DNA from: a phage
Strand: one strand, 5' to 3'
Assembly (NCBI GenBank): GCA_014437165.1
Contig: GCA_014437165.1_4090.3
Length of the DNA stretch: 64,000 nt
Made by a program: the position numbers and the translations under genes
Notes under the pieces: model-generated
Databases searched by the model: none
What the model was told of the DNA's origin: nothing
The model's input: the letters and a program-made list of their open reading frames with translations, nothing else
Shown here: positions 1 through 64,000 of the stretch, in pieces
Layout of the letters: every line of letters starts with the position of its first letter
Position numbering within the stretch: the stretch's first letter is position 1

Positions 1-9112: not shown

Positions 9113-9850
9113 TTATACTGAATTGTTAGGATAATATCTCCCATTTCCCCATATTATTCGCACAGCACCACCACCAGCAGCCGTATAAGAAGAATTATCC
9201 CATATACTACCACCACCACCATACATCTTACCAGCACCACCACTACCAGCACCACCATTATATGAACCACCGTAGCTACCACCAATACCATTAGCACCTT
9301 GAACAATGATACCAGTACCACCACCCGTACCAATGAACGAGGTATTATAGAATGTACCACCGCCCCCGCCGCCGCCAGCACCATTTTCACCAGTGATTGC
9401 ATCTCCGTTACCACCTTTACCTGTGTAGCCACCAGCACCACCACCAATGACTGCACCACCACTTACACCAGTATTGCCACCATTACCACCACCATCATTA
9501 ATAGCGTTAGCAGCTTTTCCACCTAGTCCACCAACCGTATATGCACCAGTGAAGCTAACACATAGTTTTTCAGTTCCACGATATAAACCGTTTTCAACTG
9601 GTGTAGTAGTGTTGGTATGCGTAAGAGAAACACTTAAGTACTCACCACTAGTAACCGGAATATTATTACGCCACGATAAGCCGCCGCCAGCACCACGTTG
9701 ACCACCCGGCGAAATAACACATACTGATATTTCGGTAACGCCAGCAGGAACTGTAAATTGTGTTGTTCCTATTGTCGTGATTAATTGTTCACCATGTGGC
9801 TTATATTCAATTTCATTCCCGTACTTAATCATTCTTCCAAAAGGTAACAT
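9113..9850 (-). CDS. glycine-rich (GGxGG / GxGGxG repeat) protein carrying the same N-terminal MLPFGRMIKYGN tag
   Basis: 245-aa ORF; N-terminal ~60 aa non-repetitive, rest Gly/Ser/Thr/Asn-rich; same SD/terminator module as RCC1 paralogs. Confidence 0.75.
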   Translation of the reverse strand: MLPFGRMIKYGNEIEYKPHGEQLITTIGTTQFTVPAGVTEISVCVISPGGQRGAGGGLSWRNNIPVTSGEYLSVSLTHTNTTTPVENGLYRGTEKLCVSFTGAYTVGGLGGKAANAINDGGGNGGNTGVSGGAVIGGGAGGYTGKGGNGDAITGENGAGGGGGGGTFYNTSFIGTGGGTGIIVQGANGIGGSYGGSYNGGAGSGGAGKMYGGGGSIWDNSSYTAAGGGAVRIIWGNGRYYPNNSV

Positions 9851-9897
9851 AATTCCCTCCTTTATTCATTATAATATATTTAATACAAAAAGAAAAG

Positions 9898-9916
9898 CCA
9901 GTACTGAGTACTGGCT
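9898..9916 (-). terminator. intrinsic terminator GCCAGTACTCAGTACTGGC + T-run
   Basis: hairpin + TTTTCTTTTTG on minus strand. Confidence 0.7.
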
Positions 9917-9922
9917 ATTATA

Positions 9923-11110
9923 TTATAATTGTCGGGGTGTATCTAGTACATATCTAGTTGTACTAGGACCACCATCATCATAAGTTCCGGTTGAATATAT
10001 ATTTTTCATATCAGTTAGAAATGTACGATATGAACCTCTATATATTTTTATTTTATCATACATAGAATATGTTATTTGTGTAGGCATTGGACATGCAGTA
10101 AACTTACCAACAGTTGCACTAGTACCAATACCCAATGAACCAGCATAACTACTGGCATTTAAACCAGTTGCATATACACCAGTACTCGTAATTAGTATAC
10201 TAGATTGTGGTGGGTATCCAGTATGAATTGAATACAAAGTACCGGGTGGTAACGTCGTACTGTTATTTCCTAAAACTCCATTAACAGAGCTAGATGTAGT
10301 GTTATTTCCCCATGCCCCATTATTAGCTAACCCACCGACAAGGAACTGACGTGCTCCTGTATTTGGATTTTCAACTAAAGCACTTACTGCACCAGTTGAG
10401 CATCCTGTGTATTGTAACGTTTTTGTGTATGTTGTATTTGGTTGATATAAAGTATATTGATTATATGAAGTCCATGTAGTCGCGGAACTTATACCGGATG
10501 TAACACCACCAATATATAAATTATTTTGTTTATCAAACAACAATACACAGTTATTTGTTGACTGTATTTGTGCAATATCAACATTAGGTGTGACCGCTTT
10601 TACAAATGAACCATCGGTTATTTCATAAGTAGTTCCCGTTCCATCGGCGAATTGTCTAGCACTGTTCCACCCTGTACTCCATATTGTATTATTGTCCATT
10701 AAGAAAGTAAACCACGTAGTACCTCCATACATCTGTTTAATTGAAGTACTTGAACTTTGTGTGTACAAATTTTGAATATATTGGTTATAACTTAAAAACG
10801 TAGTAGTACTAGTTGATAAACCAATATGACTACCATATCCACAGTAATAATAATTTGAGTCATTGTCTTTTACTAATAAAGTTCCTTGTGTAAGCCAGCA
10901 ATCGTTAACGTTTTCTCTAATTAATGTCCATGATTTTAATGCAGTGTTGTTTCCTCTACCGAATTTCCCAAAACTATTATTCCCACGTGCATATAGTTGA
11001 CCATCCGTATACAGAACCACAACATCTAAATCAGTTGGGATTATTTTCTTAATTTGAAGTGGTACTGGGGCAATATTCCCATAATTCATCATTCTTGCAA
11101 AAGGTAACAT
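9923..11110 (-). CDS. RCC1-like beta-propeller paralog with N-terminal MLPFARMMNYGNI tag
   Basis: 395-aa ORF; blades such as LYARGNNSFGKFGRGNN. Confidence 0.8.
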   Translation of the reverse strand: MLPFARMMNYGNIAPVPLQIKKIIPTDLDVVVLYTDGQLYARGNNSFGKFGRGNNTALKSWTLIRENVNDCWLTQGTLLVKDNDSNYYYCGYGSHIGLSTSTTTFLSYNQYIQNLYTQSSSTSIKQMYGGTTWFTFLMDNNTIWSTGWNSARQFADGTGTTYEITDGSFVKAVTPNVDIAQIQSTNNCVLLFDKQNNLYIGGVTSGISSATTWTSYNQYTLYQPNTTYTKTLQYTGCSTGAVSALVENPNTGARQFLVGGLANNGAWGNNTTSSSVNGVLGNNSTTLPPGTLYSIHTGYPPQSSILITSTGVYATGLNASSYAGSLGIGTSATVGKFTACPMPTQITYSMYDKIKIYRGSYRTFLTDMKNIYSTGTYDDGGPSTTRYVLDTPRQL

Positions 11111-11157
11111 AAATTCCTCCTTTATTCATTATACTATATTTAATACAAATAAGAAAG

Positions 11158-11176
11158 CCAGTACAGAGTACTGGCA
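11158..11176 (-). terminator. intrinsic terminator GCCAGTACTCTGTACTGGC + T-run
   Basis: hairpin + T-run on minus strand. Confidence 0.7.
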
Positions 11177-11181
11177 TTAAA

Positions 11182-12330
11182 TCATTGTATAAATGACATA
11201 TCAACTTCTGTATAACTAAGAATGTTTTGTCCAGCAATTCCCCCCATTACTACCATAGCATACCCACAATAATATAATTGCTCAGTGTCCGTAAGTATAA
11301 GTGAACCAGATGGAGTGCGTACCAAATTACACGAACTATTAAACGAAGTATACGAAGGAGTATATGAGTACTGATTAATATTATTACCAACACCTAATTG
11401 ACCAAATCCATTCGACCCAGATGCGTATAGAACTTCATCACCTTTAGCTATATGTGATGCCATGTTACTAACACAAGTATATAGAGTATAAACTCCTGAA
11501 CTCAATAATGTCGGAGTTTTGTATTGTATATCGGTAGATGAAGAAGTACCACCTGTGCCAAATTCGTTCCCGTATTGTGCACCGAACTGTTTACCACAAG
11601 CGTACAAATTATTATCCGATTTAATAAAAAATGTACTTTGATAACTTACATCAAAATCTATAACATCCGAAGCAATCATCGTCACCCCAGTAATAGAAGT
11701 TTGATTACCTGTACCTAACTGATAGTAATAGTTAAAACCACAACCCCATAAAGTATTATCTTCTTTTAGGTATATGTTACCAACTGCCTTTTTAACCGAA
11801 GTTATAGTATCTACCCTTTTGAATGTGTTAAAAGAATTAATGTTTGTACCATCACCAAATGATGATAGGTTCGAGTTATTGTTAACTCCACAACAATACA
11901 ACGTACCATCGTTTGTTATCAAATTCACCTTCATATCATTAAAACTACTCATGTATTTTATATCAGAAACATTAATACCACCTGATGTTATCCACGTAGT
12001 ACAGTCCGTCCACAAAGTTTTTGTATCAGTTACACCAGTGAATGCCTTCGTGTTACCAGTGATAAAAACTTTTCCAGTACCTTTCTCTTCATACAATTGA
12101 CAACTACTACTGTTATCTTCCAATAGAACTCGTTTAACATTCTCTGCACAAAGAATAAATTTACTCGATGCTACACCTGTACCAGTACCCCAATTCGTCG
12201 CAGAAGATGCATACAACTTATTAGTATAAGTATCATGAAGATACATAGAATCACTTGAATATATTTTAAAACGCCTATCCTTACCAGGGGCAATATTCCC
12301 ATAATTCATCATTCTTACAAAAGGTAACAT
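11182..12330 (-). CDS. RCC1-like beta-propeller paralog with N-terminal MLPFVRMMNYGNI tag
   Basis: 382-aa ORF; canonical blade YASGSNGFGQLGVGNN. Confidence 0.8.
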   Translation of the reverse strand: MLPFVRMMNYGNIAPGKDRRFKIYSSDSMYLHDTYTNKLYASSATNWGTGTGVASSKFILCAENVKRVLLEDNSSSCQLYEEKGTGKVFITGNTKAFTGVTDTKTLWTDCTTWITSGGINVSDIKYMSSFNDMKVNLITNDGTLYCCGVNNNSNLSSFGDGTNINSFNTFKRVDTITSVKKAVGNIYLKEDNTLWGCGFNYYYQLGTGNQTSITGVTMIASDVIDFDVSYQSTFFIKSDNNLYACGKQFGAQYGNEFGTGGTSSSTDIQYKTPTLLSSGVYTLYTCVSNMASHIAKGDEVLYASGSNGFGQLGVGNNINQYSYTPSYTSFNSSCNLVRTPSGSLILTDTEQLYYCGYAMVVMGGIAGQNILSYTEVDMSFIQ

Positions 12331-12375
12331 ATTTCCCTCCTTTATTCATTATACTATATTTAATACAAAAAAGAA

Positions 12376-12398
12376 TGCCAGTATCAAGTACTGGCATA
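12376..12398 (-). terminator. intrinsic terminator ATGCCAGTACTTGATACTGGCAT + T-run
   Basis: hairpin + TTCTTTTTTG on minus strand. Confidence 0.7.
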
Positions 12399-12401
12399 TA
12401 T

Positions 12402-13571
12402 TTAAACTGGTGAATCTAATACAAATTCTAAGCTACTAACGCCACCATATGTGACATTTGTCCCCGTGCTATATACAAAATTACCATCAGTTATATAAGT
12501 TCGGTTATACCCACCTGCCATCTGCGACTTACTATAATCAAACCCATCAGGCACGATTGCTTTGGTATATACCAATGCATTGGTAGATGTACCAATACCT
12601 AACATACCAGCTTCTGAAGATTGATTGTAGCCGCAACAATATATACCATCTGTTGTAGCAATAACTTGGTTATAATATGAAGTATTGTTAGCAATGCTTA
12701 CTACATCACCGGGTGGCATTAGTGAAGCAGTTTGAACCTCAAATGCTCTATAATCATTGAGAGAACCATTTGTCCCATCTGCTTGTGCACCAAATATTCT
12801 CGAACCGCCATTTGCGATGATGGTTTTTCCATTTGGATCAGTACCAATTGCCATTGCCATTGAAGTACCATTCTCCGTGTAGTACTTGATATTAATTGTA
12901 TTTCTTAAGCTGGTAGGAGCACCATAATATATAGTATATAACTTACTTCCTGAACTTGTAACTGCATTTACTCTTCCTGTATAAAATAGCCATCCTTGGT
13001 TTGTAACATAACCGTGCATTAAATTACTTGCAAACAATTTAACAGGTAATTGATTTGCTGCGGTCGGAACAGTACTTTTGACGAATTTACCAGCAATATT
13101 GTTAGTTGTTGTCCCATCACCCAACTGACCATCTGACCCCACTCCAGTACTCCATATTGTTTGGTCTGACAGTAACACACTTGTAGTCTGATAACTAACT
13201 GCTATATCTAATATTGGTAATGTTAATGTATCGAATGTTGGCATAGCAGAAGTCCATATTGATACTGCTGCCCCTTTCATACCAACAGTTGTTGAACTTC
13301 CACTGTACCATATTTCATCATTGCTTTTCTTAAGAACTATCGTCGTGGCTCCCATCCAAAAATCTTGAACACCAGAAGTACTATAAGTCCATGTAGTAAC
13401 AGTATTTTTGTGACCTAAACCCAAAAGACCATTTGCATTCTCACCACGCACATATAAATCACCACTGTTTGTTAAAACAGCAACATTATAGTTGTTAGCA
13501 AGTATTTTTTTAATATTTGGTTTAGCAGGGGCAATATTCCCATAATTCATCATTCTTCCAAAAGGTAACAT
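12402..13571 (-). CDS. RCC1-like beta-propeller paralog with N-terminal MLPFGRMMNYGNI tag
   Basis: start at 13571 (Met55 of track ORF) is the one preceded by GGAGG and giving the tag; upstream extension runs through the terminator. Confidence 0.8.
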   Translation of the reverse strand: MLPFGRMMNYGNIAPAKPNIKKILANNYNVAVLTNSGDLYVRGENANGLLGLGHKNTVTTWTYSTSGVQDFWMGATTIVLKKSNDEIWYSGSSTTVGMKGAAVSIWTSAMPTFDTLTLPILDIAVSYQTTSVLLSDQTIWSTGVGSDGQLGDGTTTNNIAGKFVKSTVPTAANQLPVKLFASNLMHGYVTNQGWLFYTGRVNAVTSSGSKLYTIYYGAPTSLRNTINIKYYTENGTSMAMAIGTDPNGKTIIANGGSRIFGAQADGTNGSLNDYRAFEVQTASLMPPGDVVSIANNTSYYNQVIATTDGIYCCGYNQSSEAGMLGIGTSTNALVYTKAIVPDGFDYSKSQMAGGYNRTYITDGNFVYSTGTNVTYGGVSSLEFVLDSPV

Positions 13572-13615
13572 ATTCCCTCCTTTATTTGTTATACTATATT
13601 TAATACAAAAAAGAA

Positions 13616-13638
13616 TGCCAGTATCAAGTACTGGCATT
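13616..13638 (-). terminator. intrinsic terminator, identical to 12376-12398
   Basis: identical hairpin + T-run. Confidence 0.7.
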
Positions 13639-13641
13639 ATG

Positions 13642-14751
13642 TTATTTTGGTAAATCAATTTTAGTAAAGACTGCAACATCCTCGATTGCACCTGGAATGG
13701 CGTAATACGATCCAGTACTATACACATCTCCATTTTTGGTTAATATCGATGTCAAACCATCACTAAAAAGAACATCCCTAATCTCACTAACTTCAACGGG
13801 TAATTGTAAATTGGTAGCACTATATATAGCACCAGTTTGAGAATTGTTTAATCCCAAACCACGGTTCGCCCCAACACCCTTCTGATATGTACTAGTAATT
13901 ACCATTTGTGTAGCAGTATTTAAGGCAGGTGAATTCGTCATAAACAACGGAGAACTATTAGGCAAAGTACTTAAAGGAACTGCACGGAATGTAGTCGTAC
14001 CTGAACTAAGAAAGTTTGGAGTTTGACCACATACGAAATATGATGTACCATTATAGTAATTTAATGCATTACCACCAATGGCTGCATCGATTACACCAGA
14101 ACTACGCAATCCCCAAGTGTTAATTTGTGTTTGGTTCCCCGTACCATGCTGCCCACTACTATTCCATCCAGAACTATATAGCTTATTATCTAATGTAAGA
14201 TACATACTATCATTCGCATTGGTCATTACTTTACGAACGTTCGTAGCACATTGAGTTAATGTGTAAATTGATGATGAACCAATACCCAAAGAACCACGAT
14301 ATCCATTATCTCCTGCACCATAGAGTACTGAATTAGTGCTAAGTACAAATATTAAACCATTTGTACATACAATATTAGCAATTTCACTTACTGGTATAGC
14401 ATTGGTAAACCAATTAGTTCTTTCAACTAATACAGTACTGTAAGAAGTAGTTGTAGAAGATGAGAACCAGTACGTTTGACCTGATGTCCATATCGTATTA
14501 TCATTTTTAATAATAACAAGTGTACGATCACCCACGAAAAAATTAGAAACATCTGCACTTACTAATATCCATGAAGATACCGTGTTGGTATTACCATTTC
14601 CAGATTCACCACCTTGATTTCTACCTATGTAATATAAATCATGTGAATCAGTCAATAAGAATTGGCCTTGGGTAGAAGCACCAACTTTAATTATTTTTTT
14701 AGGACCAGGGACAATATTTCCATACCTAATTATTCTTCCAAAAGGTAACAT
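13642..14751 (-). CDS. RCC1-like beta-propeller paralog with N-terminal MLPFGRIIRYGNI tag
   Basis: start at 14751 (Met8 of track ORF) with GGAGG SD; 8-nt gap to upstream gene (coupled). Confidence 0.8.
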   Translation of the reverse strand: MLPFGRIIRYGNIVPGPKKIIKVGASTQGQFLLTDSHDLYYIGRNQGGESGNGNTNTVSSWILVSADVSNFFVGDRTLVIIKNDNTIWTSGQTYWFSSSTTTSYSTVLVERTNWFTNAIPVSEIANIVCTNGLIFVLSTNSVLYGAGDNGYRGSLGIGSSSIYTLTQCATNVRKVMTNANDSMYLTLDNKLYSSGWNSSGQHGTGNQTQINTWGLRSSGVIDAAIGGNALNYYNGTSYFVCGQTPNFLSSGTTTFRAVPLSTLPNSSPLFMTNSPALNTATQMVITSTYQKGVGANRGLGLNNSQTGAIYSATNLQLPVEVSEIRDVLFSDGLTSILTKNGDVYSTGSYYAIPGAIEDVAVFTKIDLPK

Positions 14752-14759
14752 ATTCCCTC

Positions 14760-15962
14760 CTATTGTTGCCATAACTGCGTTGGCATTAATGTTAGTGTAG
14801 TAATACTATAAGTGCCATCTGGCAATCTACCACCATTTCCATTCCAGCCACCACATGCATATAATTTATAATCTTTAGTAATTATTATGGTTCTGCTCCA
14901 ATCTTTAGATGCCATAAGAACATTGTCATAACCACCACTTATTGCACTAAGATTAAAAATATTCCAAGTTCTAACTAATGTATTAGTTCCATTACCTTCT
15001 TGACCATATGAGTTAGCACCACTACTTCTAACATATGGTGCGTATTGTGCCATAGGTGCACCAATTGATGCATTTCCCATATTACTTGGACAAATAAAAG
15101 TACTGTACTTACTTACATCAACCGTGACCGATGTGTTCCTAATTGGTGTTAGCTGATTTACCGATGTAGTCGTACCATTACCAGCTTGTCCATTACTGTT
15201 AGCCCCGCTATAATATACAGACCCACCAGTAGTAAACCACCAAGTAACATCGTATGTAGTACTAATATGTTCGACATCACTCATCACATATTTGTTCAAA
15301 TATATCATAGAACTAGCACCACAACCACTTTCACCGAAGTTATCCTTACCACAAAACCATGCCTTTTTATTTGATTTAATATAGTGCGTTCCTTGTAATG
15401 AACATGCCATATGTGTAACTTCACCCATATTAGTCATAACTGTTAGTGTGGGTATGGAATTTTGATTACCAGACCCACATTCACCATTGGTATTTCTTCC
15501 ACACGCAATTACTCTACCATCGGTTAATAATATTCTAGTACTTTCACCTATATATACACTCTTGATCATATTAGCCATAACACCAATTTTATTAAATGCA
15601 ACAGTAACATCAGTCCATGTTGTCAAAAAACCATTAACAGGTGTTGCATCTCCATAATCAGAAAATGCACCAACCGATCCAGTGTAGTATATTTTATTAT
15701 CCAAATCAATCATCAATGAACCTTGAACACCAAGCCAAAAGGCTGCACAGTTCCTTGCAAGTACTGTAAATGACGAAACTGCTGCTGAATTCCCAAGACC
15801 AAATTGATAAAAGTTATTACTACCATAACCATATAAAGTATTAGTTGGGTTATGTAGATACATACAGTTTGTATAATGTTGTTGTAAAACATCTGAGAAC
15901 TCTACAGGTTCTGGACCTGGTGCAATATTTGCGTACTTAATCATTCTTCCAAAAGGTAACAT
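14760..15962 (-). CDS. RCC1-like beta-propeller paralog with N-terminal MLPFGRMIKYANI tag; first gene of the minus-strand array
   Basis: 400-aa ORF; SD GGAGGG upstream. Confidence 0.8.
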   Translation of the reverse strand: MLPFGRMIKYANIAPGPEPVEFSDVLQQHYTNCMYLHNPTNTLYGYGSNNFYQFGLGNSAAVSSFTVLARNCAAFWLGVQGSLMIDLDNKIYYTGSVGAFSDYGDATPVNGFLTTWTDVTVAFNKIGVMANMIKSVYIGESTRILLTDGRVIACGRNTNGECGSGNQNSIPTLTVMTNMGEVTHMACSLQGTHYIKSNKKAWFCGKDNFGESGCGASSMIYLNKYVMSDVEHISTTYDVTWWFTTGGSVYYSGANSNGQAGNGTTTSVNQLTPIRNTSVTVDVSKYSTFICPSNMGNASIGAPMAQYAPYVRSSGANSYGQEGNGTNTLVRTWNIFNLSAISGGYDNVLMASKDWSRTIIITKDYKLYACGGWNGNGGRLPDGTYSITTLTLMPTQLWQQ

Positions 15963-16011
15963 ATTTCCCTCCTTTATTTGTTATATCATATTTACCACAA
16001 AAAGAAAACCC

Positions 16012-16040
16012 TTGACATCCTTTCTGGACTCATTTATAAT
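16012..16040 (+). promoter_or_regulatory. sigma70-type promoter TTGACA-17-TATAAT for the plus-strand family A array
   Basis: TTGACA at 16012-16017, TATAAT at 16035-16040, then SD AAGGAGA and ATG 16064. Confidence 0.6.
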
Positions 16041-16063
16041 AGAAAAAATATAAGGAGAAATTC

Positions 16064-16309
16064 ATGAACAATGTAATAGATCACTACCAAGCACTTAGCC
16101 AAAGTACTAAGAACTATATGAGCTACATGAACGCAGAAGACTTCGCATTCTTCCTCTCAAAATTCTGTGCAATCAATACCCTCAAAAAAAGTACTACCCC
16201 AACAAGTGCACTTATGTTGAATTGCTTTATAGAGGACATCTTTGAGGGACTTCAAAACCCTGACGAAAGTAAACGATTCATTAACCTTTTAGTACTGGCA
16301 TCTATATGA
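16064..16309 (+). CDS. small protein, family A
   Basis: SD AAGGAGA; first of a tandem array of 60-80-aa paralogs. Confidence 0.55.
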   Translation: MNNVIDHYQALSQSTKNYMSYMNAEDFAFFLSKFCAINTLKKSTTPTSALMLNCFIEDIFEGLQNPDESKRFINLLVLASI

Positions 16310-16515
16310 CCCAAGAACAAATTATGCAGTACTACCTATGTGCTCTGTCAAAAGGTGAACAGAATAGCATAGAGCATCAACAAATTATACTTGCAAATGC
16401 AAAACGTTCGGCACTTCTGCTTAACTCAGTCAGAAATAACCTCATAAGGAATTTCCTTGAAGGTAACGAGTCTATGCAGTACTATTTCATCTTAACACTA
16501 TTAATCGAGTACTAA
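16306..16515 (+). CDS. small protein, family A
   Basis: ATGA overlap with previous gene. Confidence 0.55.
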   Translation: MTQEQIMQYYLCALSKGEQNSIEHQQIILANAKRSALLLNSVRNNLIRNFLEGNESMQYYFILTLLIEY

Positions 16516-16516
16516 T

Positions 16517-16726
16517 ATGAACACTGAACATAAAGAATTCTACACCAAATACCTTAGCAACGAAGAACAATTGTTTCTAAGGAGTGTATCACCTTTAAGT
16601 ATAGATACACCACACGCCAGAGATTGCTTTAATAATTGTATACGTAGTACTCTAGAAGCAATCGAATGCAATAACAAAAATATTATGTACTCAGGTTTAA
16701 TAGGACTAATCTACTTTTATGAATAA
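16517..16726 (+). CDS. small protein, family A (MNTEHKEFY...NNCI...)
   Basis: tandem, coupled. Confidence 0.55.
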   Translation: MNTEHKEFYTKYLSNEEQLFLRSVSPLSIDTPHARDCFNNCIRSTLEAIECNNKNIMYSGLIGLIYFYE

Positions 16727-16913
16727 TCATGAAGATTTCTATTGTAGTAAACTACACAAGCAAGAACAGCTATCATTCTCTTTAGCACGACCTATGAGAA
16801 AGAATAATCTGTATTATAATTACGATTTCAGGATAGAGACACGTAATGCAATAGAACATACGTTCCCTGCAACTAAGTACCGCTCTATCCTGAACCTCAT
16901 CTTTAAGTTCTAA
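16719..16913 (+). CDS. small protein, family A
   Basis: 8-nt overlap with previous. Confidence 0.5.
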   Translation: MNNHEDFYCSKLHKQEQLSFSLARPMRKNNLYYNYDFRIETRNAIEHTFPATKYRSILNLIFKF

Positions 16914-16965
16914 AAGGTGCAACAGGAACCGAGTACTTTAATATAGTAAGGATAATTGCATTACA

Positions 16966-17151
16966 ATGAATCATATAAGCTACTACTACCAACAACTATC
17001 CGACAGAGACAAGTACAGTCACAACTCCCATGTGTGGTACTACAAACGCGGCAGTATAAGAGACAAACAACATTACTTCTGTATTTCTATTAAAGAAGCA
17101 CTGACAACTAAGTACACGTACCGAGCAGTACTTAAACTAATCTCTATGTAA
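16966..17151 (+). CDS. small protein, family A (…KYTYRAVLKLISM)
   Basis: paralog of 17160-17342. Confidence 0.55.
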   Translation: MNHISYYYQQLSDRDKYSHNSHVWYYKRGSIRDKQHYFCISIKEALTTKYTYRAVLKLISM

Positions 17152-17159
17152 GGAAGAAA

Positions 17160-17342
17160 ATGAACATAGAATTCTATTTAACTAAACTACAACACGCCGA
17201 AAGATTCAACTTCAATAAGTTCAATATTTTCTACAATTGCGGGAACAAAAAAGATAAACACACCTTCCTATATGTCGTCACAAGAGATGCACAAAACGAA
17301 AAGTACACATACAGAGAAGTAATGAAACTAATCGCTATTTAA
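17160..17342 (+). CDS. small protein, family A (…KYTYREVMKLIAI)
   Basis: SD GGAAGAAA; paralog of previous. Confidence 0.55.
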   Translation: MNIEFYLTKLQHAERFNFNKFNIFYNCGNKKDKHTFLYVVTRDAQNEKYTYREVMKLIAI

Positions 17343-17350
17343 GGAATACT

Positions 17351-17530
17351 ATGCAACAATTCTATATAGAACGTATAACCATAAAAGACCGTTTCATGTA
17401 CGACACATTCGTTGATTACTACAACCTAGGAACAAAAAGTACTAAAAATATTAATCTCAATAGCTGCATTTATGCTGTACTAACACAAGATAATCCCTAC
17501 AGGGAAATCCTCGCCCTGGCATCTATATAA
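17351..17530 (+). CDS. small protein (59 aa), family A-like; below the ORF-track cutoff
   Basis: ATG 17351 after SD AAGGAA; ends ...ILALASI. Confidence 0.45.
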   Translation: MQQFYIERITIKDRFMYDTFVDYYNLGTKSTKNINLNSCIYAVLTQDNPYREILALASI

Positions 17531-17540
17531 AGGAAACCAA

Positions 17541-18212
17541 ATGAAACTTAATGCACACAGCAAACAATACCTTAAGCACTTTAAGTACCTCAATAGTATT
17601 CAGGCAGAATCAGTTACATCTGCATATACGTATCACCCGAATGTACTAAAGAAACGAAATAAAAAGGAAAAATCCAGTACAAATGGAGTTAACGTATCAA
17701 AGAACCTTGAATTGTACATGAAGAAAAATAATATAGCTGTTCATTATATGAATATCTATAATACTGATTTAAAAGTATTGAGTACTAATACGAGCACAAA
17801 GGTACTAAAGAACGCATCCTTCATCATCAATATGCAGTTGGATAATACCCCGTGCACTTTAATGCTATACTTCGGGAATACATACTTCTTCGGGAATTGT
17901 AACACCTCCCACGATGTCAATACAGCACAATTCCAAATGGGTGGCATATACTCTACTGATGCAGAAAAAGTACACGAGAATATGCACTTCTGGCAAGCAC
18001 AACGTACAGAAGAAACTGATACAGTACTACAATTCCTCAAAGAACTAGAACACAAAGAACTACAGGAAGAAGAACTATTCATGTACAGTACTGTAATCGA
18101 TAATCCAGTACTCTATAAAAACGCGTACAATCTGACAAAACATGTACAGGAACTTATCAGTACTAATAAGAAAATGCATCACCTCATTACGTATATTACA
18201 AACTATGTATAA
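17541..18212 (+). CDS. hypothetical protein (223 aa); contains EEELFMYSTVIDNP, a possible divergent family C core
   Basis: SD AAGGAAA; long ORF. Confidence 0.6.
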   Translation: MKLNAHSKQYLKHFKYLNSIQAESVTSAYTYHPNVLKKRNKKEKSSTNGVNVSKNLELYMKKNNIAVHYMNIYNTDLKVLSTNTSTKVLKNASFIINMQLDNTPCTLMLYFGNTYFFGNCNTSHDVNTAQFQMGGIYSTDAEKVHENMHFWQAQRTEETDTVLQFLKELEHKELQEEELFMYSTVIDNPVLYKNAYNLTKHVQELISTNKKMHHLITYITNYV

Positions 18213-18390
18213 AGAATACTACAGGGAACATCTCCCAATGTATCTCCAACACCTTGTACCAACAGAACCATTGGGTATAGAAAAAAACTACGAAAAAGAC
18301 TACTTCATTCAGTGCACTAAATCCTCGATATATATTGAAGACTATAATCGAGTACTGTATCACATCCTTTTACTAATATATAGGTACTAA
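18205..18390 (+). CDS. small protein, family A (MYKEYYREH…LLLIYRY)
   Basis: internal ATG 18205 overlapping previous stop preferred over track start 18142. Confidence 0.55.
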   Translation: MYKEYYREHLPMYLQHLVPTEPLGIEKNYEKDYFIQCTKSSIYIEDYNRVLYHILLLIYRY

Positions 18391-18391
18391 T

Positions 18392-18574
18392 ATGCACAAA
18401 GAATACTACACACAATTTCTCCCCAGCATTTTTGAACACTACGCCAGATACAAAGTCCCCCTGGATAACGATTTGGCAGTACTGGGATTCAATAACTGCA
18501 TAGAACGAAGTATAGAAAATAGTAGTAGTTATGACCAGCTATATAACACTATCCTACTTATATTCAGGTACTAA
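18392..18574 (+). CDS. small protein, family A (MHKEYYTQF…LLIFRY)
   Basis: TAATATG junction. Confidence 0.6.
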   Translation: MHKEYYTQFLPSIFEHYARYKVPLDNDLAVLGFNNCIERSIENSSSYDQLYNTILLIFRY

Positions 18575-18575
18575 C

Positions 18576-18764
18576 ATGCATAAAGAATACTACACAAAAT
18601 ATTTCCCAATGTACCTCAGAACTAATCTATTAGATAAACCTCGCGGTATCAATGCACAAAATGATAAAGTGTATTTTACTATGTGCACTAAAGCATGTAT
18701 ACTAGATTTTGACAGCTACCATCGAGTACTGTATCATACCCTGTACCTAGCTTTCGTATTCTAA
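18576..18764 (+). CDS. small protein, family A (MHKEYYTKY…)
   Basis: internal ATG 18576 (Met16 of track ORF) gives the conserved N-terminus. Confidence 0.55.
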   Translation: MHKEYYTKYFPMYLRTNLLDKPRGINAQNDKVYFTMCTKACILDFDSYHRVLYHTLYLAFVF

Positions 18765-18773
18765 GAGAACAAT

Positions 18774-18959
18774 ATGCATAAAGAATTCTACTTAAGCCAT
18801 CTGGATCTAAACTCCCAAATGCTTATACCACTAATCCCAATAGATATCAAGGATAAGAAAAATACCGAACAATTCATTTACCATACACAGTGTGCGATCA
18901 CCCCAAATTACATTCCATATGAATTGTACTACATTCTCGCCCTAATATATAGGTACTAA
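18774..18959 (+). CDS. small protein, family A
   Basis: MHKEFY N-terminus, LALIYRY C-terminus. Confidence 0.6.
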   Translation: MHKEFYLSHLDLNSQMLIPLIPIDIKDKKNTEQFIYHTQCAITPNYIPYELYYILALIYRY

Positions 18960-18960
18960 T

Positions 18961-19146
18961 ATGCATAGAGAATACTACACACAATTTGTTAAAGGGAACT
19001 ACAAACATGCCGTACCCAGAACCCCTTTAAATTCTCATGACCCAAGTACTATATTCTTGTTTAATGACGCAATACGTACAGTACTCAATACTAAAGATGA
19101 AGATGTGCAGTACGTATTCTTACTATTACTTATATACAGACACTAA
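18961..19146 (+). CDS. small protein, family A
   Basis: MHREYYTQF…LLLIYRH. Confidence 0.6.
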   Translation: MHREYYTQFVKGNYKHAVPRTPLNSHDPSTIFLFNDAIRTVLNTKDEDVQYVFLLLLIYRH

Positions 19147-19151
19147 CTAAT

Positions 19152-19334
19152 ATGAATAAAGAACATAAAGAATTCTATATAAGAAAACTAACATTCGTCC
19201 CCGTAAGAATATATAAAGAATGCGACCCAAGATTATACCTATGGCACTTCAATGAGTGCATAAAAGATTCTATATACCCTAAGAACTATAAAGAACAATT
19301 GTGCTCAGTACTAACACTAGTACTATCATATTAA
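19152..19334 (+). CDS. small protein, family A
   Basis: MNKEHKEFY…NECI…. Confidence 0.6.
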   Translation: MNKEHKEFYIRKLTFVPVRIYKECDPRLYLWHFNECIKDSIYPKNYKEQLCSVLTLVLSY

Positions 19335-19349
19335 TTAATAGAGAATACT

Positions 19350-19541
19350 ATGTATAAAAACTTCTATATAAGTAAACTAAAAGAAAATGAACAAGTATGG
19401 ATTAGATCTATAATTCCACTGGCATTTAATAGATATGCATTTAACAGATGTACCGAGATTGCTATAGACCCTTATAATATTAAAGAGAATGTACAGTATA
19501 ATCAGTACTACTATATCTTAATGCTTATATATAGGAAGTAA
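19350..19541 (+). CDS. small protein, family A
   Basis: MYKNFY…LMLIYRK. Confidence 0.6.
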   Translation: MYKNFYISKLKENEQVWIRSIIPLAFNRYAFNRCTEIAIDPYNIKENVQYNQYYYILMLIYRK

Positions 19542-19560
19542 TTAAACACAAGTAGACAGG

Positions 19561-19643
19561 GGAAGCTCCTAGTGAACAACCTTTATGTACAGGCGAATTG
19601 TTAAAATTCAGCCTGGACAAATGCGATCACTAGGATTCTCCCC
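19561..19643. repeat. 17-bp imperfect inverted repeat GGGGAAGCTCCTAGTGA ... TCACTAGGATTCTCCCC with ~50-bp loop
   Basis: read directly at the end of the family A array. Confidence 0.5.
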
Positions 19644-20178
19644 AGGCTAAACCCCGTAATCATAGGTAGTCATAAGTAATCATATATAAACATTTATATG
19701 AGCACCGTAGAATCACAGAATGATTATATATGATTCAGTACTGATTAGTATAGACAAGATTGCTCAAGAATGCACGGAAATGTGTGTGAATGATTCAGTA
19801 CTGATATGCCACTAAGTAGGCAGAGGAAGTCTGCCGTACTTTGTAGTTTCCAAGCTCCTTTTCCATTTTCAAATTACATCAAATGTAATCAAAAGTAATC
19901 ACGCAATGATTAGTACTGAATTATTACTTTCACCTTAATTACAATTACCCTTTTACCCTTCGGGGTAAAATTCCATTACCCCTTGAGGCTCCAGCAAAAA
20001 GTTGGTTAGTACTCCATCCTAAATCTCGATCCTAAAAATTTTGGAGTACCTATGAAATAAAAGTTGGATCTTCGAAAGTTGAAATTTACGTTGGGACGTT
20101 TATGATTTGTGGGATATAATGATGTTTGTAGACGGGTAGTTCTCAAGAATATCAGTACTGAATGGTGAAAGAAAGTTA

Positions 20179-20206
20179 TTGACATTATGATTCAGTACTG
20201 TATAAT
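20179..20206 (+). promoter_or_regulatory. sigma70-type promoter TTGACA-16-TATAAT with no ORF downstream
   Basis: TTGACA 20179-20184, TATAAT 20201-20206; downstream ~200 nt lacks SD/ORF and ends at perfect hairpin CCACCAGCTTGTGCTGGTGG. Confidence 0.4.
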
Positions 20207-20565
20207 GTTCTACATAGGGTGATGAGTTGCTGCGAACAATTCATTTACTCTACCTCCTGTCGTGAGACAGTACAGAAAAGATAGTTCCTCCTGTGGTGGT
20301 ACATCTTTTTGAACCTCATATGAAAATCGTAATAACAGTACTGACATTAACAGAATGGTGTCAGTACTGATTTTAATCTAAAGCATTATGCCACCAGCTT
20401 GTGCTGGTGGATTCCCTCTAACAGTATTCAGTACTACATGATAGTCTTCATCCTCCTACAGTAACAGTGAGGGCTATTGTGGGAGTACTGAATACTCCCT
20501 TCTTAAAGATAGATCTATGGTATAGTACTGACGGATTTTGGGCGTAGTAACCCTAGGTTGAATTT

Positions 20566-20720
20566 AGACGTAGAGATGTCTAGACCTCCAGATGGCTGGA
20601 AGTAAAGATGGCTATCCCTCTAGGCGGCTGGATGGCTAGATTTCTAGATGGCTGTACTGCTAGACGTTTGGACGGCTAAACGGCTAGATGGTTACACGTC
20701 TGGATGTATAGACGGCTAAA
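20566..20720. repeat. iteron-like array of about 10 degenerate direct repeats (C)TAGAYGGCT
   Basis: AGATGGCT/GGATGGCT/AGACGGCT/GGACGGCT copies at ~10-16-bp spacing. Confidence 0.6.
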
Positions 20721-21419
20721 TCAAAATTTTTATTTTATTTTTTCCAATAGTTCCCCTACCGCGTGGGGATGGTTTCCCCGCAGTATCTGGAGTTAGATTT
20801 TTCTGAATCTGGAATCATTATCTAATAAACTGGGGGCAATGTCAACCGCCTGGATGAATAATTTTAAAAAATAATCTAGTACTGAATTTTAGATACAACT
20901 ATGCACCCGGTGGGCTAGAGTCTTTCTCGACTTGATGAAACTATTATACAGTACTGAAAAAATAAAGCAATACCCTAAACGCAAAAAGTTTTAATTAATT
21001 TGCTTGCCATCCTGGGGCGTACTATGATACTATTATTCAGTACTGAGAAAGTGCTATGACCTGCTAAGGTGCGGGAGTGTATCCTTTTTAAATTTACTGA
21101 ATTTTGGGCGTAATTCCGCACCCCCTGGGGTATCCGCTTTCTCGCGTCTATGTAGTAATTATACGCTTTTTTAGTACTGAGTCAATAGCTAAAAACAAAA
21201 TAATTGAAAATAATTTAACGCGTTTAAACGGCCCGTAAAGCCCTGGTTAGCTGGTGGCGGTGCAAATGTATAGCTTAGGTGTATTAATGCGTTAGAATGC
21301 GATTGAGGACGTTTTACGGGGTATAGTACTGAATCAGTACTGAAAGATTGTTCTCCCTGGATTGTTCCAGTACTCCTATATAGAAAGAAAACTATTTTAA
21401 AAGTATTTGTAGAAAGTAC

Positions 21420-21447
21420 TTGCAAAGTATTGGGAAAGGTGTAGAAT
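21420..21447 (+). promoter_or_regulatory. promoter TTGCAA-16-TAGAAT followed by 5'-UTR hairpin
   Basis: precedes ATG 21505; hairpin CGGGGGAGACGCTCCCG between -10 and SD. Confidence 0.5.
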
Positions 21448-21504
21448 GTTTTACATCGAGACGGGGGAGACGCTCCCGACTCACTTTTAAAAGAGATTAA
21501 AACG

Positions 21505-21867
21505 ATGGCTACTAAAATCAATACTATCATGCTTAACCTGGTTTCTTTCCGTGAAGAGATGAAAGATCTTCCCGCTGAGACTGTACGGATTCACATTGCA
21601 GCTTATCGGGAATTGATTGCAATGTTGCCGCTTAAGCGTGAACAGTACGCCGCTACTGCAATGCTGGATGCAATGATCCATAAGATGATCCAGACTGATT
21701 TAACGATGGCTTATCAGTACATGGGCGAAATGTTTGCAGTGTATAGCAAGCCAGTACCAGGAATGGAAAGTACAGAAGTATTGCACGGCTTAAACTTAAA
21801 ACAAGATGCATGGGATAATATGCCTCGTTTCCTGGTATGGGCTGACAGTGGCAAGATTTACGAATAA
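21505..21867 (+). CDS. hypothetical protein (120 aa)
   Basis: ORF with own promoter + hairpin + SD. Confidence 0.6.
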   Translation: MATKINTIMLNLVSFREEMKDLPAETVRIHIAAYRELIAMLPLKREQYAATAMLDAMIHKMIQTDLTMAYQYMGEMFAVYSKPVPGMESTEVLHGLNLKQDAWDNMPRFLVWADSGKIYE

Positions 21868-21881
21868 GTTTAATAAAGTAC

Positions 21882-21909
21882 TTGCAAACTAAGTTTAAAA
21901 GCGTATAAT
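21882..21909 (+). promoter_or_regulatory. promoter TTGCAA-16-TATAAT (PeSL-like cassette with hairpin 21922-21940 GTGGGGAATAGTTCCCCAC)
   Basis: consensus hexamers; 5' hairpin immediately after TACATCA start region; SD AAGAGGA. Confidence 0.65.
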
Positions 21910-21961
21910 ACTTTACATCAGGTGGGGAATAGTTCCCCACTATAATTAAGAGGATTTAAAA

Positions 21962-22201
21962 ATGGCTAAATCAAAAATGTTCTTAGGACACAAAAACAAA
22001 ACTCAATGGAATGTAAGCCTTTGGATTAATAACGACGAATCATTATACCGGTTGGCCCAGGACTTTATTGCCGCTAACACTAATCGTAATGATGCGGCCC
22101 GTCATATGATGCTATTTTTAGAACAGACTGGACAAGATAAAACACCGGACGGCTTTAAGTATAGCACTACTGCGATCCGTGCGGCGATGGTTGGAATGTA
22201 A
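21962..22201 (+). CDS. hypothetical protein (79 aa); paralog of 24362-24601
   Basis: GHKNKTxWNVSLWINNDESLYR…TPDGFKYSTTAIRAAMVGM shared with 24362 product. Confidence 0.7.
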   Translation: MAKSKMFLGHKNKTQWNVSLWINNDESLYRLAQDFIAANTNRNDAARHMMLFLEQTGQDKTPDGFKYSTTAIRAAMVGM

Positions 22202-22283
22202 GAGAATAGATTAAAAGTACTATTGCACGGTGATAGTACTTTATAATAGATTTCTTTTATACAACAACGATAGGGGTAACAGC

Positions 22284-22550
22284 ATGAATATTATATACTT
22301 TGCAACGCGTGAACTTGCTCGGATTGCCGCACGCCAGGACGGGGCGACGTTTAAAGATATGGGCGTACAATCTGAACGTGGTAAACGTTGGGCCGTAGTA
22401 AAGCAAAGTACAGCCCGATCAATTCAGTACTGGCTATCTGCTTTAAAGCGTCCTGATAGTGTATCGCGTCGCGTGGTAGAAATAAAGCACGACCGCAAGG
22501 GCAACCGCGTTACTGTGTACAGTACTAAAAAGATAGCAGTACTTGAATAA
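22284..22550 (+). CDS. hypothetical protein; paralog of 34763-35158 (…HDRKGNRVTVYS)
   Basis: ATG 22284 chosen (track start 22230 lies inside the promoter). Confidence 0.6.
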   Translation: MNIIYFATRELARIAARQDGATFKDMGVQSERGKRWAVVKQSTARSIQYWLSALKRPDSVSRRVVEIKHDRKGNRVTVYSTKKIAVLE

Positions 22551-22556
22551 AAGTAC

Positions 22557-22584
22557 TTGCAAAGTAAGTTAAAAGGCGTATAAT
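22557..22584 (+). promoter_or_regulatory. promoter TTGCAA-16-TATAAT + hairpin GGTGGGGAAGTATTCCCCACC (22596-22616)
   Basis: same cassette architecture. Confidence 0.65.
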
Positions 22585-22634
22585 ACTTTCTATCAGGTGG
22601 GGAAGTATTCCCCACCACATAAGAGGATTTAAAA

Positions 22635-22865
22635 ATGACTATCATGTATATGACCGAAGTTAAAACTGTAAAAGATACTACCACTGATAAAACTACTTAC
22701 TTACAGCGGATCTGTGGTGTATGGCAACGTATCAGTAAAGCAAAGTACTATAAATTAACATCATATGCCAATCGTTCGGATTCATTCAGTACTGAAATAA
22801 AAGGTAATAAAGTACACCAATACGGCACTTATTACTATTATAGCCTGGACGCGATTGCAGTCTAA
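22635..22865 (+). CDS. hypothetical protein (76 aa)
   Basis: SD AAGAGGA 8 nt upstream. Confidence 0.6.
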   Translation: MTIMYMTEVKTVKDTTTDKTTYLQRICGVWQRISKAKYYKLTSYANRSDSFSTEIKGNKVHQYGTYYYYSLDAIAV

Positions 22866-23291
22866 GCAGTTTTTGAAAATATTTACAATTGCCGGTATTG
22901 ACTTATTTTGTCAGTACTGGCATAATGTATCTATTGAAACGAACAATTTGGCCCACGGGGTGCGGGAGTGTATCTATAGAAAAAGTAGTTTAGTACAGTT
23001 ACAATTGTGCACCCGGTGGGTTAGCTGTTGTCATGGGGTATATTATACCAGTACTGGATAGTGCTGTCAATACCTTTTTACTATTCAGTACTTAAAACTA
23101 TTTTCAAAAAGTACTTGCAAACTATGTTTAAAGGCGTATAATGTTTTACATCAGGACGGGGAATGAATAAGTAACTCCCCGTTAAGTAGCCCAGGAGTAA
23201 GGCACACGAAAAACTCCCCTGATAAAATAGTTTGACAATTGTTTTTAAAAGCGTATAATACTTACATCAACTACTGAATGAGGGTTACAAA

Positions 23292-23903
23292 ATGAAAACT
23301 ATCACTACTACTACTTATGTTATGGCTTTTTCTGAATTGAACGCAGAACAACAAACGTCAGCTATCGAACTGGTTCGGGATCGGGAACGTTCAAGCGGTG
23401 ATGATTTCTTTTCTGAGTCAGTGATCGAGTACTATAAAGAAACAGTACTACCAGAATATGGAATTGATGACGCTGATTTGCAATTCAGTGGTTTTTGGTC
23501 GCAGGGTGACGGTGCATCAATCAGTACTGACCACGTTGACGCAGTGAAGTTTTTACGCAAGGTAAGAGCATTAACTAAGTATCGCTCAATCCGTCACCTG
23601 CTGAATGAAGATGATTTGGCGATGAGTGTAAAGCGTTCTCACTCCCACTACTCGCATGAGAACACTGTAAGCGGGTACATTGAATCGGCTTACACTGATT
23701 TAACCGCAAAACAAGAAACGTTAGTTAATGAGCTTGAGGAACTACTCACTGATACTATTCGTGAATTATCCCGCAAGTTGTACCGTGATTTAGAGAATGC
23801 ATATGAGGATCAATTCACTACTGAAAACATTACGGCACTGATTGAGGGTAACGAATATCAATTCAATGTTATTGATGGCGTAGTAGAATCAATCGAATAT
23901 TAA
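23292..23903 (+). CDS. hypothetical acidic protein (203 aa)
   Basis: SD GAGGG; preceded by tandem promoter/structured leader element 23147-23275. Confidence 0.65.
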   Translation: MKTITTTTYVMAFSELNAEQQTSAIELVRDRERSSGDDFFSESVIEYYKETVLPEYGIDDADLQFSGFWSQGDGASISTDHVDAVKFLRKVRALTKYRSIRHLLNEDDLAMSVKRSHSHYSHENTVSGYIESAYTDLTAKQETLVNELEELLTDTIRELSRKLYRDLENAYEDQFTTENITALIEGNEYQFNVIDGVVESIEY

Positions 23904-23915
23904 TTCAAAAAGTAC

Positions 23916-23943
23916 TTGCAAACTAAGTTTAAAAGCGTATAAT
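23916..23943 (+). promoter_or_regulatory. promoter TTGCAA-16-TATAAT + hairpin GAGGCGGGGAATGGTTCCCCGCTC
   Basis: cassette before 23997. Confidence 0.65.
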
Positions 23944-23996
23944 ACTTTATATCGAGGCGGGGAATGGTTCCCCGCTCACACTAAAAGGGCAACAAA

Positions 23997-24263
23997 ATGA
24001 AAACTTTAAATATCACAACTGCACATCAATTGGTTCGGGATGCAATGGATCATGTGCAAGATTTCTTCCCTGATGTAAGTGTCGTAACTTATGAAAAAGG
24101 TACTTGGACTTATTCAACAATTAATGGTTATGAGCCTGATTTTGATGACCTGGAAGAAATGGAATTTAATTTTGATCTGCTGAATGATGCCGCCCGTGAA
24201 GTTGAAAACGATGTTCAATACATTGATGGAGTAGTCGCACCTGATGCAGTAAAAGGATTATAA
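23997..24263 (+). CDS. hypothetical acidic protein (88 aa)
   Basis: cassette + SD. Confidence 0.6.
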   Translation: MKTLNITTAHQLVRDAMDHVQDFFPDVSVVTYEKGTWTYSTINGYEPDFDDLEEMEFNFDLLNDAAREVENDVQYIDGVVAPDAVKGL

Positions 24264-24361
24264 AATTTAAAAAGTACTTGCATTGTAGTTAGATTAACGT
24301 ATAATACTTTATATCGAGGCGGGAGAATGGTTCTCCCGCTCAATCAAACGAGGATTTAAAA

Positions 24362-24601
24362 ATGGCTAGTACTAAATCTTACAACGGTCACAAAAACAAA
24401 ACTCATTGGAATGTTTCATTGTGGATTAATAACGATGAGTCATTGTACCGGATCGCTCAACGTTGGATCGCACAAAGTAGTACTAAAGATTATGCTGCTG
24501 AATGTATGTACCGCGAATTAAAAGCAAACGGTACTACTACAACGCCGGACGGATTCAAGTATAGCACTACTGCGATCCGTGCTGCAATGGTTGGAATGTA
24601 A
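24362..24601 (+). CDS. hypothetical protein; paralog of 21962-22201
   Basis: shared motifs. Confidence 0.7.
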   Translation: MASTKSYNGHKNKTHWNVSLWINNDESLYRIAQRWIAQSSTKDYAAECMYRELKANGTTTTPDGFKYSTTAIRAAMVGM

Positions 24602-24620
24602 CATTCAGTACTGAATCAAT

Positions 24621-24643
24621 GGCGGGGATTGGTTCCCGCCTTT
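24621..24643 (+). terminator. hairpin GGCGGGGATTGGTTCCCGCC + TTT
   Basis: after stop of 24362-24601. Confidence 0.5.
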
Positions 24644-24658
24644 ACTGAGGATTATCTA

Positions 24659-24943
24659 ATGAGCAAAGTAATTAACTATACAGTACTAAGTAAATCATTA
24701 TCTATCAGCCATTGCACCGATGGTTATTGGCTTTATGATGAAACACGCGGCATGAATTTAGCTATGCAGGAGAAAACTACAGATGCGGCATATCTTAAAG
24801 CACTGGAATACTACCAGAAGCGATTAAAGGAAGTAGAAAACGATTATAATAACCTGAAAGCGAAAGTAGATCATTTCGTCGGTCAATTCGTTGACGATGA
24901 CGAGGACGGGCACTACTGCGACCGTTGCGGATCTTACAGTTAA
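24659..24943 (+). CDS. hypothetical protein (C-terminal CxxC: HYCDRCGSYS)
   Basis: ATG 24659 after SD GAGGA (track start 24629 sits in hairpin). Confidence 0.55.
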   Translation: MSKVINYTVLSKSLSISHCTDGYWLYDETRGMNLAMQEKTTDAAYLKALEYYQKRLKEVENDYNNLKAKVDHFVGQFVDDDEDGHYCDRCGSYS

Positions 24944-24960
24944 GTACTGAGGATTATCTA

Positions 24961-25164
24961 ATGAGTGATTTAATTGAACGTATCAAAGAGCTTGAAGAAA
25001 AAGAATTACAGTTAATCGGCTTACAGAATAAAGTATTCCATGATTTAGGTGGCTTTATTAATGCCTGGGATAGTGGCGATCCTGAAGCGTTACCTGCTAA
25101 CCGCCAGGCAATGATCAATGATGTGCGTGATGTCTTTGAGTATGTTTTAAAGCAATTAAATTAA
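24961..25164 (+). CDS. hypothetical protein (68 aa)
   Basis: same SD sequence ACTGAGGATTATCTAATGAG as the previous gene (duplicated junction). Confidence 0.55.
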   Translation: MSDLIERIKELEEKELQLIGLQNKVFHDLGGFINAWDSGDPEALPANRQAMINDVRDVFEYVLKQLN

Positions 25165-25250
25165 AAAAGTACTTGCAATTAGTTTTTAGTACTGTATAAT
25201 AGTTTACATAGAGGGGAGAAATGGTTCTCCCTGGTAATGAGGAAAATACA

Positions 25251-25472
25251 ATGGCTAATATCACTACTCTTTCTCAACTGGAAGCACTGGTTAAATCTAT
25301 GCGGGAACATGCCGACAATATCGGCGTAAAAGATCCAGCCGTTTGCTTCTGCGACGAAATGAATGATGATACACTGGTAATAGCAGAAGTACAAGATATT
25401 TCTAACTATTCATCGCGTTACACTGGCGGCGTAGCAAATAAAGGTGACTTCTGTTTATACCTTACTAAGTAA
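25251..25472 (+). CDS. hypothetical protein (73 aa)
   Basis: ATG 25251 after hairpin and SD. Confidence 0.55.
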   Translation: MANITTLSQLEALVKSMREHADNIGVKDPAVCFCDEMNDDTLVIAEVQDISNYSSRYTGGVANKGDFCLYLTK

Positions 25473-25719
25473 TACAGAGGGGATCAATTGGTCCCCTTTC
25501 TTTTTTCAGTACTGAATCATTTAATAGACGGATCTATGCACCCAGTGGGTTAGAGACTATCTCGTCTTTATGTAGTAATTATGCCAGTACTGGATGCAGT
25601 TGTCAACAATTATTTTTCAAATACTTTTATATTAAAGTACTTGCTATTAGTTTTTAAACGCGTATAATGTTTTACATCGAAAGGGGAAACGGTTCCCCTG
25701 GTAACTAAGGAATAAGAAA

Positions 25720-25956
25720 ATGGTCGAACAAATAAAATCAACGTCTGCGAATGTAACGGGAACAGTATCACACTTTATTGGTGATGAATCGCGGGGCGTT
25801 CCCTATTGTGCTGTACATGTAAACACTGATGGCAACTACTGGTTTACGGTTTACGGATCTTATTCATTTGGTCTGCCTGGACATCAAAAAATCCTGGATA
25901 AAGTACAGCCAACGGGTAAAAATATCACTGCTGAAATGTTTTATAAAAAATCATAA
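25720..25956 (+). CDS. hypothetical protein (78 aa)
   Basis: cassette + SD AAGGAA. Confidence 0.6.
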   Translation: MVEQIKSTSANVTGTVSHFIGDESRGVPYCAVHVNTDGNYWFTVYGSYSFGLPGHQKILDKVQPTGKNITAEMFYKKS

Positions 25957-26040
25957 AGTACTTGATAATAGTTTTTAGTACTGTATAATATTTTACATCG
26001 CAAGGGGTAGCGGTTCCCCCTGGTAACTAAGGATAATCAA

Positions 26041-26340
26041 ATGAAAGTTGCAATCATCGCCCTGGCTTTATCTGTTTCCTCTTTCGCTGTTAACGCATCG
26101 TTAGATGTGAGTAGTGATAAATTCATTCAGTGCACCGTAGCAATGACCAATGAAAGTACTGGCGAGATTGTTTTAAAGGATTTAGAGATCCAGCCAGAAG
26201 CATTTAAAAGCGGCCCGTTCCATGAAGAAGACGAAAAAGGTAGCACGACAATTTATTACGATGTAAGTACTAAGCGTGGATCGGTCACGGTTATGGATAC
26301 TGAGAAAGTAACGCACACCGGAGTAATTAACTGTTTATAA
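26041..26340 (+). CDS. small secreted/periplasmic protein with Sec-type signal peptide (MKVAIIALALSVSSFAVNA|S)
   Basis: N-terminal K + hydrophobic core + A-x-A-like cleavage motif. Confidence 0.65.
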   Translation: MKVAIIALALSVSSFAVNASLDVSSDKFIQCTVAMTNESTGEIVLKDLEIQPEAFKSGPFHEEDEKGSTTIYYDVSTKRGSVTVMDTEKVTHTGVINCL

Positions 26341-26357
26341 TATAGTACTGAATCACT

Positions 26358-26386
26358 AGCCCACCTTAAACAGTGGGCTTTTTTGT
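26358..26386 (+). terminator. intrinsic terminator AGCCCACC-TTAAACA-GTGGGCT + TTTTTTG
   Basis: classic hairpin + T-run; identical copy at 27093. Confidence 0.8.
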
Positions 26387-26588
26387 TTTTGTATTATCGT
26401 AGTACTGCATACTTTAAAAATAGTTTTAAAATAGTAGTTGACATTACCACAAAAAGGCGTAGAATGTATTACATCAAGACGGGGAGCACTAAGTAGACCG
26501 CCAGTAAGTCGAACGAAAAACTGGACACGTCGATAAAACTTTGATACACTAATAAACGTAAACTAAACTTTAATTGAGGATTTATAAA

Positions 26589-27071
26589 ATGGCTAATGTA
26601 AAATCATTCCTGAAAGCACTGATTTCAAACGATACTGTTATTGCTGCTGAATTGTTGGCTGACCTGGATAACGATACCATGAAAGCAGTACGCAACAATT
26701 TTAACATTGCGTACAGTGAAGCTAAAGAACTGCAAGCCAAAAAGGTAGCAGAACTGGAAGAACAGAAAAAAGCCCGTGAAGCCGAACTGCAAGCAACAAT
26801 CGAAAGTATCCAGGCGGCGGTGGCTGGATTGGATCTGGAAGTAGTTGTAGAAATGGCACATAAAGCCCTGGCGGTTAAGTATGGTGAAGATAAGCCAGAA
26901 TCTAAACCTAAAAAATGGATTCAAGAACGTGTTACTGTAGTACTTGATAACGGGGAAGAACATATGATTCCTGTACGCGGTAACTGCATTGCGGTAGTAC
27001 TGGACGCTATCAAAGAAAGCGGTATGACTCGCGAGGAATGGATCGAAGCTCATCGCAAAGTTGAAGCATAA
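26589..27071 (+). CDS. hypothetical coiled-coil protein (160 aa)
   Basis: ATG 26589 after SD GAGGA; Lys/Glu/Ala-rich heptad-like segment. Confidence 0.65.
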   Translation: MANVKSFLKALISNDTVIAAELLADLDNDTMKAVRNNFNIAYSEAKELQAKKVAELEEQKKAREAELQATIESIQAAVAGLDLEVVVEMAHKALAVKYGEDKPESKPKKWIQERVTVVLDNGEEHMIPVRGNCIAVVLDAIKESGMTREEWIEAHRKVEA

Positions 27072-27092
27072 CAATTAAAGTACTGAATCACT

Positions 27093-27120
27093 AGCCCACC
27101 TTAAACAGTGGGCTTTTTTG
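27093..27120 (+). terminator. intrinsic terminator (identical to 26358-26386)
   Basis: hairpin + T-run. Confidence 0.8.
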
Positions 27121-27356
27121 TGTCTGTAGTATTCCAGTCCACCAGCACCGCCTAGAATCGATTCTAACGCATTAAACTGATTATCTGATACATCGCCCTA
27201 GCTGGTGGCGTTAAGGTCGTTAGAATGCGATTGAGAGCGTTTAAAGTATTTTGCAAAAAGTAATAAAAAGTACTTGCACGATTAAGAGATTAGCGTATAA
27301 TGTTTTACATCGAGAGGGGGAAACGGTTCTCCTTCCAAATCAAAGGAATCAAAACA

Positions 27357-27584
27357 ATGGCTATTATCATTACTCGCGTATCTGGTACTACTGGCAACGA
27401 ACAAGTAGTTGCAGTCATTACTAACAAGGCAGGTGCGGAATTGCAAAATGCAATGAATACCTGGGCCGTTAATGAGTTCGGTCAGTGGGCAAGTGTAGCA
27501 TACATTGAAACCTATCAAGTGCCGTCGATTAGTTTAACTGATTTGGGCGTTGAGCGTATCCTTTGCCTGGATGAATTAAATTAA
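27357..27584 (+). CDS. hypothetical protein (75 aa)
   Basis: ATG 27357 after SD AAAGGAA. Confidence 0.55.
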   Translation: MAIIITRVSGTTGNEQVVAVITNKAGAELQNAMNTWAVNEFGQWASVAYIETYQVPSISLTDLGVERILCLDELN

Positions 27585-27671
27585 AAAAAGTACTTGCAAA
27601 GTAAATCGAATAAAGTATAATACATTACATCAAGGGGAGAAATGGTTCTCCCTGATAATGAGGAAACTAAA

Positions 27672-27884
27672 ATGGCTATCATTACTAAAATCAAAGTTAA
27701 CAAGACTATCGTTAAACTGGTAGAAGTGAAAGAAGGTTATAAAGTATCTTGGTGCGGTATGTATCGGACGTTCGCAGATATAGATGATGCGATCAATTAT
27801 TACAGTGACACGGTTAAAAACTTTGTTCGTGCTGATGTGGTTATGGCAGTGGCAACATATAAAGCAGCGAAAGAAAGTAAGTAA
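27672..27884 (+). CDS. hypothetical protein (70 aa)
   Basis: ATG 27672 after SD GAGGAAA. Confidence 0.55.
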   Translation: MAIITKIKVNKTIVKLVEVKEGYKVSWCGMYRTFADIDDAINYYSDTVKNFVRADVVMAVATYKAAKESK

Positions 27885-27895
27885 AAATATTATCA

Positions 27896-27925
27896 CAGTA
27901 CTATTGACATAGTTTGATAGTACTG
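27896..27925 (+). promoter_or_regulatory. promoter with operator-like palindrome CAGTACTAT-TGACA..TTG-ATAGTACTG spanning the -35 and spacer
   Basis: near-identical copies at 30405-30434 and 38799-38828. Confidence 0.55.
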
Positions 27926-27975
27926 GCATAATAGATTTTATCAAGACGACACATATTAATTTAAGGAATACTAAA

Positions 27976-28299
27976 ATGGCTAAAACTATCATCAACACCG
28001 TTTCCCTGGCTGCAATCCATGCAATCAATGTTGACGGTAAACGTTGGACTGATTCATATGGCAATACTTATCATTCTTGTCATGTAAGCGTTGAACTGGA
28101 TAACGGCTTGAATGATCTGGCGGTTGAATCATTTACTTATGGCTATGAGGATGCATATCAACAAACGGCGGTATCACTCTTAAAGGAATCAGTAGACGGG
28201 CTTGATACTGTTGAAACCTCCCTCTATCGTTTGTGCAATGATCTTAATATCCCGTTGCATTGTACTGTACAGAATGTTAAACGCAAAAAAGATCTTTAA
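27976..28299 (+). CDS. hypothetical protein; paralog of 34344-34667
   Basis: shared …RWTDxxGNTYHSCxVS…ETFTYGY…VKRKKD. Confidence 0.65.
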   Translation: MAKTIINTVSLAAIHAINVDGKRWTDSYGNTYHSCHVSVELDNGLNDLAVESFTYGYEDAYQQTAVSLLKESVDGLDTVETSLYRLCNDLNIPLHCTVQNVKRKKDL

Positions 28300-28379
28300 T
28301 TAGCTTTACTTTATGCAGATACTTTGATATAGTGTCTGCATAGGAGAAAGAAATTAAATCAACTTAAGAGGATAGTAAA

Positions 28380-28649
28380 ATGAAAAATATCAGTACTTTA
28401 ATCGATGCAGGTACACATGTTCGTCGGTCTATGGTTGCAACCAGTTCTACAAAACAAGTACCAAGCGGTTATCTTGTATTTGTGCACGATGGAAAACTCC
28501 TGGAACGTTCAATCAATTTTGATGTTAAAAACAATTGCCGTTTTATTATCTTTCGCCGTGAACAATATAAAATTGATTTGCCAGCGAAGCCCATTAGCGG
28601 GGCGTACAACGTGCAATCATTGTTTGAGCGTCAACCATACACCTATTGA
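28380..28649 (+). CDS. hypothetical protein (89 aa)
   Basis: SD AAGAGGA. Confidence 0.55.
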   Translation: MKNISTLIDAGTHVRRSMVATSSTKQVPSGYLVFVHDGKLLERSINFDVKNNCRFIIFRREQYKIDLPAKPISGAYNVQSLFERQPYTY

Positions 28650-28700
28650 TCAAATCATCGTCAGTGGTCGATTTAGGCCGCTTATATTGGGGATTATACC

Positions 28701-29069
28701 ATGAACGTTAATCAAGTACTGAATGAGATCGAAAGCATCATTAAACCGATGAAGCGTACTGATGCTATGTTAACACCGGAAGAATGCCGCCTTTATGAGC
28801 GTTACAGCGTCGAACAAGTCCAGGCAATGGCTAGTATCCTTCCGGTTAGTAGTACTGCTAAAGGTGGCCCAGGTTTAACCGTACAGGATAAAATCGATCT
28901 CCTTAAGCTCAATGGCTATGTAGTTGATGTCGATAAAGAAAAAGTAATGGTATATGATAGTAGTATTGAGCAAGACTATTATAACTATTGCATGATTGAA
29001 AATGATCCTATTGATTCTATCATTGAAAATATGGTTAACAAAGCATTAAAAGATTTAGATTTAGTTTGA
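28701..29069 (+). CDS. hypothetical protein (122 aa)
   Basis: ORF with ATG start. Confidence 0.55.
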   Translation: MNVNQVLNEIESIIKPMKRTDAMLTPEECRLYERYSVEQVQAMASILPVSSTAKGGPGLTVQDKIDLLKLNGYVVDVDKEKVMVYDSSIEQDYYNYCMIENDPIDSIIENMVNKALKDLDLV

Positions 29070-29143
29070 CAGTACTGTAAAAAGGCGTATAATGTTTTAC
29101 ATAGAGGGGGGAAATGGTTCTCCCCAATAACAGGAGATACAAA

Positions 29144-29296
29144 ATGAAACAATACAACGCTCGGTTTGATGTTACTATCGGTAACGGCAAAGGTCAATTC
29201 TCTTTCAGTACTCGACGCAGTTATACAGAAAACTTCCTGCGTAATTGTGCACTGACCGCCGCACAAATTAAACATTACTTTCAGGCTAAAAAATGA
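29144..29296 (+). CDS. hypothetical small protein (50 aa)
   Basis: ATG 29144 after SD CAGGAGA. Confidence 0.5.
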   Translation: MKQYNARFDVTIGNGKGQFSFSTRRSYTENFLRNCALTAAQIKHYFQAKK

Positions 29297-29382
29297 AATC
29301 ATTAGCTTATTACAGTTCGGCCCTGGTCGGTGCATTGATCGCGGCGTTGTTAGTAACCTATCTATTCTTTATGGTGATTTAA
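29293..29382 (+). CDS. hydrophobic micro-protein (29 aa, single TM: MKSLAYYSSALVGALIAALLVTYLFFMVI)
   Basis: ATGA overlap with previous stop; below track cutoff. Confidence 0.4.
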   Translation: MKSLAYYSSALVGALIAALLVTYLFFMVI

Positions 29383-29517
29383 ATGAATCCTAACGGTATA
29401 GTTTACAGTACTCCTAAAACTAAAGCAGATAAAGCTAAAGCACGTAAAGCGAAAGTACAGGAATACATCAAGCAAGGCATGACACGAAAGGCCGCAGTAC
29501 TTAAAGCTAAAAAATAA
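29383..29517 (+). CDS. small basic protein (44 aa, Lys/Ala-rich)
   Basis: ATG immediately after previous stop. Confidence 0.4.
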   Translation: MNPNGIVYSTPKTKADKAKARKAKVQEYIKQGMTRKAAVLKAKK

Positions 29518-29742
29518 ATGAAAAAAGTGGTTGACTTCGGTCAGCCATTTTGTTATTATATAATCATTGAGAGATAGCTCACTAGCCCACAGGGTGCAGG
29601 AGTGTATCTATTGTATAATGTTTGAGTACTGAAAACTATTTTAAAGTATTTGATAAAAAGTACTTGCAAACTATCTCAATAAGCGTATAATGTTTTACAT
29701 CGAAAGGGGAAACGGTTTCCCCTAGTAATAAGGAAACGAATC

Positions 29743-30084
29743 ATGACTATCTCAATTGCTCAATCTAACTTTGAAAACGAAATCATCGCCCAGGCACTGC
29801 GTTTAAATGATGGTCGGGCCGAAATCAATTACGGTTTCAATTCAGGCGGTTGTGAAAACTATCAGTACTTTGTAACGGCTGATGGCTGTGTCCTGGGCAT
29901 CAATACAGTTATTGTAAACATTCAGAAAATTAATTTCAATGATCCAGACGATAGCCAGTTTTACATTGTAGGCGTAGACGTGAATTATGAGGATGATTCA
30001 CTAACTGATGATCACACTGGCGAGAAGTTAGAAAGTGCATACGGTGAAGATGATTATCAGTCCGGTCCAGAAGATTTCGAATAA
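29743..30084 (+). CDS. hypothetical acidic protein (113 aa)
   Basis: cassette + SD AAGGAAA. Confidence 0.6.
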   Translation: MTISIAQSNFENEIIAQALRLNDGRAEINYGFNSGGCENYQYFVTADGCVLGINTVIVNIQKINFNDPDDSQFYIVGVDVNYEDDSLTDDHTGEKLESAYGEDDYQSGPEDFE

Positions 30085-30179
30085 TATAAAAAAAATAGTT
30101 TGACAATAGATTATAGTACTGTATAATAAGTTACATGAAGGGGAGAAATGATTCTCCCCACTAACAGAGAGAAAACAAA

Positions 30180-30392
30180 ATGGCTAATATCTGCACTGTA
30201 CTGAAAAATGCAAAACAAGTTTTATTTTCTGATCACGATCATTTAAACAAGGATATTACTGGCGTTCGGAATATCAAAGATGTAAAAAGTGTTATGGGTA
30301 TCTATTGCAATATGAAACGTGTTGGAACGTTCGGCGATAAAGTACTATACCAGGCAGGGGATTACAATTTTACACTGACTATTATTAACTAA
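30180..30392 (+). CDS. hypothetical protein (70 aa)
   Basis: cassette + SD. Confidence 0.55.
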   Translation: MANICTVLKNAKQVLFSDHDHLNKDITGVRNIKDVKSVMGIYCNMKRVGTFGDKVLYQAGDYNFTLTIIN

Positions 30393-30404
30393 AAAATATT
30401 ATCA

Positions 30405-30434
30405 CAGTACTATTGACACTGATTGATAGTACTG
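30405..30434 (+). promoter_or_regulatory. promoter with operator-like palindrome (copy 2)
   Basis: CAGTACTATTGACACTGATTGATAGTACTG then GCATAATA. Confidence 0.55.
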
Positions 30435-30475
30435 GCATAATAACTTTTATCAACTACACTACTAAGGAATTAAAA

Positions 30476-30655
30476 ATGGCTATCATCGCAAAAACTGAAA
30501 TCATCGGCCTGGATTCTATCATCATGTCGTTTGAAGATCAAAAAGGTATGTATGTAGTTTCCTATGGTGATTATGTTCGGGAGTATGAAACGGTAGACGA
30601 AGCCTTTGAAAGTTACATTCGCCAGGTGAATAAAGCATACGACGATTACCGCTAA
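30476..30655 (+). CDS. hypothetical protein (59 aa)
   Basis: ATG 30476 after SD AAGGAA. Confidence 0.5.
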   Translation: MAIIAKTEIIGLDSIIMSFEDQKGMYVVSYGDYVREYETVDEAFESYIRQVNKAYDDYR

Positions 30656-30754
30656 AATATATTACCAGTACTATTAAAGATATTGACAACGTTTGATAGT
30701 ACTGTATAATAAGTTTTATAAACAGTAGTTAACTTAACCTAAGAGAGAAACAAA

Positions 30755-30898
30755 ATGATCGCACTGGATTCATTCATCGACGCAGTACTGGCAAAAACTG
30801 GCGAGGATCTTACAGCAGAACAATACGCAATGATCGAGCAATGCCAGCAAGACGGTAAATCGGTGAAAGATACTGTTAAGATTATCCGCAAGATGTAA
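30755..30898 (+). CDS. hypothetical small protein (47 aa)
   Basis: SD AGAGAGAAA; followed by terminator 30905-30933. Confidence 0.45.
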   Translation: MIALDSFIDAVLAKTGEDLTAEQYAMIEQCQQDGKSVKDTVKIIRKM

Positions 30899-30904
30899 GA
30901 TTAT

Positions 30905-30933
30905 AGCCCACTGGTTAACGCTGGTGGGCTTTA
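30905..30933 (+). terminator. hairpin AGCCCACTGG..CTGGTGGGCT + TTTAATT
   Basis: stem-loop after stop. Confidence 0.5.
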
Positions 30934-31003
30934 ATTCATTACCCTATACAATGCCAGTACTAAACCGTTTATCTCGTTAGAATGCGTTACAGGACGTTTA
31001 ACA

Positions 31004-31201
31004 ATGATTAGCATGAAATCAGTACAAAAACAAATAGAAACATTATCAAAAATTAAACGTAAACAGTACTCCTTAGAATATACAATCAATGGTAACTATC
31101 ATCTAATGAAAGAGAATAATTTTATAGTCATTGATGAATCATTGCAAATCATTAGTATAGTACTGAAAGCATTAATCAATGACAGAAAAAAATTAAAATA
31201 A
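31004..31201 (+). CDS. hypothetical protein (65 aa)
   Basis: ORF with ATG start. Confidence 0.45.
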   Translation: MISMKSVQKQIETLSKIKRKQYSLEYTINGNYHLMKENNFIVIDESLQIISIVLKALINDRKKLK

Positions 31202-31532
31202 ACTATTGACAATATCATCAAGTACTGGCATAATACTTACATCAAGACGAGAACGTCACTAACCCATAGGGTGCACAAATGTAACTGTATAATATTGATC
31301 AAAAAATGATCTGATCAATACTTGATCAATTTGCGTAAAGTAGTATAATTCTATGCAGTTGGTTAGACGAAAGGTTATGATTAGTAGTGCAAGTGTATAA
31401 AAATTTTCATGGTGTATCGTTTCGCACATATGGGGATGAATATGTGGTATCATGTGGATTGGAAAAAGTAAGAACAAGTAATATTATTGTCGCATTACAG
31501 TACTATAGTATTTTTATAATGAGGTTAAAATA

Positions 31533-31790
31533 ATGGCTGTAGGATTCGCGAAAGATGGGGCCGAACAAGACGAGATTAACGCAGTGATTCAGGCCGCCGT
31601 TAACCACGCTAGAAAGCAAATTAACGCACAAATAGAATCACTGATACATTGCCTCGACTGCGGCGATATAATCCCTGAGAATCGACGCCAGGCCGTTAAG
31701 GGATGTAAGTACTGCATAACTTGCCAGGAGGATCATGATAGTACTTTTAAACGTCCCCCGCGTAATTGTTGGCATAGATCTATGAGATAA
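31533..31790 (+). CDS. DksA/TraR-family C4 zinc-finger protein
   Basis: C-x2-C-G-x2-I-P-x2-R-R-x-A…C-x2-C-Q pattern (CLDCGDIIPENRRQAVKGCKYCITCQ). Confidence 0.7.
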   Translation: MAVGFAKDGAEQDEINAVIQAAVNHARKQINAQIESLIHCLDCGDIIPENRRQAVKGCKYCITCQEDHDSTFKRPPRNCWHRSMR

Positions 31791-31853
31791 AAAGTATTGA
31801 CAGTACTGAAAGATAGTGTATAATATTTTATATCTTAACTGAGGATTGAAATC

Positions 31854-32210
31854 ATGGGAATACAACATATCACGCGTACTACTGACAATGGCGAGATCAC
31901 TGGCTATCAAGTACAGGGCAAAGTAGCACAATTGCAGTACTGGTTTGTTAAACGTGGAATCATTGCACCGGATCTTGATTATGACCGTGTAGCGTTTATT
32001 GATTCTCTTTATGTTGATCCTGATAGTCGGGGCAATGGTGAAGGTAACGAATTAATGAATGCCTTTATTGATGCCGCCGATGATTCAGATTGTATCATTT
32101 TAGAATGCGATACGGGAGAAGATAACGCCTTTAATCTTAAAGAATGGTACGAAGGTTTCGGATTCGAGGTACTGATCGATAGTGAATATCCTATCATGAT
32201 TTTATCATAG
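31854..32210 (+). CDS. probable small GNAT-fold acetyltransferase-like protein
   Basis: motif-A-like V.P..RG.G.G..L segment (YVDPDSRGNGEGNELMNAF). Confidence 0.45.
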   Translation: MGIQHITRTTDNGEITGYQVQGKVAQLQYWFVKRGIIAPDLDYDRVAFIDSLYVDPDSRGNGEGNELMNAFIDAADDSDCIILECDTGEDNAFNLKEWYEGFGFEVLIDSEYPIMILS

Positions 32211-32288
32211 TACTTGCATTTAGTTTTCAGTACTGTTATAGTACTTACATCAAGGGGAAACATCTTCCCCTACTAAGAGGAAATAAAA

Positions 32289-32477
32289 ATGGAAAACTTA
32301 TCAAGTATTTTAGTACAAGATGATTTCGGTAATCCTGGAAGTGCTATCATTGTTCGGGGTAATAAAGCAACGTTTGTTATTGCTGGTGGACCTGTACAGC
32401 GTAGCATTAAAAATAATGCTGTTACCATTAATAATGTACGCTATCGCTTAGATAAAGAATTGATTCATAAACTTTAA
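32289..32477 (+). CDS. hypothetical protein (62 aa)
   Basis: cassette + SD GAGGAAA. Confidence 0.55.
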   Translation: MENLSSILVQDDFGNPGSAIIVRGNKATFVIAGGPVQRSIKNNAVTINNVRYRLDKELIHKL

Positions 32478-32561
32478 AAAGTATTTGACAATAGATTATA
32501 GTACTGTATAATAAGTTACATGAAGGGGAGAAATGATTCTCCCCACTAAGAGGAAAGAAAA

Positions 32562-32774
32562 ATGCAAGGTCAACTAATCGTTCGTAAATGGTCTGATACT
32601 AACGAAAAACCGTGGGATGTACAATACATCGGACCGGATGGGGTATCACGTTATCAGCCTGGCGTAACGCATAGTACTGAGCAATTTGCCAACGCTCACC
32701 GCGAACGCCTGTTAGAATCCATGAAACAGGGATTCTGTGAAAAATTCATTCAAGATCATTGGCTGAAAGATTAA
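32562..32774 (+). CDS. hypothetical protein (70 aa)
   Basis: cassette + SD. Confidence 0.55.
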   Translation: MQGQLIVRKWSDTNEKPWDVQYIGPDGVSRYQPGVTHSTEQFANAHRERLLESMKQGFCEKFIQDHWLKD

Positions 32775-32791
32775 TATAAGGAGTACAGCTT

Positions 32792-32884
32792 ATGCAAATG
32801 AATCCGATGATTATTGTTTTAGCTGTACTTATGATCATTCATGCAATAGTAGAAGTATTAACGCAATCAGGAGTAATAAAATGA
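32792..32884 (+). CDS. hydrophobic micro-protein (30 aa, single TM)
   Basis: SD AAGGAG; MQMNPMIIVLAVLMIIHAIVEVL…. Confidence 0.4.
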   Translation: MQMNPMIIVLAVLMIIHAIVEVLTQSGVIK

Positions 32885-33054
32885 TCCAAGTAGAATTATC
32901 AGTACTGAAAGATCTGTTTTATCGGTTAGGTACTAATGGCGAGTATCCTAAAAGTGATACCGCAAAACTTTTTGTATCACTCGACTTATGGCAACGCGAA
33001 CAATTAGTAATGTCCTGGCGTAAAGGTAAAGAAGATAGCGAGGTGAAAGCATGA
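32881..33054 (+). CDS. hypothetical small protein (57 aa)
   Basis: ATGA coupling. Confidence 0.4.
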   Translation: MIQVELSVLKDLFYRLGTNGEYPKSDTAKLFVSLDLWQREQLVMSWRKGKEDSEVKA

Positions 33055-33200
33055 AAGAATTCTTATTCGAAGTAGTGTTTCAAGGTGTCGGTAGCAACCA
33101 ACTGATTCGCTCAAGTGGTTACAATGTTAACCAGGCATGGAATAACATTAAACAAATGTACCCGAACGCTATCACCTATCGCAACCCGAAACAAGTTTAA
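33051..33200 (+). CDS. hypothetical small protein (49 aa)
   Basis: ATGA coupling; followed by terminator/repeat element. Confidence 0.4.
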   Translation: MKEFLFEVVFQGVGSNQLIRSSGYNVNQAWNNIKQMYPNAITYRNPKQV

Positions 33201-33514
33201 AAATAATTGAAAAAGGGATTGACTCCGGTCAGTCCCTTTGCTATTATATACGCATAGAAACAAATCAGCCCACAGGGTGCATAAATGTATCTATTGTTTG
33301 CTGGTGGCTAGTACTGAAAACTATTTTTAAAAAGTACTTGCATTGTACTTAGAATCAAGTATAATATTTTACATCAGGACGGGGAACGAAACAAGTAACC
33401 CCGTTAAGTAGTCCAGGAGTAAGACATAAGAAAACCTCCCCTGATAAAATAGTTTGACAATAGAAAGTAAACGAGTATAATACTTACATCAACCACTGAT
33501 AAGGAAACATTAAA

Positions 33515-33790
33515 ATGCGGATTCTACTGACAGCTAACGAAATCGAACAAGTACTGACTACTAACCTGGAAGACTGGAAACGTGAAGCAGATATCCAGGC
33601 GGTTCAATGGCTTAACGATAAGTTAACGCCGGATGACTTAAGCAAGATTGTAGATCCTCAATTCTACGAAGATATTCACGACACCGCGTTAAGCGTCGAG
33701 GATGTACTTGATAAGCACTACATTGATATTGATTTGCAGGTTTACGGTCGTAAAAACTTTATCACTATTCACGACATTTACAATAATTAA
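33515..33790 (+). CDS. hypothetical acidic protein (91 aa)
   Basis: preceded by structured leader repeat 33371-33490. Confidence 0.6.
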   Translation: MRILLTANEIEQVLTTNLEDWKREADIQAVQWLNDKLTPDDLSKIVDPQFYEDIHDTALSVEDVLDKHYIDIDLQVYGRKNFITIHDIYNN

Positions 33791-33851
33791 GTATTGACAA
33801 AGTATCTTAGTACTGTATAATAGTTTACATCTTAATTAAAAAGGAAACATC

Positions 33852-33986
33852 ATGAAAGCGAACAAAGCAGCAAAGAAACAAACCAATCCCCTGGCTGGCT
33901 GGAAGTTAGATTTATCCGATGAAGTAGTTTGCACAAATAAGAATGTAGTTGAAGCTGAAAAGAAATTACGAAAAGAAAACAAATAA
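33852..33986 (+). CDS. hypothetical small basic protein (44 aa)
   Basis: promoter + SD AAGGAAA. Confidence 0.4.
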   Translation: MKANKAAKKQTNPLAGWKLDLSDEVVCTNKNVVEAEKKLRKENK

Positions 33987-34071
33987 GTATTGACAAAGTA
34001 TCTTAGTACTGTATAATAGTTTACATCAAGGGGGGAATGGTTCCCCTCCTAACAAAGAGAGAGAAATAAAA

Positions 34072-34254
34072 ATGGCTAAGTGCACTATCTGCAAGAAAGA
34101 AATAGTATTAGTTCCAAGTGCCCGTGAACGTGCCGCTCGGTTCGGTGGCAAAGCGTCAGACTATACAAAAATGTTTACTACCCATGCAGCTTGCCAGGTA
34201 GCAAAACGTTCACAAGAAAGCGTAGAATTAATGCGTAAACTTTCCAAAAAATAA
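34072..34254 (+). CDS. hypothetical protein (60 aa)
   Basis: cassette + SD. Confidence 0.5.
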   Translation: MAKCTICKKEIVLVPSARERAARFGGKASDYTKMFTTHAACQVAKRSQESVELMRKLSKK

Positions 34255-34343
34255 GTATTGACAAAGTATCTTAGTACTGTATAATAGTTTACATCAAGCG
34301 AGGGGAATGGTTCCCCTCCTAACTAAAAGAGAGAGAAATAAAA

Positions 34344-34667
34344 ATGGCTATGATCCTTACCCAGAAAGTAGAACTGAAAATTGTAACCTCCTTTGACATT
34401 AAAGTTAATCGCTGGACTGATCGGAACGGTAACACTTACCACTCTTGCTACGTGTCCGCGTTAATTGGCGACCGCTGGGAAGACTTGGGACATGAAACCT
34501 TTACTTACGGTTACGGTACACAAGGAGAATACACGGGCTTGGAGATCATTAAAGAAACCGTTATAGGTTTCAACCCGAAAGAAAAAGTTATTCACCGCAT
34601 CGAAAAAGAGATTAACAAAGAAATAACAGTTCGCTACTACGATGTAAAACGTAAGAAAGACATGTAA
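34344..34667 (+). CDS. hypothetical protein; paralog of 27976-28299
   Basis: shared motifs. Confidence 0.65.
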   Translation: MAMILTQKVELKIVTSFDIKVNRWTDRNGNTYHSCYVSALIGDRWEDLGHETFTYGYGTQGEYTGLEIIKETVIGFNPKEKVIHRIEKEINKEITVRYYDVKRKKDM

Positions 34668-34762
34668 TAGAATCCATTTAAAGTACTATTTGACATTGCC
34701 CAGATAGTACTTTATAATAGACTCTAACTTGTAGTACTAACTCAACTAATAGGATGTATACC

Positions 34763-35158
34763 ATGATTACTAAATTCTACGCTACCCGTGAAGCTGCCCG
34801 TATTGTTGCACGCGAGGAAGGAGCAGCATTTAAAGACATGGGCAAAGATGCACCGAAAGGTCAACGCTGGGCCGTACAGTTCAAAGAAATCTCTGATATC
34901 GTGAATTCACCGGAGCCAGTACTAACAGCAGCAGAACTAAAACGAGCGGATTTACTGGCGGCAGTACTTAACGCACAAGATGAATTTATCGCTGATTCTG
35001 ATATCAAAGTACAGACAAACCATACCGCTTGGACTCACGCGGATCACCTGGCAAACCTTAAGCGTCCAAGTGAACTGGTTCGCAACCAGAAAGAGATCCG
35101 ACACGACCGTAAGGGTAATCGTGTAACAGTATACAGTAAACGCCGCCAGGTTATCTAA
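34763..35158 (+). CDS. hypothetical protein; paralog of 22284-22550
   Basis: F.TRE.ARI.AR..GA.FKDMG…HDRKGNRVTVYS shared. Confidence 0.6.
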   Translation: MITKFYATREAARIVAREEGAAFKDMGKDAPKGQRWAVQFKEISDIVNSPEPVLTAAELKRADLLAAVLNAQDEFIADSDIKVQTNHTAWTHADHLANLKRPSELVRNQKEIRHDRKGNRVTVYSKRRQVI

Positions 35159-35180
35159 TAACTTGCAGTACTAACAACAC

Positions 35181-35205
35181 GGCGGGATCAGTTCCCGCCT
35201 TTTTT
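35181..35205 (+). terminator. intrinsic terminator GGCGGGATCAGTTCCCGCC + TTTTTT
   Basis: hairpin + T-run. Confidence 0.7.
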
Positions 35206-35220
35206 ATAGGATAAACTAAA

Positions 35221-35475
35221 ATGATTAAGGTACAACTATCTAAAGATAATATCTTGCGGGTACACTATAAAGCACCACAGAGAATCATCACAAAGGCCGT
35301 ACAGCTTGCTAATGAGTTTATTAATGGTAACCTATTACCAAGGAAGTTAAGCAACGGAAAACTGCGTGTAATCGATGTAGACACTAACAACAGAATAGTA
35401 ATTGAGAACACAGGAAAGATAAACCTATATGAACACCAACAATATAATAAGAAAATAAAACTAATATCACGTTGA
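35221..35475 (+). CDS. hypothetical protein (84 aa)
   Basis: SD AGGATAAA. Confidence 0.55.
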   Translation: MIKVQLSKDNILRVHYKAPQRIITKAVQLANEFINGNLLPRKLSNGKLRVIDVDTNNRIVIENTGKINLYEHQQYNKKIKLISR

Positions 35476-35528
35476 CAGTACTCAATTGTTTTAGTATTAT
35501 GTACACATACCAACACGGGAGAAACAAA

Positions 35529-35747
35529 ATGAAATTATCTAAAATCGAAAAGAAAACTATTGATGAAGCAGTTAAGCACGGTTATACCTTTCGTAATGAT
35601 TCACATTTTACCAATTTTCAACAAGGCCAAAGGACTATTAAAAAACTAATTGACAAAGGTTTATTAGTTAAAGTAGATAACGGTAACGGCATTGAGTATC
35701 AGCCAACCCAAGACGCATTATCTTTAAAGAAATATGCAATTATCTAA
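35529..35747 (+). CDS. hypothetical protein; paralog of 35805-36047
   Basis: identical promoter/leader sequence; ATG after GGGAGAAA. Confidence 0.55.
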   Translation: MKLSKIEKKTIDEAVKHGYTFRNDSHFTNFQQGQRTIKKLIDKGLLVKVDNGNGIEYQPTQDALSLKKYAII

Positions 35748-35804
35748 TTGACAGTACTCAAATGTTTTAGTACTATATGTACATACCAACACGGGGAAAA
35801 CAAA

Positions 35805-36047
35805 ATGATTACTTTAGAAAAACGTATCAAAGAAACTACATCGCTGGTGGAACTGTTAACAGTACTGAAATGCCGTACTACTCGGTTTAGTACACCGGAC
35901 TTTATTAATATGGTTGATGTTAACGGTCGTTATCGCATTGCAGTAGAACAAGGAACAGCGAAAGTATTCAGTACTAAAAACACTAAGGAAGTGATTCACG
36001 CTGTAAGTGTTAAAAAAGTAGTTGCCATTGATAGTAAAGTACTGTAA
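35805..36047 (+). CDS. hypothetical protein; paralog of 35529-35747
   Basis: duplicated promoter TTGACAGTACTCAAtTGTTTTAGTA-TAT…. Confidence 0.55.
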   Translation: MITLEKRIKETTSLVELLTVLKCRTTRFSTPDFINMVDVNGRYRIAVEQGTAKVFSTKNTKEVIHAVSVKKVVAIDSKVL

Positions 36048-36078
36048 GATAGTTTCATTAACTCAAGGAGAACATGCA

Positions 36079-36663
36079 ATGCGTAATTATACTAAATTCA
36101 TCCGTACCCTGTCAGAAATGGAAACCAACAAAGAGATCCTTTCAGCTTGTCGGTTAGCTGGTCTGGAGATCATCGGTGCGGGTTCTTCCCGTATTGTATT
36201 CGCTTTAAATGATCGGTTAGTGATCAAGGTCGCGAATTGTGATGCGGGTGTAGAACAAAATGAAACTGAATGTAAGGTATGGAATTTTTTAGATTATGAC
36301 CGCCCTCAATTGAAACAGTACTTTGCAAAGGTGCATATGCATTTATGCGATCCTGATAATATGTTTATCGTTATGGATCGGTTGAGTACTGCAAGTAAAG
36401 GCAGTGTAAAGCACGTAAACGCGTGCAATGAATTAAAGTACAATATTAAACGTAATGCCATTGAACGCCAGCACCGCTTTGCTGATGCACTACAACACGT
36501 TGATGATACATTATCAACACTAACGATAAGAGATATCAGAAAACAGAATATCGGCCAGGATCGTAATGGCCTTATTAAAGTACTTGATTACGGTTTAACC
36601 CGCAATATCTGGAATCAGTACTATAAAAAGCGTGATGTAGAAGCAAGTAAGGTAACACGATAA
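36079..36663 (+). CDS. minimal protein-kinase-like protein
   Basis: G-loop IGAGSSRIVF, LVIKVA lysine, catalytic-loop-like IRDIRKQNIG, DFG-like KVLDYG; SD AAGGAGA. Confidence 0.6.
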   Translation: MRNYTKFIRTLSEMETNKEILSACRLAGLEIIGAGSSRIVFALNDRLVIKVANCDAGVEQNETECKVWNFLDYDRPQLKQYFAKVHMHLCDPDNMFIVMDRLSTASKGSVKHVNACNELKYNIKRNAIERQHRFADALQHVDDTLSTLTIRDIRKQNIGQDRNGLIKVLDYGLTRNIWNQYYKKRDVEASKVTR

Positions 36664-36884
36664 AAAAGATTAAAAAAGGGATTGACTCCGGTCAGTCCCT
36701 TTGCTATTATATATTCATTGAGAGATAACTCACTGACCCATAGGGTGCGGAAGTGTATCTATTATATAAGTATTCAGTACTGAAAACTATTTGATAAAAA
36801 GTACTTGCATTGTACTTAGAATCAAGTATAATGTTTTACATAGAGAGGGGGAAATGGTTCTCCCTGGTAATAAGGAATAAAATC

Positions 36885-37106
36885 ATGACTACAATGACTT
36901 GCATTTACGCTTCCAATCTTCTGAATGATGCGGCCTTTAATGTTGATTCAGAATATCAATGTTATCGGGATGAAAATAAAAAAGTTTTTGTAGTTGATAA
37001 TAATGGTTTCCATATTGAATTACAATCCGGTTTCACTGGTGTTGATGGTAAATCAGTGTGGGGCGTACAGGATGATAAAGGCACATATCATTTTAAACGT
37101 AATTAA
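36885..37106 (+). CDS. hypothetical protein (73 aa)
   Basis: ATG 36885 after SD AAGGAA. Confidence 0.55.
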   Translation: MTTMTCIYASNLLNDAAFNVDSEYQCYRDENKKVFVVDNNGFHIELQSGFTGVDGKSVWGVQDDKGTYHFKRN

Positions 37107-37189
37107 GTATTGACAAAGTATATCAGTACTGTATAATAGTTTACATCAAGGGGAGAATAGTTCTCCCCAATACAATAAGGAATAAAATC

Positions 37190-37597
37190 ATGTCTACTAC
37201 TACTAATCTCGCTCGGAACATCACTAACGATAAAAATCATGCTGCAATGGTTGTAGCTTACATTGAAGCTATGCAATTCAGTACTGTACATAATGATAAC
37301 GGCGATTACCTGGAAGATTATGAGTTATCTGATGAAGCACGTCAAGCGGCGGTGATTGCATGTTCTCGCTTCATTGAGAAACACGGTAATGATCTGGAAG
37401 TAGTTCGCGGTATGTTTATTGATTACGGTTATGAGCAAGCTGGTCATGATCTGTTCCTTACCCGCGAAGGTCACGGAACTGGTTTTTGGGATCGTGGTTT
37501 AGGTCACTATGGCGATGTATTCACGAAGTACTGCGAAGAAATCAACGTTTGCGATCCCTATGTAGGCGATGATAATCTAATCTATATGGGCGAATAA
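37190..37597 (+). CDS. hypothetical protein (135 aa)
   Basis: cassette + SD. Confidence 0.6.
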   Translation: MSTTTNLARNITNDKNHAAMVVAYIEAMQFSTVHNDNGDYLEDYELSDEARQAAVIACSRFIEKHGNDLEVVRGMFIDYGYEQAGHDLFLTREGHGTGFWDRGLGHYGDVFTKYCEEINVCDPYVGDDNLIYMGE

Positions 37598-37684
37598 AAG
37601 TATTTGACAAAGTATATCAGTACTGTATAATAGTTTACATCAAGGGGAGAATAGTTCTCCCCGATACTAAAAGGAAACAAAATT

Positions 37685-37957
37685 ATGTCTAGTTACTCCG
37701 CTACTATGATCATTAAAGATATGAACGGTAATCCTACTTCTGCTGGTGGATCATTTGGAAACATTAATTTAGATGGTCGGTTATCCATGCAATCAGCCAT
37801 CGATGCAGCGAAAGAAGTTTTTAAGAATGAATGTACTGTTAGTAAGCTGGATTATATGGGATTCGCTATCGAGAAAACTAATCGTTTTGTGAACTACAAA
37901 AATCCACTGATGATTGATACTAACCTGAAAGCTAACGAAGTGGGGTACTTATTATGA
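37685..37957 (+). CDS. hypothetical protein (90 aa)
   Basis: cassette + SD. Confidence 0.6.
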   Translation: MSSYSATMIIKDMNGNPTSAGGSFGNINLDGRLSMQSAIDAAKEVFKNECTVSKLDYMGFAIEKTNRFVNYKNPLMIDTNLKANEVGYLL

Positions 37958-38145
37958 CAGTAGAAGAAGTTAAAAAAGTACTGGCAGTACTACGCTATCA
38001 TAATCATTGCAAGGTGAAGAATGATCCTGATTATGTTGATTCATCCCTGGAGGAAGACACATTAAACGCAATAAGCCATATGCAAACATTAGCAAAGCGT
38101 ATGACCGAAAAGAATAGACCGGACTATATCGGAAATAAAATTTAA
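37954..38145 (+). CDS. hypothetical protein (63 aa)
   Basis: ATGA coupling. Confidence 0.5.
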   Translation: MTVEEVKKVLAVLRYHNHCKVKNDPDYVDSSLEEDTLNAISHMQTLAKRMTEKNRPDYIGNKI

Positions 38146-38231
38146 AAAGTACTTGCATTGTAGTTAGATTAACGTATAATGTTTTACATAGAGCGGGGGA
38201 ATAGTTCTCCCGCCAGTCCAGGAGATACACC

Positions 38232-38495
38232 ATGAACACTATCGAAATCACTATCAATGCACACGTATACGACAACGTAGTACTGCAAACTACTATGACC
38301 GCTAATGATACCAGTACTTTGCGGAATACCGTTGTAAGTGCTGTATGTGCTGCAATCGGTGATGTAGCCCTGGAAAATGCAGAACACATCAACAACGGTT
38401 TCACTATGTGCAAACGTGATAACGCAAAACATATCATCTTAGAAGGTTACGGCGGTGTAGAATATAACCTTTATATGAAAAAAGTACTTGCATAA
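38232..38495 (+). CDS. hypothetical protein (87 aa)
   Basis: cassette + SD CAGGAGA. Confidence 0.55.
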   Translation: MNTIEITINAHVYDNVVLQTTMTANDTSTLRNTVVSAVCAAIGDVALENAEHINNGFTMCKRDNAKHIILEGYGGVEYNLYMKKVLA

Positions 38496-38562
38496 TAACT
38501 AAAACAAAGTATAATGTTTTGCATAGGGGGAGATATCCTCCCCCACTAAAAGGAGTAATAAA

Positions 38563-38787
38563 ATGGCTAACTTTGATGAACTAATGCGGGAAGTAGCTAA
38601 CCTGGCAGAAGAGAAGAAATCATTCGATTCTATCTATAACACCGCTCATCGTGATTCAGTACTGGCATGTACTCAGGATCAAAAAGATGAACTGATCGCC
38701 ACCTACCATGAAGCGTGGCAGTACTACCGCCAATGGGAGAAAGAAGAAAGTGAGTCTACCATTGACGGCCTCAATAATCTAATCTAA
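38563..38787 (+). CDS. hypothetical acidic protein (74 aa)
   Basis: cassette + SD AAGGAG. Confidence 0.6.
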   Translation: MANFDELMREVANLAEEKKSFDSIYNTAHRDSVLACTQDQKDELIATYHEAWQYYRQWEKEESESTIDGLNNLI

Positions 38788-38798
38788 AAGTTTTATTT

Positions 38799-38828
38799 CA
38801 GTACTATTGACATAGCTTGATAGTACTG
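38799..38828 (+). promoter_or_regulatory. promoter with operator-like palindrome (copy 3)
   Basis: CAGTACTATTGACATAGCTTGATAGTACTG. Confidence 0.55.
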
Positions 38829-38863
38829 ATGTAATAACTTTACTAACTACAAGGGGAAACATA

Positions 38864-39121
38864 ATGGAACAGTTCACACAATATCGGGTAAATCCTCAAG
38901 CTATGGCCTACGTAGAAGACCATAAAACGTTACCAGTACTAACACCAATTAAAGGCCATATCTATCGTGCAATGTCATGGAATACGGCCCAGGATGGATA
39001 TACTACCGCTGGCGTGGGTATGTATTGCGGGAATGGTGAATGGTTTGATCCAAATAATCCGGTAGCCATTGACAGTACTGAAAAAATGAAATGGGCCGAC
39101 TACATCGAAGATATTTCATAA
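38864..39121 (+). CDS. hypothetical protein (85 aa)
   Basis: SD AAGGGGAAA. Confidence 0.55.
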   Translation: MEQFTQYRVNPQAMAYVEDHKTLPVLTPIKGHIYRAMSWNTAQDGYTTAGVGMYCGNGEWFDPNNPVAIDSTEKMKWADYIEDIS

Positions 39122-39210
39122 AACTATTTGACAGTACTAACCAGTAATGTATAATGTTTTACATAGAGCGGGGGAATAGTTCTCCCGCCAATAGTTTGGA
39201 GTAAAACATT

Positions 39211-39411
39211 ATGTCTATCGCTATCGCCCTGGTTGAAGTACTGAAAGAAGCTAAAGCCAACCAGATCGACGTAAAGATCCAGGAACTACAAAACGGCTTA
39301 ATCGGCTGTACTTGTACCGCTGGTGGAGCGGCAGACTATCGAGAACACGAATCACTCGAATCACTGGTTCGGTATCTTACCATGATCGTTGATGATTGGA
39401 GAATCATCTAA
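39211..39411 (+). CDS. hypothetical protein (66 aa)
   Basis: cassette + SD. Confidence 0.55.
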   Translation: MSIAIALVEVLKEAKANQIDVKIQELQNGLIGCTCTAGGAADYREHESLESLVRYLTMIVDDWRII

Positions 39412-39657
39412 CAAAAAAGAATAAAAAAAGGAGTTGACTTCGGTCCGCTCCTTTAGTACTATATACGCATAGACAAAAACTAGCCCACAGGGTGCATAGG
39501 TGTATCTAAAATATATAGTTAATAACGGTGAGTAACTATCTGCTGGTGGAACTAAAACTATTAATAAAAAAAGTATTGACAAAGTATATCAGTACTGCGA
39601 TAATGTATCTCGTAGGGCGGCAATGGTGCGACGGCCCACAAAGTTAGGAGATTCAAA

Positions 39658-39990
39658 ATGAGTACTTCAATCGCTATCGTTAAAGCTTTCATCCGTACCA
39701 ATGTTTCATCTGTATTCATCGACGGTCTGGATCGGGAAGTAGAATACTCAATCATTATCGCACAGACTGCAAACGGTGCTCGGTATATCCTTAATGATAG
39801 TGAAGCAAATCACTACTACTTCACTAAAGCTACTGGCTTTAAACGCATCGATGCTGACGTAGTATACGCTAAGATGAATAAGCTGGTAGACAAGATTAAC
39901 GCGAAAGGTACTATCGATTTACAGTACTGGACCGAAACCGATCCAGAATATGGATCTCACCGCTACCTGAATCCAGGTATTAAAATGTAA
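39658..39990 (+). CDS. hypothetical protein (110 aa)
   Basis: SD TAGGAGA. Confidence 0.6.
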   Translation: MSTSIAIVKAFIRTNVSSVFIDGLDREVEYSIIIAQTANGARYILNDSEANHYYFTKATGFKRIDADVVYAKMNKLVDKINAKGTIDLQYWTETDPEYGSHRYLNPGIKM

Positions 39991-40079
39991 AAAGTACTTG
40001 CATAGTACTTAGAATCAAGTATAATGTTTTACATAGAGAGGGGGAAATGGTTCTCCCTCCTAAATTAAGGAGTTTTATC

Positions 40080-40481
40080 ATGACCTTCTCAATCAATTCC
40101 TTCGCTGACGTTTTAGTACTGGCTCGGACTTTTGGTAAAGATGCACTGGAGTACGCTGTAAGTAATGGTACTATCCAACCGGAACAGTGCCGCATCATTG
40201 GAAACTGCAAACGTTGGGCGGTATCCAATACTATTGCACTGGAAAACTTCCACGATGGCAACAATGAATATTCTGTTGATGTAGTATTCGAAGCCGTTGA
40301 TCTCGGCGGTATCTATAATACTAACCTGAATGATGTGCGTATCGTTCGCACGGGGTTCGGTGCTTATGATGTATCTATTCGTGAAGCTATGAACACCGGA
40401 TACATTAGCAAGGACTTACTTGCTCACATCATGCAGCTGTGTACGGAACGTAACGAAGCACGCACTATCTTAGGACTGTAA
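40080..40481 (+). CDS. hypothetical protein (133 aa)
   Basis: ATG 40080 after SD AAGGAG. Confidence 0.6.
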   Translation: MTFSINSFADVLVLARTFGKDALEYAVSNGTIQPEQCRIIGNCKRWAVSNTIALENFHDGNNEYSVDVVFEAVDLGGIYNTNLNDVRIVRTGFGAYDVSIREAMNTGYISKDLLAHIMQLCTERNEARTILGL

Positions 40482-40549
40482 GCGTTACACATCACCAAAC
40501 ATCATAGGCCGCCTTGTAGCGGCCTTAACTATATCAGGAGTACATACAT

Positions 40550-40759
40550 ATGTTCTATACAGTATACAGCGTCCTAGGCACTATTGCAGGCGTACATGAT
40601 AACGTCAATGATGCTATGCGTACAGTACTGCAACAGGTTCCACTAAAGCCTAAGACCATTAAGCAGATGACAGCACGACTAACCAGGGCGACCGATGGCG
40701 TGGAAGTATGGCAGGACTACGGGGATACACAGATAATCGTTAGCGTAACGAAGGATTAA
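40550..40759 (+). CDS. hypothetical protein (69 aa)
   Basis: SD CAGGAG. Confidence 0.55.
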   Translation: MFYTVYSVLGTIAGVHDNVNDAMRTVLQQVPLKPKTIKQMTARLTRATDGVEVWQDYGDTQIIVSVTKD

Positions 40760-40788
40760 TGCGTAAAGGGATCTAGTACTGATTCAGA

Positions 40789-40953
40789 AAAAAGTCAAGG
40801 CGTTTTTAAAATTATGCGTTAAAAAAATGCATAGGTAATCCCTTGACTTTTTTGAAATAAAAGGGATTGGACTATGGCAAAATGCGTAGGGGGCTAAAGG
40901 GCGGGTAACCTTAGCGACTTCGAAAAAAGGAGTGATAGGGGCTTGACTTTTTA
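40789..40953. repeat. boundary element: 12-bp inverted repeat AAAAAGTCAAGG / CCTTGACTTTTT plus third CTTGACTTTTT copy
   Basis: read directly in gene-free 280-bp segment. Confidence 0.5.
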
Positions 40954-41042
40954 TATAATTCTGATAATATATAGTCTATATTATATTTCATTCATATTTT
41001 ATATGTTAGTTACATTAACTCAACATTAGAGGTCACAGAACT

Positions 41043-41408
41043 ATGAATCCATCATCTAATAAATGTGGTACTTCCTTTAATGTAGAATGGTTATTTTTTA
41101 AACCCACATCTACTATAAAATCATTCATTGCTGATATCACTGAAGCACCTGACACCCTTGTATCAGTTGTTAACAACAATAACGAAATGGTATTTTCTAT
41201 TGATGAAAATCAATATGCAGATATCTATTCATTGAGTCGTATAAAAAACTTAGTTGTACTGTCCGAGAAAGCGTTCGCAAAAGAAGCGAAGAAATGGGAT
41301 TTTAAACTTCCTATTGAATTGGTACGTGAAATACAAAAATTGGGATGTACTACTATTGAGAATTGTAAAGACTCACGTGCTACTGGGAATATTTCATTTG
41401 AAGTATAA
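41043..41408 (+). CDS. hypothetical protein (121 aa)
   Basis: SD AGAGG. Confidence 0.55.
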   Translation: MNPSSNKCGTSFNVEWLFFKPTSTIKSFIADITEAPDTLVSVVNNNNEMVFSIDENQYADIYSLSRIKNLVVLSEKAFAKEAKKWDFKLPIELVREIQKLGCTTIENCKDSRATGNISFEV

Positions 41409-41431
41409 TGCATTTATATGAACAAAACATC

Positions 41432-41460
41432 TTGACATCATGCCTCACATGGGGTATGAT
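41432..41460 (+). promoter_or_regulatory. sigma70-type promoter TTGACA-17-TATGAT heading the family B array
   Basis: hexamers at 41432-41437 and 41455-41460. Confidence 0.55.
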
Positions 41461-41494
41461 GTTTTTTCACATATGAACCTATGGATTTTATCCT

Positions 41495-41692
41495 ATGCGT
41501 ATTTTAACTAAAGAACAGCACCACGAAAGACTTATCAATAACATGGCTATGATAATGTATAAGTCCCATGACCGTGGTATTGCCTATAAGCGTGAATTAA
41601 TTATGGCACTATTCATTGGAACTAACTTTCAGGAAAGGTATGTCAACGATTGGATTTGGTATTTAATTGAAGATATAACGAGTAAACTATGA
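41495..41692 (+). CDS. family B small protein (LGTNYQ core)
   Basis: …FIGTNFQERYVNDWIWYLIEDITSKL. Confidence 0.65.
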   Translation: MRILTKEQHHERLINNMAMIMYKSHDRGIAYKRELIMALFIGTNFQERYVNDWIWYLIEDITSKL

Positions 41693-41889
41693 AAAAGCGT
41701 ATTTTAAATAAAGAAGAATATCAATCACTGTTACGTAAAAACTTCACAAAGATTTATAATACAGACACACACGTAGAACGAATGGAGTTATACATTTTGA
41801 TTACATTGGGAACAAACTATCAGGGTAGATGGGTGTGGCAATATATGGACTCCTTAAAAAATGAAATATTGTCCAAGAGGAAACAATGA
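41689..41889 (+). CDS. family B small protein
   Basis: ATGA overlap; …LGTNYQGRWV…LKNEILSKR. Confidence 0.65.
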   Translation: MKKRILNKEEYQSLLRKNFTKIYNTDTHVERMELYILITLGTNYQGRWVWQYMDSLKNEILSKRKQ

Positions 41890-42095
41890 AAACTATAACA
41901 CGAACCCAATCATACGGTCTTATCTTGAAATACATGGACTTAATGGTGGATATCAGCAAAGACCTTCCTAAAACTGAAATTGAAGTTGCAAGAGCAGAGA
42001 TCCGCATGTTGGCTGTACTGAACACAAACCATCAGGAAGATTATGTTGAAGAATGGATTCGATTTTTAATAGAAGATATAAAGAGTAAACTATGA
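41886..42095 (+). CDS. family B small protein
   Basis: ATGA overlap; …NTNHQEDYVEEWIRFLIEDIKSKL. Confidence 0.65.
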   Translation: MKTITRTQSYGLILKYMDLMVDISKDLPKTEIEVARAEIRMLAVLNTNHQEDYVEEWIRFLIEDIKSKL

Positions 42096-42307
42096 TTATT
42101 ATAGAAAACTCATATCAATATACTGAACGCATCGCTGCCAGACAACTTGAAATCCTCATAATATACGAAGAGACTTCTGATTTAAACTTAGCCGAGGTAT
42201 TGGAAAATGATATACTATTGGGTGCATTCTTAGGAACAGACTATCAGAAGTATTATGAGGAAAAGTATTTGTCATCTCTTGAGAAATATATCAGGAGCAA
42301 ATTATGA
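42092..42307 (+). CDS. family B small protein
   Basis: coupled; LGTDYQKYY. Confidence 0.65.
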   Translation: MIIIENSYQYTERIAARQLEILIIYEETSDLNLAEVLENDILLGAFLGTDYQKYYEEKYLSSLEKYIRSKL

Positions 42308-42516
42308 TTTTTTTAACACCAGAAGAATATAAGAAACGTTTCAATTCCGCACAGGGTGAAATCTTACTTATATACCTTTCAAATGCAGACCTTAACTTAT
42401 CAAGGGTATTAGAAAAAGATTTACTTATGGGTGCATTCCTTGATACAGACTTTCAGGTGTATTATGTAGGGGAATACTTAATTGCACTTCAGAATTATAT
42501 CAGGAGTAAACTATGA
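42304..42516 (+). CDS. family B small protein
   Basis: coupled; near-duplicate of previous. Confidence 0.65.
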   Translation: MIFLTPEEYKKRFNSAQGEILLIYLSNADLNLSRVLEKDLLMGAFLDTDFQVYYVGEYLIALQNYIRSKL

Positions 42517-42740
42517 AACATTTAAGTAACTCCGAGAAGAATAAAATTATCATAGCTGCAATAAACAAATATTTTACACTTCCTCACAAAGAAGGTTTAT
42601 GTGTAAGGGAACACAGGATAAACACCACCGATAAACGCATGATGGCTGTACTGGGGACGAACTTCCAGGAAGAGTATGTTATTGCACACATAGTTGCACT
42701 CAAGAATTACATTATGGACAAATGTAATGAACATCATTAA
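42513..42740 (+). CDS. family B small protein
   Basis: LGTNFQEEYV…HIVALKNYIMDKC. Confidence 0.65.
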   Translation: MKHLSNSEKNKIIIAAINKYFTLPHKEGLCVREHRINTTDKRMMAVLGTNFQEEYVIAHIVALKNYIMDKCNEHH

Positions 42741-42951
42741 TAACTTTGAATACGAGGCCCGTGCTAAGAGTGCCAGAAAAAAAGAGAACACCATTTACTT
42801 CACTATGATGTACTTACAATGGACTGAAATTGAAGAAAAGGTTGCTGAAGTATGGATGTTGGAATTCATGGGGACGCAGTATCAGAATAGGTTTGCGGGT
42901 GAGTATATCAATGTTCTTATGAAACAAATAGAAAGAAAGGAAAAGAACTAA
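42727..42951 (+). CDS. family B small protein
   Basis: ATG 42727 (Met12 of track ORF); MGTQYQNRF. Confidence 0.6.
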   Translation: MNIINNFEYEARAKSARKKENTIYFTMMYLQWTEIEEKVAEVWMLEFMGTQYQNRFAGEYINVLMKQIERKEKN

Positions 42952-43109
42952 TGGTTTTCATTAACATATCTGACCAACTCGATACTAAACTAGAAGTCGA
43001 GCAGAGTGAGGGATGGATGCTGTACTTTCTTGGAACTTCTCATCAAAATTTTTATATCCATGAACACATAGTTGCACTCAAGAATTACATTATGGACAAA
43101 TGCAAATGA
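42951..43109 (+). CDS. family B small protein (52 aa; below track cutoff)
   Basis: TAATG junction; …LGTSHQNFYIHEHIVALKNYIMDKCK. Confidence 0.5.
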   Translation: MVFINISDQLDTKLEVEQSEGWMLYFLGTSHQNFYIHEHIVALKNYIMDKCK

Positions 43110-43363
43110 AATACTTAACACAAGATGAATATTCACTTAGAATTCGAAAGCTCACCCCAGAAGCAAGAGTAATCTACGATGACCCCACCCTTACATGGAA
43201 CCAAATGCGAGCTAAAGTTAATGAGCTATGGTTGCTGTACTTTATGGGGACTCAATATCAAGATAAGTTTTGCAAAGAATTTGTCGATCAATTAATGAAT
43301 GTTATACAGGATAAACTAGATGAATATTGGCTCGCAAAACATGAAGACTTTATCAGGAGTTGA
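43100..43363 (+). CDS. family B small protein
   Basis: MGTQYQDKF. Confidence 0.65.
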   Translation: MQMKYLTQDEYSLRIRKLTPEARVIYDDPTLTWNQMRAKVNELWLLYFMGTQYQDKFCKEFVDQLMNVIQDKLDEYWLAKHEDFIRS

Positions 43364-43592
43364 GTATCAAACTGCCCTCTTCTCTCTTATTAACACCCTT
43401 AGAAAAAACAATGCATTACATGGTGCACCTGAAGTGGATGTTATCAACGGTGATGTTTATCTTATGAAATTCATTGGAACAAACTATCAAGATCTGTTCA
43501 TTCAACGATACTTGGCAGCATTAAGAAACCAAATCCAATATAAAACCCAGAGAGCCAAAAAAGAATGGAATAAACAATGCGACAAAGACTAA
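43320..43592 (+). CDS. family B small protein
   Basis: IGTNYQDLF; alternative start 43341. Confidence 0.6.
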   Translation: MNIGSQNMKTLSGVEYQTALFSLINTLRKNNALHGAPEVDVINGDVYLMKFIGTNYQDLFIQRYLAALRNQIQYKTQRAKKEWNKQCDKD

Positions 43593-43825
43593 ATCACAAA
43601 ATGTATTGTAAACTATTGCAGACACTGGCACAGAAACACTATGACACGGTATCTGAAATATTACCCTATGATATCATGCGTTTACTTCACTGTGAGGCCG
43701 AGATGCTTGTACTGATGACAGGCACTGATAAAACAGCAATCGCCAGATCGATAGAGCAATATATTGATGCACACTGCCAACACATGAGAACCGAAATCTG
43801 GAGGAAAGAGAATGATAATTCTTAA
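43577..43825 (+). CDS. family B small protein (divergent, MTGTDKT)
   Basis: tandem position, same size. Confidence 0.55.
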   Translation: MRQRLNHKMYCKLLQTLAQKHYDTVSEILPYDIMRLLHCEAEMLVLMTGTDKTAIARSIEQYIDAHCQHMRTEIWRKENDNS

Positions 43826-44027
43826 TGAGTATCAGTATCATTGGAGGTTACAAACTATCAAATCAAAAGTGTATAGTATTGTGTTAAACAAATCTATTGC
43901 ACAAGAGGACAAATGTGTTATAATAGCTGAAATGAAGTTGGGTGTATTCGTAGGGACAAACTATCAAAACATCTACACTGACGTATTATTAAGTTCCTTA
44001 CGTAACAAGGTGGTATCCAAAATATGA
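43812..44027 (+). CDS. family B small protein
   Basis: VGTNYQNIY. Confidence 0.65.
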   Translation: MIILNEYQYHWRLQTIKSKVYSIVLNKSIAQEDKCVIIAEMKLGVFVGTNYQNIYTDVLLSSLRNKVVSKI

Positions 44028-44242
44028 GAAATTTACAAGGCTTTGAATACATCAGACTCCTGAAAACATGTGGAAGCAGAAGGAGAATGATATCAAGCGA
44101 TAAGAGCATCCAAGCTAACCTTAAGCACGCACTAGTAACTGAACTCTATGTAGGTGCACTCTTAGGCACAAACTATCAACAAATGTATGTAGATCTATGG
44201 ATTGACGCTCTACAGAAAGAGGTTAAAAGTAAATGCAAATGA
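44024..44242 (+). CDS. family B small protein
   Basis: LGTNYQQMY. Confidence 0.65.
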   Translation: MRNLQGFEYIRLLKTCGSRRRMISSDKSIQANLKHALVTELYVGALLGTNYQQMYVDLWIDALQKEVKSKCK

Positions 44243-44451
44243 TTAATTTAAGTAAAGACGAATTTTATGTTATACTGGCGAAAACTTATCCAGCACGTAA
44301 GGCCGTTTATGATAGTCACATTATTGAACCCTCAAAGAAGTTGATTTTAGTAAATGAGATAAAGATGCTTTCAGTCTTAGGAACAAACTATCAAGAGAAT
44401 GCTGTACTGATGTTAATTGATGCCCTCCAGCGAGAGGTTAAACGTAAATGA
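44233..44451 (+). CDS. family B small protein
   Basis: LGTNYQENA. Confidence 0.65.
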   Translation: MQMINLSKDEFYVILAKTYPARKAVYDSHIIEPSKKLILVNEIKMLSVLGTNYQENAVLMLIDALQREVKRK

Positions 44452-44678
44452 AAATGATTCATTTAACTTACCATGAATATCAAAAACGTTTAAATGCATC
44501 CAGAGATATAAGGATTCAAATATTCAATAACAAAAGATTGAAGCCTGATATCAGGAAAATCAAAATCATAGAAGCCGTGTTGTGCAACTTCCTAGGGACT
44601 AACTATCAGGAAGGTAAGGTAGAAAACTATCTTATAGAACTCATGAATAGTATTGAAAATAAATGTAAGGGTAATTAA
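44448..44678 (+). CDS. family B small protein
   Basis: LGTNYQEGK. Confidence 0.65.
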   Translation: MKMIHLTYHEYQKRLNASRDIRIQIFNNKRLKPDIRKIKIIEAVLCNFLGTNYQEGKVENYLIELMNSIENKCKGN

Positions 44679-44679
44679 C

Positions 44680-44919
44680 ATGAAAATGATTAAATTATCT
44701 CAAGCAAAATATAAAGAACGCCTGGTGAAAATTGCACCTGGACTTAATGAAATCCATCACGGAGAAGTCATTAAACACGGAAATAAGATGATTATGAAAC
44801 TTGAGTTAAAGGTGGGTGCATTCATAGGAACAAACTATCAGGAGTATTATGTAGATGAATACATAATCGCACTTAAGAGATACATTGGAAGAAAACTATA
44901 TCTACAAACTAAAGAATAG
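44680..44919 (+). CDS. family B small protein
   Basis: ATG 44680 preferred over TTG track start 44653; IGTNYQEYY. Confidence 0.6.
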   Translation: MKMIKLSQAKYKERLVKIAPGLNEIHHGEVIKHGNKMIMKLELKVGAFIGTNYQEYYVDEYIIALKRYIGRKLYLQTKE

Positions 44920-44948
44920 TATTGAAAATAAATGTAAGGGTAATTAAC

Positions 44949-45212
44949 ATGCAAATGATCAATTTAAGTAAAGATGAATATACCGAGCGTATGACAAAAA
45001 TTACGCACAAACGTAATACAATCTATCACAACCCAGAAATTCAACACAGTAAGAAAATGATTATGATGCGTGAGTTAAAGATGGGTGTATTCTTAGGAAC
45101 AAACTATCAAGATACAGAAGTAAATCGCTTAATCGCGGAGTTACTACTGGAAATCAAAGGTAAGCTGTACTTTTATCAAATGACCCAACCACTAAGGTGT
45201 ACTGATCGATGA
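44949..45212 (+). CDS. family B small protein
   Basis: ATG 44949; 37-bp junction identical to 44646-44682. Confidence 0.6.
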   Translation: MQMINLSKDEYTERMTKITHKRNTIYHNPEIQHSKKMIMMRELKMGVFLGTNYQDTEVNRLIAELLLEIKGKLYFYQMTQPLRCTDR

Positions 45213-45460
45213 ATACTATGAATAAAATTAATAAAATCGACTTAGCAGAAAGTTTTGCCAGAATGGGGGAAGCTCTGAAAAGATACGAAAAGGAATATGG
45301 TCATTTAAGCTTTTCTATAGAAAAGAGATATGAACTGGAAACAGAGTTTAAAATGCAGAGTCTCTTAGGAACACAATATCAAACAAGATATGTTCAAACT
45401 TGGATTGATTGTTTAATCCAGACAATTCATGTAAGGAACATTAAATGCAAAATGAAATGA
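45209..45460 (+). CDS. family B small protein
   Basis: LGTQYQTRY. Confidence 0.65.
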   Translation: MNTMNKINKIDLAESFARMGEALKRYEKEYGHLSFSIEKRYELETEFKMQSLLGTQYQTRYVQTWIDCLIQTIHVRNIKCKMK

Positions 45461-45699
45461 TATACTTAACCTATAATGAATACGTCGAGAGATTAGTTCG
45501 TGCCAAGAGATATACCAATAAACGTCCAATTGACCTAAACCAAACCCCAGCAGAAAGGAGTGCAGAAGTATTATTCCAATCACTACCATATCTTCTGGGA
45601 ACTGATAGACAAGAGGAATATGTTGCACGTATGATTAGATATCTTAAAATCACTATTAAGGAAAAAGTAAATGCAAATGAAATACTTAACAGACGATGA
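45445..45699 (+). CDS. family B small protein (LGTDRQEEY)
   Basis: paralog of next gene. Confidence 0.65.
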   Translation: MQNEMIYLTYNEYVERLVRAKRYTNKRPIDLNQTPAERSAEVLFQSLPYLLGTDRQEEYVARMIRYLKITIKEKVNANEILNRR

Positions 45700-45922
45700 G
45701 TTAAAAGAACGACTAATTAAATCAAGAAAACATACAAATCAACTTCCAAACGACACAAACAAGTCTCCAGCGGAAAGGAGTGCAGAAGTTTTATACATTC
45801 AACTCATGTACTTTCTTGGCACTGACAGACAAGAGTATTACATTGAAAGTATGCTTCGATATCTTAAATTCTCTATAAAGGAAAAGATACATGATCAAGT
45901 ATTTAAAAATCCTAACTGCTAA
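45671..45922 (+). CDS. family B small protein (LGTDRQEYY)
   Basis: paralog of previous. Confidence 0.65.
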   Translation: MQMKYLTDDELKERLIKSRKHTNQLPNDTNKSPAERSAEVLYIQLMYFLGTDRQEYYIESMLRYLKFSIKEKIHDQVFKNPNC

Positions 45923-46133
45923 TGAATATCATAAGATTGTAATGAAGACTAATAGTGCTTACGCTAAAAAATCAAACCCAAAGTACATACTGGAACACAC
46001 ATTTGAAGAACGTCAATTAGCTTTAGTTGAAGCAAAACTTCTTGCACTATTAGGAACAAACTATCAGGAAGAATACAATAGAAAACTAATATACCTTTTA
46101 ACTAAACATATAAGAAAAAGAAAAAATGCATGA
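45891..46133 (+). CDS. family B small protein
   Basis: LGTNYQEEY. Confidence 0.65.
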   Translation: MIKYLKILTANEYHKIVMKTNSAYAKKSNPKYILEHTFEERQLALVEAKLLALLGTNYQEEYNRKLIYLLTKHIRKRKNA

Positions 46134-46360
46134 AACACTTGACAGATGATGAACATGGGCTTATAGTAATGGATGTAATCAACATCGAATACAAAAAGTT
46201 GATACGCTATCGTTGTTATGAAGATAAGCAACTCGTTCTAGCAGAACAGAAGTTGTTTCGACTCTTAAACACAAACTACCAAGCACAATACGAAGAATCG
46301 TATATGTACCTTTTGGCGAGGAAAGCAAAAAGAGATTATGAAAATTTTAAGCAAAGGTGA
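46130..46360 (+). CDS. family B small protein
   Basis: LNTNYQAQY. Confidence 0.65.
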   Translation: MKHLTDDEHGLIVMDVINIEYKKLIRYRCYEDKQLVLAEQKLFRLLNTNYQAQYEESYMYLLARKAKRDYENFKQR

Positions 46361-46559
46361 TTCAGTAATATTACTTATAGAGAGTTCAAGTAAATTCTTA
46401 AACATAACACTGTCTGATATAGATGAAGATGACAAAGAAGTACTGAGAGCAGATTTAAGAGTACTGTTACATATCGGAACAAACCTACAAGAAGAATATG
46501 TAGAGTGCTACATCAATGAACTTAAAGAATCAGTACTGAGAAAATGCAAATGCAAATGA
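46338..46559 (+). CDS. family B small protein
   Basis: IGTNLQEEY. Confidence 0.65.
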   Translation: MKILSKGDSVILLIESSSKFLNITLSDIDEDDKEVLRADLRVLLHIGTNLQEEYVECYINELKESVLRKCKCK

Positions 46560-46777
46560 AAATCATTACCGATGTAGAATACCTAACAATCATAAATGGA
46601 CTGTTTTTGAAGCTCTTCGTCATTAACACATCAGATATACCAGATATGGATAAAATTATTAAGAGAAATGAAGTCTATGTTCTAGCTACCCTTGGAACGA
46701 ACTATCAAGAACACGACATTAAAGATTATATTAATACACTTAAACGAGCTATTGAACTAAAATGCCAAAACCACTAG
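46544..46777 (+). CDS. family B small protein
   Basis: LGTNYQEHD. Confidence 0.65.
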   Translation: MQMQMKIITDVEYLTIINGLFLKLFVINTSDIPDMDKIIKRNEVYVLATLGTNYQEHDIKDYINTLKRAIELKCQNH

Positions 46778-46977
46778 GAACAGCAGAATACATTGAACTC
46801 ATGGGATTACACTTCTCATCCTTTCAGAAACTTATGCGAGAATCAAAGAATGATTTAGAATATACCATCAGAGGTTCCGATTTAAGAATGCTTCTCACCC
46901 TAGACACAGATTCCCAAGAGAGATTTGTCAATGAGCATATTAGAGCACTTTTAATGGAAATTCAAAGTAAATTATGA
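46762..46977 (+). CDS. family B small protein
   Basis: LDTDSQERF. Confidence 0.6.
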   Translation: MPKPLGTAEYIELMGLHFSSFQKLMRESKNDLEYTIRGSDLRMLLTLDTDSQERFVNEHIRALLMEIQSKL

Positions 46978-47189
46978 AGATAATATCAAACCAAGAGTAC
47001 TTGGCACTATTCAGGAAGAATAATCACAAATATATGGCACTTGATTCAAGAACTGATATAAGTGAACTTGAAAAAAATCTTTTGCGTTCAGATATGATAG
47101 TACTGACACTCTTAGGAACACAGCATCAAGAGAGAACTGTTAATTCACACATAGGTATTCTTATACAGATTGTACAGGAAAAGATATGA
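46974..47189 (+). CDS. family B small protein
   Basis: LGTQHQERT. Confidence 0.65.
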   Translation: MKIISNQEYLALFRKNNHKYMALDSRTDISELEKNLLRSDMIVLTLLGTQHQERTVNSHIGILIQIVQEKI

Positions 47190-47407
47190 GAATCATATCA
47201 CAACAAGATATTCTTAAGTTCACAAGGGTTCATGCATCTGAATTTGATGCTATATTATCAAAAAGTTACAATGACCCTTATACACAAGATGTACATTACA
47301 GTGAATTATGGATGTATATACTTTTAGGTACAAATAAGCAAGAGCAAGCCGTACAGAAGTATTTGACAGCTTTACGTGATGCTACAGCTAATGGAGTATG
47401 TGTTTAA
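47186..47407 (+). CDS. family B small protein
   Basis: LGTNKQEQA. Confidence 0.65.
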   Translation: MRIISQQDILKFTRVHASEFDAILSKSYNDPYTQDVHYSELWMYILLGTNKQEQAVQKYLTALRDATANGVCV

Positions 47408-47408
47408 T

Positions 47409-47651
47409 ATGAAAGTACTGACAGAACTAGAAATGTATCATAGATTTAATAAGTACTATCATTTACTTAAGCCTATACAGAGGATTAAATGTCCATTTGA
47501 AGAGAAACAGGTTTTAATCTATGAGCACAAGTTCTTTGTATCATTAGGTACAGATCAACAAGAGTACTATTTGACGTTGTACTTGATTACATTAATAGAT
47601 TTAATTCACTATAAAACCAAACAAGCTAATAAAGAGAAATATGAAAACTAA
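47409..47651 (+). CDS. family B small protein
   Basis: ATG 47409 directly after previous stop; LGTDQQEYY. Confidence 0.6.
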   Translation: MKVLTELEMYHRFNKYYHLLKPIQRIKCPFEEKQVLIYEHKFFVSLGTDQQEYYLTLYLITLIDLIHYKTKQANKEKYEN

Positions 47652-47985
47652 TATACAACTCAAGGTATATAAATCATTTGAACATACATATATCAAAAGT
47701 AGTCTATGTAGAGATGTAATGGATTACAAGGGTAAGCCATTCACAATTACCTATGATTCTTATGTTAGTGATTTATATATATCATTTGTTAATTACGAAA
47801 ATAAAATATACAAGCACGTTGATATTAAAGATTTAAGTACTTTATCACCAGAGGAATACTTTCAGGAATCATTAGTATGGGATTTAGAGTTTCCTATGCC
47901 ATTAGTACATAAGATGATAGTACTAATGAAAGAATCTAAACAGGAGCCTAATGGTGATTATGAAGAACACACAGTTGAGTATTAA
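47641..47985 (+). CDS. family C protein (…LSPEEYFQESLVWDLEFP…)
   Basis: core motif E-E-Y-F-Q-x-S-L-V-x-D. Confidence 0.65.
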   Translation: MKTNIQLKVYKSFEHTYIKSSLCRDVMDYKGKPFTITYDSYVSDLYISFVNYENKIYKHVDIKDLSTLSPEEYFQESLVWDLEFPMPLVHKMIVLMKESKQEPNGDYEEHTVEY

Positions 47986-48355
47986 AAGTACTGATAATAC
48001 TAAGAGTTATACAAGCTCAAGTACTGTGACAATCGAAGTGAATTCTATTAATGCTGGTAATGCAGTAGATAAGTTCTTTATTGCTCAAGGGTACAGGAAA
48101 GATATTCATCAATACTGTTCAGTATATGGGGAGTACAATTCTACTGAAGATATAATTTATTGGTCAACACATCAAGATTATATAACTAAAATTGGCGTTC
48201 CAGATGTTAGTACTTTATCTGAAGAAGAATACTTTCAGTACAGCTTAGTACATGATGTACCTATACCTTTAGAGTTGCTCAAGGGTATACAGGAAGAGGT
48301 TCATAAGCTTAAATCCATGAGTTCAGGTACTTTCATTAGAACAGTGCAATACTAG
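47951..48355 (+). CDS. family C protein (…LSEEEYFQYSLVHDVPIP…)
   Basis: SD CAGGAG before ATG 47951. Confidence 0.65.
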   Translation: MVIMKNTQLSIKSTDNTKSYTSSSTVTIEVNSINAGNAVDKFFIAQGYRKDIHQYCSVYGEYNSTEDIIYWSTHQDYITKIGVPDVSTLSEEEYFQYSLVHDVPIPLELLKGIQEEVHKLKSMSSGTFIRTVQY

Positions 48356-48414
48356 CTTGACAGTACTTTTCATTACTGATATAGTACACTAACGTTAATC
48401 ATAGGGTAAAAATT

Positions 48415-48660
48415 ATGTTAAATTTTTTAAATTTCCTTATCGTTTTGTGTATTGTTCTTGGGATTGCACCATTTGTATTGTATTTCATGGATTCAGATGA
48501 AATGCAGAAGATGAATTGCACAAGGACAGGACAGAGTAGAGAAGAGACGATTCTTATGCCTGTTACGGTTATTGTTAACAACATGCCCATTACAAACATG
48601 GTCCCTACCCTAACGACAACGTACCAGTACTCTTGTGCTGACGGTGAGAGGTGGAGATGA
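48415..48660 (+). CDS. small protein with N-terminal hydrophobic (TM/signal-like) segment
   Basis: MLNFLNFLIVLCIVLGIAPFVLYF…. Confidence 0.5.
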   Translation: MLNFLNFLIVLCIVLGIAPFVLYFMDSDEMQKMNCTRTGQSREETILMPVTVIVNNMPITNMVPTLTTTYQYSCADGERWR

Positions 48661-48977
48661 AATTTAATATAGCAAAAACATCGAGTATATGTATTTTTGG
48701 TTATGCTGATGAGTTAGGTGATATTGACATTCTTTTGTACAAAAAGGATGGTGTTATGCATTTCAAGTACCAGGATGAAGAGGCAGACAATTATCCTTTA
48801 CCTAATTTAGTACAAATGCAGGAAGATGAATTATTCCAGTACAGCTTAGTATACGACATTGATATTTGCACGATGCCAGTACTAATTAGTATTCAAAAAG
48901 TGATGCTCGATATGTATGATAAGCTAATACAAGGTACATCAGGGAGAATCATTGAAATCGATATACAAGACAATTAA
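48651..48977 (+). CDS. family C protein (…EDELFQYSLVYDIDI…)
   Basis: SD GAGGTGGAG; core motif. Confidence 0.65.
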   Translation: MEMKFNIAKTSSICIFGYADELGDIDILLYKKDGVMHFKYQDEEADNYPLPNLVQMQEDELFQYSLVYDIDICTMPVLISIQKVMLDMYDKLIQGTSGRIIEIDIQDN

Positions 48978-49170
48978 TCAAGAATGGAAGACCCAAAAGT
49001 ACAGGGAATTCAACAGGAATTTTACAAAAGATGCATTGAATTTAAAAACAACAGAGTTTGATATGTTTATTTTTCTTGGAACACGTTCACAAGAACAATT
49101 TGTTCATTATTATATAAATTCGTTGCGAACGGAGATAGTATGCAAAACACAGGGTATTATAAAAAGGTAA
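48952..49170 (+). CDS. family B small protein (dispersed copy); apparent TTG start
   Basis: FLGTRSQEQFV…; SD AGGGAGAA 5 nt before TTG; no in-frame ATG. Confidence 0.5.
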   Translation: MKSIYKTINQEWKTQKYREFNRNFTKDALNLKTTEFDMFIFLGTRSQEQFVHYYINSLRTEIVCKTQGIIKR

Positions 49171-49406
49171 ACCAATATTTGTACGCTACAAAGTACAGGG
49201 ATTTTTGTTTAAAGGGTGGTGATGAAGATTTTTCTTTGCGATTATCAGAATTTAATCTGTTATTTTATCTTGGTACAAAAGAACAAGAAGAAATGGCACA
49301 GAAATTTATCAAGCACCTTTTACAAAAAATTAATATGCAAATTTTGATGCTTAAGTTACAGAATGAGATAAATGAATATGAATCCAGAAATAGTTCAGGA
49401 TCTTAA
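49140..49406 (+). CDS. family B small protein (dispersed copy)
   Basis: YLGTKEQEEMAQKFIKHLLQKI. Confidence 0.55.
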   Translation: MQNTGYYKKVNQYLYATKYRDFCLKGGDEDFSLRLSEFNLLFYLGTKEQEEMAQKFIKHLLQKINMQILMLKLQNEINEYESRNSSGS

Positions 49407-49764
49407 AAAAGTAATATTTCTTTTGAATACCAGAAGTGAATTGTATACAGAGTTAAAAGAGATTAATGCATTTTATCAGAATTTTGTAATCCAAGAGATC
49501 AGTGATTTAATTACAGATGCATTATTTGAATTATCGGAGAAATACAAAGGTTCAGAGTTCAGTGTTAAGAATGTTATTCGTCCAAGTGCAAGGAAAATTA
49601 TATTATCACATTTTACATTTGACAATAAAGATTTATTCAGTCATAATCCAAGTACAGCTTTATATTTTATTCCTGATTCAGACAAAAATCATCCTATTCA
49701 TTACGGATGGATTTTGTCATATATAGTACAAGGAAAGGAGTATCCTATTAAATGGAAAGATTAG
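49372..49764 (+). CDS. hypothetical protein (130 aa)
   Basis: ORF with ATG start. Confidence 0.5.
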   Translation: MNMNPEIVQDLKKVIFLLNTRSELYTELKEINAFYQNFVIQEISDLITDALFELSEKYKGSEFSVKNVIRPSARKIILSHFTFDNKDLFSHNPSTALYFIPDSDKNHPIHYGWILSYIVQGKEYPIKWKD

Positions 49765-49912
49765 GGCGATTAGATTATTACACAATTAATACAAATTATT
49801 TGTTGCGTAATATAAAATCCGATTACAAAATATGGATAAAGAACAGAGATAGCATGTGTTATGAATTTTATTTAGATTATGCTATCAAACGATTTTTAAG
49901 AGAAGAACATTA

Positions 49913-50116
49913 ATGCAAAAGATTAATACGATAACATTAAATGCATTACAGGATTCATTATTAGATAGTATTAAGATGTATTACAATATACATTTGAAGG
50001 GTGGTATTGATAATTACGATTATTATTTGAGTTTAATTACATTTGAGCACCTTTCAGTACAGGACAGGATTTTACATCCTACAAATCCTAGGTATCCATC
50101 GATAGGTAAATTATGA
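49913..50116 (+). CDS. hypothetical protein (67 aa)
   Basis: ORF with ATG start. Confidence 0.45.
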   Translation: MQKINTITLNALQDSLLDSIKMYYNIHLKGGIDNYDYYLSLITFEHLSVQDRILHPTNPRYPSIGKL

Positions 50117-50661
50117 ATGAGATAGAGTTATTAGCACACAAGATAAGTACAATAATGCTTATCCTCAATAACAACCATCCTATATCGCATATAGATGGAA
50201 TCCTGAGTCAGAGGACAGGTGGTAGTTTATATTTGTCCATAAACGCAGATATCGCAAGGAAATACATTGATATTGATGTTGAAATCGAATATGATACAAC
50301 GGGGATTGTTGATGTAGGTGCATTAATCAGTTCAAATCCAGTATCAGCATCCCCATTGACCAAAGATGTTAGTACAGGATTCGAAGGATATTTGTGGTAC
50401 AATACCAATGATGATTATTTTATATATCAGCATTCCAATACAAATTATGATGAAGACAAATTTCAGTTAATAGACCCTTATGATGAAGCTGGCGTATTCC
50501 AACAATCATTAATCACAAAACCGCATGAGATGATGTATCTAATGTTATTCAGTACAATGCATTTGAATCCATTAATTAAAGGTTTAAAATTTTATATTCA
50601 ATTAAATTTAGTCCATGTAGTTTATGATTTATTAATGCAAGGATATAGTTATGAAGTATAA
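50113..50661 (+). CDS. family C protein (…AGVFQQSLITKP…)
   Basis: ATGA coupling; core motif. Confidence 0.6.
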   Translation: MNEIELLAHKISTIMLILNNNHPISHIDGILSQRTGGSLYLSINADIARKYIDIDVEIEYDTTGIVDVGALISSNPVSASPLTKDVSTGFEGYLWYNTNDDYFIYQHSNTNYDEDKFQLIDPYDEAGVFQQSLITKPHEMMYLMLFSTMHLNPLIKGLKFYIQLNLVHVVYDLLMQGYSYEV

Positions 50662-50962
50662 AATGATGTATACCCCAGATATGATTTATGTTGAATTAGA
50701 AGATGATGACGATGGGTGGAATTTGATTTATTCAAGAAGTTCAGGTTGGTACATGGCACATTTAAATGATTCGATAGTTACAGATTATTTTGTAGATTTC
50801 AATACATTATCCGATGAAGAATTGTTCCAACAGCAATTAGTGATTGACACGGGTGGTTATGATGTCTTATTATTAAAAAAGATACAGAAAGCTGTTATTG
50901 ATTTTAAGCCCATGATATGGCAAAGGAAATATTATGACCTCGAAGTACCGTACCAGCAATGA
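50651..50962 (+). CDS. family C protein (…DEELFQQQLVIDTG…)
   Basis: core motif. Confidence 0.6.
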   Translation: MKYKMMYTPDMIYVELEDDDDGWNLIYSRSSGWYMAHLNDSIVTDYFVDFNTLSDEELFQQQLVIDTGGYDVLLLKKIQKAVIDFKPMIWQRKYYDLEVPYQQ

Positions 50963-51500
50963 AATTCAGTACACCTACGCTAATGCAATCCTTATGGGAC
51001 AAAAGTTAGCTTGTATTGTTGCAGCCTTATATAATGCCCAGAAATATCACAAGCGTCATTTCCACAAATGTATTGGTATTATTCCATCGAAGTACAATAC
51101 ATATATTGCGTGCACGAGTCATTTTGATAAACGATTCAATACACCTGATACCCCAAATTCCCGTAGTGTTATTGGTCTTTTGGATTTCGCACCTGGTGCT
51201 GTTATTGGAAAGAATGATTTAGAGTACGCATGGTATAATAAAAATGCCCCATTAGTAATGGTAACATATGATAAAGAAACGAACAAAACAATAGAGTACA
51301 ATACATATAAATCAGAGGAAGAATTTTTCCAAGGTTCAATGCTTGTACCAGTGCGTTTGTTATTTTATAATGTCATAATGAGTACAGTACACAATAGTCC
51401 ATTACACAAGAATCACAAAATTAATTTCAATTTTTGTGCTTATGCGATTGATGGTGTGTATGAGTGTTTAATGGAGGTATTGAGTTATGAAGCTGAATAA
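50934..51500 (+). CDS. family C protein (…EEEFFQGSMLVP…)
   Basis: core motif. Confidence 0.6.
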   Translation: MTSKYRTSNEIQYTYANAILMGQKLACIVAALYNAQKYHKRHFHKCIGIIPSKYNTYIACTSHFDKRFNTPDTPNSRSVIGLLDFAPGAVIGKNDLEYAWYNKNAPLVMVTYDKETNKTIEYNTYKSEEEFFQGSMLVPVRLLFYNVIMSTVHNSPLHKNHKINFNFCAYAIDGVYECLMEVLSYEAE

Positions 51501-51828
51501 TACATTTGATATTAATAAGTTAAGAGAATGGTTTTATAGTATTGAAATTGAAGCCATCCCGTATCATAGATATGAACAATATAATTTAACCAGTATTGAT
51601 ATCAGTGAGTTGTACGCGTATTATCAAAGTGCATTAGAGATGCATAAGTTATTTTTGAGTACAGATTTTGTTCTAAATTACAATTTTGAGGAATTTAAAA
51701 ATTATAATTTAGTACAGAAATATGTAGTAGCAAAGTACATGTACCTTCAAGGAATTACAAGTATAGTGGAATTCAATACAGTCCTTGCTTTAGTTGAGGT
51801 AATTTTATGCAGTACATGTATGATTTAG
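51487..51828 (+). CDS. hypothetical protein (113 aa), possible degenerate family C
   Basis: tandem position. Confidence 0.5.
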   Translation: MKLNNTFDINKLREWFYSIEIEAIPYHRYEQYNLTSIDISELYAYYQSALEMHKLFLSTDFVLNYNFEEFKNYNLVQKYVVAKYMYLQGITSIVEFNTVLALVEVILCSTCMI

Positions 51829-52313
51829 AGTTCAGCTTAGATGCTGCATTTAAATATGTTCACAAGATAGAAACAATATACAGTACATTATGTGCAATAA
51901 AATCAGTAACAGAAGAGCTTGATGTTGGTGAAAAATATCAGGTATGGAATAATACATTTTTAAATAAAGAACGTTGCTCTACGGGGTTTAATATTTTAAC
52001 ATTTAATCCCAGCAATTGTTACCCAGAGAAGCATGAACGTTATCCGAATGACGACATGTGGTTTGAGTACAAAGAAGATTGTGATATGTCGTTCATTGAA
52101 GTTCCTGATGATTTTAATGCACAAGATTTAACAGACGAGTGGTGGTTCCAGCAGAATTTAGTCCACGATGATATTGATTTATTTTTTTATGTAGTATTTA
52201 AAATGCTTTATCACAACAATATAGTACAAGATAGTGTGTTTTTTTCATGTCTATATATTGATGATTTGTACAATGAAATTCAAATCAACATGCCCAGCAC
52301 GCCTGTATCGTAA
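51807..52313 (+). CDS. family C protein (…DEWWFQQNLVHDDIDL…)
   Basis: core motif. Confidence 0.6.
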   Translation: MQYMYDLEFSLDAAFKYVHKIETIYSTLCAIKSVTEELDVGEKYQVWNNTFLNKERCSTGFNILTFNPSNCYPEKHERYPNDDMWFEYKEDCDMSFIEVPDDFNAQDLTDEWWFQQNLVHDDIDLFFYVVFKMLYHNNIVQDSVFFSCLYIDDLYNEIQINMPSTPVS

Positions 52314-52338
52314 GATATGGGCTTTTTTCGTTTTGGTA

Positions 52339-52367
52339 TTGACAAAGAAGTGCAAAGCTGTTATCAT
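52339..52367 (+). promoter_or_regulatory. internal promoter TTGACA-17-TATCAT within the family C array
   Basis: hexamers at 52339-52344 and 52362-52367, then SD AAGGAGA. Confidence 0.5.
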
Positions 52368-52395
52368 GTGTAATCATTTTAAAGGAGAACATATA

Positions 52396-52908
52396 GTGAG
52401 TTTCATAATCCCAAGTACATACGAAGATGCATCAAGTGCAGTTCATAAGATTCATTATATTTTTAATTTAATTATTAGATCTGCAAAAATTAAAATGTAT
52501 GCACCTCTTGTGACAAATAATCGAAATGAAGAAATTTTTATTAGCACAGACAAAATTATTTTTCCATATTTCAATGAAGATAGATTGTGGTTCATACATT
52601 TAGCTGCATTACAAAAATATAAGATGTCAATTCGTAATAATTTGGTTATACCGTTATATCATCCAGATATTGGAGAGGATGAGTATTTTCAGTACAGTAC
52701 AGTACATCGCCATGAAGATATCTTTGTTGCTATGCTTATTGCTAAATTGAACACCGTTGATTTGGAGTACCACAAATACAATAATAAATCATGTAAGATC
52801 ATAATCCCTGCATTCATAGCTCTTTATGATTATGTGGTGCATAACAAAAAAGATGATACATATGCTTTCAATGAAGAGTATTTGGATTTTTTTAAGGATA
52901 ACATATGA
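52396..52908 (+). CDS. family C protein (…EDEYFQYSTVHRHEDIF…), GTG start
   Basis: GTG 52396 8 nt after SD AAGGAGA; track ORF 52234 reads through terminator/promoter. Confidence 0.55.
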   Translation: MSFIIPSTYEDASSAVHKIHYIFNLIIRSAKIKMYAPLVTNNRNEEIFISTDKIIFPYFNEDRLWFIHLAALQKYKMSIRNNLVIPLYHPDIGEDEYFQYSTVHRHEDIFVAMLIAKLNTVDLEYHKYNNKSCKIIIPAFIALYDYVVHNKKDDTYAFNEEYLDFFKDNI

Positions 52909-53444
52909 GCAGTACAACAGTATCAAAAGTACAGAAAGCAATGTCATTCAATGAAATTGGTACATTTAAAGATAAGATCATTGATTGCCTTGAATACATG
53001 ATTTGTAGTAATATCGAAAGTATCGAGATATTTAACAAGACAAATCGCTCTTACCATATGATGTACATTGCAAACAATAATGGTATCATTCCATTTATTT
53101 CGGATAGTACAATATGGTACGCATGTGATACGAAAAAATACACAGCAGGTTCGTATAGCTTAGGGTCACATACGGAATTGATTATTCCTGAGCATTGTAT
53201 GCAAGAAGAAGAATATTTTCAAATGCAATGTATACATTCACCATTAGTGTTGTTTAGTTTATATATTATACCTTATATCACCAAATGTGTTCATGAGAAT
53301 AAAGCTCCGTGGAATCATGAATTTGTATCGTTGAAGTTATTGTATAATGTATTAGTAGAATATTATGATTACAGGCACAATGGTACAATCAGTGATGTAT
53401 GGGATTTTGAATCGCTAAGGGTGAAAACATACACAGGTGAATGA
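52905..53444 (+). CDS. family C protein (…EEEYFQMQCIHSP…)
   Basis: ATGA coupling. Confidence 0.6.
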   Translation: MSSTTVSKVQKAMSFNEIGTFKDKIIDCLEYMICSNIESIEIFNKTNRSYHMMYIANNNGIIPFISDSTIWYACDTKKYTAGSYSLGSHTELIIPEHCMQEEEYFQMQCIHSPLVLFSLYIIPYITKCVHENKAPWNHEFVSLKLLYNVLVEYYDYRHNGTISDVWDFESLRVKTYTGE

Positions 53445-53445
53445 T

Positions 53446-54060
53446 ATGACCAGAATTAAAATGTATGATTTGATGCAGTACAGTAAAATTGCCATTCCGG
53501 TGCTTAATAAAGTGCTGGATGCATTCATTGCCAAATACCCTGAGAATTCAGTGTTATGTATTCCATTTAGTGTTCCAGATAAAGATGATATATTCCAAGT
53601 GAATGTCAGTACACGTGGTATTACATTACAGCAGAAATACATGGATACGGAATATTATGGAATAAAGTTGGATTCAGTACAGGGTTCAAAATCAGCCTAT
53701 GATTTTTTTGTTCCTAATAATATAGAGTCATGGGAAACAAACATTTCAAAGAAAGATGAAAATGATGTTCCTATTAGTGGTGTGTTCAACAATAAAGTTT
53801 TTTATTATTACGAAACCGACAAATTCCCTGAAGAGTTATATTACAATTCAGAAATGAATGAAGATGTAGATGCATTCATGTTTCAATTATCTTTAGTACA
53901 TGATATCATTGATGTTCAAGAGTTAAGAGCAGAAATCAATTTAGCTAAAGAGTTATCGGACATGCTGCCACCGTTTAGTATGCTTTTTTGTGAAGGTGGT
54001 TATTTTTCAAAAGAAGTGTTTGAACATTTCGTAGATGTTGTAAAAGGGTTGGATATATAG
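53446..54060 (+). CDS. family C protein (…DAFMFQLSLVHDIID…)
   Basis: ATG 53446 just after previous stop (track start 53437 is GTG). Confidence 0.6.
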   Translation: MTRIKMYDLMQYSKIAIPVLNKVLDAFIAKYPENSVLCIPFSVPDKDDIFQVNVSTRGITLQQKYMDTEYYGIKLDSVQGSKSAYDFFVPNNIESWETNISKKDENDVPISGVFNNKVFYYYETDKFPEELYYNSEMNEDVDAFMFQLSLVHDIIDVQELRAEINLAKELSDMLPPFSMLFCEGGYFSKEVFEHFVDVVKGLDI

Positions 54061-54061
54061 T

Positions 54062-54256
54062 ATGCTTACAGTTGATGTTAAACAAAAATACCGTAAGTTT
54101 GATTGGTTCACCGACAGTTTCCAGCTTGAATTATTACATTTGAATATCTGTGAAACATTATGTGCAGAAACACAAGATGAATTTGATGATAGAGTGATGA
54201 ACATAGTAATGCTTTCTTGCTTTAAACATTTTGGTTATTTTTTCGGACAGAATTGA
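54062..54256 (+). CDS. hypothetical small protein (64 aa)
   Basis: ATG 2 nt after previous stop. Confidence 0.45.
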   Translation: MLTVDVKQKYRKFDWFTDSFQLELLHLNICETLCAETQDEFDDRVMNIVMLSCFKHFGYFFGQN

Positions 54257-54264
54257 GGTAAAAA

Positions 54265-54780
54265 ATGCATCAACACAAGCATCATTCATATGATTTTGCA
54301 ATTAACATTATGAAGTTCATTCGAGCGTTGGAGGATGGGAAGCTTAGTCATAAGTACACCAAAGTGGGTGACAATTGGTTCAGAAATGATGATGAGTTCA
54401 GAAGTCATAAGATTGTTTACAGCAATAATTACAGTGCCAATTACCTACAAGATGTAGTGATGTGTTTTGAATACGTGTTGCAGTTCAGGGGTTCAATCCA
54501 GGATGAGTTGATGGAGCACATGTACATCCGATACCTTCCAATGCTCAAAGATGAAAATGTATTATTAAATTCAATATACCAACGAGTTCGTGAAATTGAG
54601 TGCAGGGATATATTAGATACAGAAGAATCGTATTTCCAGCAATCCCTGATTTATGCACCTGATTTATTACAGGTACATAATTTGTTTAATACATTACGTC
54701 AAAACATCAGTACAGACATATTTTTGTCATTATCGGATTATGATACATTTGTCAAAGATTTAGAGGAAATAGGTTTATGA
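54265..54780 (+). CDS. family C protein (…EESYFQQSLIYAPDLL…)
   Basis: SD GAGG; core motif. Confidence 0.6.
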   Translation: MHQHKHHSYDFAINIMKFIRALEDGKLSHKYTKVGDNWFRNDDEFRSHKIVYSNNYSANYLQDVVMCFEYVLQFRGSIQDELMEHMYIRYLPMLKDENVLLNSIYQRVREIECRDILDTEESYFQQSLIYAPDLLQVHNLFNTLRQNISTDIFLSLSDYDTFVKDLEEIGL

Positions 54781-55118
54781 GTCGATTTTCGGTTTGTGTG
54801 GTAAACATAAAAAGTGATGGTAGTTTAATTGAATTAGATGTATATGATGATGATAATGCATATGGTATTAAAGTACAGGATAATGATGTGCAGTTCAGTT
54901 CAAGAACAAATTTTGAAAATCCAGTCCAAGTTCCTAATTTCATAGAAGATGAAGCAGCACGTTTCCAATACGAAACGGCATATGACAATTTACATATGCA
55001 TATTGTTATGCAACAAAGTTTAGTTCAATTAGTTCCTTTGTTCAGACAAAATATATATGTACATGAATTGTCGATCAATGACGTTCGCAGTTCCGTTTTG
55101 TTCGGTACAAATATGTAA
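54777..55118 (+). CDS. family C protein (…EAARFQYETAYDNL…)
   Basis: ATGA coupling. Confidence 0.6.
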   Translation: MSRFSVCVVNIKSDGSLIELDVYDDDNAYGIKVQDNDVQFSSRTNFENPVQVPNFIEDEAARFQYETAYDNLHMHIVMQQSLVQLVPLFRQNIYVHELSINDVRSSVLFGTNM

Positions 55119-55128
55119 GGAAAGTACA

Positions 55129-55680
55129 ATGAGTTCAATGAGTTTATTAGATACATTAGAAAAAGACAGAAGTGCAATTAAGCGTTTAAAAGAGCAAGTA
55201 CAAAAGATTGTATACAACGTTGATAAGTTTGAAGTCCCAGGAAGATTTGGTGATATTTCCCATACGGAGATCAAATCCCTTAAGTCAGATTTGTTGATTA
55301 AAAATAAAAATGGGTTGATTTTAGTTTTGAGTTCAGATATGATGGGGGCAACACATAGTTATAATGCAGTATCGGTGCGTTCAGAGTGTGAAGGTATATA
55401 TCTATCACAGGGTTTCAATAGCGAGACACAGGTTTGTTTTTGTGATGCAGTACATGACCCTATGAAGTTCACGAGAAGTGAAGCCCAAGCGTTATTAGAG
55501 CTATCAGACGAGAGTTTGTTTCAGTACAGTACAATGTATGACAATGATAAGCTTCGTTGTATGTACGCTGTAAAGCATTATACACAGGAGTTTTCTGGAT
55601 TTGCATACCTTTTAGTTAGAACCAATACCAGATATATTGATATGTTAGAAGATTACATCGATAAAGTTGTTAATGTATGA
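55129..55680 (+). CDS. family C protein (…DESLFQYSTMYDNDKL…)
   Basis: ATG 55129 after SD AAGGAAAG (Met25 of track ORF). Confidence 0.6.
   Translation: MSSMSLLDTLEKDRSAIKRLKEQVQKIVYNVDKFEVPGRFGDISHTEIKSLKSDLLIKNKNGLILVLSSDMMGATHSYNAVSVRSECEGIYLSQGFNSETQVCFCDAVHDPMKFTRSEAQALLELSDESLFQYSTMYDNDKLRCMYAVKHYTQEFSGFAYLLVRTNTRYIDMLEDYIDKVVNV

Positions 55681-64000: not shown

What the first reader, a model, noticed from the sequence alone, without database searches (positions are those of the whole stretch)
9113..9850. Glycine-rich protein carries the same N-terminal tag as the propellers
The 245-aa product starts MLPFGRMIKYGN but then has no RCC1 blades; most of it is GGxGG / GxGGxGG repeat sequence. 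The tag is therefore a portable module attached to unrelated passenger domains, which supports a targeting or assembly function over simple paralogy.
Basis: seen in the sequence. Interest (0 to 1): 0.6.

Follow-up and report, generated by a model that had tools for sequence, protein, structure and literature searches.

The report
Portable virion tag on fibre-head protein
A 12-residue N-terminal peptide (MLPFxR..xYGN) is shared by at least four unrelated protein folds in one clade of jumbo phages. Nearly all proteins that carry it are found in purified virions, so it is most likely a plug that loads interchangeable binding heads onto the particle.

Summary
Window 9113-9850 (-) encodes a 245-aa protein that starts MLPFGRMIKYGN, as do nine flanking RCC1-like genes, and it has no RCC1 blades.

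The tag is portable:
- In Pectobacterium phage CBB, 11 genes at four separate loci carry it.
- Their passengers are Kelch propellers, ConA-like lectin domains, unknown folds and a Gly-rich orthologue (CBB_144).
- Nine of the 11 were detected in virions by published mass spectrometry (P = 2e-8).
- Tagged RCC1 proteins are also in phAPEC6 and GAP32 virions.

The tag occurs only in 310-386 kb Rak2-like phages. It lies outside the predicted folds. In CBB the amino acids are kept through synonymous change.

Most likely it is a virion-incorporation or docking peptide for small binding heads. A T4-style capsid-targeting signal is the main rival. I found no prior description of the tag. I rate it a new variant of a known kind, interest 0.62.

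The parts
4140..15962 (-). Array of tagged genes. It holds nine RCC1-like propeller genes, the Gly-rich gene, and one truncated remnant (4140-4340) with a decayed tag MLPFRRII. It is the only minus-strand block in a plus-strand neighbourhood.
   Evidence: The same array, with a different copy number, is in Sharanji, 121Q and phAPEC6.
9113..9850 (-). Gene for the 245-aa tagged Gly-rich protein (23.8 kDa, pI 7.7). The stop codon is 9113-9115.
   Evidence: It is 100% identical to Sharanji gp113 and to the G17 protein. There are 206 homologues at E<=1e-3. It matches phrog_4474 at E 4e-67.
9815..9850 (-). Codons 1-12: the tag MLPFGRMIKYGN.
   Evidence: pLDDT is below 50 for residues 1-6 and averages 51 for residues 1-10 in the model.
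9539..9814 (-). Residues 13-104: a short linker and then a TNF-like beta-sandwich (strands 20-24, 28-33, 40-46, 58-65, 71-76, 86-91, 94-100).
9155..9538 (-). Residues 105-232: the glycine-rich (42% Gly) lattice domain, with motifs GGLGG, GGGNGG, GGGAGG and GAGGGGGGG.
   Evidence: Invariant and near-invariant glycines across 73 homologues.
9855..9863 (-). Shine-Dalgarno AAAGGAGGG, 4 nt upstream of the ATG. It is part of the conserved cassette.
   Evidence: Read from the sequence.
9866..9895 (-). AT-rich promoter-like block (TATTAAATATATTATAATGAATAAAGG) shared with the genes that start at 9042, 11110, 12330, 13571 and 15962.
   Evidence: It is 83% identical to the cassettes of the genes at 11110 and 12330. 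Promoter function is not shown. CBB and GAP32 late genes carry an ATAAATA motif.
9896..9916 (-). Hairpin terminator AGCCAGTACTCAGTACTGGCT followed by a T-run. It ends the upstream RCC1 gene (9923-11110).
   Evidence: The region has 14 terminator-like sites against 4.6 +/- 2.1 expected. The same GCCAGTAC...GTACTGGC hairpin recurs at 4318-4340, 9085-9107, 11157-11175, 12375-12397 and 13614-13638.
9085..9107 (-). Hairpin terminator that ends the Gly-rich gene, which makes it a self-contained transcription unit.

Best explanation
The gene encodes a small virion protein made of two parts.

Residues ~20-245 form a receptor-binding-type head: a TNF-like sandwich plus a glycine-rich lattice. This is the fold at the tip of the Pam3 tail fibre and in the Bxb1 tail brush.

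Residues 1-12 (MLPFxR-hydrophobic-hydrophobic-x-Y-G/A-N) are a flexible, portable virion-incorporation peptide specific to Rak2-like jumbo phages. The same peptide is fused to RCC1 propellers, Kelch propellers, ConA-like lectin domains and other folds.

Most likely the peptide docks into one common socket on the particle. I favour the exterior (fibre, whisker, or tail or capsid decoration) about 2:1 over the interior. The phage would then display a changeable set of monomeric ligand-binding heads.

The array evolves by duplication and cassette exchange. The conserved block terminator / promoter-like box / ribosome-binding site / tag serves as the homology.

Shown here:
- the tag's presence, sharp boundary, portability and clade restriction;
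- selection at the peptide level in CBB.

From published work: virion association of tagged proteins.

Predicted: the passenger fold, and that the tag lies outside the fold.

Inferred: the docking function, the external location, and the existence of a common socket.
For: Portability:
- The tag sits on RCC1 proteins, Kelch proteins (CBB_550/552/554 and a metagenomic 290-aa protein), Laminin_G_3 proteins (CBB_548/551/247 and others) and Gly-rich proteins (the window protein and CBB_144; hhalign 99.6%, E 1.6e-24).
- It also sits on families with no Pfam hit.
- CBB's 11 tagged genes lie at about 75, 174, 345 and 350-355 kb. A whole-genome pattern scan finds no others.

Virion association:
- CBB: 9 of 11 tagged proteins are among 55 MS-detected proteins out of 554 ORFs, hypergeometric P = 2.4e-8.
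- All six CBB-specific structural proteins are tagged.
- phAPEC6: 6 of 8 annotated tagged genes were detected, P = 4e-5.
- GAP32 gp1 is tagged and was detected by MS.

Peptide-level selection: CBB tags vary synonymously at L2, P3, F4, Y10 and N12 while the residues stay invariant.

Tag outside the fold:
- pLDDT is low for residues 1-10 in both the Gly-rich model (mean 51) and the RCC1 model (mean 49).
- RCC1 profile matches to solved structures begin at position 18 or later.

External location:
- In gp24 this head recognises the host, and an N-terminal helical domain docks it to the baseplate (PMC9608196). Here the tag occupies that position.
- Some Gly-rich homologues carry fibronectin type III domains.
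- The tagged proteins are near neutral (pI 5.3-9.2) and are not DNA-binding-like.

Clade restriction: all 60 listed tblastn hits are 310-386 kb jumbo phages. The genuine metagenomic tags are all in contigs of 33-38% GC.
Against: - No experiment addresses the tag itself.
- The MS data are at protein level only. They say neither whether the tag is retained nor where the proteins sit.
- No socket protein was identified.
- In this window the tag is confined to one array, and its codons are identical in all ten genes, including the non-preferred CCT and AAG. Local conservation here could therefore owe much to gene conversion.
- Peptide counts for the phAPEC6 RCC1 proteins are low (1-5).
- The phAPEC6 authors suggested an internal, DNA-organising role.
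- The RCC1 model rests on a 9-sequence alignment (pLDDT 71), so 'tag outside the fold' is weaker for that passenger.
- The Gly-rich orthologue itself has not been shown in an Asteriusvirus virion. It was mis-annotated in phAPEC6.
Confidence: 0.6

Rival explanations
1. The tag is a T4-style capsid targeting sequence. It binds the prohead scaffold or core so that diverse proteins are packed inside the head. They may be trimmed by the prohead protease and are then ejected with the DNA as effectors or DNA organisers.
For: - The formal likeness is strong. The tag is a roughly 10-aa N-terminal peptide shared by otherwise unrelated proteins that are encoded in a plastic gene cluster, as for T4 internal proteins (PMC3012670).
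- These phages have a T4-like head, with a prohead core scaffold/protease and a gp23-like capsid protein among the phAPEC6 virion proteins.
- 5 of 11 CBB tags read [L/I/M]-x-E at positions 7-9. By my own knowledge, this resembles the T4 gp21 site.
- phAPEC6 has an inner body of unknown composition, and its authors proposed the RCC1 proteins for it.
Against: - Position 9 is K, N or R in all ten window tags. Across 38 distinct tags it is K17, E10, Q5, N3 and others, so no conserved Glu cleavage site exists.
- The passengers are fibre-head, lectin and propeller folds typical of surface binding modules.
- The proteins are near neutral and poor in charged residues, unlike DNA-embedded internal proteins.
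- There is no sequence similarity to the T4 capsid targeting sequence (my own knowledge of that sequence).
Confidence: 0.2
2. The peptide has no function of its own. The conserved stretch is a nucleotide-level element that happens to extend 36 nt into each ORF. It could be a recombination or gene-conversion tract, or a translation-initiation region. The Gly-rich gene would then have picked it up when it was inserted into the array.
For: - In the window all ten tags use identical codons. These include CCT (31% of Pro codons in the gene bodies) and AAG (28% of Lys codons), and GGT is avoided although it is 64% of Gly codons.
- The tag is contiguous with a repeated terminator / promoter-like / ribosome-binding-site cassette.
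- In Sharanji all tagged genes are in the one array.
Against: - CBB tags differ at synonymous sites (Pro: CCA 6, CCT 2, CCG 2; Phe: TTT/TTC; Tyr: TAT/TAC). They sit behind unrelated upstream sequences at four loci. Even so, M1, L2, P3, F4, Y10 and N12 are invariant.
- The peptide is kept across genera on hosts from Escherichia to Serratia.
- A neutral hitch-hiker would not predict virion presence at P = 2e-8.
Confidence: 0.07
3. The tag acts before or apart from assembly. For example, it could be a recognition peptide for a phage chaperone or for a modifying or processing enzyme needed by these beta-rich proteins. Alternatively it could be a structural strand of each fold. Virion presence would then be due to the passengers.
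For: - Fibre-head proteins of this fold need a dedicated chaperone in Pam3 (gp25).
- A Clp protease subunit is among the CBB virion proteins.
- AlphaFold gives weak local structure in the tag: strand 7-9 in the Gly-rich model and helix 5-8 in the RCC1 model.
Against: - Four unrelated folds are unlikely to share one structural strand or one folding need.
- The tag has the lowest confidence in both models.
- Most of the 120 listed Gly-rich homologues fold (by prediction) without this tag and have other N-termini.
- No chaperone-like gene accompanies the tagged genes in the array.
Confidence: 0.08

Closest known systems
Capsid targeting sequence (CTS) of bacteriophage T4 internal proteins
   Same: It is a short N-terminal peptide, the only thing shared by a diverse, fast-evolving set of virion proteins. 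It is sufficient to load foreign proteins into the particle (PMC3012670). The genes sit in a plastic cluster in a T4-related head-assembly background.
   Different: There is no sequence likeness and no conserved Glu protease site. The passengers here are binding-head folds rather than small charged anti-restriction proteins. The location in the virion is unknown.
N-terminal 'conserved peptide' of secondary receptor-binding proteins (KP32 gp38 type), which docks on the branching domain of RBP1
   Same: It is a short N-terminal peptide that acts as a modular docking element. It is exchangeable between unrelated receptor-binding bodies, and deleting it prevents virion incorporation without affecting folding (PMC13352976).
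   Different: That peptide is about 29 aa long. It occurs on one trimeric beta-helix depolymerase per phage and docks to a T4 gp10-like domain of a podovirus fibre. Here the tag is 12 aa long, sits on up to about 15 small and probably monomeric proteins per genome, and has no known partner.
Pam3 tail fibre gp24 (PDB 7YPX), Bxb1 tail wing brush gp33 (9D93) and the ALK/LTK glycine-rich domain
   Different: gp24 has an N-terminal alpha-helical trimerisation and baseplate-docking domain and a dedicated chaperone, gp25. The window protein has only the 12-aa tag and no adjacent chaperone-like gene. Sequence identity is 17-26%.
Pectobacterium phage CBB protein CBB_144 ('structural protein')
   Same: It has the same architecture: tag MLPFSPLIVYGN followed by the Gly-rich head, 254 aa, with full-length profile homology. 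It was detected in virions with 5 peptides and 34% coverage.
   Different: It stands alone between nrdD and nrdG, not in an RCC1 array. Identity to the window protein is about 35% over the first 103 residues. Position 6 is Pro instead of Arg.

Membership tests
Glycine-rich-domain proteins (Pfam PF21722; Pam3 gp24-type fibre head) | Sequence membership in the family | tested here: inconclusive
   A direct hmmscan against Pfam gives no hit even at E<=10. However, phmmer finds 206 homologues, and many of the more distant ones carry a precomputed PF21722 hit (for example P0037, E 3.8e-16). BFVD matches are named 'Glycine-rich domain-containing protein'.
Glycine-rich-domain proteins (Pfam PF21722; Pam3 gp24-type fibre head) | TNF-like beta-sandwich followed by a lattice of extended glycine-rich segments | tested here: met
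Glycine-rich-domain proteins (Pfam PF21722; Pam3 gp24-type fibre head) | N-terminal alpha-helical domain that trimerises the fibre and docks it to the baseplate, plus a cognate chaperone gene | tested here: not met
   The model has no helix of more than 4 residues apart from 111-114. The head starts at about residue 20, directly after the tag. The neighbouring genes are RCC1 paralogues. The protein therefore shares the head, not the fibre architecture.
RCC1-like propeller paralogues of the array | RCC1 repeats / seven-bladed propeller | tested here: not met
   There is no RCC1, RCC1_2 or WD40_RLD hit for the 245-aa protein, while all neighbours hit them. The fold is different.
Collagen-like / G-X-Y fibre proteins | Uninterrupted G-X-Y triplet runs, rich in proline | tested here: not met
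   There is no (G-nonG-nonG) run of 4 or more, and only 7 prolines. There is no tandem DNA repeat beyond short ACC runs.
T4-type capsid targeting sequence | Short N-terminal peptide shared by otherwise unrelated virion proteins | tested here: met
T4-type capsid targeting sequence | Ends in a prohead-protease site ([L/I]-x-E) and is removed on maturation | tested here: not met
   Position 9 is K, N or R in all ten window tags, and E in only 10 of 38 distinct tags. Actual processing is not testable with these tools.
T4-type capsid targeting sequence | Cargo lies inside the head and is ejected with the DNA | not testable with these tools
   The MS data show presence in virions but not location.
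Receptor-binding-protein docking peptide (KP32 RBP2 type) | N-terminal peptide necessary and sufficient for incorporation of the protein into the virion | not testable with these tools
   The only support is correlation: 9 of 11 tagged CBB proteins and 6 of 8 tagged phAPEC6 proteins are in virions.
Receptor-binding-protein docking peptide (KP32 RBP2 type) | Identified partner domain (T4 gp10-like branching domain) on a primary fibre | not tested
   No partner was sought.

The most novel reading that the evidence does not exclude
The MLPF peptide is a universal plug for a single socket on the exterior of Rak2-like jumbo phages, possibly the unexplained 'hairy' whiskers of CBB and phAPEC6 or their anchoring rings. 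The RCC1, Kelch, ConA-like and Gly-rich arrays would then be a combinatorial library of monomeric adhesin heads, swapped by cassette recombination. That would be a host-range or environment-binding system built differently from trimeric fibre branching. It would also give a 12-aa display tag for engineering jumbo phages.
Probability: 0.35. Interest if true: 0.78.

Novelty: new variant of a known kind. Interest (0 to 1): 0.62.

Why it matters
Arrays of 'regulator of chromosome condensation' genes are a long-noted oddity of 121Q-, PBECO4- and phAPEC6-like jumbo phages. They are still annotated as DNA-condensation proteins.

The shared tag suggests these proteins, together with Kelch, lectin-like and fibre-head proteins, form one functional class defined by how they join the virion. 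That reading argues against a chromosome-condensation role.

It also picks out candidates for the unexplained whiskers of CBB, because every CBB-specific structural protein carries the tag.

The question becomes directly testable with tag deletion, tag-reporter fusions, peptide-level MS, or an AlphaFold-Multimer screen for the socket. If the tag proves sufficient, it is a very short display handle for loading foreign domains onto jumbo phage particles.

Tried and rejected
- A collagen-like or tandem-repeat reading was rejected.
- The idea that the tag is the closing 'velcro' strand of the propeller was rejected. The tag has low confidence in the models and lies outside all RCC1 profile matches, and it occurs on non-propeller folds.
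- A T4 protease site at the end of the tag is not conserved.
- Literature searches found no description of the tag. I searched for 'MLPF', for jumbo phage + conserved N-terminal + RCC1, and for Asteriusvirus, and read the Sharanji, fEgEco12, RaK2 and RaK2-adsorption papers.
- The CBB supplements hold no peptide-level MS data, so tag retention could not be checked. No phAPEC6 supplement is held.
- The PDB holds no phage homologue of the RCC1 paralogues.
- Many single hits of the DNA pattern in metagenomes are chance. They are internal to long ORFs, in contigs of 43-69% GC, and lack a ribosome-binding site. They were discarded. L011, L016 and L013 in IMG/VR were discarded likewise.
- No sigma-70 promoter enrichment was seen in the array: 58 sites against 62.7 expected.
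- The invariance of M1, L2, P3, F4, Y10 and N12 in the pooled tag table is partly circular, because the search pattern required them. The unbiased checks are the window scan and the MxPF-only scan of CBB.

Full report
WHAT THE WINDOW IS. Megablast of 8000-12000 matches Escherichia phages vB_EcoM_G17 and Sharanji at 99.3% and 121Q at 89%. All are about 350-kb jumbo myoviruses of the genus Asteriusvirus, the 'Rak2-like' group. In Sharanji the finding is gp113, annotated 'hypothetical protein', inside a run of minus-strand genes gp106-gp118. Only one of those is annotated as an RCC1-repeat protein.

THE OBSERVATION. It is correct.
- ORF 9113..9850 (-) is 245 aa and starts MLPFGRMIKYGN.
- A six-frame scan finds MLPFxR[MI]xxY[GA]N at the start of ten adjacent minus-strand genes (4346-15962) and nowhere else in the 64 kb.
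- A 66-aa ORF at 4140-4340 holds a decayed copy (MLPFRRII...).
- The nine neighbours hit RCC1 models. The 245-aa protein hits no Pfam family, even at E<=10.
- The nine propellers are only 18-30% identical to each other, yet 8 of the 13 invariant alignment columns are in residues 1-13.
- At DNA level the 36-nt tag averages 88% identity over all ten genes. The next 90 nt average 36%.

Two details need correcting. Only residues 105-232 are glycine-rich (42% Gly; 29% overall). The sequence is also neither a tandem repeat nor collagen-like.

ANATOMY OF THE UNIT.
- The Gly-rich gene is a self-contained cassette. In order it has a hairpin terminator of the upstream gene (9896-9916), an AT-rich box containing TATAAT, AAAGGAGGG, the ATG, the 12 tag codons, the passenger, and its own hairpin terminator (9085-9107).
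- The same GCCAGTAC..GTACTGGC hairpin and box precede five other genes of the array. The region has 14 terminator-like sites against 4.6 +/- 2.1 expected.
- The cassette upstream of the Gly-rich gene is 83% identical to those of the genes starting at 11110 and 12330.
- The array is the only minus-strand block in a plus-strand neighbourhood.

THE PASSENGER.
- The protein belongs to phrog_4474 (E 4e-67, unknown function).
- It has 206 homologues at E<=1e-3. Most are 230-300 aa, and many of the distant ones carry Pfam PF21722, 'glycine-rich domain'.
- An AlphaFold model built on a 73-sequence alignment is confident (pLDDT 93.0, pTM 0.90).
[quoted passage not shown] The relation of the Bxb1 and Pam3 domains to the S16 gp38 adhesin is noted in PMC13243192.
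- The window protein has the head but not the helical docking domain. The 12-residue tag stands in its place.

THE TAG ELSEWHERE.
- tblastn of the Gly-rich protein found a 254-aa protein in Pectobacterium phage CBB (genus Mimasvirus). This is CBB_144, which starts MLPFSPLIVYGN and sits alone between nrdD and nrdG. It is a full-length homologue (hhalign 99.6%, E 1.6e-24).
- Scanning CBB for MxPF found the tag on CBB_536, 537 and 548-554. A pattern scan of IMG/VR added CBB_247. A looser whole-collection scan found no further CBB copies, so CBB has 11 tagged genes at four loci.
- By my own Pfam scans, CBB_548 and 551 are Laminin_G_3 / ConA-like above the gathering score. CBB_550, 552 and 554 are Kelch propellers. 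CBB_247 is weakly Laminin_G_3. CBB_536, 537, 549 and 553 have no hit.
- GAP32 gp1 (RCC1-like) and gp2 carry the tag. So do genes of Serratia phage BF, Yersinia phage fHe-Yen9-04 and several uncultured 355-371 kb contigs.
- A metagenome scan gave 38 matches with the full tag residue pattern. With few exceptions they are at ORF starts, behind a ribosome-binding site, in contigs of 33-38% GC. The chance hits are internal to long ORFs of higher GC. Passengers again include Kelch, Laminin_G_3, RCC1 and novel families.
- tblastn of a 23-aa tag against 50,697 phage records hit 61 records. All 60 listed are 310-386 kb jumbo phages of Escherichia, Salmonella, Erwinia, Yersinia, Cronobacter, Pectobacterium, Serratia, Klebsiella (fENko-Kae01) and Xanthomonas, with up to 15 places per genome. 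RaK2 and K64-1 are not among them.
- In Sharanji all 12 places lie in the one array.

VIRION EVIDENCE (published, not mine).
- CBB virion ESI-MS/MS detected 55 proteins out of 554 ORFs. They include CBB_144, 247, 536, 537, 548, 549, 551, 552 and 553 (PMC5259590). That is 9 of the 11 tagged proteins, hypergeometric P = 2.4e-8.
- The paper lists six MS-detected structural proteins that are absent from GAP32 (144, 247, 536, 537, 551, 552). All six carry the tag. The authors reasoned that such CBB-specific proteins are where the components of the tail 'whiskers' should be sought.
- phAPEC6 virion MS detected gp003, 005, 006, 007, 009 and 010, plus gp549 and gp551 (PMC7247149). The first six coincide with tagged ORFs. 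That is 6 of 8 annotated tagged genes, P = 4e-5.
- The Gly-rich gene itself could not have been found there, assuming the MS database was built from the annotated proteins. The record annotates a wrong-frame 100-aa ORF (gp004, 7716-8018) inside the true ORF 7325-8056.
- GAP32 gp1 was an MS-identified structural protein.

IS THE PEPTIDE ITSELF SELECTED? In the window the ten tags use identical codons. These include the non-preferred CCT (31% of Pro codons in the gene bodies) and AAG (28%), and they never use GGT (64% of Gly codons). That points to gene conversion or a nucleotide-level constraint within the array. In CBB the same residues are encoded by CCA/CCT/CCG, TTT/TTC, TTA/CTT, TAT/TAC and AAT/AAC. 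The upstream sequences there are unrelated, yet M1, L2, P3, F4, Y10 and N12 never change. That is selection on the peptide. Both processes therefore operate. Positions 5 and 9 are free, and positions 7-8 are hydrophobic. Part of that pooled table is ascertained by the search pattern.

IS THE TAG PART OF THE FOLDS? In the Gly-rich model residues 1-6 have pLDDT below 50 and residues 1-10 average 51. In a model of the neighbouring propeller (shallow alignment, pLDDT 71) residues 1-10 average 49, and the first blade strand starts at residue 20. Matches of the RCC1 profile to solved RCC1 domains never start before profile position 18. The tag is best read as a flexible extension.

MECHANISM. The best-supported reading is a portable virion-incorporation peptide (confidence about 0.6). 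I favour display on the outside about 2:1 over packaging inside, for three reasons. The one passenger with close structural relatives is a fibre or brush head. The others are lectin and propeller folds. All are near-neutral proteins with few charged residues, which does not fit the 'DNA condensation' annotation.

The main rival is a T4-like capsid targeting sequence, to which the system is formally very similar (PMC3012670). Against it, the tag has no conserved Glu cleavage site. A purely nucleotide-level explanation is contradicted by the CBB codon data and by the MS enrichment. A folding or chaperone role is unlikely for four unrelated folds.

The array presumably grows and shuffles through the repeated cassette-plus-tag homology. 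Copy number differs between strains: 10 in the window, 12 in Sharanji and 11 in 121Q.

COMPARISON AND NOVELTY. Two known systems work like this:
- the T4 capsid targeting sequence;
- the N-terminal 'conserved peptide' that docks secondary receptor-binding proteins of KP32-like phages onto RBP1. It is necessary for incorporation and transferable to a foreign enzyme (PMC13352976).

The present tag differs from both in four ways:
- its sequence and its length (12 aa);
- its number of clients per genome (up to about 15);
- the kind of client (small, probably monomeric binding domains);
- its unknown partner.

I found no mention of it in the papers on CBB, phAPEC6, RaK2, Sharanji or fEgEco12, or in full-text searches. 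The library searched is limited to open-access text. I therefore rate it a new variant of a known kind.

LIMITS.
- Location in the virion, retention of the tag and the binding partner are all unknown.
- The folds are predictions.
- The MS evidence is from relatives (92-95% identical for the Asteriusvirus proteins, about 35% for CBB_144), not from this exact phage.
- The Gly-rich protein itself has been seen in virions only in CBB.

Noticed in passing
L004 (phAPEC6 MK817115) 7325-8056, 2434 and 6063: The deposited phAPEC6 annotation calls a wrong-frame 100-aa ORF (gp004, 7716-8018) inside the real tagged Gly-rich gene. It also leaves two tagged RCC1 ORFs unannotated. The published virion proteome could therefore not have detected them.
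   Followed up: partly
window 4140-4340 (-): A 66-aa ORF contains a decayed tag (MLPFRRIITSS) plus one RCC1 blade. It is a truncated remnant at the end of the array. The same remnant is in Sharanji (gp118) and phAPEC6 (14262).
   Followed up: partly
L006 8134-10744; P0005-P0105; L003 7998 (PVP-SE1 gp19): 30 of 120 more distant Gly-rich homologues begin M-[LI]-E-[LM]-[LM] instead. In one 150-kb phage contig three adjacent genes start this way. One of them is a 221-aa protein that is not Gly-rich and has no Pfam hit. This may be a second, analogous N-terminal tag in other myovirus lineages.
   Followed up: partly
L044 (metagenome contig OEQX01000370.1): An array of nine RCC1-like genes uses the variant tag MLPFVR[ML]FDYGN on seven of them. 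The variable tag positions are therefore homogenised within a genome and differ between genomes. This could be gene conversion or co-evolution with a partner.
   Followed up: no
L005 / L023 (phage CBB: CBB_144, 247, 536, 537, 551, 552): All six mass-spectrometry-detected structural proteins that CBB has and GAP32 lacks carry the tag. The CBB authors reasoned that the components of the unexplained tail whiskers should lie among such CBB-specific proteins.
   Followed up: partly
window 9154-9701, both strands: Three long alternative-frame ORFs (102, 75 and 84 aa) overlap the Gly-rich gene. They are by-products of its GGN-rich codons and are the likely cause of the mis-annotation in phAPEC6.
   Followed up: yes
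window 404-3184 (+) and 16064-19541 (+): There are two runs of small tandem paralogues on the plus strand. The first is eight hydrophobic 104-141 aa proteins. The second is more than a dozen 60-80 aa proteins, many ending ...LIYRY or LIFRY. Function is unknown.
   Followed up: no
window 4318-4340, 9085-9107, 9896-9916, 11157-11175, 12375-12397, 13614-13638: One hairpin, GCCAGTAC-(3-5 nt)-GTACTGGC followed by a T-run, is reused as the terminator after six genes of the array. Most copies also read as a terminator on the opposite strand.
   Followed up: partly
window 11110-12330 versus L001 12182-13324 (Sharanji gp111): G17 and Sharanji carry one more RCC1 gene than the window at this point. The 4-kb query spans 5.6 kb in them. 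The array copy number is therefore polymorphic among near-identical phages.
   Followed up: partly

Follow-up and report, generated by a model that had tools for sequence, protein, structure and literature searches.

The uninterrupted plus-strand run of open reading frames at 16064-19541 of the window (the whole 64,000-nt stretch of phage DNA that was analysed) appears, on sequence comparison, to be made up of five old, diverged subfamilies of one mini-protein superfamily together with an embedded, unrelated 223-aa gene, and not of 15 equivalent copies. The source is an Asteriusvirus jumbo coliphage (host, E. coli) with 97% identity to PBECO4/121Q/G17, and the most informative features of the array are its copy-number flux, its recombination at conserved 5' codons and its sharply bordered hypervariable cassette. 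We put at about an even chance that the array is an operon expressed early, with coupled translation of its genes, and that its products are a repertoire of small binders shaped by birth and death and directed against host or competitor proteins; the binder or counter-defence role is inferred from the evolutionary pattern.

Organization of the array

The locus had originally been described as about 15 tandem paralogs, a count that stands for the 14 small genes (59-81 aa) and fails for the fifteenth, g08 (Table 1). Start sites were set downstream of the longest open reading frame for two genes, g09 (18205) and g11 (18576). The g01 allele is of the PBECO4/JNE01 type, unlike the 121Q type.

Table 1. 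Features of the small-gene array, with positions in the window
Feature	Position	Strand	Remarks
Promoter, sigma-70 consensus	16012-16040	+	TTGACA-17-TATAAT, 12/12 match; A-rich tract upstream
g01, subfamily A, 81 aa	16064-16309	+	Strong SD (TAAGGAG)
g02, subfamily B, 69 aa	16306-16515	+	4-nt overlap with g01 (ATGA)
g03, subfamily C (core), 69 aa	16517-16726	+	phrog_11711, E 2e-13
g04, subfamily D, 64 aa	16719-16913	+	Closest to core; phrog_11711, E 1.5e-19
52-nt gap g04/g05	16914-16965	.	Sole non-coupled junction of the array
g05, subfamily E	16966-17151	+	E block
g06, subfamily E	17160-17342	+	E block
g07, subfamily E	17351-17530	+	E block
g08 (F), 223 aa	17541-18212	+	Unrelated to the family; phrog_29152, labelled function unknown
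g09, subfamily C	18205-18390	+	Chimera
g10, subfamily C	18392-18574	+	C block downstream of F
g11, subfamily C	18576-18764	+	C block downstream of F
g12, subfamily C	18774-18959	+	C block downstream of F
g13, subfamily C	18961-19146	+	C block downstream of F
g14, subfamily C	19152-19334	+	C block downstream of F
g15, subfamily C	19350-19541	+	C block downstream of F
Hypervariable cassette	16530-19595	+	DNA similarity to JNE01 lost there

Homology of the small genes

Sequence and profile comparisons place all 14 small genes in what appears to be one superfamily with subfamilies A, B, C, D and E, of which A is the weakest link because it is joined to the others via B alone. Pairwise Smith-Waterman z-scores against residue shuffles are 5-20 among core members and 10-14 among the E trio (g05-g07), and the paralogs share 17-36% identity. 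In profile-profile comparisons with hhalign, core and D together align with B at a probability of 94% (57 columns, z 12.7) and with E at 92% (56 columns, z 16), and B aligns with A at 35% (62 columns, z 7.3); the observed score is reached by 0 of 50 column shuffles in each of the three cases. Subfamily D (g04) is tied to the core by the core HMM (E 1.3e-6) and by hhalign (97%).

The composition of the array is skewed (Tyr 10.3%, Gly 1.3%), as would be expected if the apparent family were an artefact of biased, low-complexity sequence (rich in Tyr, Asn, Ile and Leu and encoded by AT-rich DNA). The probability of such an artefact is negligible: residue-shuffle z-scores rise to 20, no column-shuffled profile attains the observed score for the main links, and the core HMM, run against the 967 six-frame open reading frames of the window, picks out array members alone at E < 0.1. 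Homology above background, on which the original prediction depended, thus holds after composition control in both shuffle tests, and the artefact is refuted.

The motif strings behind that prediction were all located, namely MHKEYY/MHKEFY/MNKEHKEFY at the N-terminus, NNCI/NECI in the centre and the four quoted hydrophobic C-termini (LLLIYRY, LALIYRY, LLIFRY and LKLISM). The N-terminus and the N-x-C-I motif, which had been ascribed to the genes in general, describe the core subfamily (g03, g09-g15) alone; what g01, g02 and g05-g07 share is limited to [FY]-Y-x3-L ... F ... L-x-L-I as a framework. A placement of g08 as a fused family member was considered and rejected, as the by-eye likeness of its C-terminal ~58 aa is no better than that of shuffled sequences (the hhalign score is 9.5, shuffles average 9.1, and 23/60 of them reach 9.5).

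Predicted fold and chemistry

Structure prediction, one of the checks proposed at the outset, yields a confident four-helix mini-protein for the core member g10 (AF2, pLDDT 87); the corresponding model of g08 (pLDDT 45) is too poor for use. No PDB analogue of the modelled core member was found, the fold search giving generic helical fragments only. Conservation in the family falls on hydrophobic positions spaced with helical periodicity; the remaining positions are highly variable. The array proteins have pI values from 5.1 to 9.6 and a mixed charge, by which a DNA mimic or a uniform nucleic-acid binder is ruled out. Similarly, no transmembrane segment was detected in the small genes, with a maximum 19-residue Kyte-Doolittle mean of <=1.02 (threshold ~1.6), and the hydrophobic C-terminus is, in the model, a packed core helix and not a membrane segment; a holin- or exclusion-like membrane anchor is ruled out by the Kyte-Doolittle values and the helix packing.

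Promoter and translational coupling

The window contains 17 perfect sigma-70 promoters against 0.19 expected; the array promoter is devoid of AGTACTG, a motif present at most of the remaining early promoters of the window, and is kept in the distant Asteriusvirus JNE01 as TTGACA-17-TACAAT. Transcription from a single promoter, as first proposed, agrees with the full-consensus site upstream of g01 and has to be qualified by an 11/12 promoter-like site within g11 (18709-18737), and the proposed lack of internal terminators is confirmed by the absence of terminator-like hairpins within the array. The T4-type late motif TATAAATA has 0 copies in the 64 kb against 15 expected, and ATAAATA has 2, both distant from the array, against 49 expected. 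The search for structured RNA within or after the array returned just a sub-threshold, spurious miRNA match. Expression of the array is probably early, because of its sigma-70 promoter and by analogy with early clusters in relatives: short-ORF clusters behind RpoD-like promoters in CBB have been taken as early host-takeover genes (PMC5259590), and the early genes found by RNA-seq in PA5oct are uncharacterised ORFs (PMC7318152).

Intergenic distances run from -8 to +15 nt at all junctions except one of 52 nt. In many cases the AGG arginine codon of the conserved ...Y-R-Y-stop end is at the same time the Shine-Dalgarno site of the next gene; the C-terminal arginine is AGG in 32/39 cases, which come from related genes and are non-independent, compared with an AGG share of arginine codons of 18% elsewhere in the same open reading frames and 8% in long genes.

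Copy-number flux, recombination and selection

The order A-B-C-D-(B)-E(2-6)-F-C(7-13) is kept in ten phages, while the total of small genes varies from 14 to 23 per phage among relatives with ~88-98% DNA identity to the window. The E block has 2-6 copies and the C block downstream of F (here including g09) has 7-13; g08 lies between the two in all of the phages, and an extra B-type gene occupies the position of the g04/g05 gap in G17, phAPEC6 and A4. The 5' end of g09 resembles 121Q gene 257 and its body gene 259, with the crossover within AAAGAATACTA and two genes deleted. Judged by their sequences, blocks E and C appear to be a birth-and-death tandem family with junctions within the repeats.

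Against JNE01, the DNA of the flanks is 84-90% identical, and the cassette barely aligns, with two ~72% patches; its borders with the conserved flanks are sharp. At the protein level, g03-g15 share 25-56% identity with their JNE01 counterparts versus 86-95% for the flanks. The block order is conserved in JNE01 as well.

Among the paralogs, the codons of the invariant P25, F41 and L69 vary at random in their synonymous third position; because these sites are saturated, the paralogs are old and not recent, near-identical copies. Orthologue pN/pS is 0.40 when pooled and ranges from 0.11 to 0.86 (g04, 0.86; g06, 0.71; g05, g10 and g11, 0.11-0.16), the pairs being best-hit "orthologues" that gene conversion could confound. 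The randomised synonymous sites and the pooled ratio together point to real proteins under selection.

Distribution and annotation

Members g03, g04, g09, g10 and g15 match phrog_11711 (PHROGs v4, "unknown function") over positions 1-62/62 with E-values of 2e-13 to 7e-27, and g01, g02, g05 and g06, of subfamilies A, B and E, have no match to it at E<=0.01; the database cluster is that of subfamilies C and D, the superfamily described here being broader. Searches of the array genes against Pfam, NCBIfam and PADLOC gave no match, neither an HTH nor any other Pfam domain was found in the operon, and no similarity to known anti-defence or host-takeover proteins was found. The metagenome-scale search that had been suggested as a check places the family in the genus Asteriusvirus alone: no relatives outside the genus were found among 5.8 billion clustered proteins, where the matching clusters number 49 (C/D/B), 25 (E) and 22 (g08), or among 1.84 billion representatives, where one of the 31 matches is a spurious 867-aa repeat protein.

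Array members are called hypothetical in 10/10 GenBank records inspected, and this label and that of phrog_11711 agree with the original statement that the family has no assigned function. The phAPEC6 record annotates 9/19 array genes and the BF17 record 13 CDS where 23 array genes were found, so that public annotation is corrected here for both arrays. The literature searched contains no paper describing the family and none with expression data (including RNA-seq) for an Asteriusvirus.

Proposed function and alternatives

In the proposed mechanism, the host sigma-70 RNA polymerase would start at the array promoter and produce one ~3.5-kb polycistronic mRNA, whose 15 cistrons would be translated by coupling. 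Fourteen of them would give ~60-aa soluble four-helix proteins with a conserved hydrophobic core and a variable surface and charge, and one (g08) an unrelated 223-aa protein at a fixed position. Blocks E and C would grow and shrink as adjacent paralogs recombine at their conserved 5' codons, and entire cassettes (g03-g15) would vary among phages with nearly identical flanks. Most likely the proteins would act singly and shortly after infection starts, stoichiometrically binding or inhibiting host proteins that are themselves variable, and the result would be a diversified host-takeover or counter-defence repertoire. A pure arms race fits poorly, however, because g05, g10 and g11 are strongly conserved between phages.

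Several other accounts have to be weighed against this repertoire of binders. The array may serve phage-phage competition (superinfection exclusion) or the tuning of the phage's own gene expression instead of acting on host defences. Exclusion loci, too, typically vary as whole cassettes between related phages while their flanks are conserved, and expression of the array looks early; yet DNA-binding and nuclease domains are absent, regulators would be expected to be conserved and not hypervariable, and the membrane segments of many exclusion proteins are missing, which makes such roles unlikely. Tight coupling fits the subunits of a complex equally well, and the paralogs could form one hetero-oligomeric early assembly, for example, a solenoid-like helical scaffold, with coupling setting equal stoichiometry and the hydrophobic C-terminal helix and the N-terminal motif serving as interfaces. 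However, near-identical phages differ in copy number, and a chimera that has lost two genes is viable, so that members look individually dispensable, a poor fit to an obligate complex; surface charge also differs widely, and we consider the assembly improbable.

A still lower probability is given to the genes being largely neutral by-products of tandem duplication that fill spare packaging capacity with no specific function. Duplication has been proposed as a route of genome expansion by Hua et al. (PMC5646251), further tandem families fill the same window and pN/pS approaches 1 in some members (g04, g06), but the reading frames are intact, core residues are kept despite synonymous saturation between paralogs, the pooled pN/pS and the low values of some members speak for constraint, and promoter and block order persist even in JNE01. 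Internal proteins that are packaged in the manner of the T4 IPs, have a capsid-targeting N-terminus and are injected against host restriction might account for the M-H-K-E-Y-Y start kept on otherwise diverged small proteins at a polymorphic locus. This is highly improbable, since the only promoter is of the sigma-70 type, the late-promoter motif is absent from the region, and homology is full-length and not leader-only. Moreover, the 62-protein virion proteome of phAPEC6 (PMC7247149 Table 1) includes gp549 and gp551 and 0 of gp540c-548c, although it covers the neighbouring RCC1-like proteins and a protein of 4.7 kDa; on these data from a relative, a virion location of the array proteins is disfavoured.

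A more specific form of the binder repertoire, which we offer as a speculative and rather doubtful proposal, is a combinatorial library of early inhibitors built on one fold, in which every paralog would neutralise a separate target among the immune or housekeeping proteins of E. coli. Swaps of g03-g15 and the sizes of the E and C blocks would then set the infectable strains, the conserved 5' codons would be built-in recombination joints, and the array would correspond, on a single scaffold, to the mixed anti-defence islands.

In jumbo phages, which are candidates for therapy, >80% of genes have no known function. The present locus is compact and well delimited, and it bears hallmarks of host-virus conflict: it is probably expressed early, is restricted to one lineage, changes in copy number and contains a hypervariable cassette with conserved flanks. 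Should its members turn out to inhibit host defences or factors essential to the host, they would offer one 60-residue scaffold in ~14-23 natural versions, useful for mapping E. coli immunity and for designing mini-protein binders, and could explain host-range differences among near-identical phages.

Comparison with known systems

Tandem duplication in 121Q has already been noted in general terms (PMC5646251). The array was at first called unusual, which holds only in a relative sense, as the same 64-kb window contains four or more further families of tandem paralogs. One is a second small-gene array of 24 genes (41495-47407), whose kinship with the present one is ruled out (hhalign <=1.2%).

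The SPO1 host-takeover module, the T4 hyperplastic early regions and the presumed early region of CBB resemble the array: strong promoters of the host type precede small ORFs specific to the lineage, and gene content differs between relatives. Most of the genes in those clusters, however, are ORFans unrelated to one another and served by many promoters, whereas the array comprises 14 homologues, one promoter and a fixed block order. The T-even ip locus is likewise polymorphic, with small proteins that have a conserved N-terminus and with conserved flanks, and the array differs from it in being unseen in phAPEC6 virions, lacking a late promoter and being homologous over its full length. Acr and other anti-defence operons share with the array small, fast-evolving, domain-less proteins of narrow distribution and probably early expression, but Acr loci mix unrelated families, usually with an HTH regulator (Aca), while the array has one predicted fold and no HTH gene. 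Lineage-specific expansions, such as that of the zinc ribbon in phage G (~35 copies; PMC7824862), are also comparable; in poxvirus gene accordions and in giant-virus and jumbo-phage expansions, as in the array, tandem copies change by recombination between repeats, and expansions of this kind are usually read as conflict-driven. Gene accordions, however, are recent, near-identical amplifications, whereas the paralogs of the array are old.

Gene content and homology of the array

Open reading frames run unbroken along the array, and start codons were picked from the conserved N-terminus and SD-like sequences, which places the starts of g09 (18205) and g11 (18576) later than the first in-frame ATG. 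With these starts, the array (genes g01–g15 in order) comprises 14 small genes of 59–81 aa and one larger gene, g08. The original prediction of about 15 tandem paralogs therefore holds for the 14 small genes but not for g08, which is no member, and every protein string that it quoted was found in the array.

Pairwise Smith-Waterman z-scores, computed against residue shuffles, are mostly 3–20 within the core group (subfamily C: g03, g09–g15), with a few pairs lower, and 10–14 within the tight trio g05–g07 (subfamily E); g04 (D) bridges groups, g01 (A) and g02 (B) have weak links only, and g08 (F) has no link to any array gene above the shuffles. A by-eye likeness in the C-terminal 58 residues of g08 was likewise no better than shuffles. 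Among the 967 six-frame ORFs of the window, a core HMM reaches g04 at E 1.3e-6, followed by g02 and then by chance-level ORFs including g06, with none outside the array below E 0.3. Subfamily profiles were built for hhalign from this array, those of eight close relatives and that of the distant Asteriusvirus JNE01. Core/D aligned with B at 94% probability (57 columns, z 12.7 versus column shuffles) and with E at 92% (56 columns, z 16), and B with A at 35% (62 columns, z 7.3); the observed scores were reached by 0/50 column shuffles in each comparison. Because alignment stays above background with composition controlled, Family A is a real family, of which subfamily A, tied to the others via B alone, is the least certain member.

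Coordinates of the array and other features of the window
Feature	Position	Strand	Size or content
RCC1-like paralogs, nine to ten	4140-15962	-	counterparts virion-associated in phAPEC6
RCC1-like copy adjoining array	14760-15962	-	
Array promoter	16012-16040	+	
Family A array	16064-19541	+	g01–g15
g08	17541-18212	+	223 aa
ORF-poor region	19541-21500		~2 kb
Perfect sigma-70 promoter	20179-20206		
Iteron block, GGCTAGATGGCT-like	~20570-20720		
Second, larger tandem array	41495-47407; 62196-62387		24 small paralogs plus one, 52-90 aa
Tandem paralog family	47951-63898 (spread)		8 members, 53-172 aa
Tandem paralog pair	50113-51500		
Tandem paralog family	58103-61489		6 members, 147-163 aa

Protein properties

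An AlphaFold2 model of g10 (44-sequence alignment; mean pLDDT 86.9, pTM 0.71) contains helices at residues 3-7, 12-19, 27-42 and 46-59. Among 38 sequences remaining after an 80% identity filter, conservation falls on hydrophobic positions at helical intervals (Y5/Y6, L10, F33-I37-I41, 50-53/54-57, L56 and Y60) and on the polar H2-K3-E4, and variability is high at positions 12-32 and 42-49. The array proteins have pI values of 5.1-9.6, with Tyr at 10.3% and Gly at 1.3%; none approaches a transmembrane profile, and no structural relative of Family A proteins was detected. The g08 model was too poor for use (pLDDT 45). The array coding strand (16001-20000) shows a GC skew of -0.15 and an AT skew of +0.16 to +0.20, whereas other + strand genes of the window have positive GC skew; proteins poor in Gly and rich in Tyr, His and Asn may account for this.

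Transcription and translation signals

The array promoter is a 12/12 match, TTGACA-17-TATAAT, preceded by an A-rich tract, and g01 carries the SD TAAGGAG. The claimed lack of internal terminators is borne out, with no terminator-like hairpin found within the array; that this promoter is the only one is made less certain by an 11/12 promoter-like site inside g11. Gene junctions range from -8 to +15 nt, the sole exception being a 52-nt gap between g04 and g05. The conserved C-terminal Arg of ...Y-R-Y* is AGG in 32 of 39 unique genes (counts that include related, non-independent genes). The share of AGG falls to 18% among the remaining Arg codons of those ORFs and to 8% in the window's long genes. 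As this AGG lies 8-10 nt upstream of the next ATG, it probably doubles as the SD of the following gene.

Perfect sigma-70 promoters (TTGACA-N16-18-TATAAT) number 17 in the window against 0.19 expected; they span 16012-39155, 16 are on the + strand, some are near-identical repeats (e.g., 33794, 33990, 34258), and together they mark an early-gene region. Over both strands of the whole window, the T4-type late-promoter motif TATAAATA is missing (0 vs ~15 expected) and ATAAATA occurs twice against 49 expected; the RCC1-like genes, whose phAPEC6 counterparts encode virion proteins, fall within this avoidance as well. These counts mark the window as an early-type region, and we strongly infer that the array is transcribed early by the host polymerase.

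The palindrome CAGTACTG occurs 52 times in the window against 0.76 expected (e.g., 20193, 29070, 31801, 37124), and AGTACTG lies in the spacer of most of the 17 perfect promoters, fused to the -10 element (AGTACTGTATAAT), though not in the array promoter. This recurrence suggests that a regulator of early transcription uses the motif as its operator.

Distribution and neighborhood

Megablast of 15900-19700 matched 36 phage records at 88-98% identity, all of them Asteriusvirus jumbo phages of Escherichia or Salmonella (PBECO4, 121Q, G17, phAPEC6 and others), and the matched genes are "hypothetical protein" in each record inspected. Comparison of HMM-detected ORFs with CDS tables showed that members are often absent from public annotation, with 9 of 19 annotated in phAPEC6, 15 of 20 in SP27, and 13 CDS against 23 array genes in BF17. 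Profiles searched against 5.8 billion clustered proteins matched 49 clusters with C/D/B, 25 with E and 22 with g08, the source, where contigs are long or named, being ~350 kb Asteriusvirus-type contigs or E. coli assemblies with such phages. HMMER, run exhaustively over 1.84 billion representatives, returned 31 clusters, 30 of them of 59-69 aa; the remaining one was rejected as a spurious repeat protein. The most divergent members trace to JNE01 and Turkey5. A literature search found no paper describing Family A and no expression data for any Asteriusvirus; a published remark on tandem duplication in 121Q more likely concerns the 24-gene array.

The RCC1-like paralogs lie upstream of the array; downstream, the ORF-poor region, in which no ORF is convincing, is followed by a long series of small + strand genes. 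The RCC1-like copy adjoining the array is 94% identical to JNE01 and is the sole conserved one, the other JNE01 copies having best matches of 25-31%, so the RCC1-like array is hypervariable too. The ORF-poor region is 84% identical to JNE01, the same degree as its coding flanks; it holds many CAGTACTG palindromes, GC content rises and GC skew reverses sign near 20000, and no Rfam match was found within it. The stretch may serve as an origin, mark a terminus boundary or encode an ncRNA. The 24-gene array, with tight overlaps, showed no kinship with Family A (hhalign <=1.2%), and neither it nor representatives of the 8- and 6-member families matched Pfam.

Selection and recombination

At the invariant core residues P25, F41 and L69, third-codon agreement is 0.25-0.46, not above chance, so the paralogs are old; nucleotide-level conservation among them is confined to the first five codons. 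Against orthologues in other phages, pooled pN/pS is 0.40, lowest in g05, g10 and g11 (0.11-0.16) and highest in g06 and g04 (0.71-0.86), so these are coding genes under uneven constraint. Classification of all array ORFs in nine genomes gave 14-23 small genes per array, with the blocks in one constant order, A-B-C-D-(B)-E(2-6)-F-C(7-13); JNE01 has A-B-B-E-C-E-F-C9 and keeps the promoter. Gene g09 is a chimera whose DNA matches 121Q gene 256/257 as far as ATGTATAAAGAATACTA and gene 259 beyond it, with two genes removed; the conserved 5' codons therefore serve as recombination joints.

Identity to JNE01 DNA is 90% over 13526-16530 (RCC1 gene, promoter, g01, g02), absent over 16530-19595 save two ~72% patches, and 84-88% from 19595 onward. 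Best JNE01 protein matches are 25-56% for g03–g15, g08 included, versus 86-95% for nine of ten flanking genes and 69% for the tenth. The array head is a mosaic with a breakpoint at ~16473-16530, since 121Q similarity begins only at ~16473 and JNE01 similarity stops at 16530; g01 and g02 are JNE01/PBECO4-type alleles, deeply different from the pair in 121Q, G17 and A4.

Possible function

The analysis establishes the anatomy and homology of the array, the fold class of its proteins, and their selection and dynamics. Its function is judged from a pattern: an early, genus-restricted array with a small stable scaffold of variable surface and charge, with individually dispensable members, and with a hypervariable cassette flanked by conserved sequence. 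Such a pattern would suit a varied set of small binders acting against variable host or competing-phage proteins. The dispensability of members, with copy number in flux, argues against an obligate hetero-oligomer of the paralogs. Packaging of the proteins, in the manner of T4 IP, is opposed by the virion proteome of phAPEC6, in which they are missing (PMC7247149), and by the lack of late promoters. Neutral junk accords poorly with purifying selection on the genes and with core residues conserved despite synonymous saturation. A role in phage-phage exclusion would, at the sequence level, be inseparable from counter-defence.

Precedents come from relatives. In CBB, short ORFs behind RpoD-like promoters were inferred to be early host-takeover genes (PMC5259590), and RNA-seq of PA5oct, which depends on host RNA polymerase, identified its early genes as uncharacterised ORFs (PMC7318152). 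Family A is an uncharacterised protein family, in line with the original description; the locus itself is of a familiar type, in which a lineage-specific family has expanded in tandem within the early region of a phage.

Follow-up and report, generated by a model that had tools for sequence, protein, structure and literature searches.

The left end of the phage T7 chromosome has a 160-bp repeat, CCTAAAG-type units and early E. coli promoters. In phages P1 and LLS (lambdoid), which are reliant on the host RecBCD, terminally clustered and oriented Chi sites have been described (Genome Res 2025, PMC12315714; Bobay 2013). The left terminal repeat of phage T5 contains Repeat Region 3, the injection stop signal (iss) (Heusterspreute 1987; Wang 2005; Davison, bioRxiv 10.1101/866236). 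According to Davison, DnaA boxes form the core of the T5 iss; they are paired in the arrangement IRD'-spacer-IRC', and there are 8 per first-step-transfer region (bioRxiv 10.1101/866236). The gene-free stretch of T5 (9157-10936) straddles the repeat end at 10219; the sequence of the iss has been in hand since 1987, with its repeats left without an assigned function. Natural MetJ operators, for their part, have 2-5 boxes. Repression by MetJ requires two or more adjacent boxes (PMC3228920).

Here we compare with these systems the region at positions 19542-21504 of a 64-kb window (the whole stretch of phage DNA that was analysed).

Results

A gene-free region in a 121Q-like jumbo phage

The source of the window is a 121Q-like jumbo coliphage, Asteriusvirus, with E. 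coli as its host. Positions 19400-21700 are 94.4% identical to phage 121Q, and the virus type that carries the gene-free stretch 19542-21504 is a 350-kb myovirus. The original prediction, made from the letters alone, was that no ORF of at least 60 aa with an SD lies in this stretch, and we found no credible gene there. Conserved protein-coding frames, which would speak against that prediction, were looked for in seven relatives: all 11 ORFs of at least 30 aa, the 113-aa minus-strand ORF at 21189-21530 among them, are broken by stops or frameshifts in at least one of the seven. Moreover, none of the 11 ORFs has an excess of third-position substitutions, while the real gene at 21505, our control for a codon signal, has 29/33/69 substitutions by codon position. 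Hidden protein genes (ORFs of at least 30 aa) were rejected because the frames are broken in relatives and the codon-position signal is absent. The stretch has also been left without annotation in the curated records of 121Q, phAPEC6, G17, CRJP21 and fEgEco12.

The stretch is non-coding and under purifying selection, with conservation mostly at 0.8-1.0 (two windows near 0.6) compared to 0.70-0.86 in the flanking genes. It is dense in repeats: across 2.4 kb, 24 families of direct repeats and 78 pairs of inverted ones were counted. An ARAGORN-type search of the region gave no tRNA or tmRNA genes, and the Rfam 15 covariance models gave no match, either at gathering scores or at E<=1.

A virion DNA end inside the region

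A packaging region was among the candidates proposed at the outset, and this proposal is supported: one end of the virion DNA, where the terminal repeat has its left boundary, falls within the region, at 19814/19815. Six independent genome records (G17, ELP-22, CRJP21, E9.1, WPEC5 and fEgEco12) begin or end at window position 19815, and the termini of fEgEco12 were determined by PhageTerm and restriction digests (PMC13070987). Sharanji has a 20,668-bp repeat by PhageTerm, and the coverage of G17 doubles over the repeat. The records of G17, CRJP21 and WPEC5 end at the right boundary, 40911; ELP-22 instead ends at 40783. The direct terminal repeat, of ~21.1 kb, corresponds to window 19815-40911. 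Judging by these records, the virion DNA of the 121Q-like jumbo phage has ~21-kb direct terminal repeats. Since one physical end is at 19814/19815, the stretch is made of 273 bp of unique DNA and the first 1,690 bp of the repeat. This fixes the true ends of the genome; most of the deposited Asteriusvirus records are permuted or collapsed. By eye, no convincing sequence similarity was seen between the cut sites at 19815 and 40911. The features of the two boundaries are these:

19542-19814: unique DNA immediately outside the repeat, with a long imperfect inverted repeat (19553-19575 / 19627-19649) and AATCAT-type short repeats
19796-19835: element with the left boundary of the direct terminal repeat, CAGTACTGATATGCCACTA before and AGTAGGCAGAGGAAGTCTGCC after the cut at 19814/19815
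19819-19835: hairpin GGCAG-aggaagt-CTGCC, just after the cut
20008-20049: inverted repeat AGTACTCC ... GGAGTAC, inside the block 19992-20091
40880-40911: right boundary of the terminal repeat, ending in GGGCGGGTAACCT at 40911

The unique DNA, which has two copies of ATGATTCAGTACTGAT (at 19730 and 19790), shows the lowest conservation in the region (0.48-0.86), and the last ~25 bp before the cut are kept in all six relatives that align there. The most conserved part is the block 19992-20091 (0.96-0.99), whose counterpart in the Klebsiella phage fENko-Kae01 is located 84-130 nt from a PhageTerm-defined end. The block 20938-21164 matches Klebsiella Rak2, Muenster and K64-1 at 67-71%.

Chi sites and hairpins

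The three hairpins that had been predicted are all there, in one copy each, at 19951, 20391 and 20482, and the second is formed by two Chi octamers.

19951-19970: perfect hairpin TTTTACCC-TTCG-GGGTAAAA, read in the sequence
20391-20410: two back-to-back Chi octamers, CCACCAGC (minus strand) and GCTGGTGG (plus strand), forming the perfect hairpin CCACCAGC-TTGT-GCTGGTGG
20482-20498: hairpin GGAGTA-CTGAA-TACTCC, which includes one AGTACTGA
21250-21257, plus strand: third Chi octamer of the region, an exact octamer

The Chi pair is 577-596 bp from the DNA end at 19815, and its CCACCAGC half, Chi on the minus strand, has the orientation that is active for RecBCD entering at 19815 under the Chi orientation rule (PMC12315714). 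The pair is retained in six Asteriusvirus relatives and in fENko-Kae01; in TH47 and ph0011 its loop is flipped (ttgt to acaa), with both octamers intact. The window as a whole contains 15 Chi sites, compared to 0.63 expected, and 12 of the 15 are in the terminal repeat. The 10 plus-strand sites of the repeat are co-oriented and face the 40911 end; the site at 20391, on the minus strand, points to the end at 19815. No Chi was present in the first 3-4 kb of CBB, Muenster and Serratia BF, and Chi is therefore not universal in the module.

The original prediction made no mention of the Chi octamers, of the physical end at 19815, of the array at 20566-20717 or of the three minus-strand promoter-like sites.

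A tandem array of metbox-like units

A regulator-binding array, also proposed at the outset, is supported in two forms. The first is a tandem array of 19 units that are predicted to be MetJ-type metboxes, and it is part of a series of elements:

20533-20553: conserved box GATTTTGGGCGTAGTAACCC, preceding the array; second copy at 21101-21117
20566-20717: array of 19 head-to-tail 8-bp units in a single register, consensus A-G-A-C/T-G-G/T-C-T
20718-20743: A/T tract AAATCAAAATTTTTATTTTATTTTTT, directly after the array
20744-20790: element made of CCAATAGTTCCCCTACCGCG, a stem-loop (GGGGA/TCCCC) and GCAGTATC, with covariation

The column consensus of the array resembles the metbox AGACGTCT. MetJ sites were defined as at least two adjacent 8-bp boxes, each with at least one quarter of the consensus score, and a site total of at least the consensus, 12.58 bits. 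Sixteen of the 19 units pass the published MetJ box threshold, in blocks of 4, 4 and 7 boxes with 25.7, 25.9 and 55.8 bits, respectively, plus one single box; as background, 1.05% of all 8-mers pass the box threshold and the best shuffled run has 18.8 bits. By its box and site scores, the array would provide sites of the type bound by the host MetJ. Note that G occupies position 6 in about half of the units, where the metbox consensus has T, and that there is no met gene near the array and no promoter overlapping it, so the binder could be another protein. Closest to the array is the minus-strand promoter at 20845, which starts about 90 nt upstream of it. Fur boxes were absent from 19542-21504, and a Pfam scan of 36 of the 51 ORFs of the repeat detected no ribbon-helix-helix or MetJ-like domain, the domains seen in the scanned ORFs being DksA/TraR, GNAT, ParE-like and DUF7249 only.

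Arrays of 13 metboxes are present in CBB, Serratia BF and GAP32 (670-800 bp from the record start in CBB and BF). Metbox arrays also occur in the T5-like phages AhSzq-1 and Pontus and in a T5-like 118.5-kb contig, the last about 0.77 kb from the repeat boundary, and in the T7-like podoviruses PGT2 and phiKT there are 9 metboxes at a distance of 38-109 bp from the end. The Klebsiella relatives and T5 have Fur-box-like repeats at the array position instead of metboxes. Boxes equivalent to GATTTTGGGCGTAGTAACCC precede the arrays of CBB and fENko-Kae01, and T-rich tracts occupy the position equivalent to 20718-20743 in CBB and Muenster. Our literature search, which was incomplete, so that a prior description is possible, found no report linking metboxes or Fur boxes to phage genome ends.

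In the stem-loop at 20744-20790, the flanks are constant across five phage lineages and the stem sequence varies. Compensatory changes were seen in 4/4 pairs of the stem, with 93% of the cells paired, and 0/500 shuffles reached the observed values. Since all the covarying pairs are Watson-Crick, they do not tell an RNA from a DNA structure, nor the strand.

Promoters and the AGTACTG element

The sigma70-like promoter without an ORF behind it that had been predicted at 20179-20206 was confirmed as a 12/12 match, and other promoters and promoter-like sites were identified in the region:

20179-20206, plus strand: sigma-70 promoter of consensus sequence, TTGACA-16-TATAAT; CAGTACTG directly adjoins the -10 box
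20213-20378, plus strand: candidate ~160-nt transcript, ending at a terminator-like hairpin (20336-20369)
20817-20845, minus strand: sigma-70-like promoter TTGACA-17-GATAAT (11/12), directed at the stem-loop, array and DNA end
20943-20975, minus strand: promoter-like site CAGTACTG-TATAAT of the type found in the repeat; its -35, TTGCTT, is weak
21158-21185, minus strand: sigma-70-like promoter TTGACT-16-TATAAT (11/12), near the edge of the block 20938-21164
21389-21478, plus strand: UP-like A/T tract, promoter and 5' hairpin ahead of the repeat's first gene (ATG 21505)

The terminator-like hairpin at the end of the putative transcript is formed by two inverted CAGTACTGACA copies, followed by ATTTTAATCT, and the folding of 20213-20415 gave an MFE of -67.1 kcal/mol (z -4.85). 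The site at 20943-20975, whose -35 falls below the scanner threshold, has 16 nt that are perfectly complementary to the promoter core at 20191-20206. Ahead of the first gene, the promoter is TTGCAA-16-TAGAAT at 21420-21447 and the 5' hairpin is at 21462-21478. By eye, CBB, Muenster and fENko-Kae01 have a sigma-70-like promoter at a similar distance from the end, and fENko-Kae01 has a minus-strand promoter in the position equivalent to 20817-20845.

The region had been predicted to hold at least 15 copies of the palindrome TCAGTACTGA, often as ATGATTCAGTACTGA. The 15 copies (0.04 expected) were found in the whole 64-kb window, but just 6 of them are in the region, and ATGATTCAGTACTGA has 2 copies only (3 if its last base is dropped). 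Of the 265 AGTACT copies in the window, 19 fall within the region, and AGTACTGA has 95 copies on both strands, compared to 2.4 expected. The AGTACT motif is therefore not region-specific. TCAGTACTGA is the long form of AGTACTG, an element of the sigma-70 promoter consensus of the repeat. The terminal repeat has about 45 strong sigma-70 promoters, and AGTACTG is fixed against the -10 box in about half of them; this is the second form of the regulator-binding array. The early-promoter consensus, TTGACA-N8-tAGTACTG-TATAAT, is usable for annotating the repeat.

Two identities for this motif were rejected. A SlmA site (GTGAGTACTCAC) needs G1, T2, a purine at 3, A4 and G5 per half-site (PMC3020112), while the third base of TCAGTACTGA is C and its first is usually T or A. 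The 18-bp palindrome TGATTCAGTACTGAATCA was considered as the full operator, but has 7 sites only within 3 mismatches and is therefore not the general operator form.

Discussion

The region is probably a non-coding end module of the phage chromosome, a cis-acting platform for proteins that handle DNA ends. We infer the following mechanism. The terminase would cut beside the conserved junction of CAGTACTGATATGCCACTA and AGTAGGCAG. RecBCD loaded on the left end would meet a correctly oriented Chi after 577 bp, and at the right end it would meet ten correctly oriented Chi sites; with such sites met at both ends, RecBCD would therefore switch from degradation to RecA loading, after which the repeats could recombine into circles or concatemers. 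The host RNA polymerase would start at the consensus sigma-70 promoters, reading both inward and toward the end, and AGTACTG against the -10 box may be an operator-like site for a putative dimeric regulator. Finally, host MetJ with S-adenosylmethionine may polymerise on the 16-19 metboxes, which lie 750-900 bp away from the end, generating a ~150-bp protein block beside the conserved stem-loop. Such a block could stand in the way of RNA polymerase, RecBCD or DNA transfer, or could be a repressor sink.

Other functions for the region have to be weighed against this one. As in a T5-type injection stop, the ~21-kb repeat might enter first from 40911 and transfer pause at the region, with the repeat's early genes expressed ahead of entry of the remaining chromosome. 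The position, the size and the boundary overrun are the same as in the T5 iss, a motif and the array type are common to both regions, and the repeat's sigma-70 promoters and small genes, including that of a DksA/TraR-type protein, fit a pre-early module. However, A1/A2 homologues and DnaA boxes were not found, the function of the iss is putative even in T5, and in the podovirus PGT2 a two-step stop makes little sense with the array so close to the end; we consider this function unlikely. We think it rather unlikely, too, that the array is a decoy titrating a host repressor (MetJ here, Fur in T5 and in the Klebsiella phages) while the phage DNA replicates, to the phage's benefit through derepressed methionine/SAM synthesis (or iron uptake). 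Two different host-operator-like arrays do occur at one position in related phages, they far exceed the two or more adjacent boxes required for repression (PMC3228920), and their placement in the repeat gives two copies per genome, but titration needs no end-proximal site, and yet the arrays are 0.04-0.9 kb from the end in three phage groups. The array might rather bind a phage-encoded protein, for example the small subunit of the terminase or a ribbon-helix-helix protein like MetJ or Arc, and resemble metboxes without any role for host MetJ. The G that recurs systematically at position 6 runs against the metbox consensus, and a role in packaging is suggested by the fixed distance to the cut site. 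Against this, no ribbon-helix-helix/MetJ domain was seen in the 36 of 51 ORFs scanned, and the array is common to jumbo myoviruses, T5-like siphoviruses and T7-like podoviruses, which makes a shared phage protein less economical than a shared host protein; we regard such a binder as improbable.

The original prediction also included a replication origin and a cluster of small structured RNAs. In an origin, the array would be the iterons, the A/T tract the unwinding element and the minus-strand promoter at 20845 the source of a primer or R-loop RNA, as in T4 oriF/oriG or the T7 primary origin. The order of array, A/T tract, stem-loop and inward-facing promoter, which faces the array, speaks for it, as does the minimum of the cumulative GC skew at 19-20 kb. 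This proposal survives as a weak candidate and is, in our view, very unlikely. Plus-strand genes at 16-19.5 kb have negative skew and those after 20 kb positive skew, but most of the skew follows gene orientation, and it was rejected as proof of an origin. The units are 8 bp long and match the operator of a host repressor; iterons of plasmids and phages typically measure about 17-22 bp. DnaA boxes were not found in 19300-21700, and no replication initiator was recognised among the 36 repeat ORFs scanned. Furthermore, this array type recurs in T5-like phages, and the T5 origins map near the genome centre (Davison, bioRxiv 10.1101/866236). As for small non-coding RNAs transcribed from the four to five promoters of the region, strong promoters without an ORF behind them, a covarying stem-loop downstream of the 20845 promoter and one candidate promoter-to-terminator unit of ~160 nt that folds well (z = -4.85) argue for them. 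Against them, no Rfam family was matched at E<=1, the Watson-Crick covariation is silent on RNA or DNA and on strand, and much of the conservation sits in protein-site motifs (Chi, metboxes, promoters); a cluster of such RNAs seems to us a rather poor prospect.

A broader form of the non-coding end module can be proposed tentatively, as possible rather than probable. A cis-acting end module would be common to phages with long terminal repeats from three groups unrelated to one another, the Rak2/121Q-like jumbo myoviruses, the T5-like siphoviruses and the phiKT-like podoviruses, with an interchangeable MetJ or Fur operator array 0.04-0.9 kb from the DNA end, and host repressors would be the trans-acting component of the T5 iss, as a block, a sink or both.

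Comparison with known systems

The region shares with the T7-like left end a non-coding end, inward host-polymerase promoters and short repeat arrays next to the terminal repeat. In contrast, the T7 repeat is 160 bp compared to 21 kb here, and the CCTAAAG-type unit of T7 differs from a metbox. In the jumbo phage region we recognised no promoter for a phage RNA polymerase. As in the Chi clusters of P1 and LLS, the sites are exact E. coli Chi, enriched >20-fold, mostly in the terminal repeat and oriented to act on RecBCD coming from the ends. Unlike those clusters, the jumbo phage has a back-to-back pair that is a perfect hairpin 577 bp from one end, and it is a virulent jumbo phage with fixed ends rather than a cos or headful phage. 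The array is like MetJ operators (Augustus & Spicer 2011, PMC3228920) in its head-to-tail 8-bp AGACGTCT-like units, which pass the per-box and per-site scores, and differs from them in having 16-19 boxes with frequent G at position 6, and in being away from any met gene promoter, 0.75 kb from the virus DNA end.

In its layout the region matches Repeat Region 3 of T5, the injection stop signal. Both are untranslated, 1-2 kb in size and placed at the inner limit of a long direct terminal repeat, whose boundary they overrun by 273 bp in the jumbo phage and about 270 bp in T5. Both are also rich in palindromes and in repeats, inverted ones included, and no less conserved than the genes next to them (tested in the jumbo phage). 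From the end inward, the order is similar in the two: dispersed short repeats, tandem array plus hairpin, IRD'-type motif and genes. The IRD'-type motif of the jumbo phage is the following:

21289-21316, plus strand: GCGTTAGAATGCGATTGAGGACGTTTTA, matching the beginning of inverted repeat IRD' of the T5 iss at 26/28 bases

Compared with the 1.85-kb T5 region, GCGTTAGAATGCGATTGAGGACGTTTTA gave E = 3e-6, and further copies of this T5-like motif lie at 27217 and 30974, beside Chi sites. The mid-region tandem array is of the metbox type in the jumbo phage, AhSzq-1, Pontus and the 118.5-kb contig, and Fur-box-like in T5. The hairpin beside it is on the end side in T5 and on the gene side in the jumbo phage.

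There are also differences. T5 has nine DRD repeats, GTGCAAATCCGACA, around the boundary, while the jumbo phage disperses AGTACTGA; GGTGCAAATG occurs once only in its region (21259-21268), and AhSzq-1 has AGTACT-containing repeats at the place of the T5 DRD repeats. Neither DnaA boxes (TTWTNCACA or near-consensus, in 19300-21700) nor LexA-type boxes (CTGT-N8-ACAG, in the region) are present in the jumbo phage, in contrast to T5. A tblastn search of the window with 15 T5 pre-early proteins gave no hit below E = 0.1 for any of them, A1, A2 and dmp included, and the genes adjoining the region read away from the end in the jumbo phage and toward it in T5. The architecture shared with 350-kb myoviruses, together with the MetJ/Fur-type arrays and the Chi-pair hairpin, provides a concrete hypothesis for the T5 iss.

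The palindrome-rich region is non-coding and contains a physical DNA end

The stretch 19542-21504 had been predicted to be gene-free, and comparison with seven relatives agrees: each of the 11 ORFs of at least 30 aa (one of them a 113-aa ORF on the minus strand) is interrupted by stops or frameshifts in one or more relatives, and substitutions in these ORFs are evenly distributed across codon positions. In the gene that follows (ATG at 21505), the first real one, substitutions number 29/33/69 by codon position. Careful annotations leave the region blank, and tRNA and Rfam searches of the whole window found no tRNA and no Rfam family. Across 19400-21700, identity with Escherichia phage 121Q is 94.4%; 42 phage records match this interval, and almost all of them are Escherichia or Salmonella jumbo phages of 310-380 kb, assigned to Asteriusvirus where classified.

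The deposited record of phage G17 (370,817 bp) includes both terminal repeats (1-20,668 = 350,150-370,817), and its authors observed doubled coverage over about 20 kb. PhageTerm gave a repeat of 20,668 bp for Sharanji, and the fEgEco12 termini were obtained with PhageTerm and then confirmed by restriction digestion (PMC13070987). One base, 19815, where the sequence starts AGTAGGCAGAGGAAGTCTGCC, is shared by the right ends of G17 and WPEC5 and position 1 of ELP-22, CRJP21, E9.1 and fEgEco12. The right repeat boundary is 40911 in G17, CRJP21 and WPEC5; the ELP-22 record stops at 40783. Since the DNA ends map to 19815 and 40911, the region comprises 273 bp of unique DNA followed by the opening 1,690 bp of a direct terminal repeat 21,097 bp long. 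Note that the ELP-22 record ends 128 bp short of the others, immediately after CTAGTACTGAT, and that a long-range inverted repeat, AAAAAAGTCAAGG...CCTTGACTTTTTT (40785-40860), adjoins this stop just within the boundary.

The junction CAGTACTGATATGCCACTA/AGTAGGCAG is kept in all six relatives that align there, while the stretch lying 30-100 bp upstream of it varies. Inside the repeat part of the region conservation is mostly 0.8-1.0, equal to or above that of the flanking genes. All genes of the repeat point away from the 19815 end. They include genes for a zinc-finger protein of the DksA/TraR type (E = 5e-11), an acetyltransferase of the GNAT family, a protein with a ParE-like toxin domain and a pair of DUF7249 paralogues (31533-31787, 31854-32207, 35221-35472, 21962-22198 and 24362-24598), a set that fits an early host-takeover module. 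On the other side, 16064-19541 holds about 14 small plus-strand genes with a GC skew of -0.14 to -0.22 and a strongly positive AT skew, opposite to the plus-strand genes within the repeat; therefore, the cumulative GC-skew minimum falls exactly at the repeat boundary.

Promoters and the AGTACT palindrome

Predicted promoters of the region
20179, plus strand, promoter
21420, plus strand, promoter
20845 and 21185, minus strand, strong promoter-like sites
near 20975, minus strand, weaker promoter-like site

The predicted sigma70-like promoter at 20179-20206 proved to be a 12/12 match, and the three predicted hairpins are all present. The three minus-strand sites all point to the DNA end. A candidate unit that starts at 20213 and runs for about 160 nt to a terminator-like hairpin at 20336-20369 folds well (z -4.85). 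The plus strand has three CCTCCT (anti-Shine-Dalgarno-like) motifs within 20253-20303 and 20452-20457; two of them fall in this candidate transcript, which would be driven by the 20179 promoter.

Sigma-70-like promoters with scores of at least 10/12 number about 45 in the repeat, and many reach 12/12; these near-consensus promoters span 21880-39604. AGTACT occupies a fixed place in 24 of the approximately 45 (chance about 15%), usually as TTGACA-N8-tAGTACTG-TATAAT. A second promoter class reads AGTACTGAAAACTATTTTAAAGTATTTG...AAGTACTTGCA-N16-TATAAT, with an UP-like tract.

The palindrome TCAGTACTGA corresponds to this AGTACT element in its long, symmetric form; in the region it forms the stem of the 20336-20369 hairpin and also flanks the cut site. 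The original prediction counted it at least 15 times in the region, often as ATGATTCAGTACTGA. Fifteen is the count for the whole window, with only 6 copies in the region, and the longer form occurs just twice. A SlmA site was rejected as its meaning because the sequence does not fit. Its core, AGTACT, has 265 copies in the window, coding DNA included, and is densest in 19815-40911 (n=141). As a ScaI site, its 265 copies in 64 kb are about ten times the composition-based estimate; 173 lie inside ORFs, and the repeat has 6.7 per kb versus 2.3-3.6 per kb elsewhere in the window. Such a distribution suggests that some protein binds AGTACT throughout the genome.

Chi sites at the DNA end

The hairpin CCACCAGC-TTGT-GCTGGTGG, located 577-596 bp from the DNA end, is formed by the E. 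coli Chi octamer, the RecBCD hotspot, in its two orientations. Chi occurs 15 times in the window against 0.63 expected; 12 copies are within the repeat, 10 of them on the plus strand.

Chi sites in the repeat
20403, 21250, 27201, 30920, 32382, 33300, 35843, 37742, 39319, 39542: plus strand (GCTGGTGG)
20391, 27139: minus strand

By the published orientation rule, which has precedents in phages LLS and P1 (PMC12315714), plus-strand sites are active for RecBCD travelling leftward from the 40911 end, and RecBCD that enters at 19815 meets an active site on the minus strand at 20391. The Chi pair is retained in six Asteriusvirus relatives and fENko-Kae01; in TH47 and ph0011 its loop is inverted with both octamers intact. 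The end regions of CBB, Muenster and BF contain no Chi. About half of the repeat sites are intergenic. A module at 27139-27231 and 30920-30988 repeats a Chi site and a (G/T)CGTTAGAATGCG(A/T)T motif 10-50 bp apart; the pairing recurs in the region at 21250-21303, and the motif is the one shared with IRD', an inverted repeat of the T5 injection stop signal (iss) region.

The same layout in related jumbo phages

In Pectobacterium phage CBB and Klebsiella phages Muenster and fENko-Kae01, whose repeats were defined by PhageTerm or coverage, the first 1.3-1.7 kb of the repeat is almost gene-free too. Their ends share with the window one order of elements (promoters in these three were recognised by eye, with no scanner).

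Shared elements, in order from the end
1: AGTACT motifs
2: sigma-70-type promoter, 300-400 bp from the end
3: GATTTTGGG box
4: tandem array
5: T-rich tract
6: conserved element CCATTAGC.CCCT.CCGCG-[stem-loop]-GCAG(A/T)ATC

The stem of the last element varies by lineage between constant flanks. Compensatory changes affect 4/4 pairs, 93% of cells are paired and none of 500 shuffles was as good; all pairs are Watson-Crick, which fits RNA and DNA folding alike.

The tandem array resembles host operators

The array (20566-20717) consists of 19 consecutive 8-bp units in a single register, with the column consensus A-G-A-C/T-G-G/T-C-T, that of the metbox AGACGTCT bound by the MetJ repressor. By the half-metbox matrix and cut-offs that Augustus & Spicer published (2011, PMC3228920), 16/19 units pass, against 1.05% of all 8-mers; its blocks reach 25.7, 25.9 and 55.8 bits, and the shuffled region at most 18.8.

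Array units passing the metbox test
CBB: 13/15
Serratia BF: 13/16
GAP32: 13/15
AhSzq-1: 28/28
Pontus: 15/15
PGT2 and phiKT: 9/9
T5-like 118.5-kb contig: 9/9, near-consensus, about 770 bp from the inferred repeat boundary

Where the window has its array, T5, Muenster and fENko-Kae01 have Fur-box-like repeats matching 13-16 of 19 Fur-box positions (about 0.5 matches expected); the window has none. Davison's preprint on the T5 iss does not mention Fur (bioRxiv 10.1101/866236).

Fur-box-like repeats
T5: 5 matches, run at 9549-9718
Muenster: 10 matches, 787-906, 1073-1097, 1300-1324
fENko-Kae01: 5 matches, 711-799, 1034-1058

With metboxes in some phages and Fur-box-like repeats at the same place in others, two host-operator-like arrays thus appear, from their sequences, interchangeable at one position in unrelated phages. 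Uncultivated viral contigs from other size classes carry runs of 2-6 metbox-type boxes as well (IMG/VR 63.5-kb contig, 5003-5114; 35.6-kb contig, 1882-1897; 42.3-kb contig, 1111-1142), so the element may be spread beyond the three phage groups examined.

Proposed function

The region is most likely a cis-acting end module of the chromosome. Where the region lies, that it is non-coding and conserved, and that its layout is T5-like are established; the mechanism we infer would run as follows. The conserved junction would be the terminase cutting site. Chi would make RecBCD load RecA at the ends, allowing the repeats to recombine to replicable and packageable forms. Host polymerase would fire the promoters, and the array, to which MetJ probably binds, would be coated by MetJ-SAM, as a block or a sink.

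Several other readings are compatible with the end module. A repressor decoy is a tentative possibility, a T5-type injection stop and a set of small RNAs are each somewhat less probable, and a replication origin is distinctly improbable. The array could instead bind a phage-encoded protein and not host MetJ; G is common at position 6 of its units, and the vicinity holds no met gene. We consider this unlikely, and the lack of a ribbon-helix-helix domain in the 36 scanned of 51 repeat ORFs argues against it; such a binder would not exclude the end module.

Comparison with phage T5

Taken singly, the parts are already known: the T5 region, metboxes and clusters of Chi at termini. In the literature, which we covered incompletely, we found no report of their combination at a jumbo-myovirus repeat boundary, and no reading of such end arrays as MetJ-type or Fur-type.

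The T5 left terminal repeat is 1-10,219, with the injection stop signal annotated at 9,140-10,149 and a gene-free stretch at 9,157-10,936. According to Davison, the T5 iss region is conserved above neighbouring genes and extends 270 bp past the repeat. It also has a near-perfect LexA-type box, TACTGTATAAATATACAGTA (T5 9411-9426), as do AhSzq-1 and Pontus. Window 21289-21316 is identical to the start of T5 IRD' at 26/28 bases. A distant DNA search with the region matched its array segment in the T5-like Aeromonas AhSzq-1 and Vibrio Pontus and the podoviruses phiKT and PGT2, and also found CBB, Serratia BF and Erwinia, Yersinia and Cronobacter jumbo phages, the match lying about 700 bp from the record start in CBB, BF and the Erwinia phages. 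However, the T5 iss has DnaA boxes and the region has none, the T5 repeat GTGCAAATCCGACA is present only once, as GGTGCAAATG, and T5 A1, A2 and dmp have no homologues in the window. The layout is shared and these features are not; therefore, the region is T5-iss-like in architecture and not a member in the strict sense.

Follow-up and report, generated by a model that had tools for sequence, protein, structure and literature searches.

A long array of met-box-like repeats near the terminal-repeat boundary of jumbo and T5-like phages, a putative operator for the host repressor MetJ

Tightly packed direct repeats in the non-coding DNA of a phage raise the question of which protein reads them and what that protein does there. 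We addressed this question for an array in a 64,000-nucleotide stretch of phage DNA (contig GCA_014437165.1_4090.3 of GenBank assembly GCA_014437165.1), referred to here as the window. The 2-kb region around the array is 90-94% identical to the Asteriusvirus jumbo coliphages UB, 121Q, PBECO4 and G17, and we assign the window to a 121Q-like Asteriusvirus jumbo phage by this likeness. The array itself is box-for-box identical to that in the IMG/VR copy of 121Q. An earlier note, made from the letters of the sequence, had taken the repeats for initiator-binding iterons of a replication origin or for a terminase-binding pac site. Below, we describe the array, its position and its distribution among phages, and we propose that its reader is the methionine repressor of the host.

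Anatomy of the array and its match to the met box

The direct-repeat array is present where the earlier note had placed it and exceeds chance by a wide margin: the 64-kb window contains RGAYGGCT 12 times, against a whole-window expectation of 2.7, and six of these occurrences fall in 20590-20717. The segment is also GC-richer than its surroundings, as the note had said (0.50 versus 0.37 in each flank). The number and spacing of the copies require correction. Where about ten degenerate copies at 9-16-bp spacing had been described, we find that 20566-20717 divides without gaps into 19 units of 8 bp, all in one register, and in a repeat search every start-to-start distance between repeats is a multiple of 8. 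Units 1-10 read AGACGTAG AGATGTCT AGACCTCC AGATGGCT GGAAGTAA AGATGGCT ATCCCTCT AGGCGGCT GGATGGCT AGATTTCT, and units 11-19 read AGATGGCT GTACTGCT AGACGTTT GGACGGCT AAACGGCT AGATGGTT ACACGTCT GGATGTAT AGACGGCT. The unit consensus is AGAYGKCT, with its G-rich polarity on the + strand. The units are degenerate enough for Tandem Repeats Finder to miss the array, and single-stranded DNA folding of the region is unremarkable, its z of -2.6 being attributable to the palindromic boxes.

This unit matches the E. coli met box consensus AGACGTCT. In met operators, one ribbon-helix-helix (RHH) dimer of MetJ occupies each box, and neighbouring dimers are cooperative once the corepressor S-adenosylmethionine (SAM) is bound. 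The natural operators generally have 2-5 boxes. To score the window, we used the half-metbox weight matrix published by Augustus & Spicer 2011 (PMC3228920) with its thresholds, by which a single box passes at one quarter or more of the consensus score and a site is called where at least two adjacent boxes in one 8-bp register total at least the consensus score (12.58 bits). Sixteen of the 19 boxes pass, with a sum of 116.2 bits and a mean of 6.1 bits per box, and the published criteria call three in-phase sites of 4, 4 and 7 boxes (25.7, 25.9 and 55.8 bits) within the one 19-box register. Only 1.4% of the 8-mers in the window pass the single-box threshold. Outside the array, the next-best 19-box sum is -108 bits, no other 19-box stretch holds more than four passing boxes, and the only sites called are two of 2 boxes, at 41425 and 56781. 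In a control of 6 kb of E. coli K-12, the matrix recovers only the true operators of metJ/metB (AGAAGTTT AGATGTCC AGATGTAT TGACGTCC; 31.2 bits) and metF (24.9 bits), with four boxes each. When the columns of the unit are permuted, 2 of the 40,320 orders score as well as the observed one, and the likeness is therefore specific to the met operator and not a property of any 8-bp repeat.

The phage array and the E. coli met operators are built in the same way, with the common 8-bp unit repeated head to tail, no spacer, and a T-A step at the box junctions. Their positional base preferences are alike and their scores per box are similar (a mean of 6.1 bits in the array versus 6.2-7.8 bits in the metJ/metB and metF operators). 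The box counts differ, with 19 in this array and 8-28 in those of other phages against four in each E. coli operator scored. To compare base preferences more broadly, we built a profile from 234 boxes of 15 phages. Its left half-site frequencies correlate with the MetJ profile at r = 0.97, and even the minor bases agree (G at position 1, A or T at position 2, C at position 3, T at position 4). The right half-site correlates at r = 0.87, a lower value that reflects the equal frequencies of G and T at position 6. The boxes are polar in this respect, as the mirror change at position 3 is rare, a polarity not predicted by a purely palindromic reader. The G at position 6, found in about half of the boxes, sets them apart from the E. 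coli met operators. The earlier impression that the array looks like a protein-binding site is in keeping with this match of its unit to the MetJ operator.

Position at the genome end and distribution among phages

Several GenBank records of Asteriusvirus contain both copies of a ~21-kb direct terminal repeat, which is annotated in the vB_Ec-M-J record, and the termini of fEgEco12 were experimentally confirmed in its paper. Two independent records agree on one end: the G17 sequence stops, and that of vB_Ec-M-J starts, at window position 19815 (AGTAGGCAGAGG...). The left end of G17 maps to 40911, and we therefore place the terminal repeat between these positions (Table 1). In G17, the second repeat copy lies 350,149 bp from the first, so that the direct terminal repeat spans 1-20668 in the coordinates of this record and includes the array at 19771-19898. 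The array of the window starts 751 bp inside the physical end, within the terminal repeat, and is therefore carried in two copies per virion DNA. Mapping of the physical ends, the check named in the earlier note, does find a genome end in this region, but it lies at 19815 and not at the array. The array falls in a gap of ~1.5 kb that has no credible ORFs; the small + strand genes before this gap end at 19541, and the first gene annotated in the terminal repeat, at 21505, begins ~790 bp downstream of the array. No ORF of at least 40 aa overlaps the array. All terminal-repeat genes downstream of it point inward, on the + strand. The cumulative GC skew of the window has its minimum at ~19.3-20.0 kb, with genes on the + strand to either side, and the flip coincides with the terminal-repeat boundary, not with the array.

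Table 1. Features of the terminal-repeat boundary and array region, in window coordinates
Feature	Position	Strand	Basis
Direct terminal repeat of virion DNA	19815..40911	.	Ends of G17 and vB_Ec-M-J records
Putative sigma-70 promoter toward array (TTGACA, 16 nt, TATAAT)	20179..20206	+	12/12 hexamer matches; pattern match only
Terminator-like hairpin, 14-bp stem with CAGTACTG in arms, then T-run	20336..20369	+	Between + strand promoter and array
Array of 19 contiguous in-phase 8-bp met-box-like units	20566..20717	+ (G-rich polarity)	MetJ matrix, spacings
A/T-only tract, 26 nt, AAATCAAAATTTTTATTTTATTTTTT	20718..20743	.	Directly after last box; read from sequence
GC-rich conserved box CCAATAGTTCCCCTACCGCG (20744-20763), then overlapping short hairpins CCCC..GGGG and GGGGA..TCCCC	20744..20783	+	Alignment
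Putative sigma-70-like promoter toward array (TTGACA, 17 nt, GATAAT)	20817..20845	-	11/12 hexamer matches; pattern match only

Some of the elements that flank the array recur in other phages. A T-rich spacer likewise follows the array in CBB, GAP32, XbC2, Serratia BF and Yen9-04, and the GC-rich box behind it aligns across jumbo-phage genera, reading CCATTAGYTCCCCTTCCGCG in the same five phages. Judged by eye only, this box resembles the T5-family nick box CC(C)TGCGC and may correspond to it. The CAGTACTG palindrome of the terminator-like hairpin is also found in the spacer of the putative + strand promoter. The putative - strand promoter has no conservation in CBB-type phages. A second hairpin at ~20391-20411 (coordinates by offset) corresponds to a terminator annotated in G17. 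Between 19400 and 21600 there are no DnaA boxes and, at a permissive E-value, no Rfam matches; a reading of 20749-20779 as a type I-E CRISPR repeat was ruled out by the lack of such a match.

The earlier note had looked to conservation in relatives, and the repeats are indeed present in related genomes, so that the findings it had named as refuting its idea did not arise; what is kept is the array and its phase, while the number of repeats varies from 12 to 24 boxes in Asteriusvirus. The Asteriusvirus arrays differ by whole boxes (12, 16, 18, 19 and 24; for example SHEFM2K 12, G17 16, vB_Ec-M-J 18 and EJP2 24), and CMSTMSU has two 7-box runs with a 1-bp slip between them. In blastn comparisons with other jumbo-phage genera, namely Mimasvirus (CBB, GAP32, XbC2), Eneladusvirus (Serratia BF, Yen9-04) and the Erwinia pEa_SNUABM phages, only the array and the box that follows it align, and the rest of the ~1.5-kb leader does not. 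In CBB, XbC2 and Serratia BF, whose records begin at the physical end, the array occupies 685-804, 648-775 and 673-800, respectively, such that in these phages and in Asteriusvirus it lies 650-770 bp from the record start or terminal-repeat boundary. Pattern scans of IMG/VR add further array contigs, one of them with 38 near-perfect AGATGTCY boxes, and some with near-perfect tandem copies that resemble recent slippage products. Neither the 72,556 plasmids of PLSDB nor 5,426 complete genomes of E. coli yielded a comparable array, and we reject a plasmid-centromere or prophage origin on these grounds.

Arrays are also found in T5-like phages of the Demerecviridae. All 28 boxes of the array in Aeromonas phage AhSzq-1 pass (221 bits); the arrays of Vibrio phage Pontus and of PVo5 comprise 17 and 8 boxes, and that of Providencia phage PR1 comprises 9 near-consensus boxes (AGCCGTCT AAACGTCT GGACGTCT ...; 88.5 bits). 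The PR1 array (9620-9691, in a record with the terminal repeat annotated at 1-10461) abuts CTCTGCGC. In PR1, Pontus and AhSzq-1, the array occupies a slot immediately upstream of the CC(C)TGCGC box, at which T5 has its major nick, and of GTGCAAATCCGACA-type repeats. We found no met-box array in T5 itself, and the array is therefore dispensable in the T5 lineage. In relation to the nearest end, the array and its downstream box have opposite orientations in the jumbo and the T5-like phages. Lastly, the autographivirus PGT2, a T7-like coliphage, carries a 9-box array at 38-109, within the 260 bp of its terminal repeat, and this array has an 18-nt string, GACGTTTAGACGGCTAAA, in common with the CBB-type jumbo phages.

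How far do these arrays resemble known repeat regions? Repeat Region 3 of T5, with the injection stop signal (iss; 9140-10149 of 1-10219), and the jumbo-phage array are both untranslated and repeat-rich and both lie in the last 0.5-1 kb of a long terminal repeat; the jumbo and PR1 arrays alike are untranslated repeat clusters within ~1 kb of the end of such a repeat. However, the T5 iss contains paired DnaA boxes, a CCCTGCGC nick box and DRD repeats, none of which is found in the jumbo-phage leader. The leader has a box, TCCCCTACCGCG, that is only loosely similar to the T5 nick box, and the motif repeated near its array is CAGTACTG, not DRD. Moreover, T5 itself is without met boxes, and two-step DNA transfer is not known for Asteriusvirus. 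In T7, the SRL and SRR short-repeat arrays reportedly flank the terminal repeat, and these and the met-box arrays are both short degenerate direct repeats next to or in the terminal repeat of an exact-ended phage. The T7 repeats are heptamers of other sequence and variable spacing, and no host repressor is known to be implicated. Arrays bound by RHH proteins are known from plasmids, among them the omega heptads of pSM19035 and, in parH of TP228, the ParG tetramer boxes with 4-bp spacers. These are contiguous repeats with a 7-8-bp period on which RHH dimers coat the DNA as a protein helix, and the met-box array resembles them in this layout. It differs from them in sequence and in that they are plasmid centromeres or operators with plasmid-encoded readers.

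The hosts of the array-bearing phages, about 100 records in all, are Escherichia, Salmonella, Erwinia, Serratia, Pectobacterium, Cronobacter, Yersinia, Klebsiella, Providencia, Vibrio and Aeromonas, with a single exception. Apart from this exception, the hosts fall in orders that have MetJ: its homologues occur only in the gammaproteobacterial orders Enterobacterales, Pasteurellales, Vibrionales, Aeromonadales and Alteromonadales (PMC3228920), and E. coli K-12 carries metJ. The exception is Xanthomonas phage XbC2, which has a 16-box array; the Xanthomonadales are without MetJ. Over 47% of its genome, XbC2 shares 79% identity with Cronobacter phage GAP32, and the strains on which it was tested were all Xanthomonas (PMC11273794). 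A related but more divergent Xanthomonas jumbo phage, XaC1 (OR258281), has a similar non-coding leader, but its first 36 kb, a stretch that includes the whole 32-kb terminal repeat, contain no array.

Candidate readers and competing explanations

Because three different phage families carry the arrays, a common reader is most simply a host protein. To our knowledge, the jumbo myoviruses, Demerecviridae and Autographiviridae have no small DNA-binding or packaging protein in common, and as far as we know their packaging proteins are unrelated. A tblastn search of 50,697 phage records with E. coli MetJ returned only bacterial or contaminant records and no phage homologue. We also scanned the 20 largest ORFs of the terminal repeat, drawn from the 64-kb window of a ~350-kb genome, against Pfam and found one GNAT domain, a weak kinase-like match, and no RHH, Rep, terminase, A1/A2 or SAM-related domain. 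On balance we infer that host MetJ binds the array, at odds somewhat better than even. The main reservations are the XbC2 exception and the polarity of the boxes, with a G at position 6 that is not mirrored at position 3. The placement of the array is also a point against MetJ: real MetJ operators overlap the promoter or lie within ~75 bp of the start codon of a met or SAM gene, whereas the phage array is in a terminal repeat, away from methionine genes and their promoters and from start codons.

Several other explanations deserve to be weighed against this one. The reader may be encoded by the phage, either as an RHH protein of the Arc/MetJ/ParG/omega type, which work on 7-8-bp periods, or as a packaging or end-processing factor, with the array serving as a centromere-like or terminase-assembly site near the first-packaged end. 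Such a reader would suit the constant distance of the array from the physical end in several genera and its location inside the terminal repeat in three families; the polarity of the boxes suggests a directional reader, XbC2 keeps its array on a host without MetJ, and IHF at lambda cosB is a precedent for a host-assisted terminase site. Yet agreement with the MetJ profile down to the minor bases is unexpected from an unrelated protein, and the carriers span jumbo myoviruses, Demerecviridae and Autographiviridae, with the array present in PR1, Pontus and AhSzq-1 and missing from T5. Further points against it are the lack of an RHH domain in the ORFs scanned (20 in 64 kb of ~350 kb), the lack of any such array in the plasmid collection, and a cut site that is 751 bp off. 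We regard a phage-encoded reader as unlikely, and the pac or terminase site of the earlier note, although the constant distance to the end speaks for it, finds no support in the form proposed, given that the phages are exact-ended, the cut is distant, and the boxes are found in three families and not in T5. The array may also bind MetJ merely as a sponge, titrating the repressor so that the met regulon and metK are derepressed and more methionine and SAM become available for phage protein synthesis and methylation. This explanation is attractive for its simplicity and draws on the same evidence for MetJ binding as an operator does. Through its site in the terminal repeat, the array is present at twice the dose, as two copies per genome that replication would multiply further; its boxes outnumber those of either 4-box E. 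coli operator scored by a factor of 4-7, and the IMG/VR contig with 38 near-perfect boxes looks like selection for capacity. However, a decoy needs no fixed position, and the jumbo-phage arrays are held 650-770 bp from the boundary while the T5-like ones lie against the nick box. T5-type phages are described in published abstracts as degrading host DNA early, which would make derepression of host genes pointless, and none of the 20 largest terminal-repeat ORFs is a met or SAM metabolism gene. A sponge is in our judgement rather improbable.

The remaining two explanations are weaker still. As iterons of a replication origin, the repeats would bind an initiator and the adjacent A/T-only tract would be the unwinding element. 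That 26-nt tract does abut the array, and the skew minimum at ~19.3-20.0 kb lies between genes that are on the + strand on both sides. But iterons are ~17-22 bp long, usually spaced in helical phase and bound by a cognate initiator encoded nearby, while these units are contiguous and 8 bp long; neither DnaA boxes (19400-21600) nor an initiator-like Pfam domain (20 largest terminal-repeat ORFs) were found, and the skew flips at the boundary. The homologous array of T5-like phages is at the iss locus, while the T5 origins are mid-genome according to the Davison preprint, and an array also sits inside the 260-bp terminal repeat of a T7-like phage. The origin suggested in the earlier note is accordingly very unlikely. 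Least credible, to the point where we give it hardly any weight, is a functionless minisatellite produced by replication slippage in the non-coding leader. Copy number does vary by whole units among close relatives, and some IMG/VR contigs have near-perfect tandem copies that look like recent slippage. Against this, the units are degenerate and still in phase, the array is kept across genera whose flanks no longer align, it recurs at terminal-repeat boundaries in three phage families, and its column order matches the host operator as hardly any other order does.

A possible role for MetJ at the terminal-repeat boundary

Any account of the array must explain its length, its position in the terminal repeat near one boundary in three families and at the nick/iss locus in T5 relatives, and its dispensability in T5 and XaC1. 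Based on these data, we propose that the array is a very long operator for host MetJ, on which the repressor would form, in a SAM-dependent manner, a nucleoprotein block or marker at the boundary of the terminal repeat, a reading to which we give a probability of roughly 0.55. While binding by MetJ is suggested by the match of the boxes, what such binding achieves is speculative. A MetJ filament on the array would comprise ~16-19 dimers over ~150 bp. One copy of the array lies 751 bp from the physical end and upstream of the inward-pointing terminal-repeat genes. A SAM-dependent block or marker at the boundary would be the most likely role of the array, and we favour this role because it is the only one that makes use of the positional conservation. 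The array would then correspond in position to the repeat-rich iss and nick region of T5-like phages. The MetJ block could control whether transcription or replication crosses the boundary, for example as a roadblock, or influence how DNA enters or how its ends are processed, for example as an architectural element. A protein on DNA that has already entered presents no obvious stop to further entry, and the link to the injection stop is therefore one of position only.

The arrays near DNA ends suggest that phages load a metabolic repressor of the host onto the ends of their DNA, and the array appears to be an element that moves between unrelated phages. A bolder and doubtful extension is that at least three unrelated exact-ended families acquired a mobile super-array of MetJ operators, on which a SAM-gated filament would act as a metabolic lock or timer at the terminal-repeat boundary, so that DNA entry, early transcription or the processing of concatemer ends would depend on the SAM status of the host. 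In the T5 relatives that carry the array, this filament might also be the long-sought protein behind the T5-type injection stop.

It is known that phages make use of host DNA-binding proteins at their control sites, IHF, DnaA and LexA being examples. In the iss of T5, clusters of sites for a host protein, the DnaA boxes, have already been proposed to be functional. The Davison preprint, which compares the iss of T5-like phages, describes DnaA boxes together with DRE and DRD repeats and, in the sections consulted, makes no mention of met boxes. Host-factor sites in phage control regions are in this sense already known, but a super-array of metabolic-repressor operators at terminal-repeat boundaries is not described in the open literature that we searched. 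We found no description there, or in the papers on these phages, of a conserved 8-28-box array of this kind, and nothing relevant that links MetJ or met boxes to phages. In fEgEco12, 487 of 670 genes (about 70%) are without an assigned function in its paper. The array is an element that can be found with a simple published matrix. If MetJ does bind it, there would be a concrete host factor for the poorly understood end repeat regions of T5-like and jumbo phages, including the injection-stop locus, and a simple genetic handle for jumbo coliphages in the form of metJ hosts and array deletions. The DNA transactions of these phages would then be linked to the SAM level of the cell.

Termini and gene organization of the terminal repeat

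The physical genome end of the phage begins with AGTAGGCAGAGGAAGTCTGCC, which is common to the Asteriusvirus relatives G17 and vB_Ec-M-J, and at its extreme terminus this end holds a hairpin with a 6-bp stem (GGCAGA..TCTGCC). A different conserved terminus, TATCYGTTCCTGAAGTC, is common to the jumbo phages CBB and XbC2. Nucleotide composition also changes at this position. In the small plus-strand genes at 16-19.5 kb (analyzed over window 16000-20000), AT skew is strongly positive and GC skew is negative, and GC skew then becomes positive at the terminal-repeat boundary. The direction of transcription is unchanged there, so the compositional break marks the junction of the unique region and the terminal repeat and not a strand switch.

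Two runs of genes are found in the unique region. Just outside the terminal repeat, plus-strand ORFs of about 60-77 aa follow one another back to back and resemble a tandem small-gene family; the annotations of G17 and 121Q list them as hypothetical proteins. On the opposite strand, 10 consecutive head-to-tail ORFs of 245-443 aa may be a tandem array of paralogues; in the corresponding minus-strand cluster of G17, one gene is annotated as weakly similar to a 121Q “putative DNA condensation protein”. Within the terminal repeat, one ORF encodes a GNAT acetyltransferase (E = 4e-9) and another has a weak, sub-threshold match to protein kinases; the ORFs are otherwise unannotatable.

Coordinates of features in the window and of regions in other viruses
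Feature	Record	Position (strand)
Start of physical genome end, AGTAGGCAGAGGAAGTCTGCC	window	19815-19835
CAGTACTG, example sites	window	20193-20200, 20336-20343, 20362-20369, 20949-20956, 21038-21045
TTCAGTACTGTATAAT, example of palindrome plus -10-like hexamer	window	20191-20206; reverse complement at 20943-20958
Run of small ORFs	window	18392-19541 (+)
Run of small ORFs, G17	L001	2039-6042
Head-to-tail ORF run	window	4346-15962 (-)
GNAT acetyltransferase ORF	window	31854-32210
Protein-kinase-like ORF	window	36022-36663
PR1 (Providencia phage), region compared	L011	2997-3076
Pontus, region compared	L007	2500-2650
AhSzq-1, region compared	L006	3962-4215
T5, region compared	L008	9540-9760
38 tandem copies of AGATGTCY	L035 (IMGVR_UViG_3300031658_004036)	7257-7560
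13 tandem copies of GGATGGCT	L025	8201-8304
8 tandem copies of GGATGGCT	L033	18-81
16-box array of XbC2	L013	648-775

Recurrent motifs near the array

The palindrome CAGTACTG has 52 sites in the window against 0.76 expected, and these are dense in 19736-40630 and concentrated in the terminal repeat. A -10-like hexamer often lies directly downstream of it on either strand (for example, TTCAGTACTGTATAAT), and CAGTACTG may serve the early genes as an operator or as part of their promoters. Recurring AGTACT motifs are also found in the leaders of CBB, XbC2 and XaC1, and in Aeromonas phage AhSzq-1 repeats containing AGTACT come after the met-box array. Downstream of the array in our window, AGTTCCCCTACCGCGTGGGGATGGTTTCCCCGCAG (20749-20783) superficially resembles a type I-E CRISPR repeat (GTTCCCC...GGGGAT). 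This candidate was rejected, as Rfam gave no match to the segment even at E <= 1. Only CCATTAGYTCCCCTWCCGCG within it is conserved in other genera.

Met-box arrays in other viruses

In T5-like phages, the met-box array lies between a conserved CATTCGCATTC motif and a CC(C)TGCGC box, the place of the T5 major nick, and from the compared sequences it looks like an insertion between the two. T5 itself has AT-rich DRE repeats in place of the array in the same neighbourhood, and in PVo5 copies of TTATCCACA (DnaA box) come shortly after the array. Near-perfect tandem met boxes also occur in uncultivated viruses, where the 38-copy array scores 357 bits with the published MetJ matrix; some of these arrays are at contig ends.

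Two jumbo phages from the same Xanthomonas host differ in the presence of the array. XbC2, which is close to Cronobacter phage GAP32, has kept an array of 16 boxes, but the more divergent XaC1 (L020, region compared 1-1560) has no array in its entire terminal repeat. This pair is a natural contrast that could be used for testing dependence on host MetJ.

Follow-up and report, generated by a model that had tools for sequence, protein, structure and literature searches.

Units of the terminal repeat

The window analysed here, a stretch of 64 kb, belongs to an Asteriusvirus (121Q/PBECO4-like), a Rak2-like jumbo phage of E. coli. It holds a direct terminal repeat (DTR) of approximately 21 kb, the early region (19815..40927, + strand). 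The same stretch was found twice, 20.1 kb apart, in phage JP4 (L003), and 40927 is the point where homology with relatives stops. The DTR of the close relative Sharanji is 20,668 bp (PMC11895373), and that of Muenster is annotated at 1-20030. Host polymerase transcribes the terminal-repeat genes of the relative PA5oct early and at a high level (PMC7318152), and the early region of CBB has predicted RpoD-like promoters with UP elements (PMC5259590). Regulators are also encoded in the repeat, namely a DksA-like protein and a kinase.

We found 25 copies of a unit of ~90 bp between 21412 and 40082, all on the + strand and all within the terminal repeat. The order in the unit is an A-rich/AAGTAC element, TTGCAA or TTGACA, 16 nt, TATAAT, RNTTTACAT, a G-run/C-run hairpin, a short A-rich linker, the Shine-Dalgarno (SD) sequence and ATG. 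The spacer was 16 nt in 24 of the 25 units, the -10 was TATAAT in 23, and the sequence downstream of the -10 read RNTTTACAT(C/A)RA; 15 perfect (12/12) promoters lay within 20 kb. A strict scan was applied that required TTGNNN, a spacer of 16-18 nt, a -10 with at most one mismatch, and a hairpin starting 8-16 nt past the -10 with a stem of at least 6 bp and at least three G-C pairs. It recovered 22 of the 25 units and none on the - strand, and 100 dinucleotide shuffles scanned on both strands yielded 0.35 ± 0.59 units (maximum 3). A covariance model built from 24 units detected no additional full copy in the whole window.

At all six loci that the sequence-only reading had given as examples, the described unit was present. 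The unit is thus real, but the statement that it precedes most genes, dozens of them, was too strong: there are two dozen, and by a rough gene count ~45% of the region's genes carry a full unit, ~20% have a similar promoter without the hairpin and about a third have neither. The region has about ten promoters of the same type that lack the hairpin, indicating that the hairpin is not required for expression as such.

Cassette 1 (21412..21507) has AAGTAC-TTGCAA-16-TAGAAT, the hairpin CGGGGG-agacg-CTCCCG at 21462-21478 and its ATG at 21505. Cassette 2 (21874..21964; TTGCAA-16-TATAAT) carries GGTGGGGAA-tag-TTCCCCACT (21921-21941; ATG 21962), and cassette 3 (22549..22637) carries GGTGGGGAA-gta-TTCCCCACC (22596-22616; ATG 22635). 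A variant unit (23107..23228) has a promoter as in the cassettes and ACGGGGA-13 nt-TCCCCGT; no ORF lies downstream, and a Y-shaped RNA of ~75 nt is predicted. It is followed by cassette 4 (23908..23999; GGCGGGGAA-tgg-TTCCCCGCT, 23956-23976; ATG 23997) and cassette 5 (24270..24364; TTGCAT-16-TATAAT; GGCGGGAGAA-tgg-TTCTCCCGCT, 24318-24340; ATG 24362). An orphan hairpin without a promoter, GGCGGGGA-ttgg-TTCCCGCC (24621..24640, + strand), precedes the gene at 24659 and gave a weak partial match to the covariance model.

Cassettes 6 (25165..25253; hairpin 25213-25232; ATG 25251) and 10 (27586..27674; hairpin 27634-27653; ATG 27672) both carry GGGGAGAA-atgg-TTCTCCCT. Between them lie cassette 7 (25633..25722; TTGCTA-16-TATAAT; AGGGGAA-acgg-TTCCCCT, 25682-25699; ATG 25720), cassette 8 (25954..26043; TTGATA-16-TATAAT; ATG 26041), whose hairpin GGGGTA-gcgg-TTCCCC is weakened by a T.T mismatch at 25984, and cassette 9 (27266..27359; TTGCAC-16-TATAAT; ATG 27357), whose hairpin GAGGGGGAA-acgg-TTCTCCTTC (27314-27335) has two G.U pairs. 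Further downstream are cassette 11 (29058..29146; TTGACA-16-TATAAT; GGGGGGAA-atgg-TTCTCCCC, 29106-29125; ATG 29144), cassette 12 (29656..29745; AGGGGAAA-cgg-TTTCCCCT, 29705-29723; ATG 29743), cassette 13 (30092..30182; TTGACA-16-TATAAT; GGGGAGAA-atga-TTCTCCCC, 30140-30159; ATG 30180) and cassette 14 (32206..32291; TTGCAT-17-TATAGT; AGGGGAA-acatc-TTCCCCT, 32253-32271; ATG 32289). Cassette 15 (32477..32564; hairpin 32525-32544; ATG 32562) is 96% identical to cassette 13, and its gene is unrelated.

Cassettes 16 (33982..34074; GGGGGGAA-tgg-TTCCCCTC, 34030-34048; ATG 34072) and 17 (34250..34346; GAGGGGAA-tgg-TTCCCCTC, 34300-34318; ATG 34344) are followed by cassette 18 (36797..36887; TTGCAT-16-TATAAT; AGGGGGAA-atgg-TTCTCCCT, 36846-36865; ATG 36885), the unit of which is 97% identical to that of cassette 25. 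Cassette 19 (37102..37192; GGGGAGAA-tag-TTCTCCCC, 37150-37168; ATG 37190) shares its hairpin with cassette 20 (37596..37687; hairpin 37644-37662; ATG 37685), which serves an unrelated gene. Likewise, GCGGGGGAA-tag-TTCTCCCGC occurs in cassette 21 (38145..38234; 38193-38213; ATG 38232) and in cassette 23 (39120..39213; TTGACA-16-TATAAT; 39168-39188; ATG 39211), between which lies cassette 22 (38480..38565; GGGGGAG-atatc-CTCCCCC, 38526-38544; ATG 38563). Cassette 24 of the coding set, the 25th unit overall (39990..40082), carries GAGGGGGAA-atgg-TTCTCCCTC (40038-40059; ATG 40080).

Identities between pairs of units reached 97%, 96% and 90%, while detectable similarity among the proteins encoded downstream was found in only 1 of 276 pairs, which agrees with the earlier claim that near-identical units precede unrelated genes.

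Conservation of the hairpin as structure

The hairpins have stems of 6-10 bp and loops of 3-5 nt, and their predicted folds have energies of -11.6 to -16 kcal/mol and leave both SD and AUG out of any pairing. They had been described as perfect, of the form GGGGAA/TTCCCC; a hairpin is indeed present, but about half of the copies contain a G.U pair, cassette 8 has its T.T mismatch, and the loop at 23137 is 13 nt long.

A cross-lineage set of 42 cassettes from Asteriusvirus, Alcyoneusvirus (RaK2, Muenster) and one rV5-like phage comprised 27 distinct stems, which start 9-14 nt after the -10. Across this set, cognate arms paired at -13.1 kcal/mol versus -7.2 for non-cognate arms, and 0 of 2000 permutations were as good. 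At the gene of cassette 3, five relatives carried five different stems, all intact, with T-A to C-G and C-G to A-U swaps among the changes, and in front of the gene of cassette 21 relatives carry GAGGGGGAA-atgg-TTTCCCCTC. RNAalifold detected pairs with changes on both sides; covariation statistics on the model-fitted alignment were blurred by slippage within the G-run and C-run. In all 15 G.U pairs the G was in the 5ʹ arm, so that pairing is possible on the transcribed strand only, an asymmetry that rests on few independent events, since common descent accounts for much of the similarity from copy to copy. When conservation of the hairpins as structure was checked, as the sequence-only reading had suggested, compensatory and G.U-mediated changes were found to leave the hairpin intact among copies, at orthologous positions and between genera. 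We conclude that selection maintains the hairpin's structure, and that it does so on the transcribed strand.

Possible functions of the leader hairpin

The unit hairpin does not qualify as a terminator: a single copy among the 25 passed a terminator scan that the region's real terminators passed, and a single copy has a T-rich tail. The 8 nt that follow the hairpins contain 0-4 T. For contrast, a canonical intrinsic terminator with hairpin and T-run lies at 25476..25510 (+ strand), and further + strand intrinsic terminators lie at 26358-26385, 27093-27120 and 35181-35205, canonical terminators being few in the terminal repeat. A true PeSL-type terminator/promoter is found at 33212..33247 (+ strand), where the hairpin AAAGGGATTGAC-tccg-GTCAGTCCCTTT contains the -35 and is followed by TATTAT; other such composites are at 29524-29559 and 36675-36710.

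PeSLs were reported in the T4-type phages RB49/phi1, T4/PST and KVP40/nt-1; their stem-loop, which those papers describe as a terminator, lies upstream of the promoter, within it or immediately ahead of its start (PMC2839356, PMC4122927). With the same function, the unit hairpin would be an attenuator that stops or dampens read-in from upstream units, leaving each gene driven mainly by its own promoter. One PeSL stem-loop cut lacZ expression as much as rrnB T1 (PMC2839356), a brake on cumulative read-through would be useful where canonical terminators are few, and the promoterless orphan hairpin at 24621, located between genes, ends in a short TTT tail. We nevertheless consider such a role quite unlikely, as a hairpin downstream of its own promoter would attenuate the served gene too, the T-rich tail is absent in 24 of 25 copies, the distance of 9-14 nt from the -10 is fixed in three lineages and would be unneeded for a terminator of upstream RNA, and the nearby true composites such as 33212-33247 look different. 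Read-through, likely with so few terminators, could also give the hairpin a role at 3ʹ ends: together with the A/U-rich linker it would mark an RNase E cut in read-through RNA and then keep 3ʹ exonucleases off the upstream message, comparable to REP-type hairpins between cistrons or to T7 RNase III sites. An A/U-rich single strand does follow the hairpin (for example AAUAAGGA or ACUAA), and a paired 5ʹ end would not be needed; but the fixed promoter spacing is left unexplained and the stems are too short for RNase III, and we regard this role as very unlikely.

With moderate confidence, we favour the reading that each unit of the ~21-kb terminal repeat is a self-contained cassette for immediate-early expression, that the hairpin acts on message fate and that the modules are shuffled by recombination. 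The terminal repeat would be the first-transcribed part of such genomes. Each unit combines a sigma-70 promoter close to consensus, an A-rich/AAGTAC element upstream of it and a conserved start region, TTTAC-A-T, and from the sequence and the relatives we infer the start site and the timing of transcription, with host RNA polymerase firing at each unit on DNA entry. Conservation of structure and predicted folds together show that the hairpin folds in the 5ʹ leader RNA, at approximately +5 to +25, with the ribosome site left free. As to message fate, the weakest step of this explanation, we infer that the most likely role is protecting or standardising the 5ʹ leader of many unrelated short mRNAs.

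A short stable 5ʹ hairpin upstream of a free ribosome site is also a feature of E. coli 5ʹ stabilisers (ompA, papA, the hairpin appended to bla; PMC3997798), which, unlike the units, pair the very 5ʹ end or nearly so. If transcripts begin at the conserved Y-A that lies 8 nt past the -10, 4-6 nt (mean 4.6) at the 5ʹ end of the unit transcripts are predicted to be unpaired; this value was the same when downstream tails were swapped between copies, which gives no indication that a sequestered 5ʹ end is selected for. Such a single-stranded end argues against simple end protection. In classic 5ʹ stabilisers it is the 5ʹ end itself that is blocked (review: PMC3997798), and RNase E has been reported to get past simple stem-loops, an orthogonal one readily (PMC9943677). 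The suggestion of the sequence-only reading that the hairpin would stabilise the mRNA is somewhat weakened but remains plausible.

Alternatively, the leader (AUCRAR) and hairpin may be a regulon tag, to which a protein of the phage or the host would bind so as to act on every immediate-early transcript, through antitermination/processivity loading of the kind seen at lambda nut sites, through timed shut-off or by repressing translation. The leader, single-stranded, shows conservation, every stem starts with GGGR, an A-U-R-R-U-like apex (UAG, UGG, UGA and UAA loops) recurs in Asteriusvirus and Alcyoneusvirus, the position relative to the start is fixed, and the DksA-like protein and the kinase are encoded in the repeat. 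Like the units, lambda nut sites have a conserved linear element and then a short hairpin, early in early-promoter transcripts. However, the boxB loop is conserved and read by N protein, whereas the units stand at 25 promoters, no N-like protein is known for them, and their stems and loops diverge widely within one genome (at least six stem families in RaK2 and Muenster; loops of 3 to 6 nt). Considering also that the two arms change together, as would fit recognition of shape and not of sequence, and that no candidate binding protein was identified, we find a tag unlikely.

Recombination and portability

As an evolutionary by-product, the close similarity of the ~90-bp units probably lets homologous recombination insert, delete and reorder "unit + ORF" modules, as proposed for T4-type PeSLs. 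Single-gene indels and homology breakpoints were located at units: in comparison with five relatives, 18 of 45 breakpoint clusters fell inside units, whose share of the DNA is 12% (p = 2.6e-6), and at cassette 4 homology with four relatives ends at 23976-23981.

The concentration of breakpoints would also suit a DNA-level element without RNA function, such as a cruciform/recombination hot spot or a protein operator, in which apparent compensation would reflect template switching between arms (quasipalindrome correction), for which E. coli and T4 provide known precedents. In RB49, moreover, a PeSL crossover was mapped to the loop (PMC2839356). Yet about half of the window copies keep G.T, always oriented for pairing on the transcribed strand only, and arm-to-arm correction would erase these positions; half-sites vary within one genome, a variation too great for any single DNA-binding protein to accept, and all copies are oriented like the genes. 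A purely DNA-level element is therefore highly improbable.

The early promoters predicted for CBB, GAP32 and PA5oct (RpoD-like, with UP elements) are of the same promoter class, phage clade and early/terminal-repeat region, but those reports cover promoters only (PMC5259590, PMC7318152), and no mention of a hairpin in the leader, of cassettes or of a pattern of recombination was found in the papers examined. PeSLs share with the units an early promoter that is strong and sigma-70-like, AT-rich DNA upstream of it, a stem-loop of the G-run/C-run kind, SD and start codon; they also occur in many copies adjoining small orphan genes in a plastic region, and they bound indels and replacements between relatives. 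Of the likeness to PeSLs drawn by the sequence-only reading, the portable behaviour held, while the hairpin differs in lying always within the transcript, 9-14 nt after the -10, and without a T-run in 24 of 25 copies; furthermore, the units fill the terminal repeat of a Rak2-like jumbo phage and are common to an rV5-like phage family. Comparison thus supports regarding the units as probable PeSL-like portable early-expression cassettes with the stem-loop shifted into the 5ʹ leader.

Portability was apparent in two clean cases with "unit-ORF-unit" in a relative versus a single unit in the window: at the cassette 2 site, relative L002 has two unit copies around an extra ORF, and at the cassette 12 site it has unit-ORF-unit. 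Phage A73, which is rV5-like and of another family, shares at least eight genes, each with a unit, in permuted order. These arrangements support the view that modules have probably been shuffled within the lineage and between unrelated coliphage families. For cassette 9, unit and gene together are 86% identical to those of A73.

Anatomy and location of the units

The queries 21400–29400 and 29400–40400 matched 134–189 phage records by megablast, the best of which had identities of 88–98% at a query coverage of just 40–91%, split into many pieces. The nearest relatives were ~350-kb E. coli jumbo phages of the genus Asteriusvirus (121Q, PBECO4, G17, Sharanji, ph0011, and JP4). JP4 carries two copies, 20.1 kb apart, of the stretch matching 19815–40911, and homology with the other relatives ends at 40927. 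A direct terminal repeat of 20,668 bp was assigned to Sharanji by PhageTerm (PMC11895373), and the terminal-repeat annotation of Klebsiella phage Muenster covers the corresponding region. Judged from these comparisons, the unit-bearing region is a direct terminal repeat spanning about 19815–40927. Genes to its left are located on the − strand, and those right of 41.4 kb are densely packed and carry no units. Parts of the region were also matched at 80–90% identity by 7–11 records labelled as Campylobacter phages and by single Acinetobacter and Klebsiella records, matches that may reflect real sharing, contamination, or mislabelling.

Reading of the sequence, combined with scans for a promoter followed by a hairpin, gave 25 units. 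They span 21412–40082, are confined to the + strand, and all fall within the terminal repeat. A strict scan of both strands recovered 22 units, every one of them on the + strand, compared to 0.35 ± 0.59 units in 100 dinucleotide shuffles, and a covariance model built from 24 units detected no further full copies in the 64 kb. A promoter scan found 15 perfect consensus promoters (12/12) within 20 kb. The units are thus real, numerous, and far beyond chance. All 25 contain a sigma-70-like promoter with an upstream A-run carrying AAGTAC. The −35 box is TTGCAA or TTGCAT in 14 copies, TTGACA in 8, and a near variant in the remainder; the spacer is 16 nt in 24 copies, and the −10 box is TATAAT in 23. 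The start region, RNTTTACAT(C/A)RA, is followed by a hairpin with a 6–10-bp stem (for example, GGGGAGAA/TTCTCCCC), in which a purine-rich G-run forms the 5ʹ arm, a pyrimidine-rich C-run forms the 3ʹ arm, and the loop is 3–5 nt. An A-rich linker including the SD follows, with the ATG 17–26 nt past the stem in 24 units.

The six sites offered as examples in the sequence-only reading were all correct, as was the claim that near-identical units precede unrelated genes: pairs of units were up to 97%, 96%, and 90% identical, and the small proteins encoded downstream were unrelated (1 of 276 pairs similar). That most genes carry the unit was an overestimate, as the full unit precedes ~45% of genes by a rough count. 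By the same count, ~20% have a similar promoter and start region without the hairpin (for example, at 23254, 27927, 30436, 31819, 33476, and 33816), and about one third have neither. Nor is the hairpin always perfect or of one form.

Genes of the terminal repeat (31533–31790, 31854–32210, and 36079–36663) are annotated in relatives as a DksA-like zinc-finger protein, an N-acetyltransferase, and a protein kinase. The DNA between the −10 box and the start is A/T-rich in the cassette promoters; promoters with A/T-rich sequence in this position are not known to be inhibited by DksA/ppGpp.

Structure and role of the leader hairpin

In predicted folds, every leader formed a hairpin of −11.6 to −16 kcal/mol with the SD and AUG left free. 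Since dinucleotide shuffles retain GG and CC runs, the fold Z-scores against them were modest (−0.9 to −3.7). In a plain MAFFT alignment, RNAalifold identified four base pairs in which both partners had changed, and a model-fitted alignment of 78 copies gave 31 double changes, compared to 16.7 ± 3.9 in shuffles (0/500). Column-based pair counting was set aside, since a partner slid by +1 scored equally well, as G-runs pair with C-runs in several registers. We therefore used alignment-independent tests, comparing cognate with non-cognate arms and examining orthologous positions.

The arm test covered 42 cassettes from the window, A73 (an rV5-like phage), RaK2, and Muenster, which contain 27 distinct stems, each starting 9–14 nt past the −10 box (mode 12). 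Cognate arms folded at −13.1 kcal/mol, compared to −7.2 kcal/mol for non-cognate combinations, and none of 2000 permutations equalled the cognate value. At orthologous positions, the hairpin sequence varied among relatives and the pairing was kept. Upstream of the gene at 22635, each of five phages carries a different stem, with one pair appearing as T-A, C-G, or A-U; for the gene at 38232, GCGGGGGAA/UUCUCCCGC gives way to GAGGGGGAA/UUUCCCCUC in relatives; and Klebsiella phages have very different stems at the same position (GGGGAUACA/UGUAUCCCU, GGGAAUGAA/UUCAUUCCC, and GGAGAUUCCA/UGGAAUCUCC). Further, the 15 G·U pairs counted over distinct stems all place their G on the 5ʹ side, which allows pairing only in + strand RNA or single-stranded DNA. 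A restricted scan counted 11 G·T against 1 A·C, most of these cases being one inherited site, and the orientation is thus supportive only; a looser scan was discarded because it was contaminated by chance hairpins. The sequence-only reading would have been refuted by a lack of compensatory changes among the copies, and such changes do occur. On the basis of covariation and G·U orientation, the hairpin is judged to form in the 5ʹ UTR of the transcribed strand and to be conserved as structure.

The invariant bases downstream of the −10 box are T at positions 4 and 5, A at 6 and 8, Y at 7, and T at 9. A Y-A step at 7/8 past the −10 is the start expected of sigma-70 polymerase, and the transcript would start at the A 8 nt past the −10. 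An independent hint comes from the non-coding unit at 23150–23228, the outer helix of whose predicted fold begins at exactly that A. Assuming this start, a mean of 4.6 nt (range 0–7) would be unpaired at the 5ʹ end. When the post-hairpin sequence was exchanged between copies, the value was the same (4.5 ± 0.2 nt), indicating no visible selection on the 5ʹ end to pair; sequestration of the 5ʹ end by pairing of the leader with the post-hairpin tail was rejected, as this control gave no signal. The sequence-only reading had suggested that the hairpin would stabilise the mRNA. Classic 5ʹ stabilisers hinder access to the 5ʹ end (PMC3997798), and RNase E is reported to pass an orthogonal stem-loop easily (PMC9943677). 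Given these properties and the 5ʹ end predicted to be unpaired, simple stabilisation is possible but not favoured by the anatomy.

A G-run/C-run hairpin might also act as an intrinsic terminator, a reading that we rejected on anatomy, since the hairpin is present and the U-tract is absent in 24 of the 25 units. Taking at least 5 T within 8 nt past the stem as a sequence proxy for termination, the tails had 0–4 T in 8 nt, and 5 or more in 1 of 25. Only one hairpin (21462) passed the terminator scan, which real terminators at 25476, 26358, 27093, and 35181 passed. RegB-like GGAG cleavage, a CsrA site, an RNase III site, a sigma-dependent pause, and an N4-type hairpin promoter were dropped because the sequence features do not fit; stems of 6–10 bp are too short for RNase III. 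Rfam gave no match at the gathering threshold in the window, and at permissive thresholds in 29500–30200 just chance-level matches (E about 0.9).

Could the hairpin be a binding site instead? Among the 42 cassettes there are 18 different loops of 3–6 nt. Stem and loop sequences vary strongly even inside a single genome and the arms co-vary, so that recognition of one fixed sequence by a protein, in RNA or in DNA, fits poorly. What the copies share is a stem opening with GGGR or similar, the conserved single-stranded leader AUCRAR, and apices of the UAG/UGG/UGA/UAA type that recur across genera. We regard it as rather improbable that leader and hairpin form a common 5ʹ tag read by a dedicated phage or host factor controlling all immediate-early transcripts of the terminal repeat, and that a pool of "tag + ORF" modules is exchanged between families. 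Such a factor might act through processivity, protection from phage-induced RNA decay, or timed shut-off. Unlike lambda nut sites, in which a conserved loop lies by a conserved linear box, the units have varying loops, and the conserved part is the short AUCRAR only. If the tag were real, the modules would constitute an expression-ready pool of gene cassettes, traded by homology among unrelated coliphage families (Asteriusvirus, Alcyoneusvirus, and Vequintavirinae).

Units at breakpoints and in other phages

Comparison with five relatives (EC22.5-2, JP4, and the further relatives L001, L007, and L008) gave 45 clusters of homology breakpoints. Units make up 12.3% of the DNA and contained 18 of these clusters (binomial p = 2.6e-6), a figure to be read with the caveat, shared with the papers on promoter-early stem-loops (PeSLs) of T4-type phages, that alignments extend into units whatever the mechanism because units resemble each other; 5 further clusters were located in hairpin-less promoters. 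Homology blocks typically start at a unit, and the exchanged module is therefore "unit + ORF(s)". At 21876–21955, the single unit of the window corresponds in EC22.5-2 to two units with the same hairpin flanking an extra ORF, and at 29658–29742 the same relative has an extra ORF of ~150 codons between two units.

The same units are carried by A73 (Vequintavirinae, 142 kb), where they are ~84% identical across promoter, hairpin, and SD and include identical stems (GGGGAGAA-tag-TTCTCCCC and GGGGAGAA-atga-TTCTCCCC). At least 8 of the small genes are common to both phages, with 66–90% amino-acid identity and in a different order. A strict pattern scan of IMG/VR returned the same jumbo lineage only. 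The portability proposed from the sequence is thus supported by units at breakpoints, by unit-ORF-unit indels, and by the reordered modules of A73.

Taken together, we lean towards the view that the unit is a portable cassette for immediate-early expression, with a leader hairpin selected at the RNA level and with repetition that promotes modular shuffling. The anatomy, the confinement to the terminal repeat, the conservation of structure, the lack of terminator features, and the association with breakpoints were observed directly, whereas the start site and the early timing are predicted and any effect on mRNA fate is putative. Terminator, factor-binding, 3ʹ-processing, and DNA-level readings jointly hold most of the remaining probability. 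In the Rak2-like clade, predicted RpoD-like promoters with UP elements were described in the early region of CBB (PMC5259590), and early transcription of the PA5oct terminal repeat depends on host polymerase (PMC7318152).

PeSLs join a strong early promoter and the AT-rich DNA upstream of it to a G-run/C-run stem-loop, an SD, and an ATG; in plastic regions they occur in clusters next to orphan genes, and they delimit indels (PMC2839356, PMC4122927). The units resemble them in all of this: the promoter with its AT-rich upstream region, the G-run/C-run stem, the SD and start codon, the clustering in a plastic region, and the bounded indels. PeSL stem-loops, though, lie upstream of the −35, between or across the promoter boxes, or immediately ahead of the start site (PMC2839356; PMC4122927 Fig. 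3), and are presented as terminators (PMC2839356, PMC4122927). What differs from PeSLs is a stem-loop inside the transcript, always starting 9–14 nt past the −10 and beyond the predicted start, that is not terminator-like by the T-tail sequence proxy, in a genome that is not T4-type (nearest records Asteriusvirus 121Q, PBECO4, G17, and ph0011) and in a terminal repeat that the units fill. True PeSL-type terminator/promoter composites occur in the same repeat at 29524, 33212, and 36675; these, such as AAAGGGATTGAC-tccg-GTCAGTCCCTTT, hold the −35 inside the stem and belong to a different repeated unit. The papers on CBB, PA5oct, rV5 (PMC3606486), and Sharanji (PMC11895373) make no mention of a leader hairpin or cassette, and no prior description of the units or of rV5/Asteriusvirus stem-loop promoters was found in the literature searched, which lay mostly outside subscription journals.

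Jumbo phages have hundreds of small early genes without known function or regulation. One compact unit before about half of the terminal-repeat genes, conserved across genera, provides these with a defined promoter and leader and thereby a handle to express them or knock them down. The units extend the idea behind PeSLs, recombination between regulatory repeats, beyond T4-type phages, and the presence of shared modules in coliphages of two unrelated families bears on how host-takeover and anti-defence genes are traded. A leader hairpin under structural selection, which is not a terminator and leaves the 5ʹ end predicted to be unpaired, poses the question of its role.

Further repeats and palindromes

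The palindrome AGTACT occurs 265 times in the window, compared to about 20 expected, which is a 13-fold excess (21-fold inside the terminal repeat and 9-fold outside); no other palindromic hexamer exceeds 2.1-fold. AGTACT sites (for example, at 24606, 25507, and 20153–20362) lie both within coding sequence and outside it, and are part of promoters (AAGTAC-TTG..., AGTACTG-TATAAT), of terminator stems, and, as TTCAGTACTGAA, of intergenic DNA. In the − strand block at 3190–13638, all terminators share a single stem architecture, GCCAGTAC-N3-GTACTGGC followed by a T-run, built on half-sites of AGTACT. The excess was also observed in RaK2 (28-fold) and Muenster (22-fold) and was absent in A73; no explanation for it was found in the literature searched. 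Other palindromic hexamers are missing from the whole window, namely CCATGG (0 vs 9.9 expected), AGGCCT (0 vs 5.6), AGCGCT (0 vs 3.9), and CGATCG (0 vs 3.5), which looks like restriction-site avoidance.

A second repeated family has at least 10 copies, with cores at 22952, 29586, 31263, 33269, 36737, and 39484 on the + strand and at 25549, 23020, 21129, and 20914 on the − strand; two copies face each other at 22927–23041. A separate promoter precedes every copy, in many cases TTGACT-17-TATTAT with the −35 box contained in a terminator-like hairpin, and is followed by a short covarying hairpin and by the invariant core RRCCCAYNGGGTGC-N5-TGTATCTAT and AGTACTGAAAA, with no ORF after it. The family is conserved in RaK2 (6098, 12685, and 14122) and Muenster (14042, 17199, and 18759), is absent from Rfam, and could constitute a family of small RNAs encoded in the terminal repeats of jumbo phages.

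A third family is found at 23150–23228 and 33373–33450, with a divergent copy near 26460–26560. A cassette-type promoter is followed by an ORF-less stretch of ~75 nt that ends right at the next promoter and for which a closed Y-shaped fold is predicted (consensus −19 kcal/mol), with an outer helix, AUCAGG/CCUGAU, that begins at the predicted transcript start. The copy in A73 (5919–5998) is 84–88% identical.
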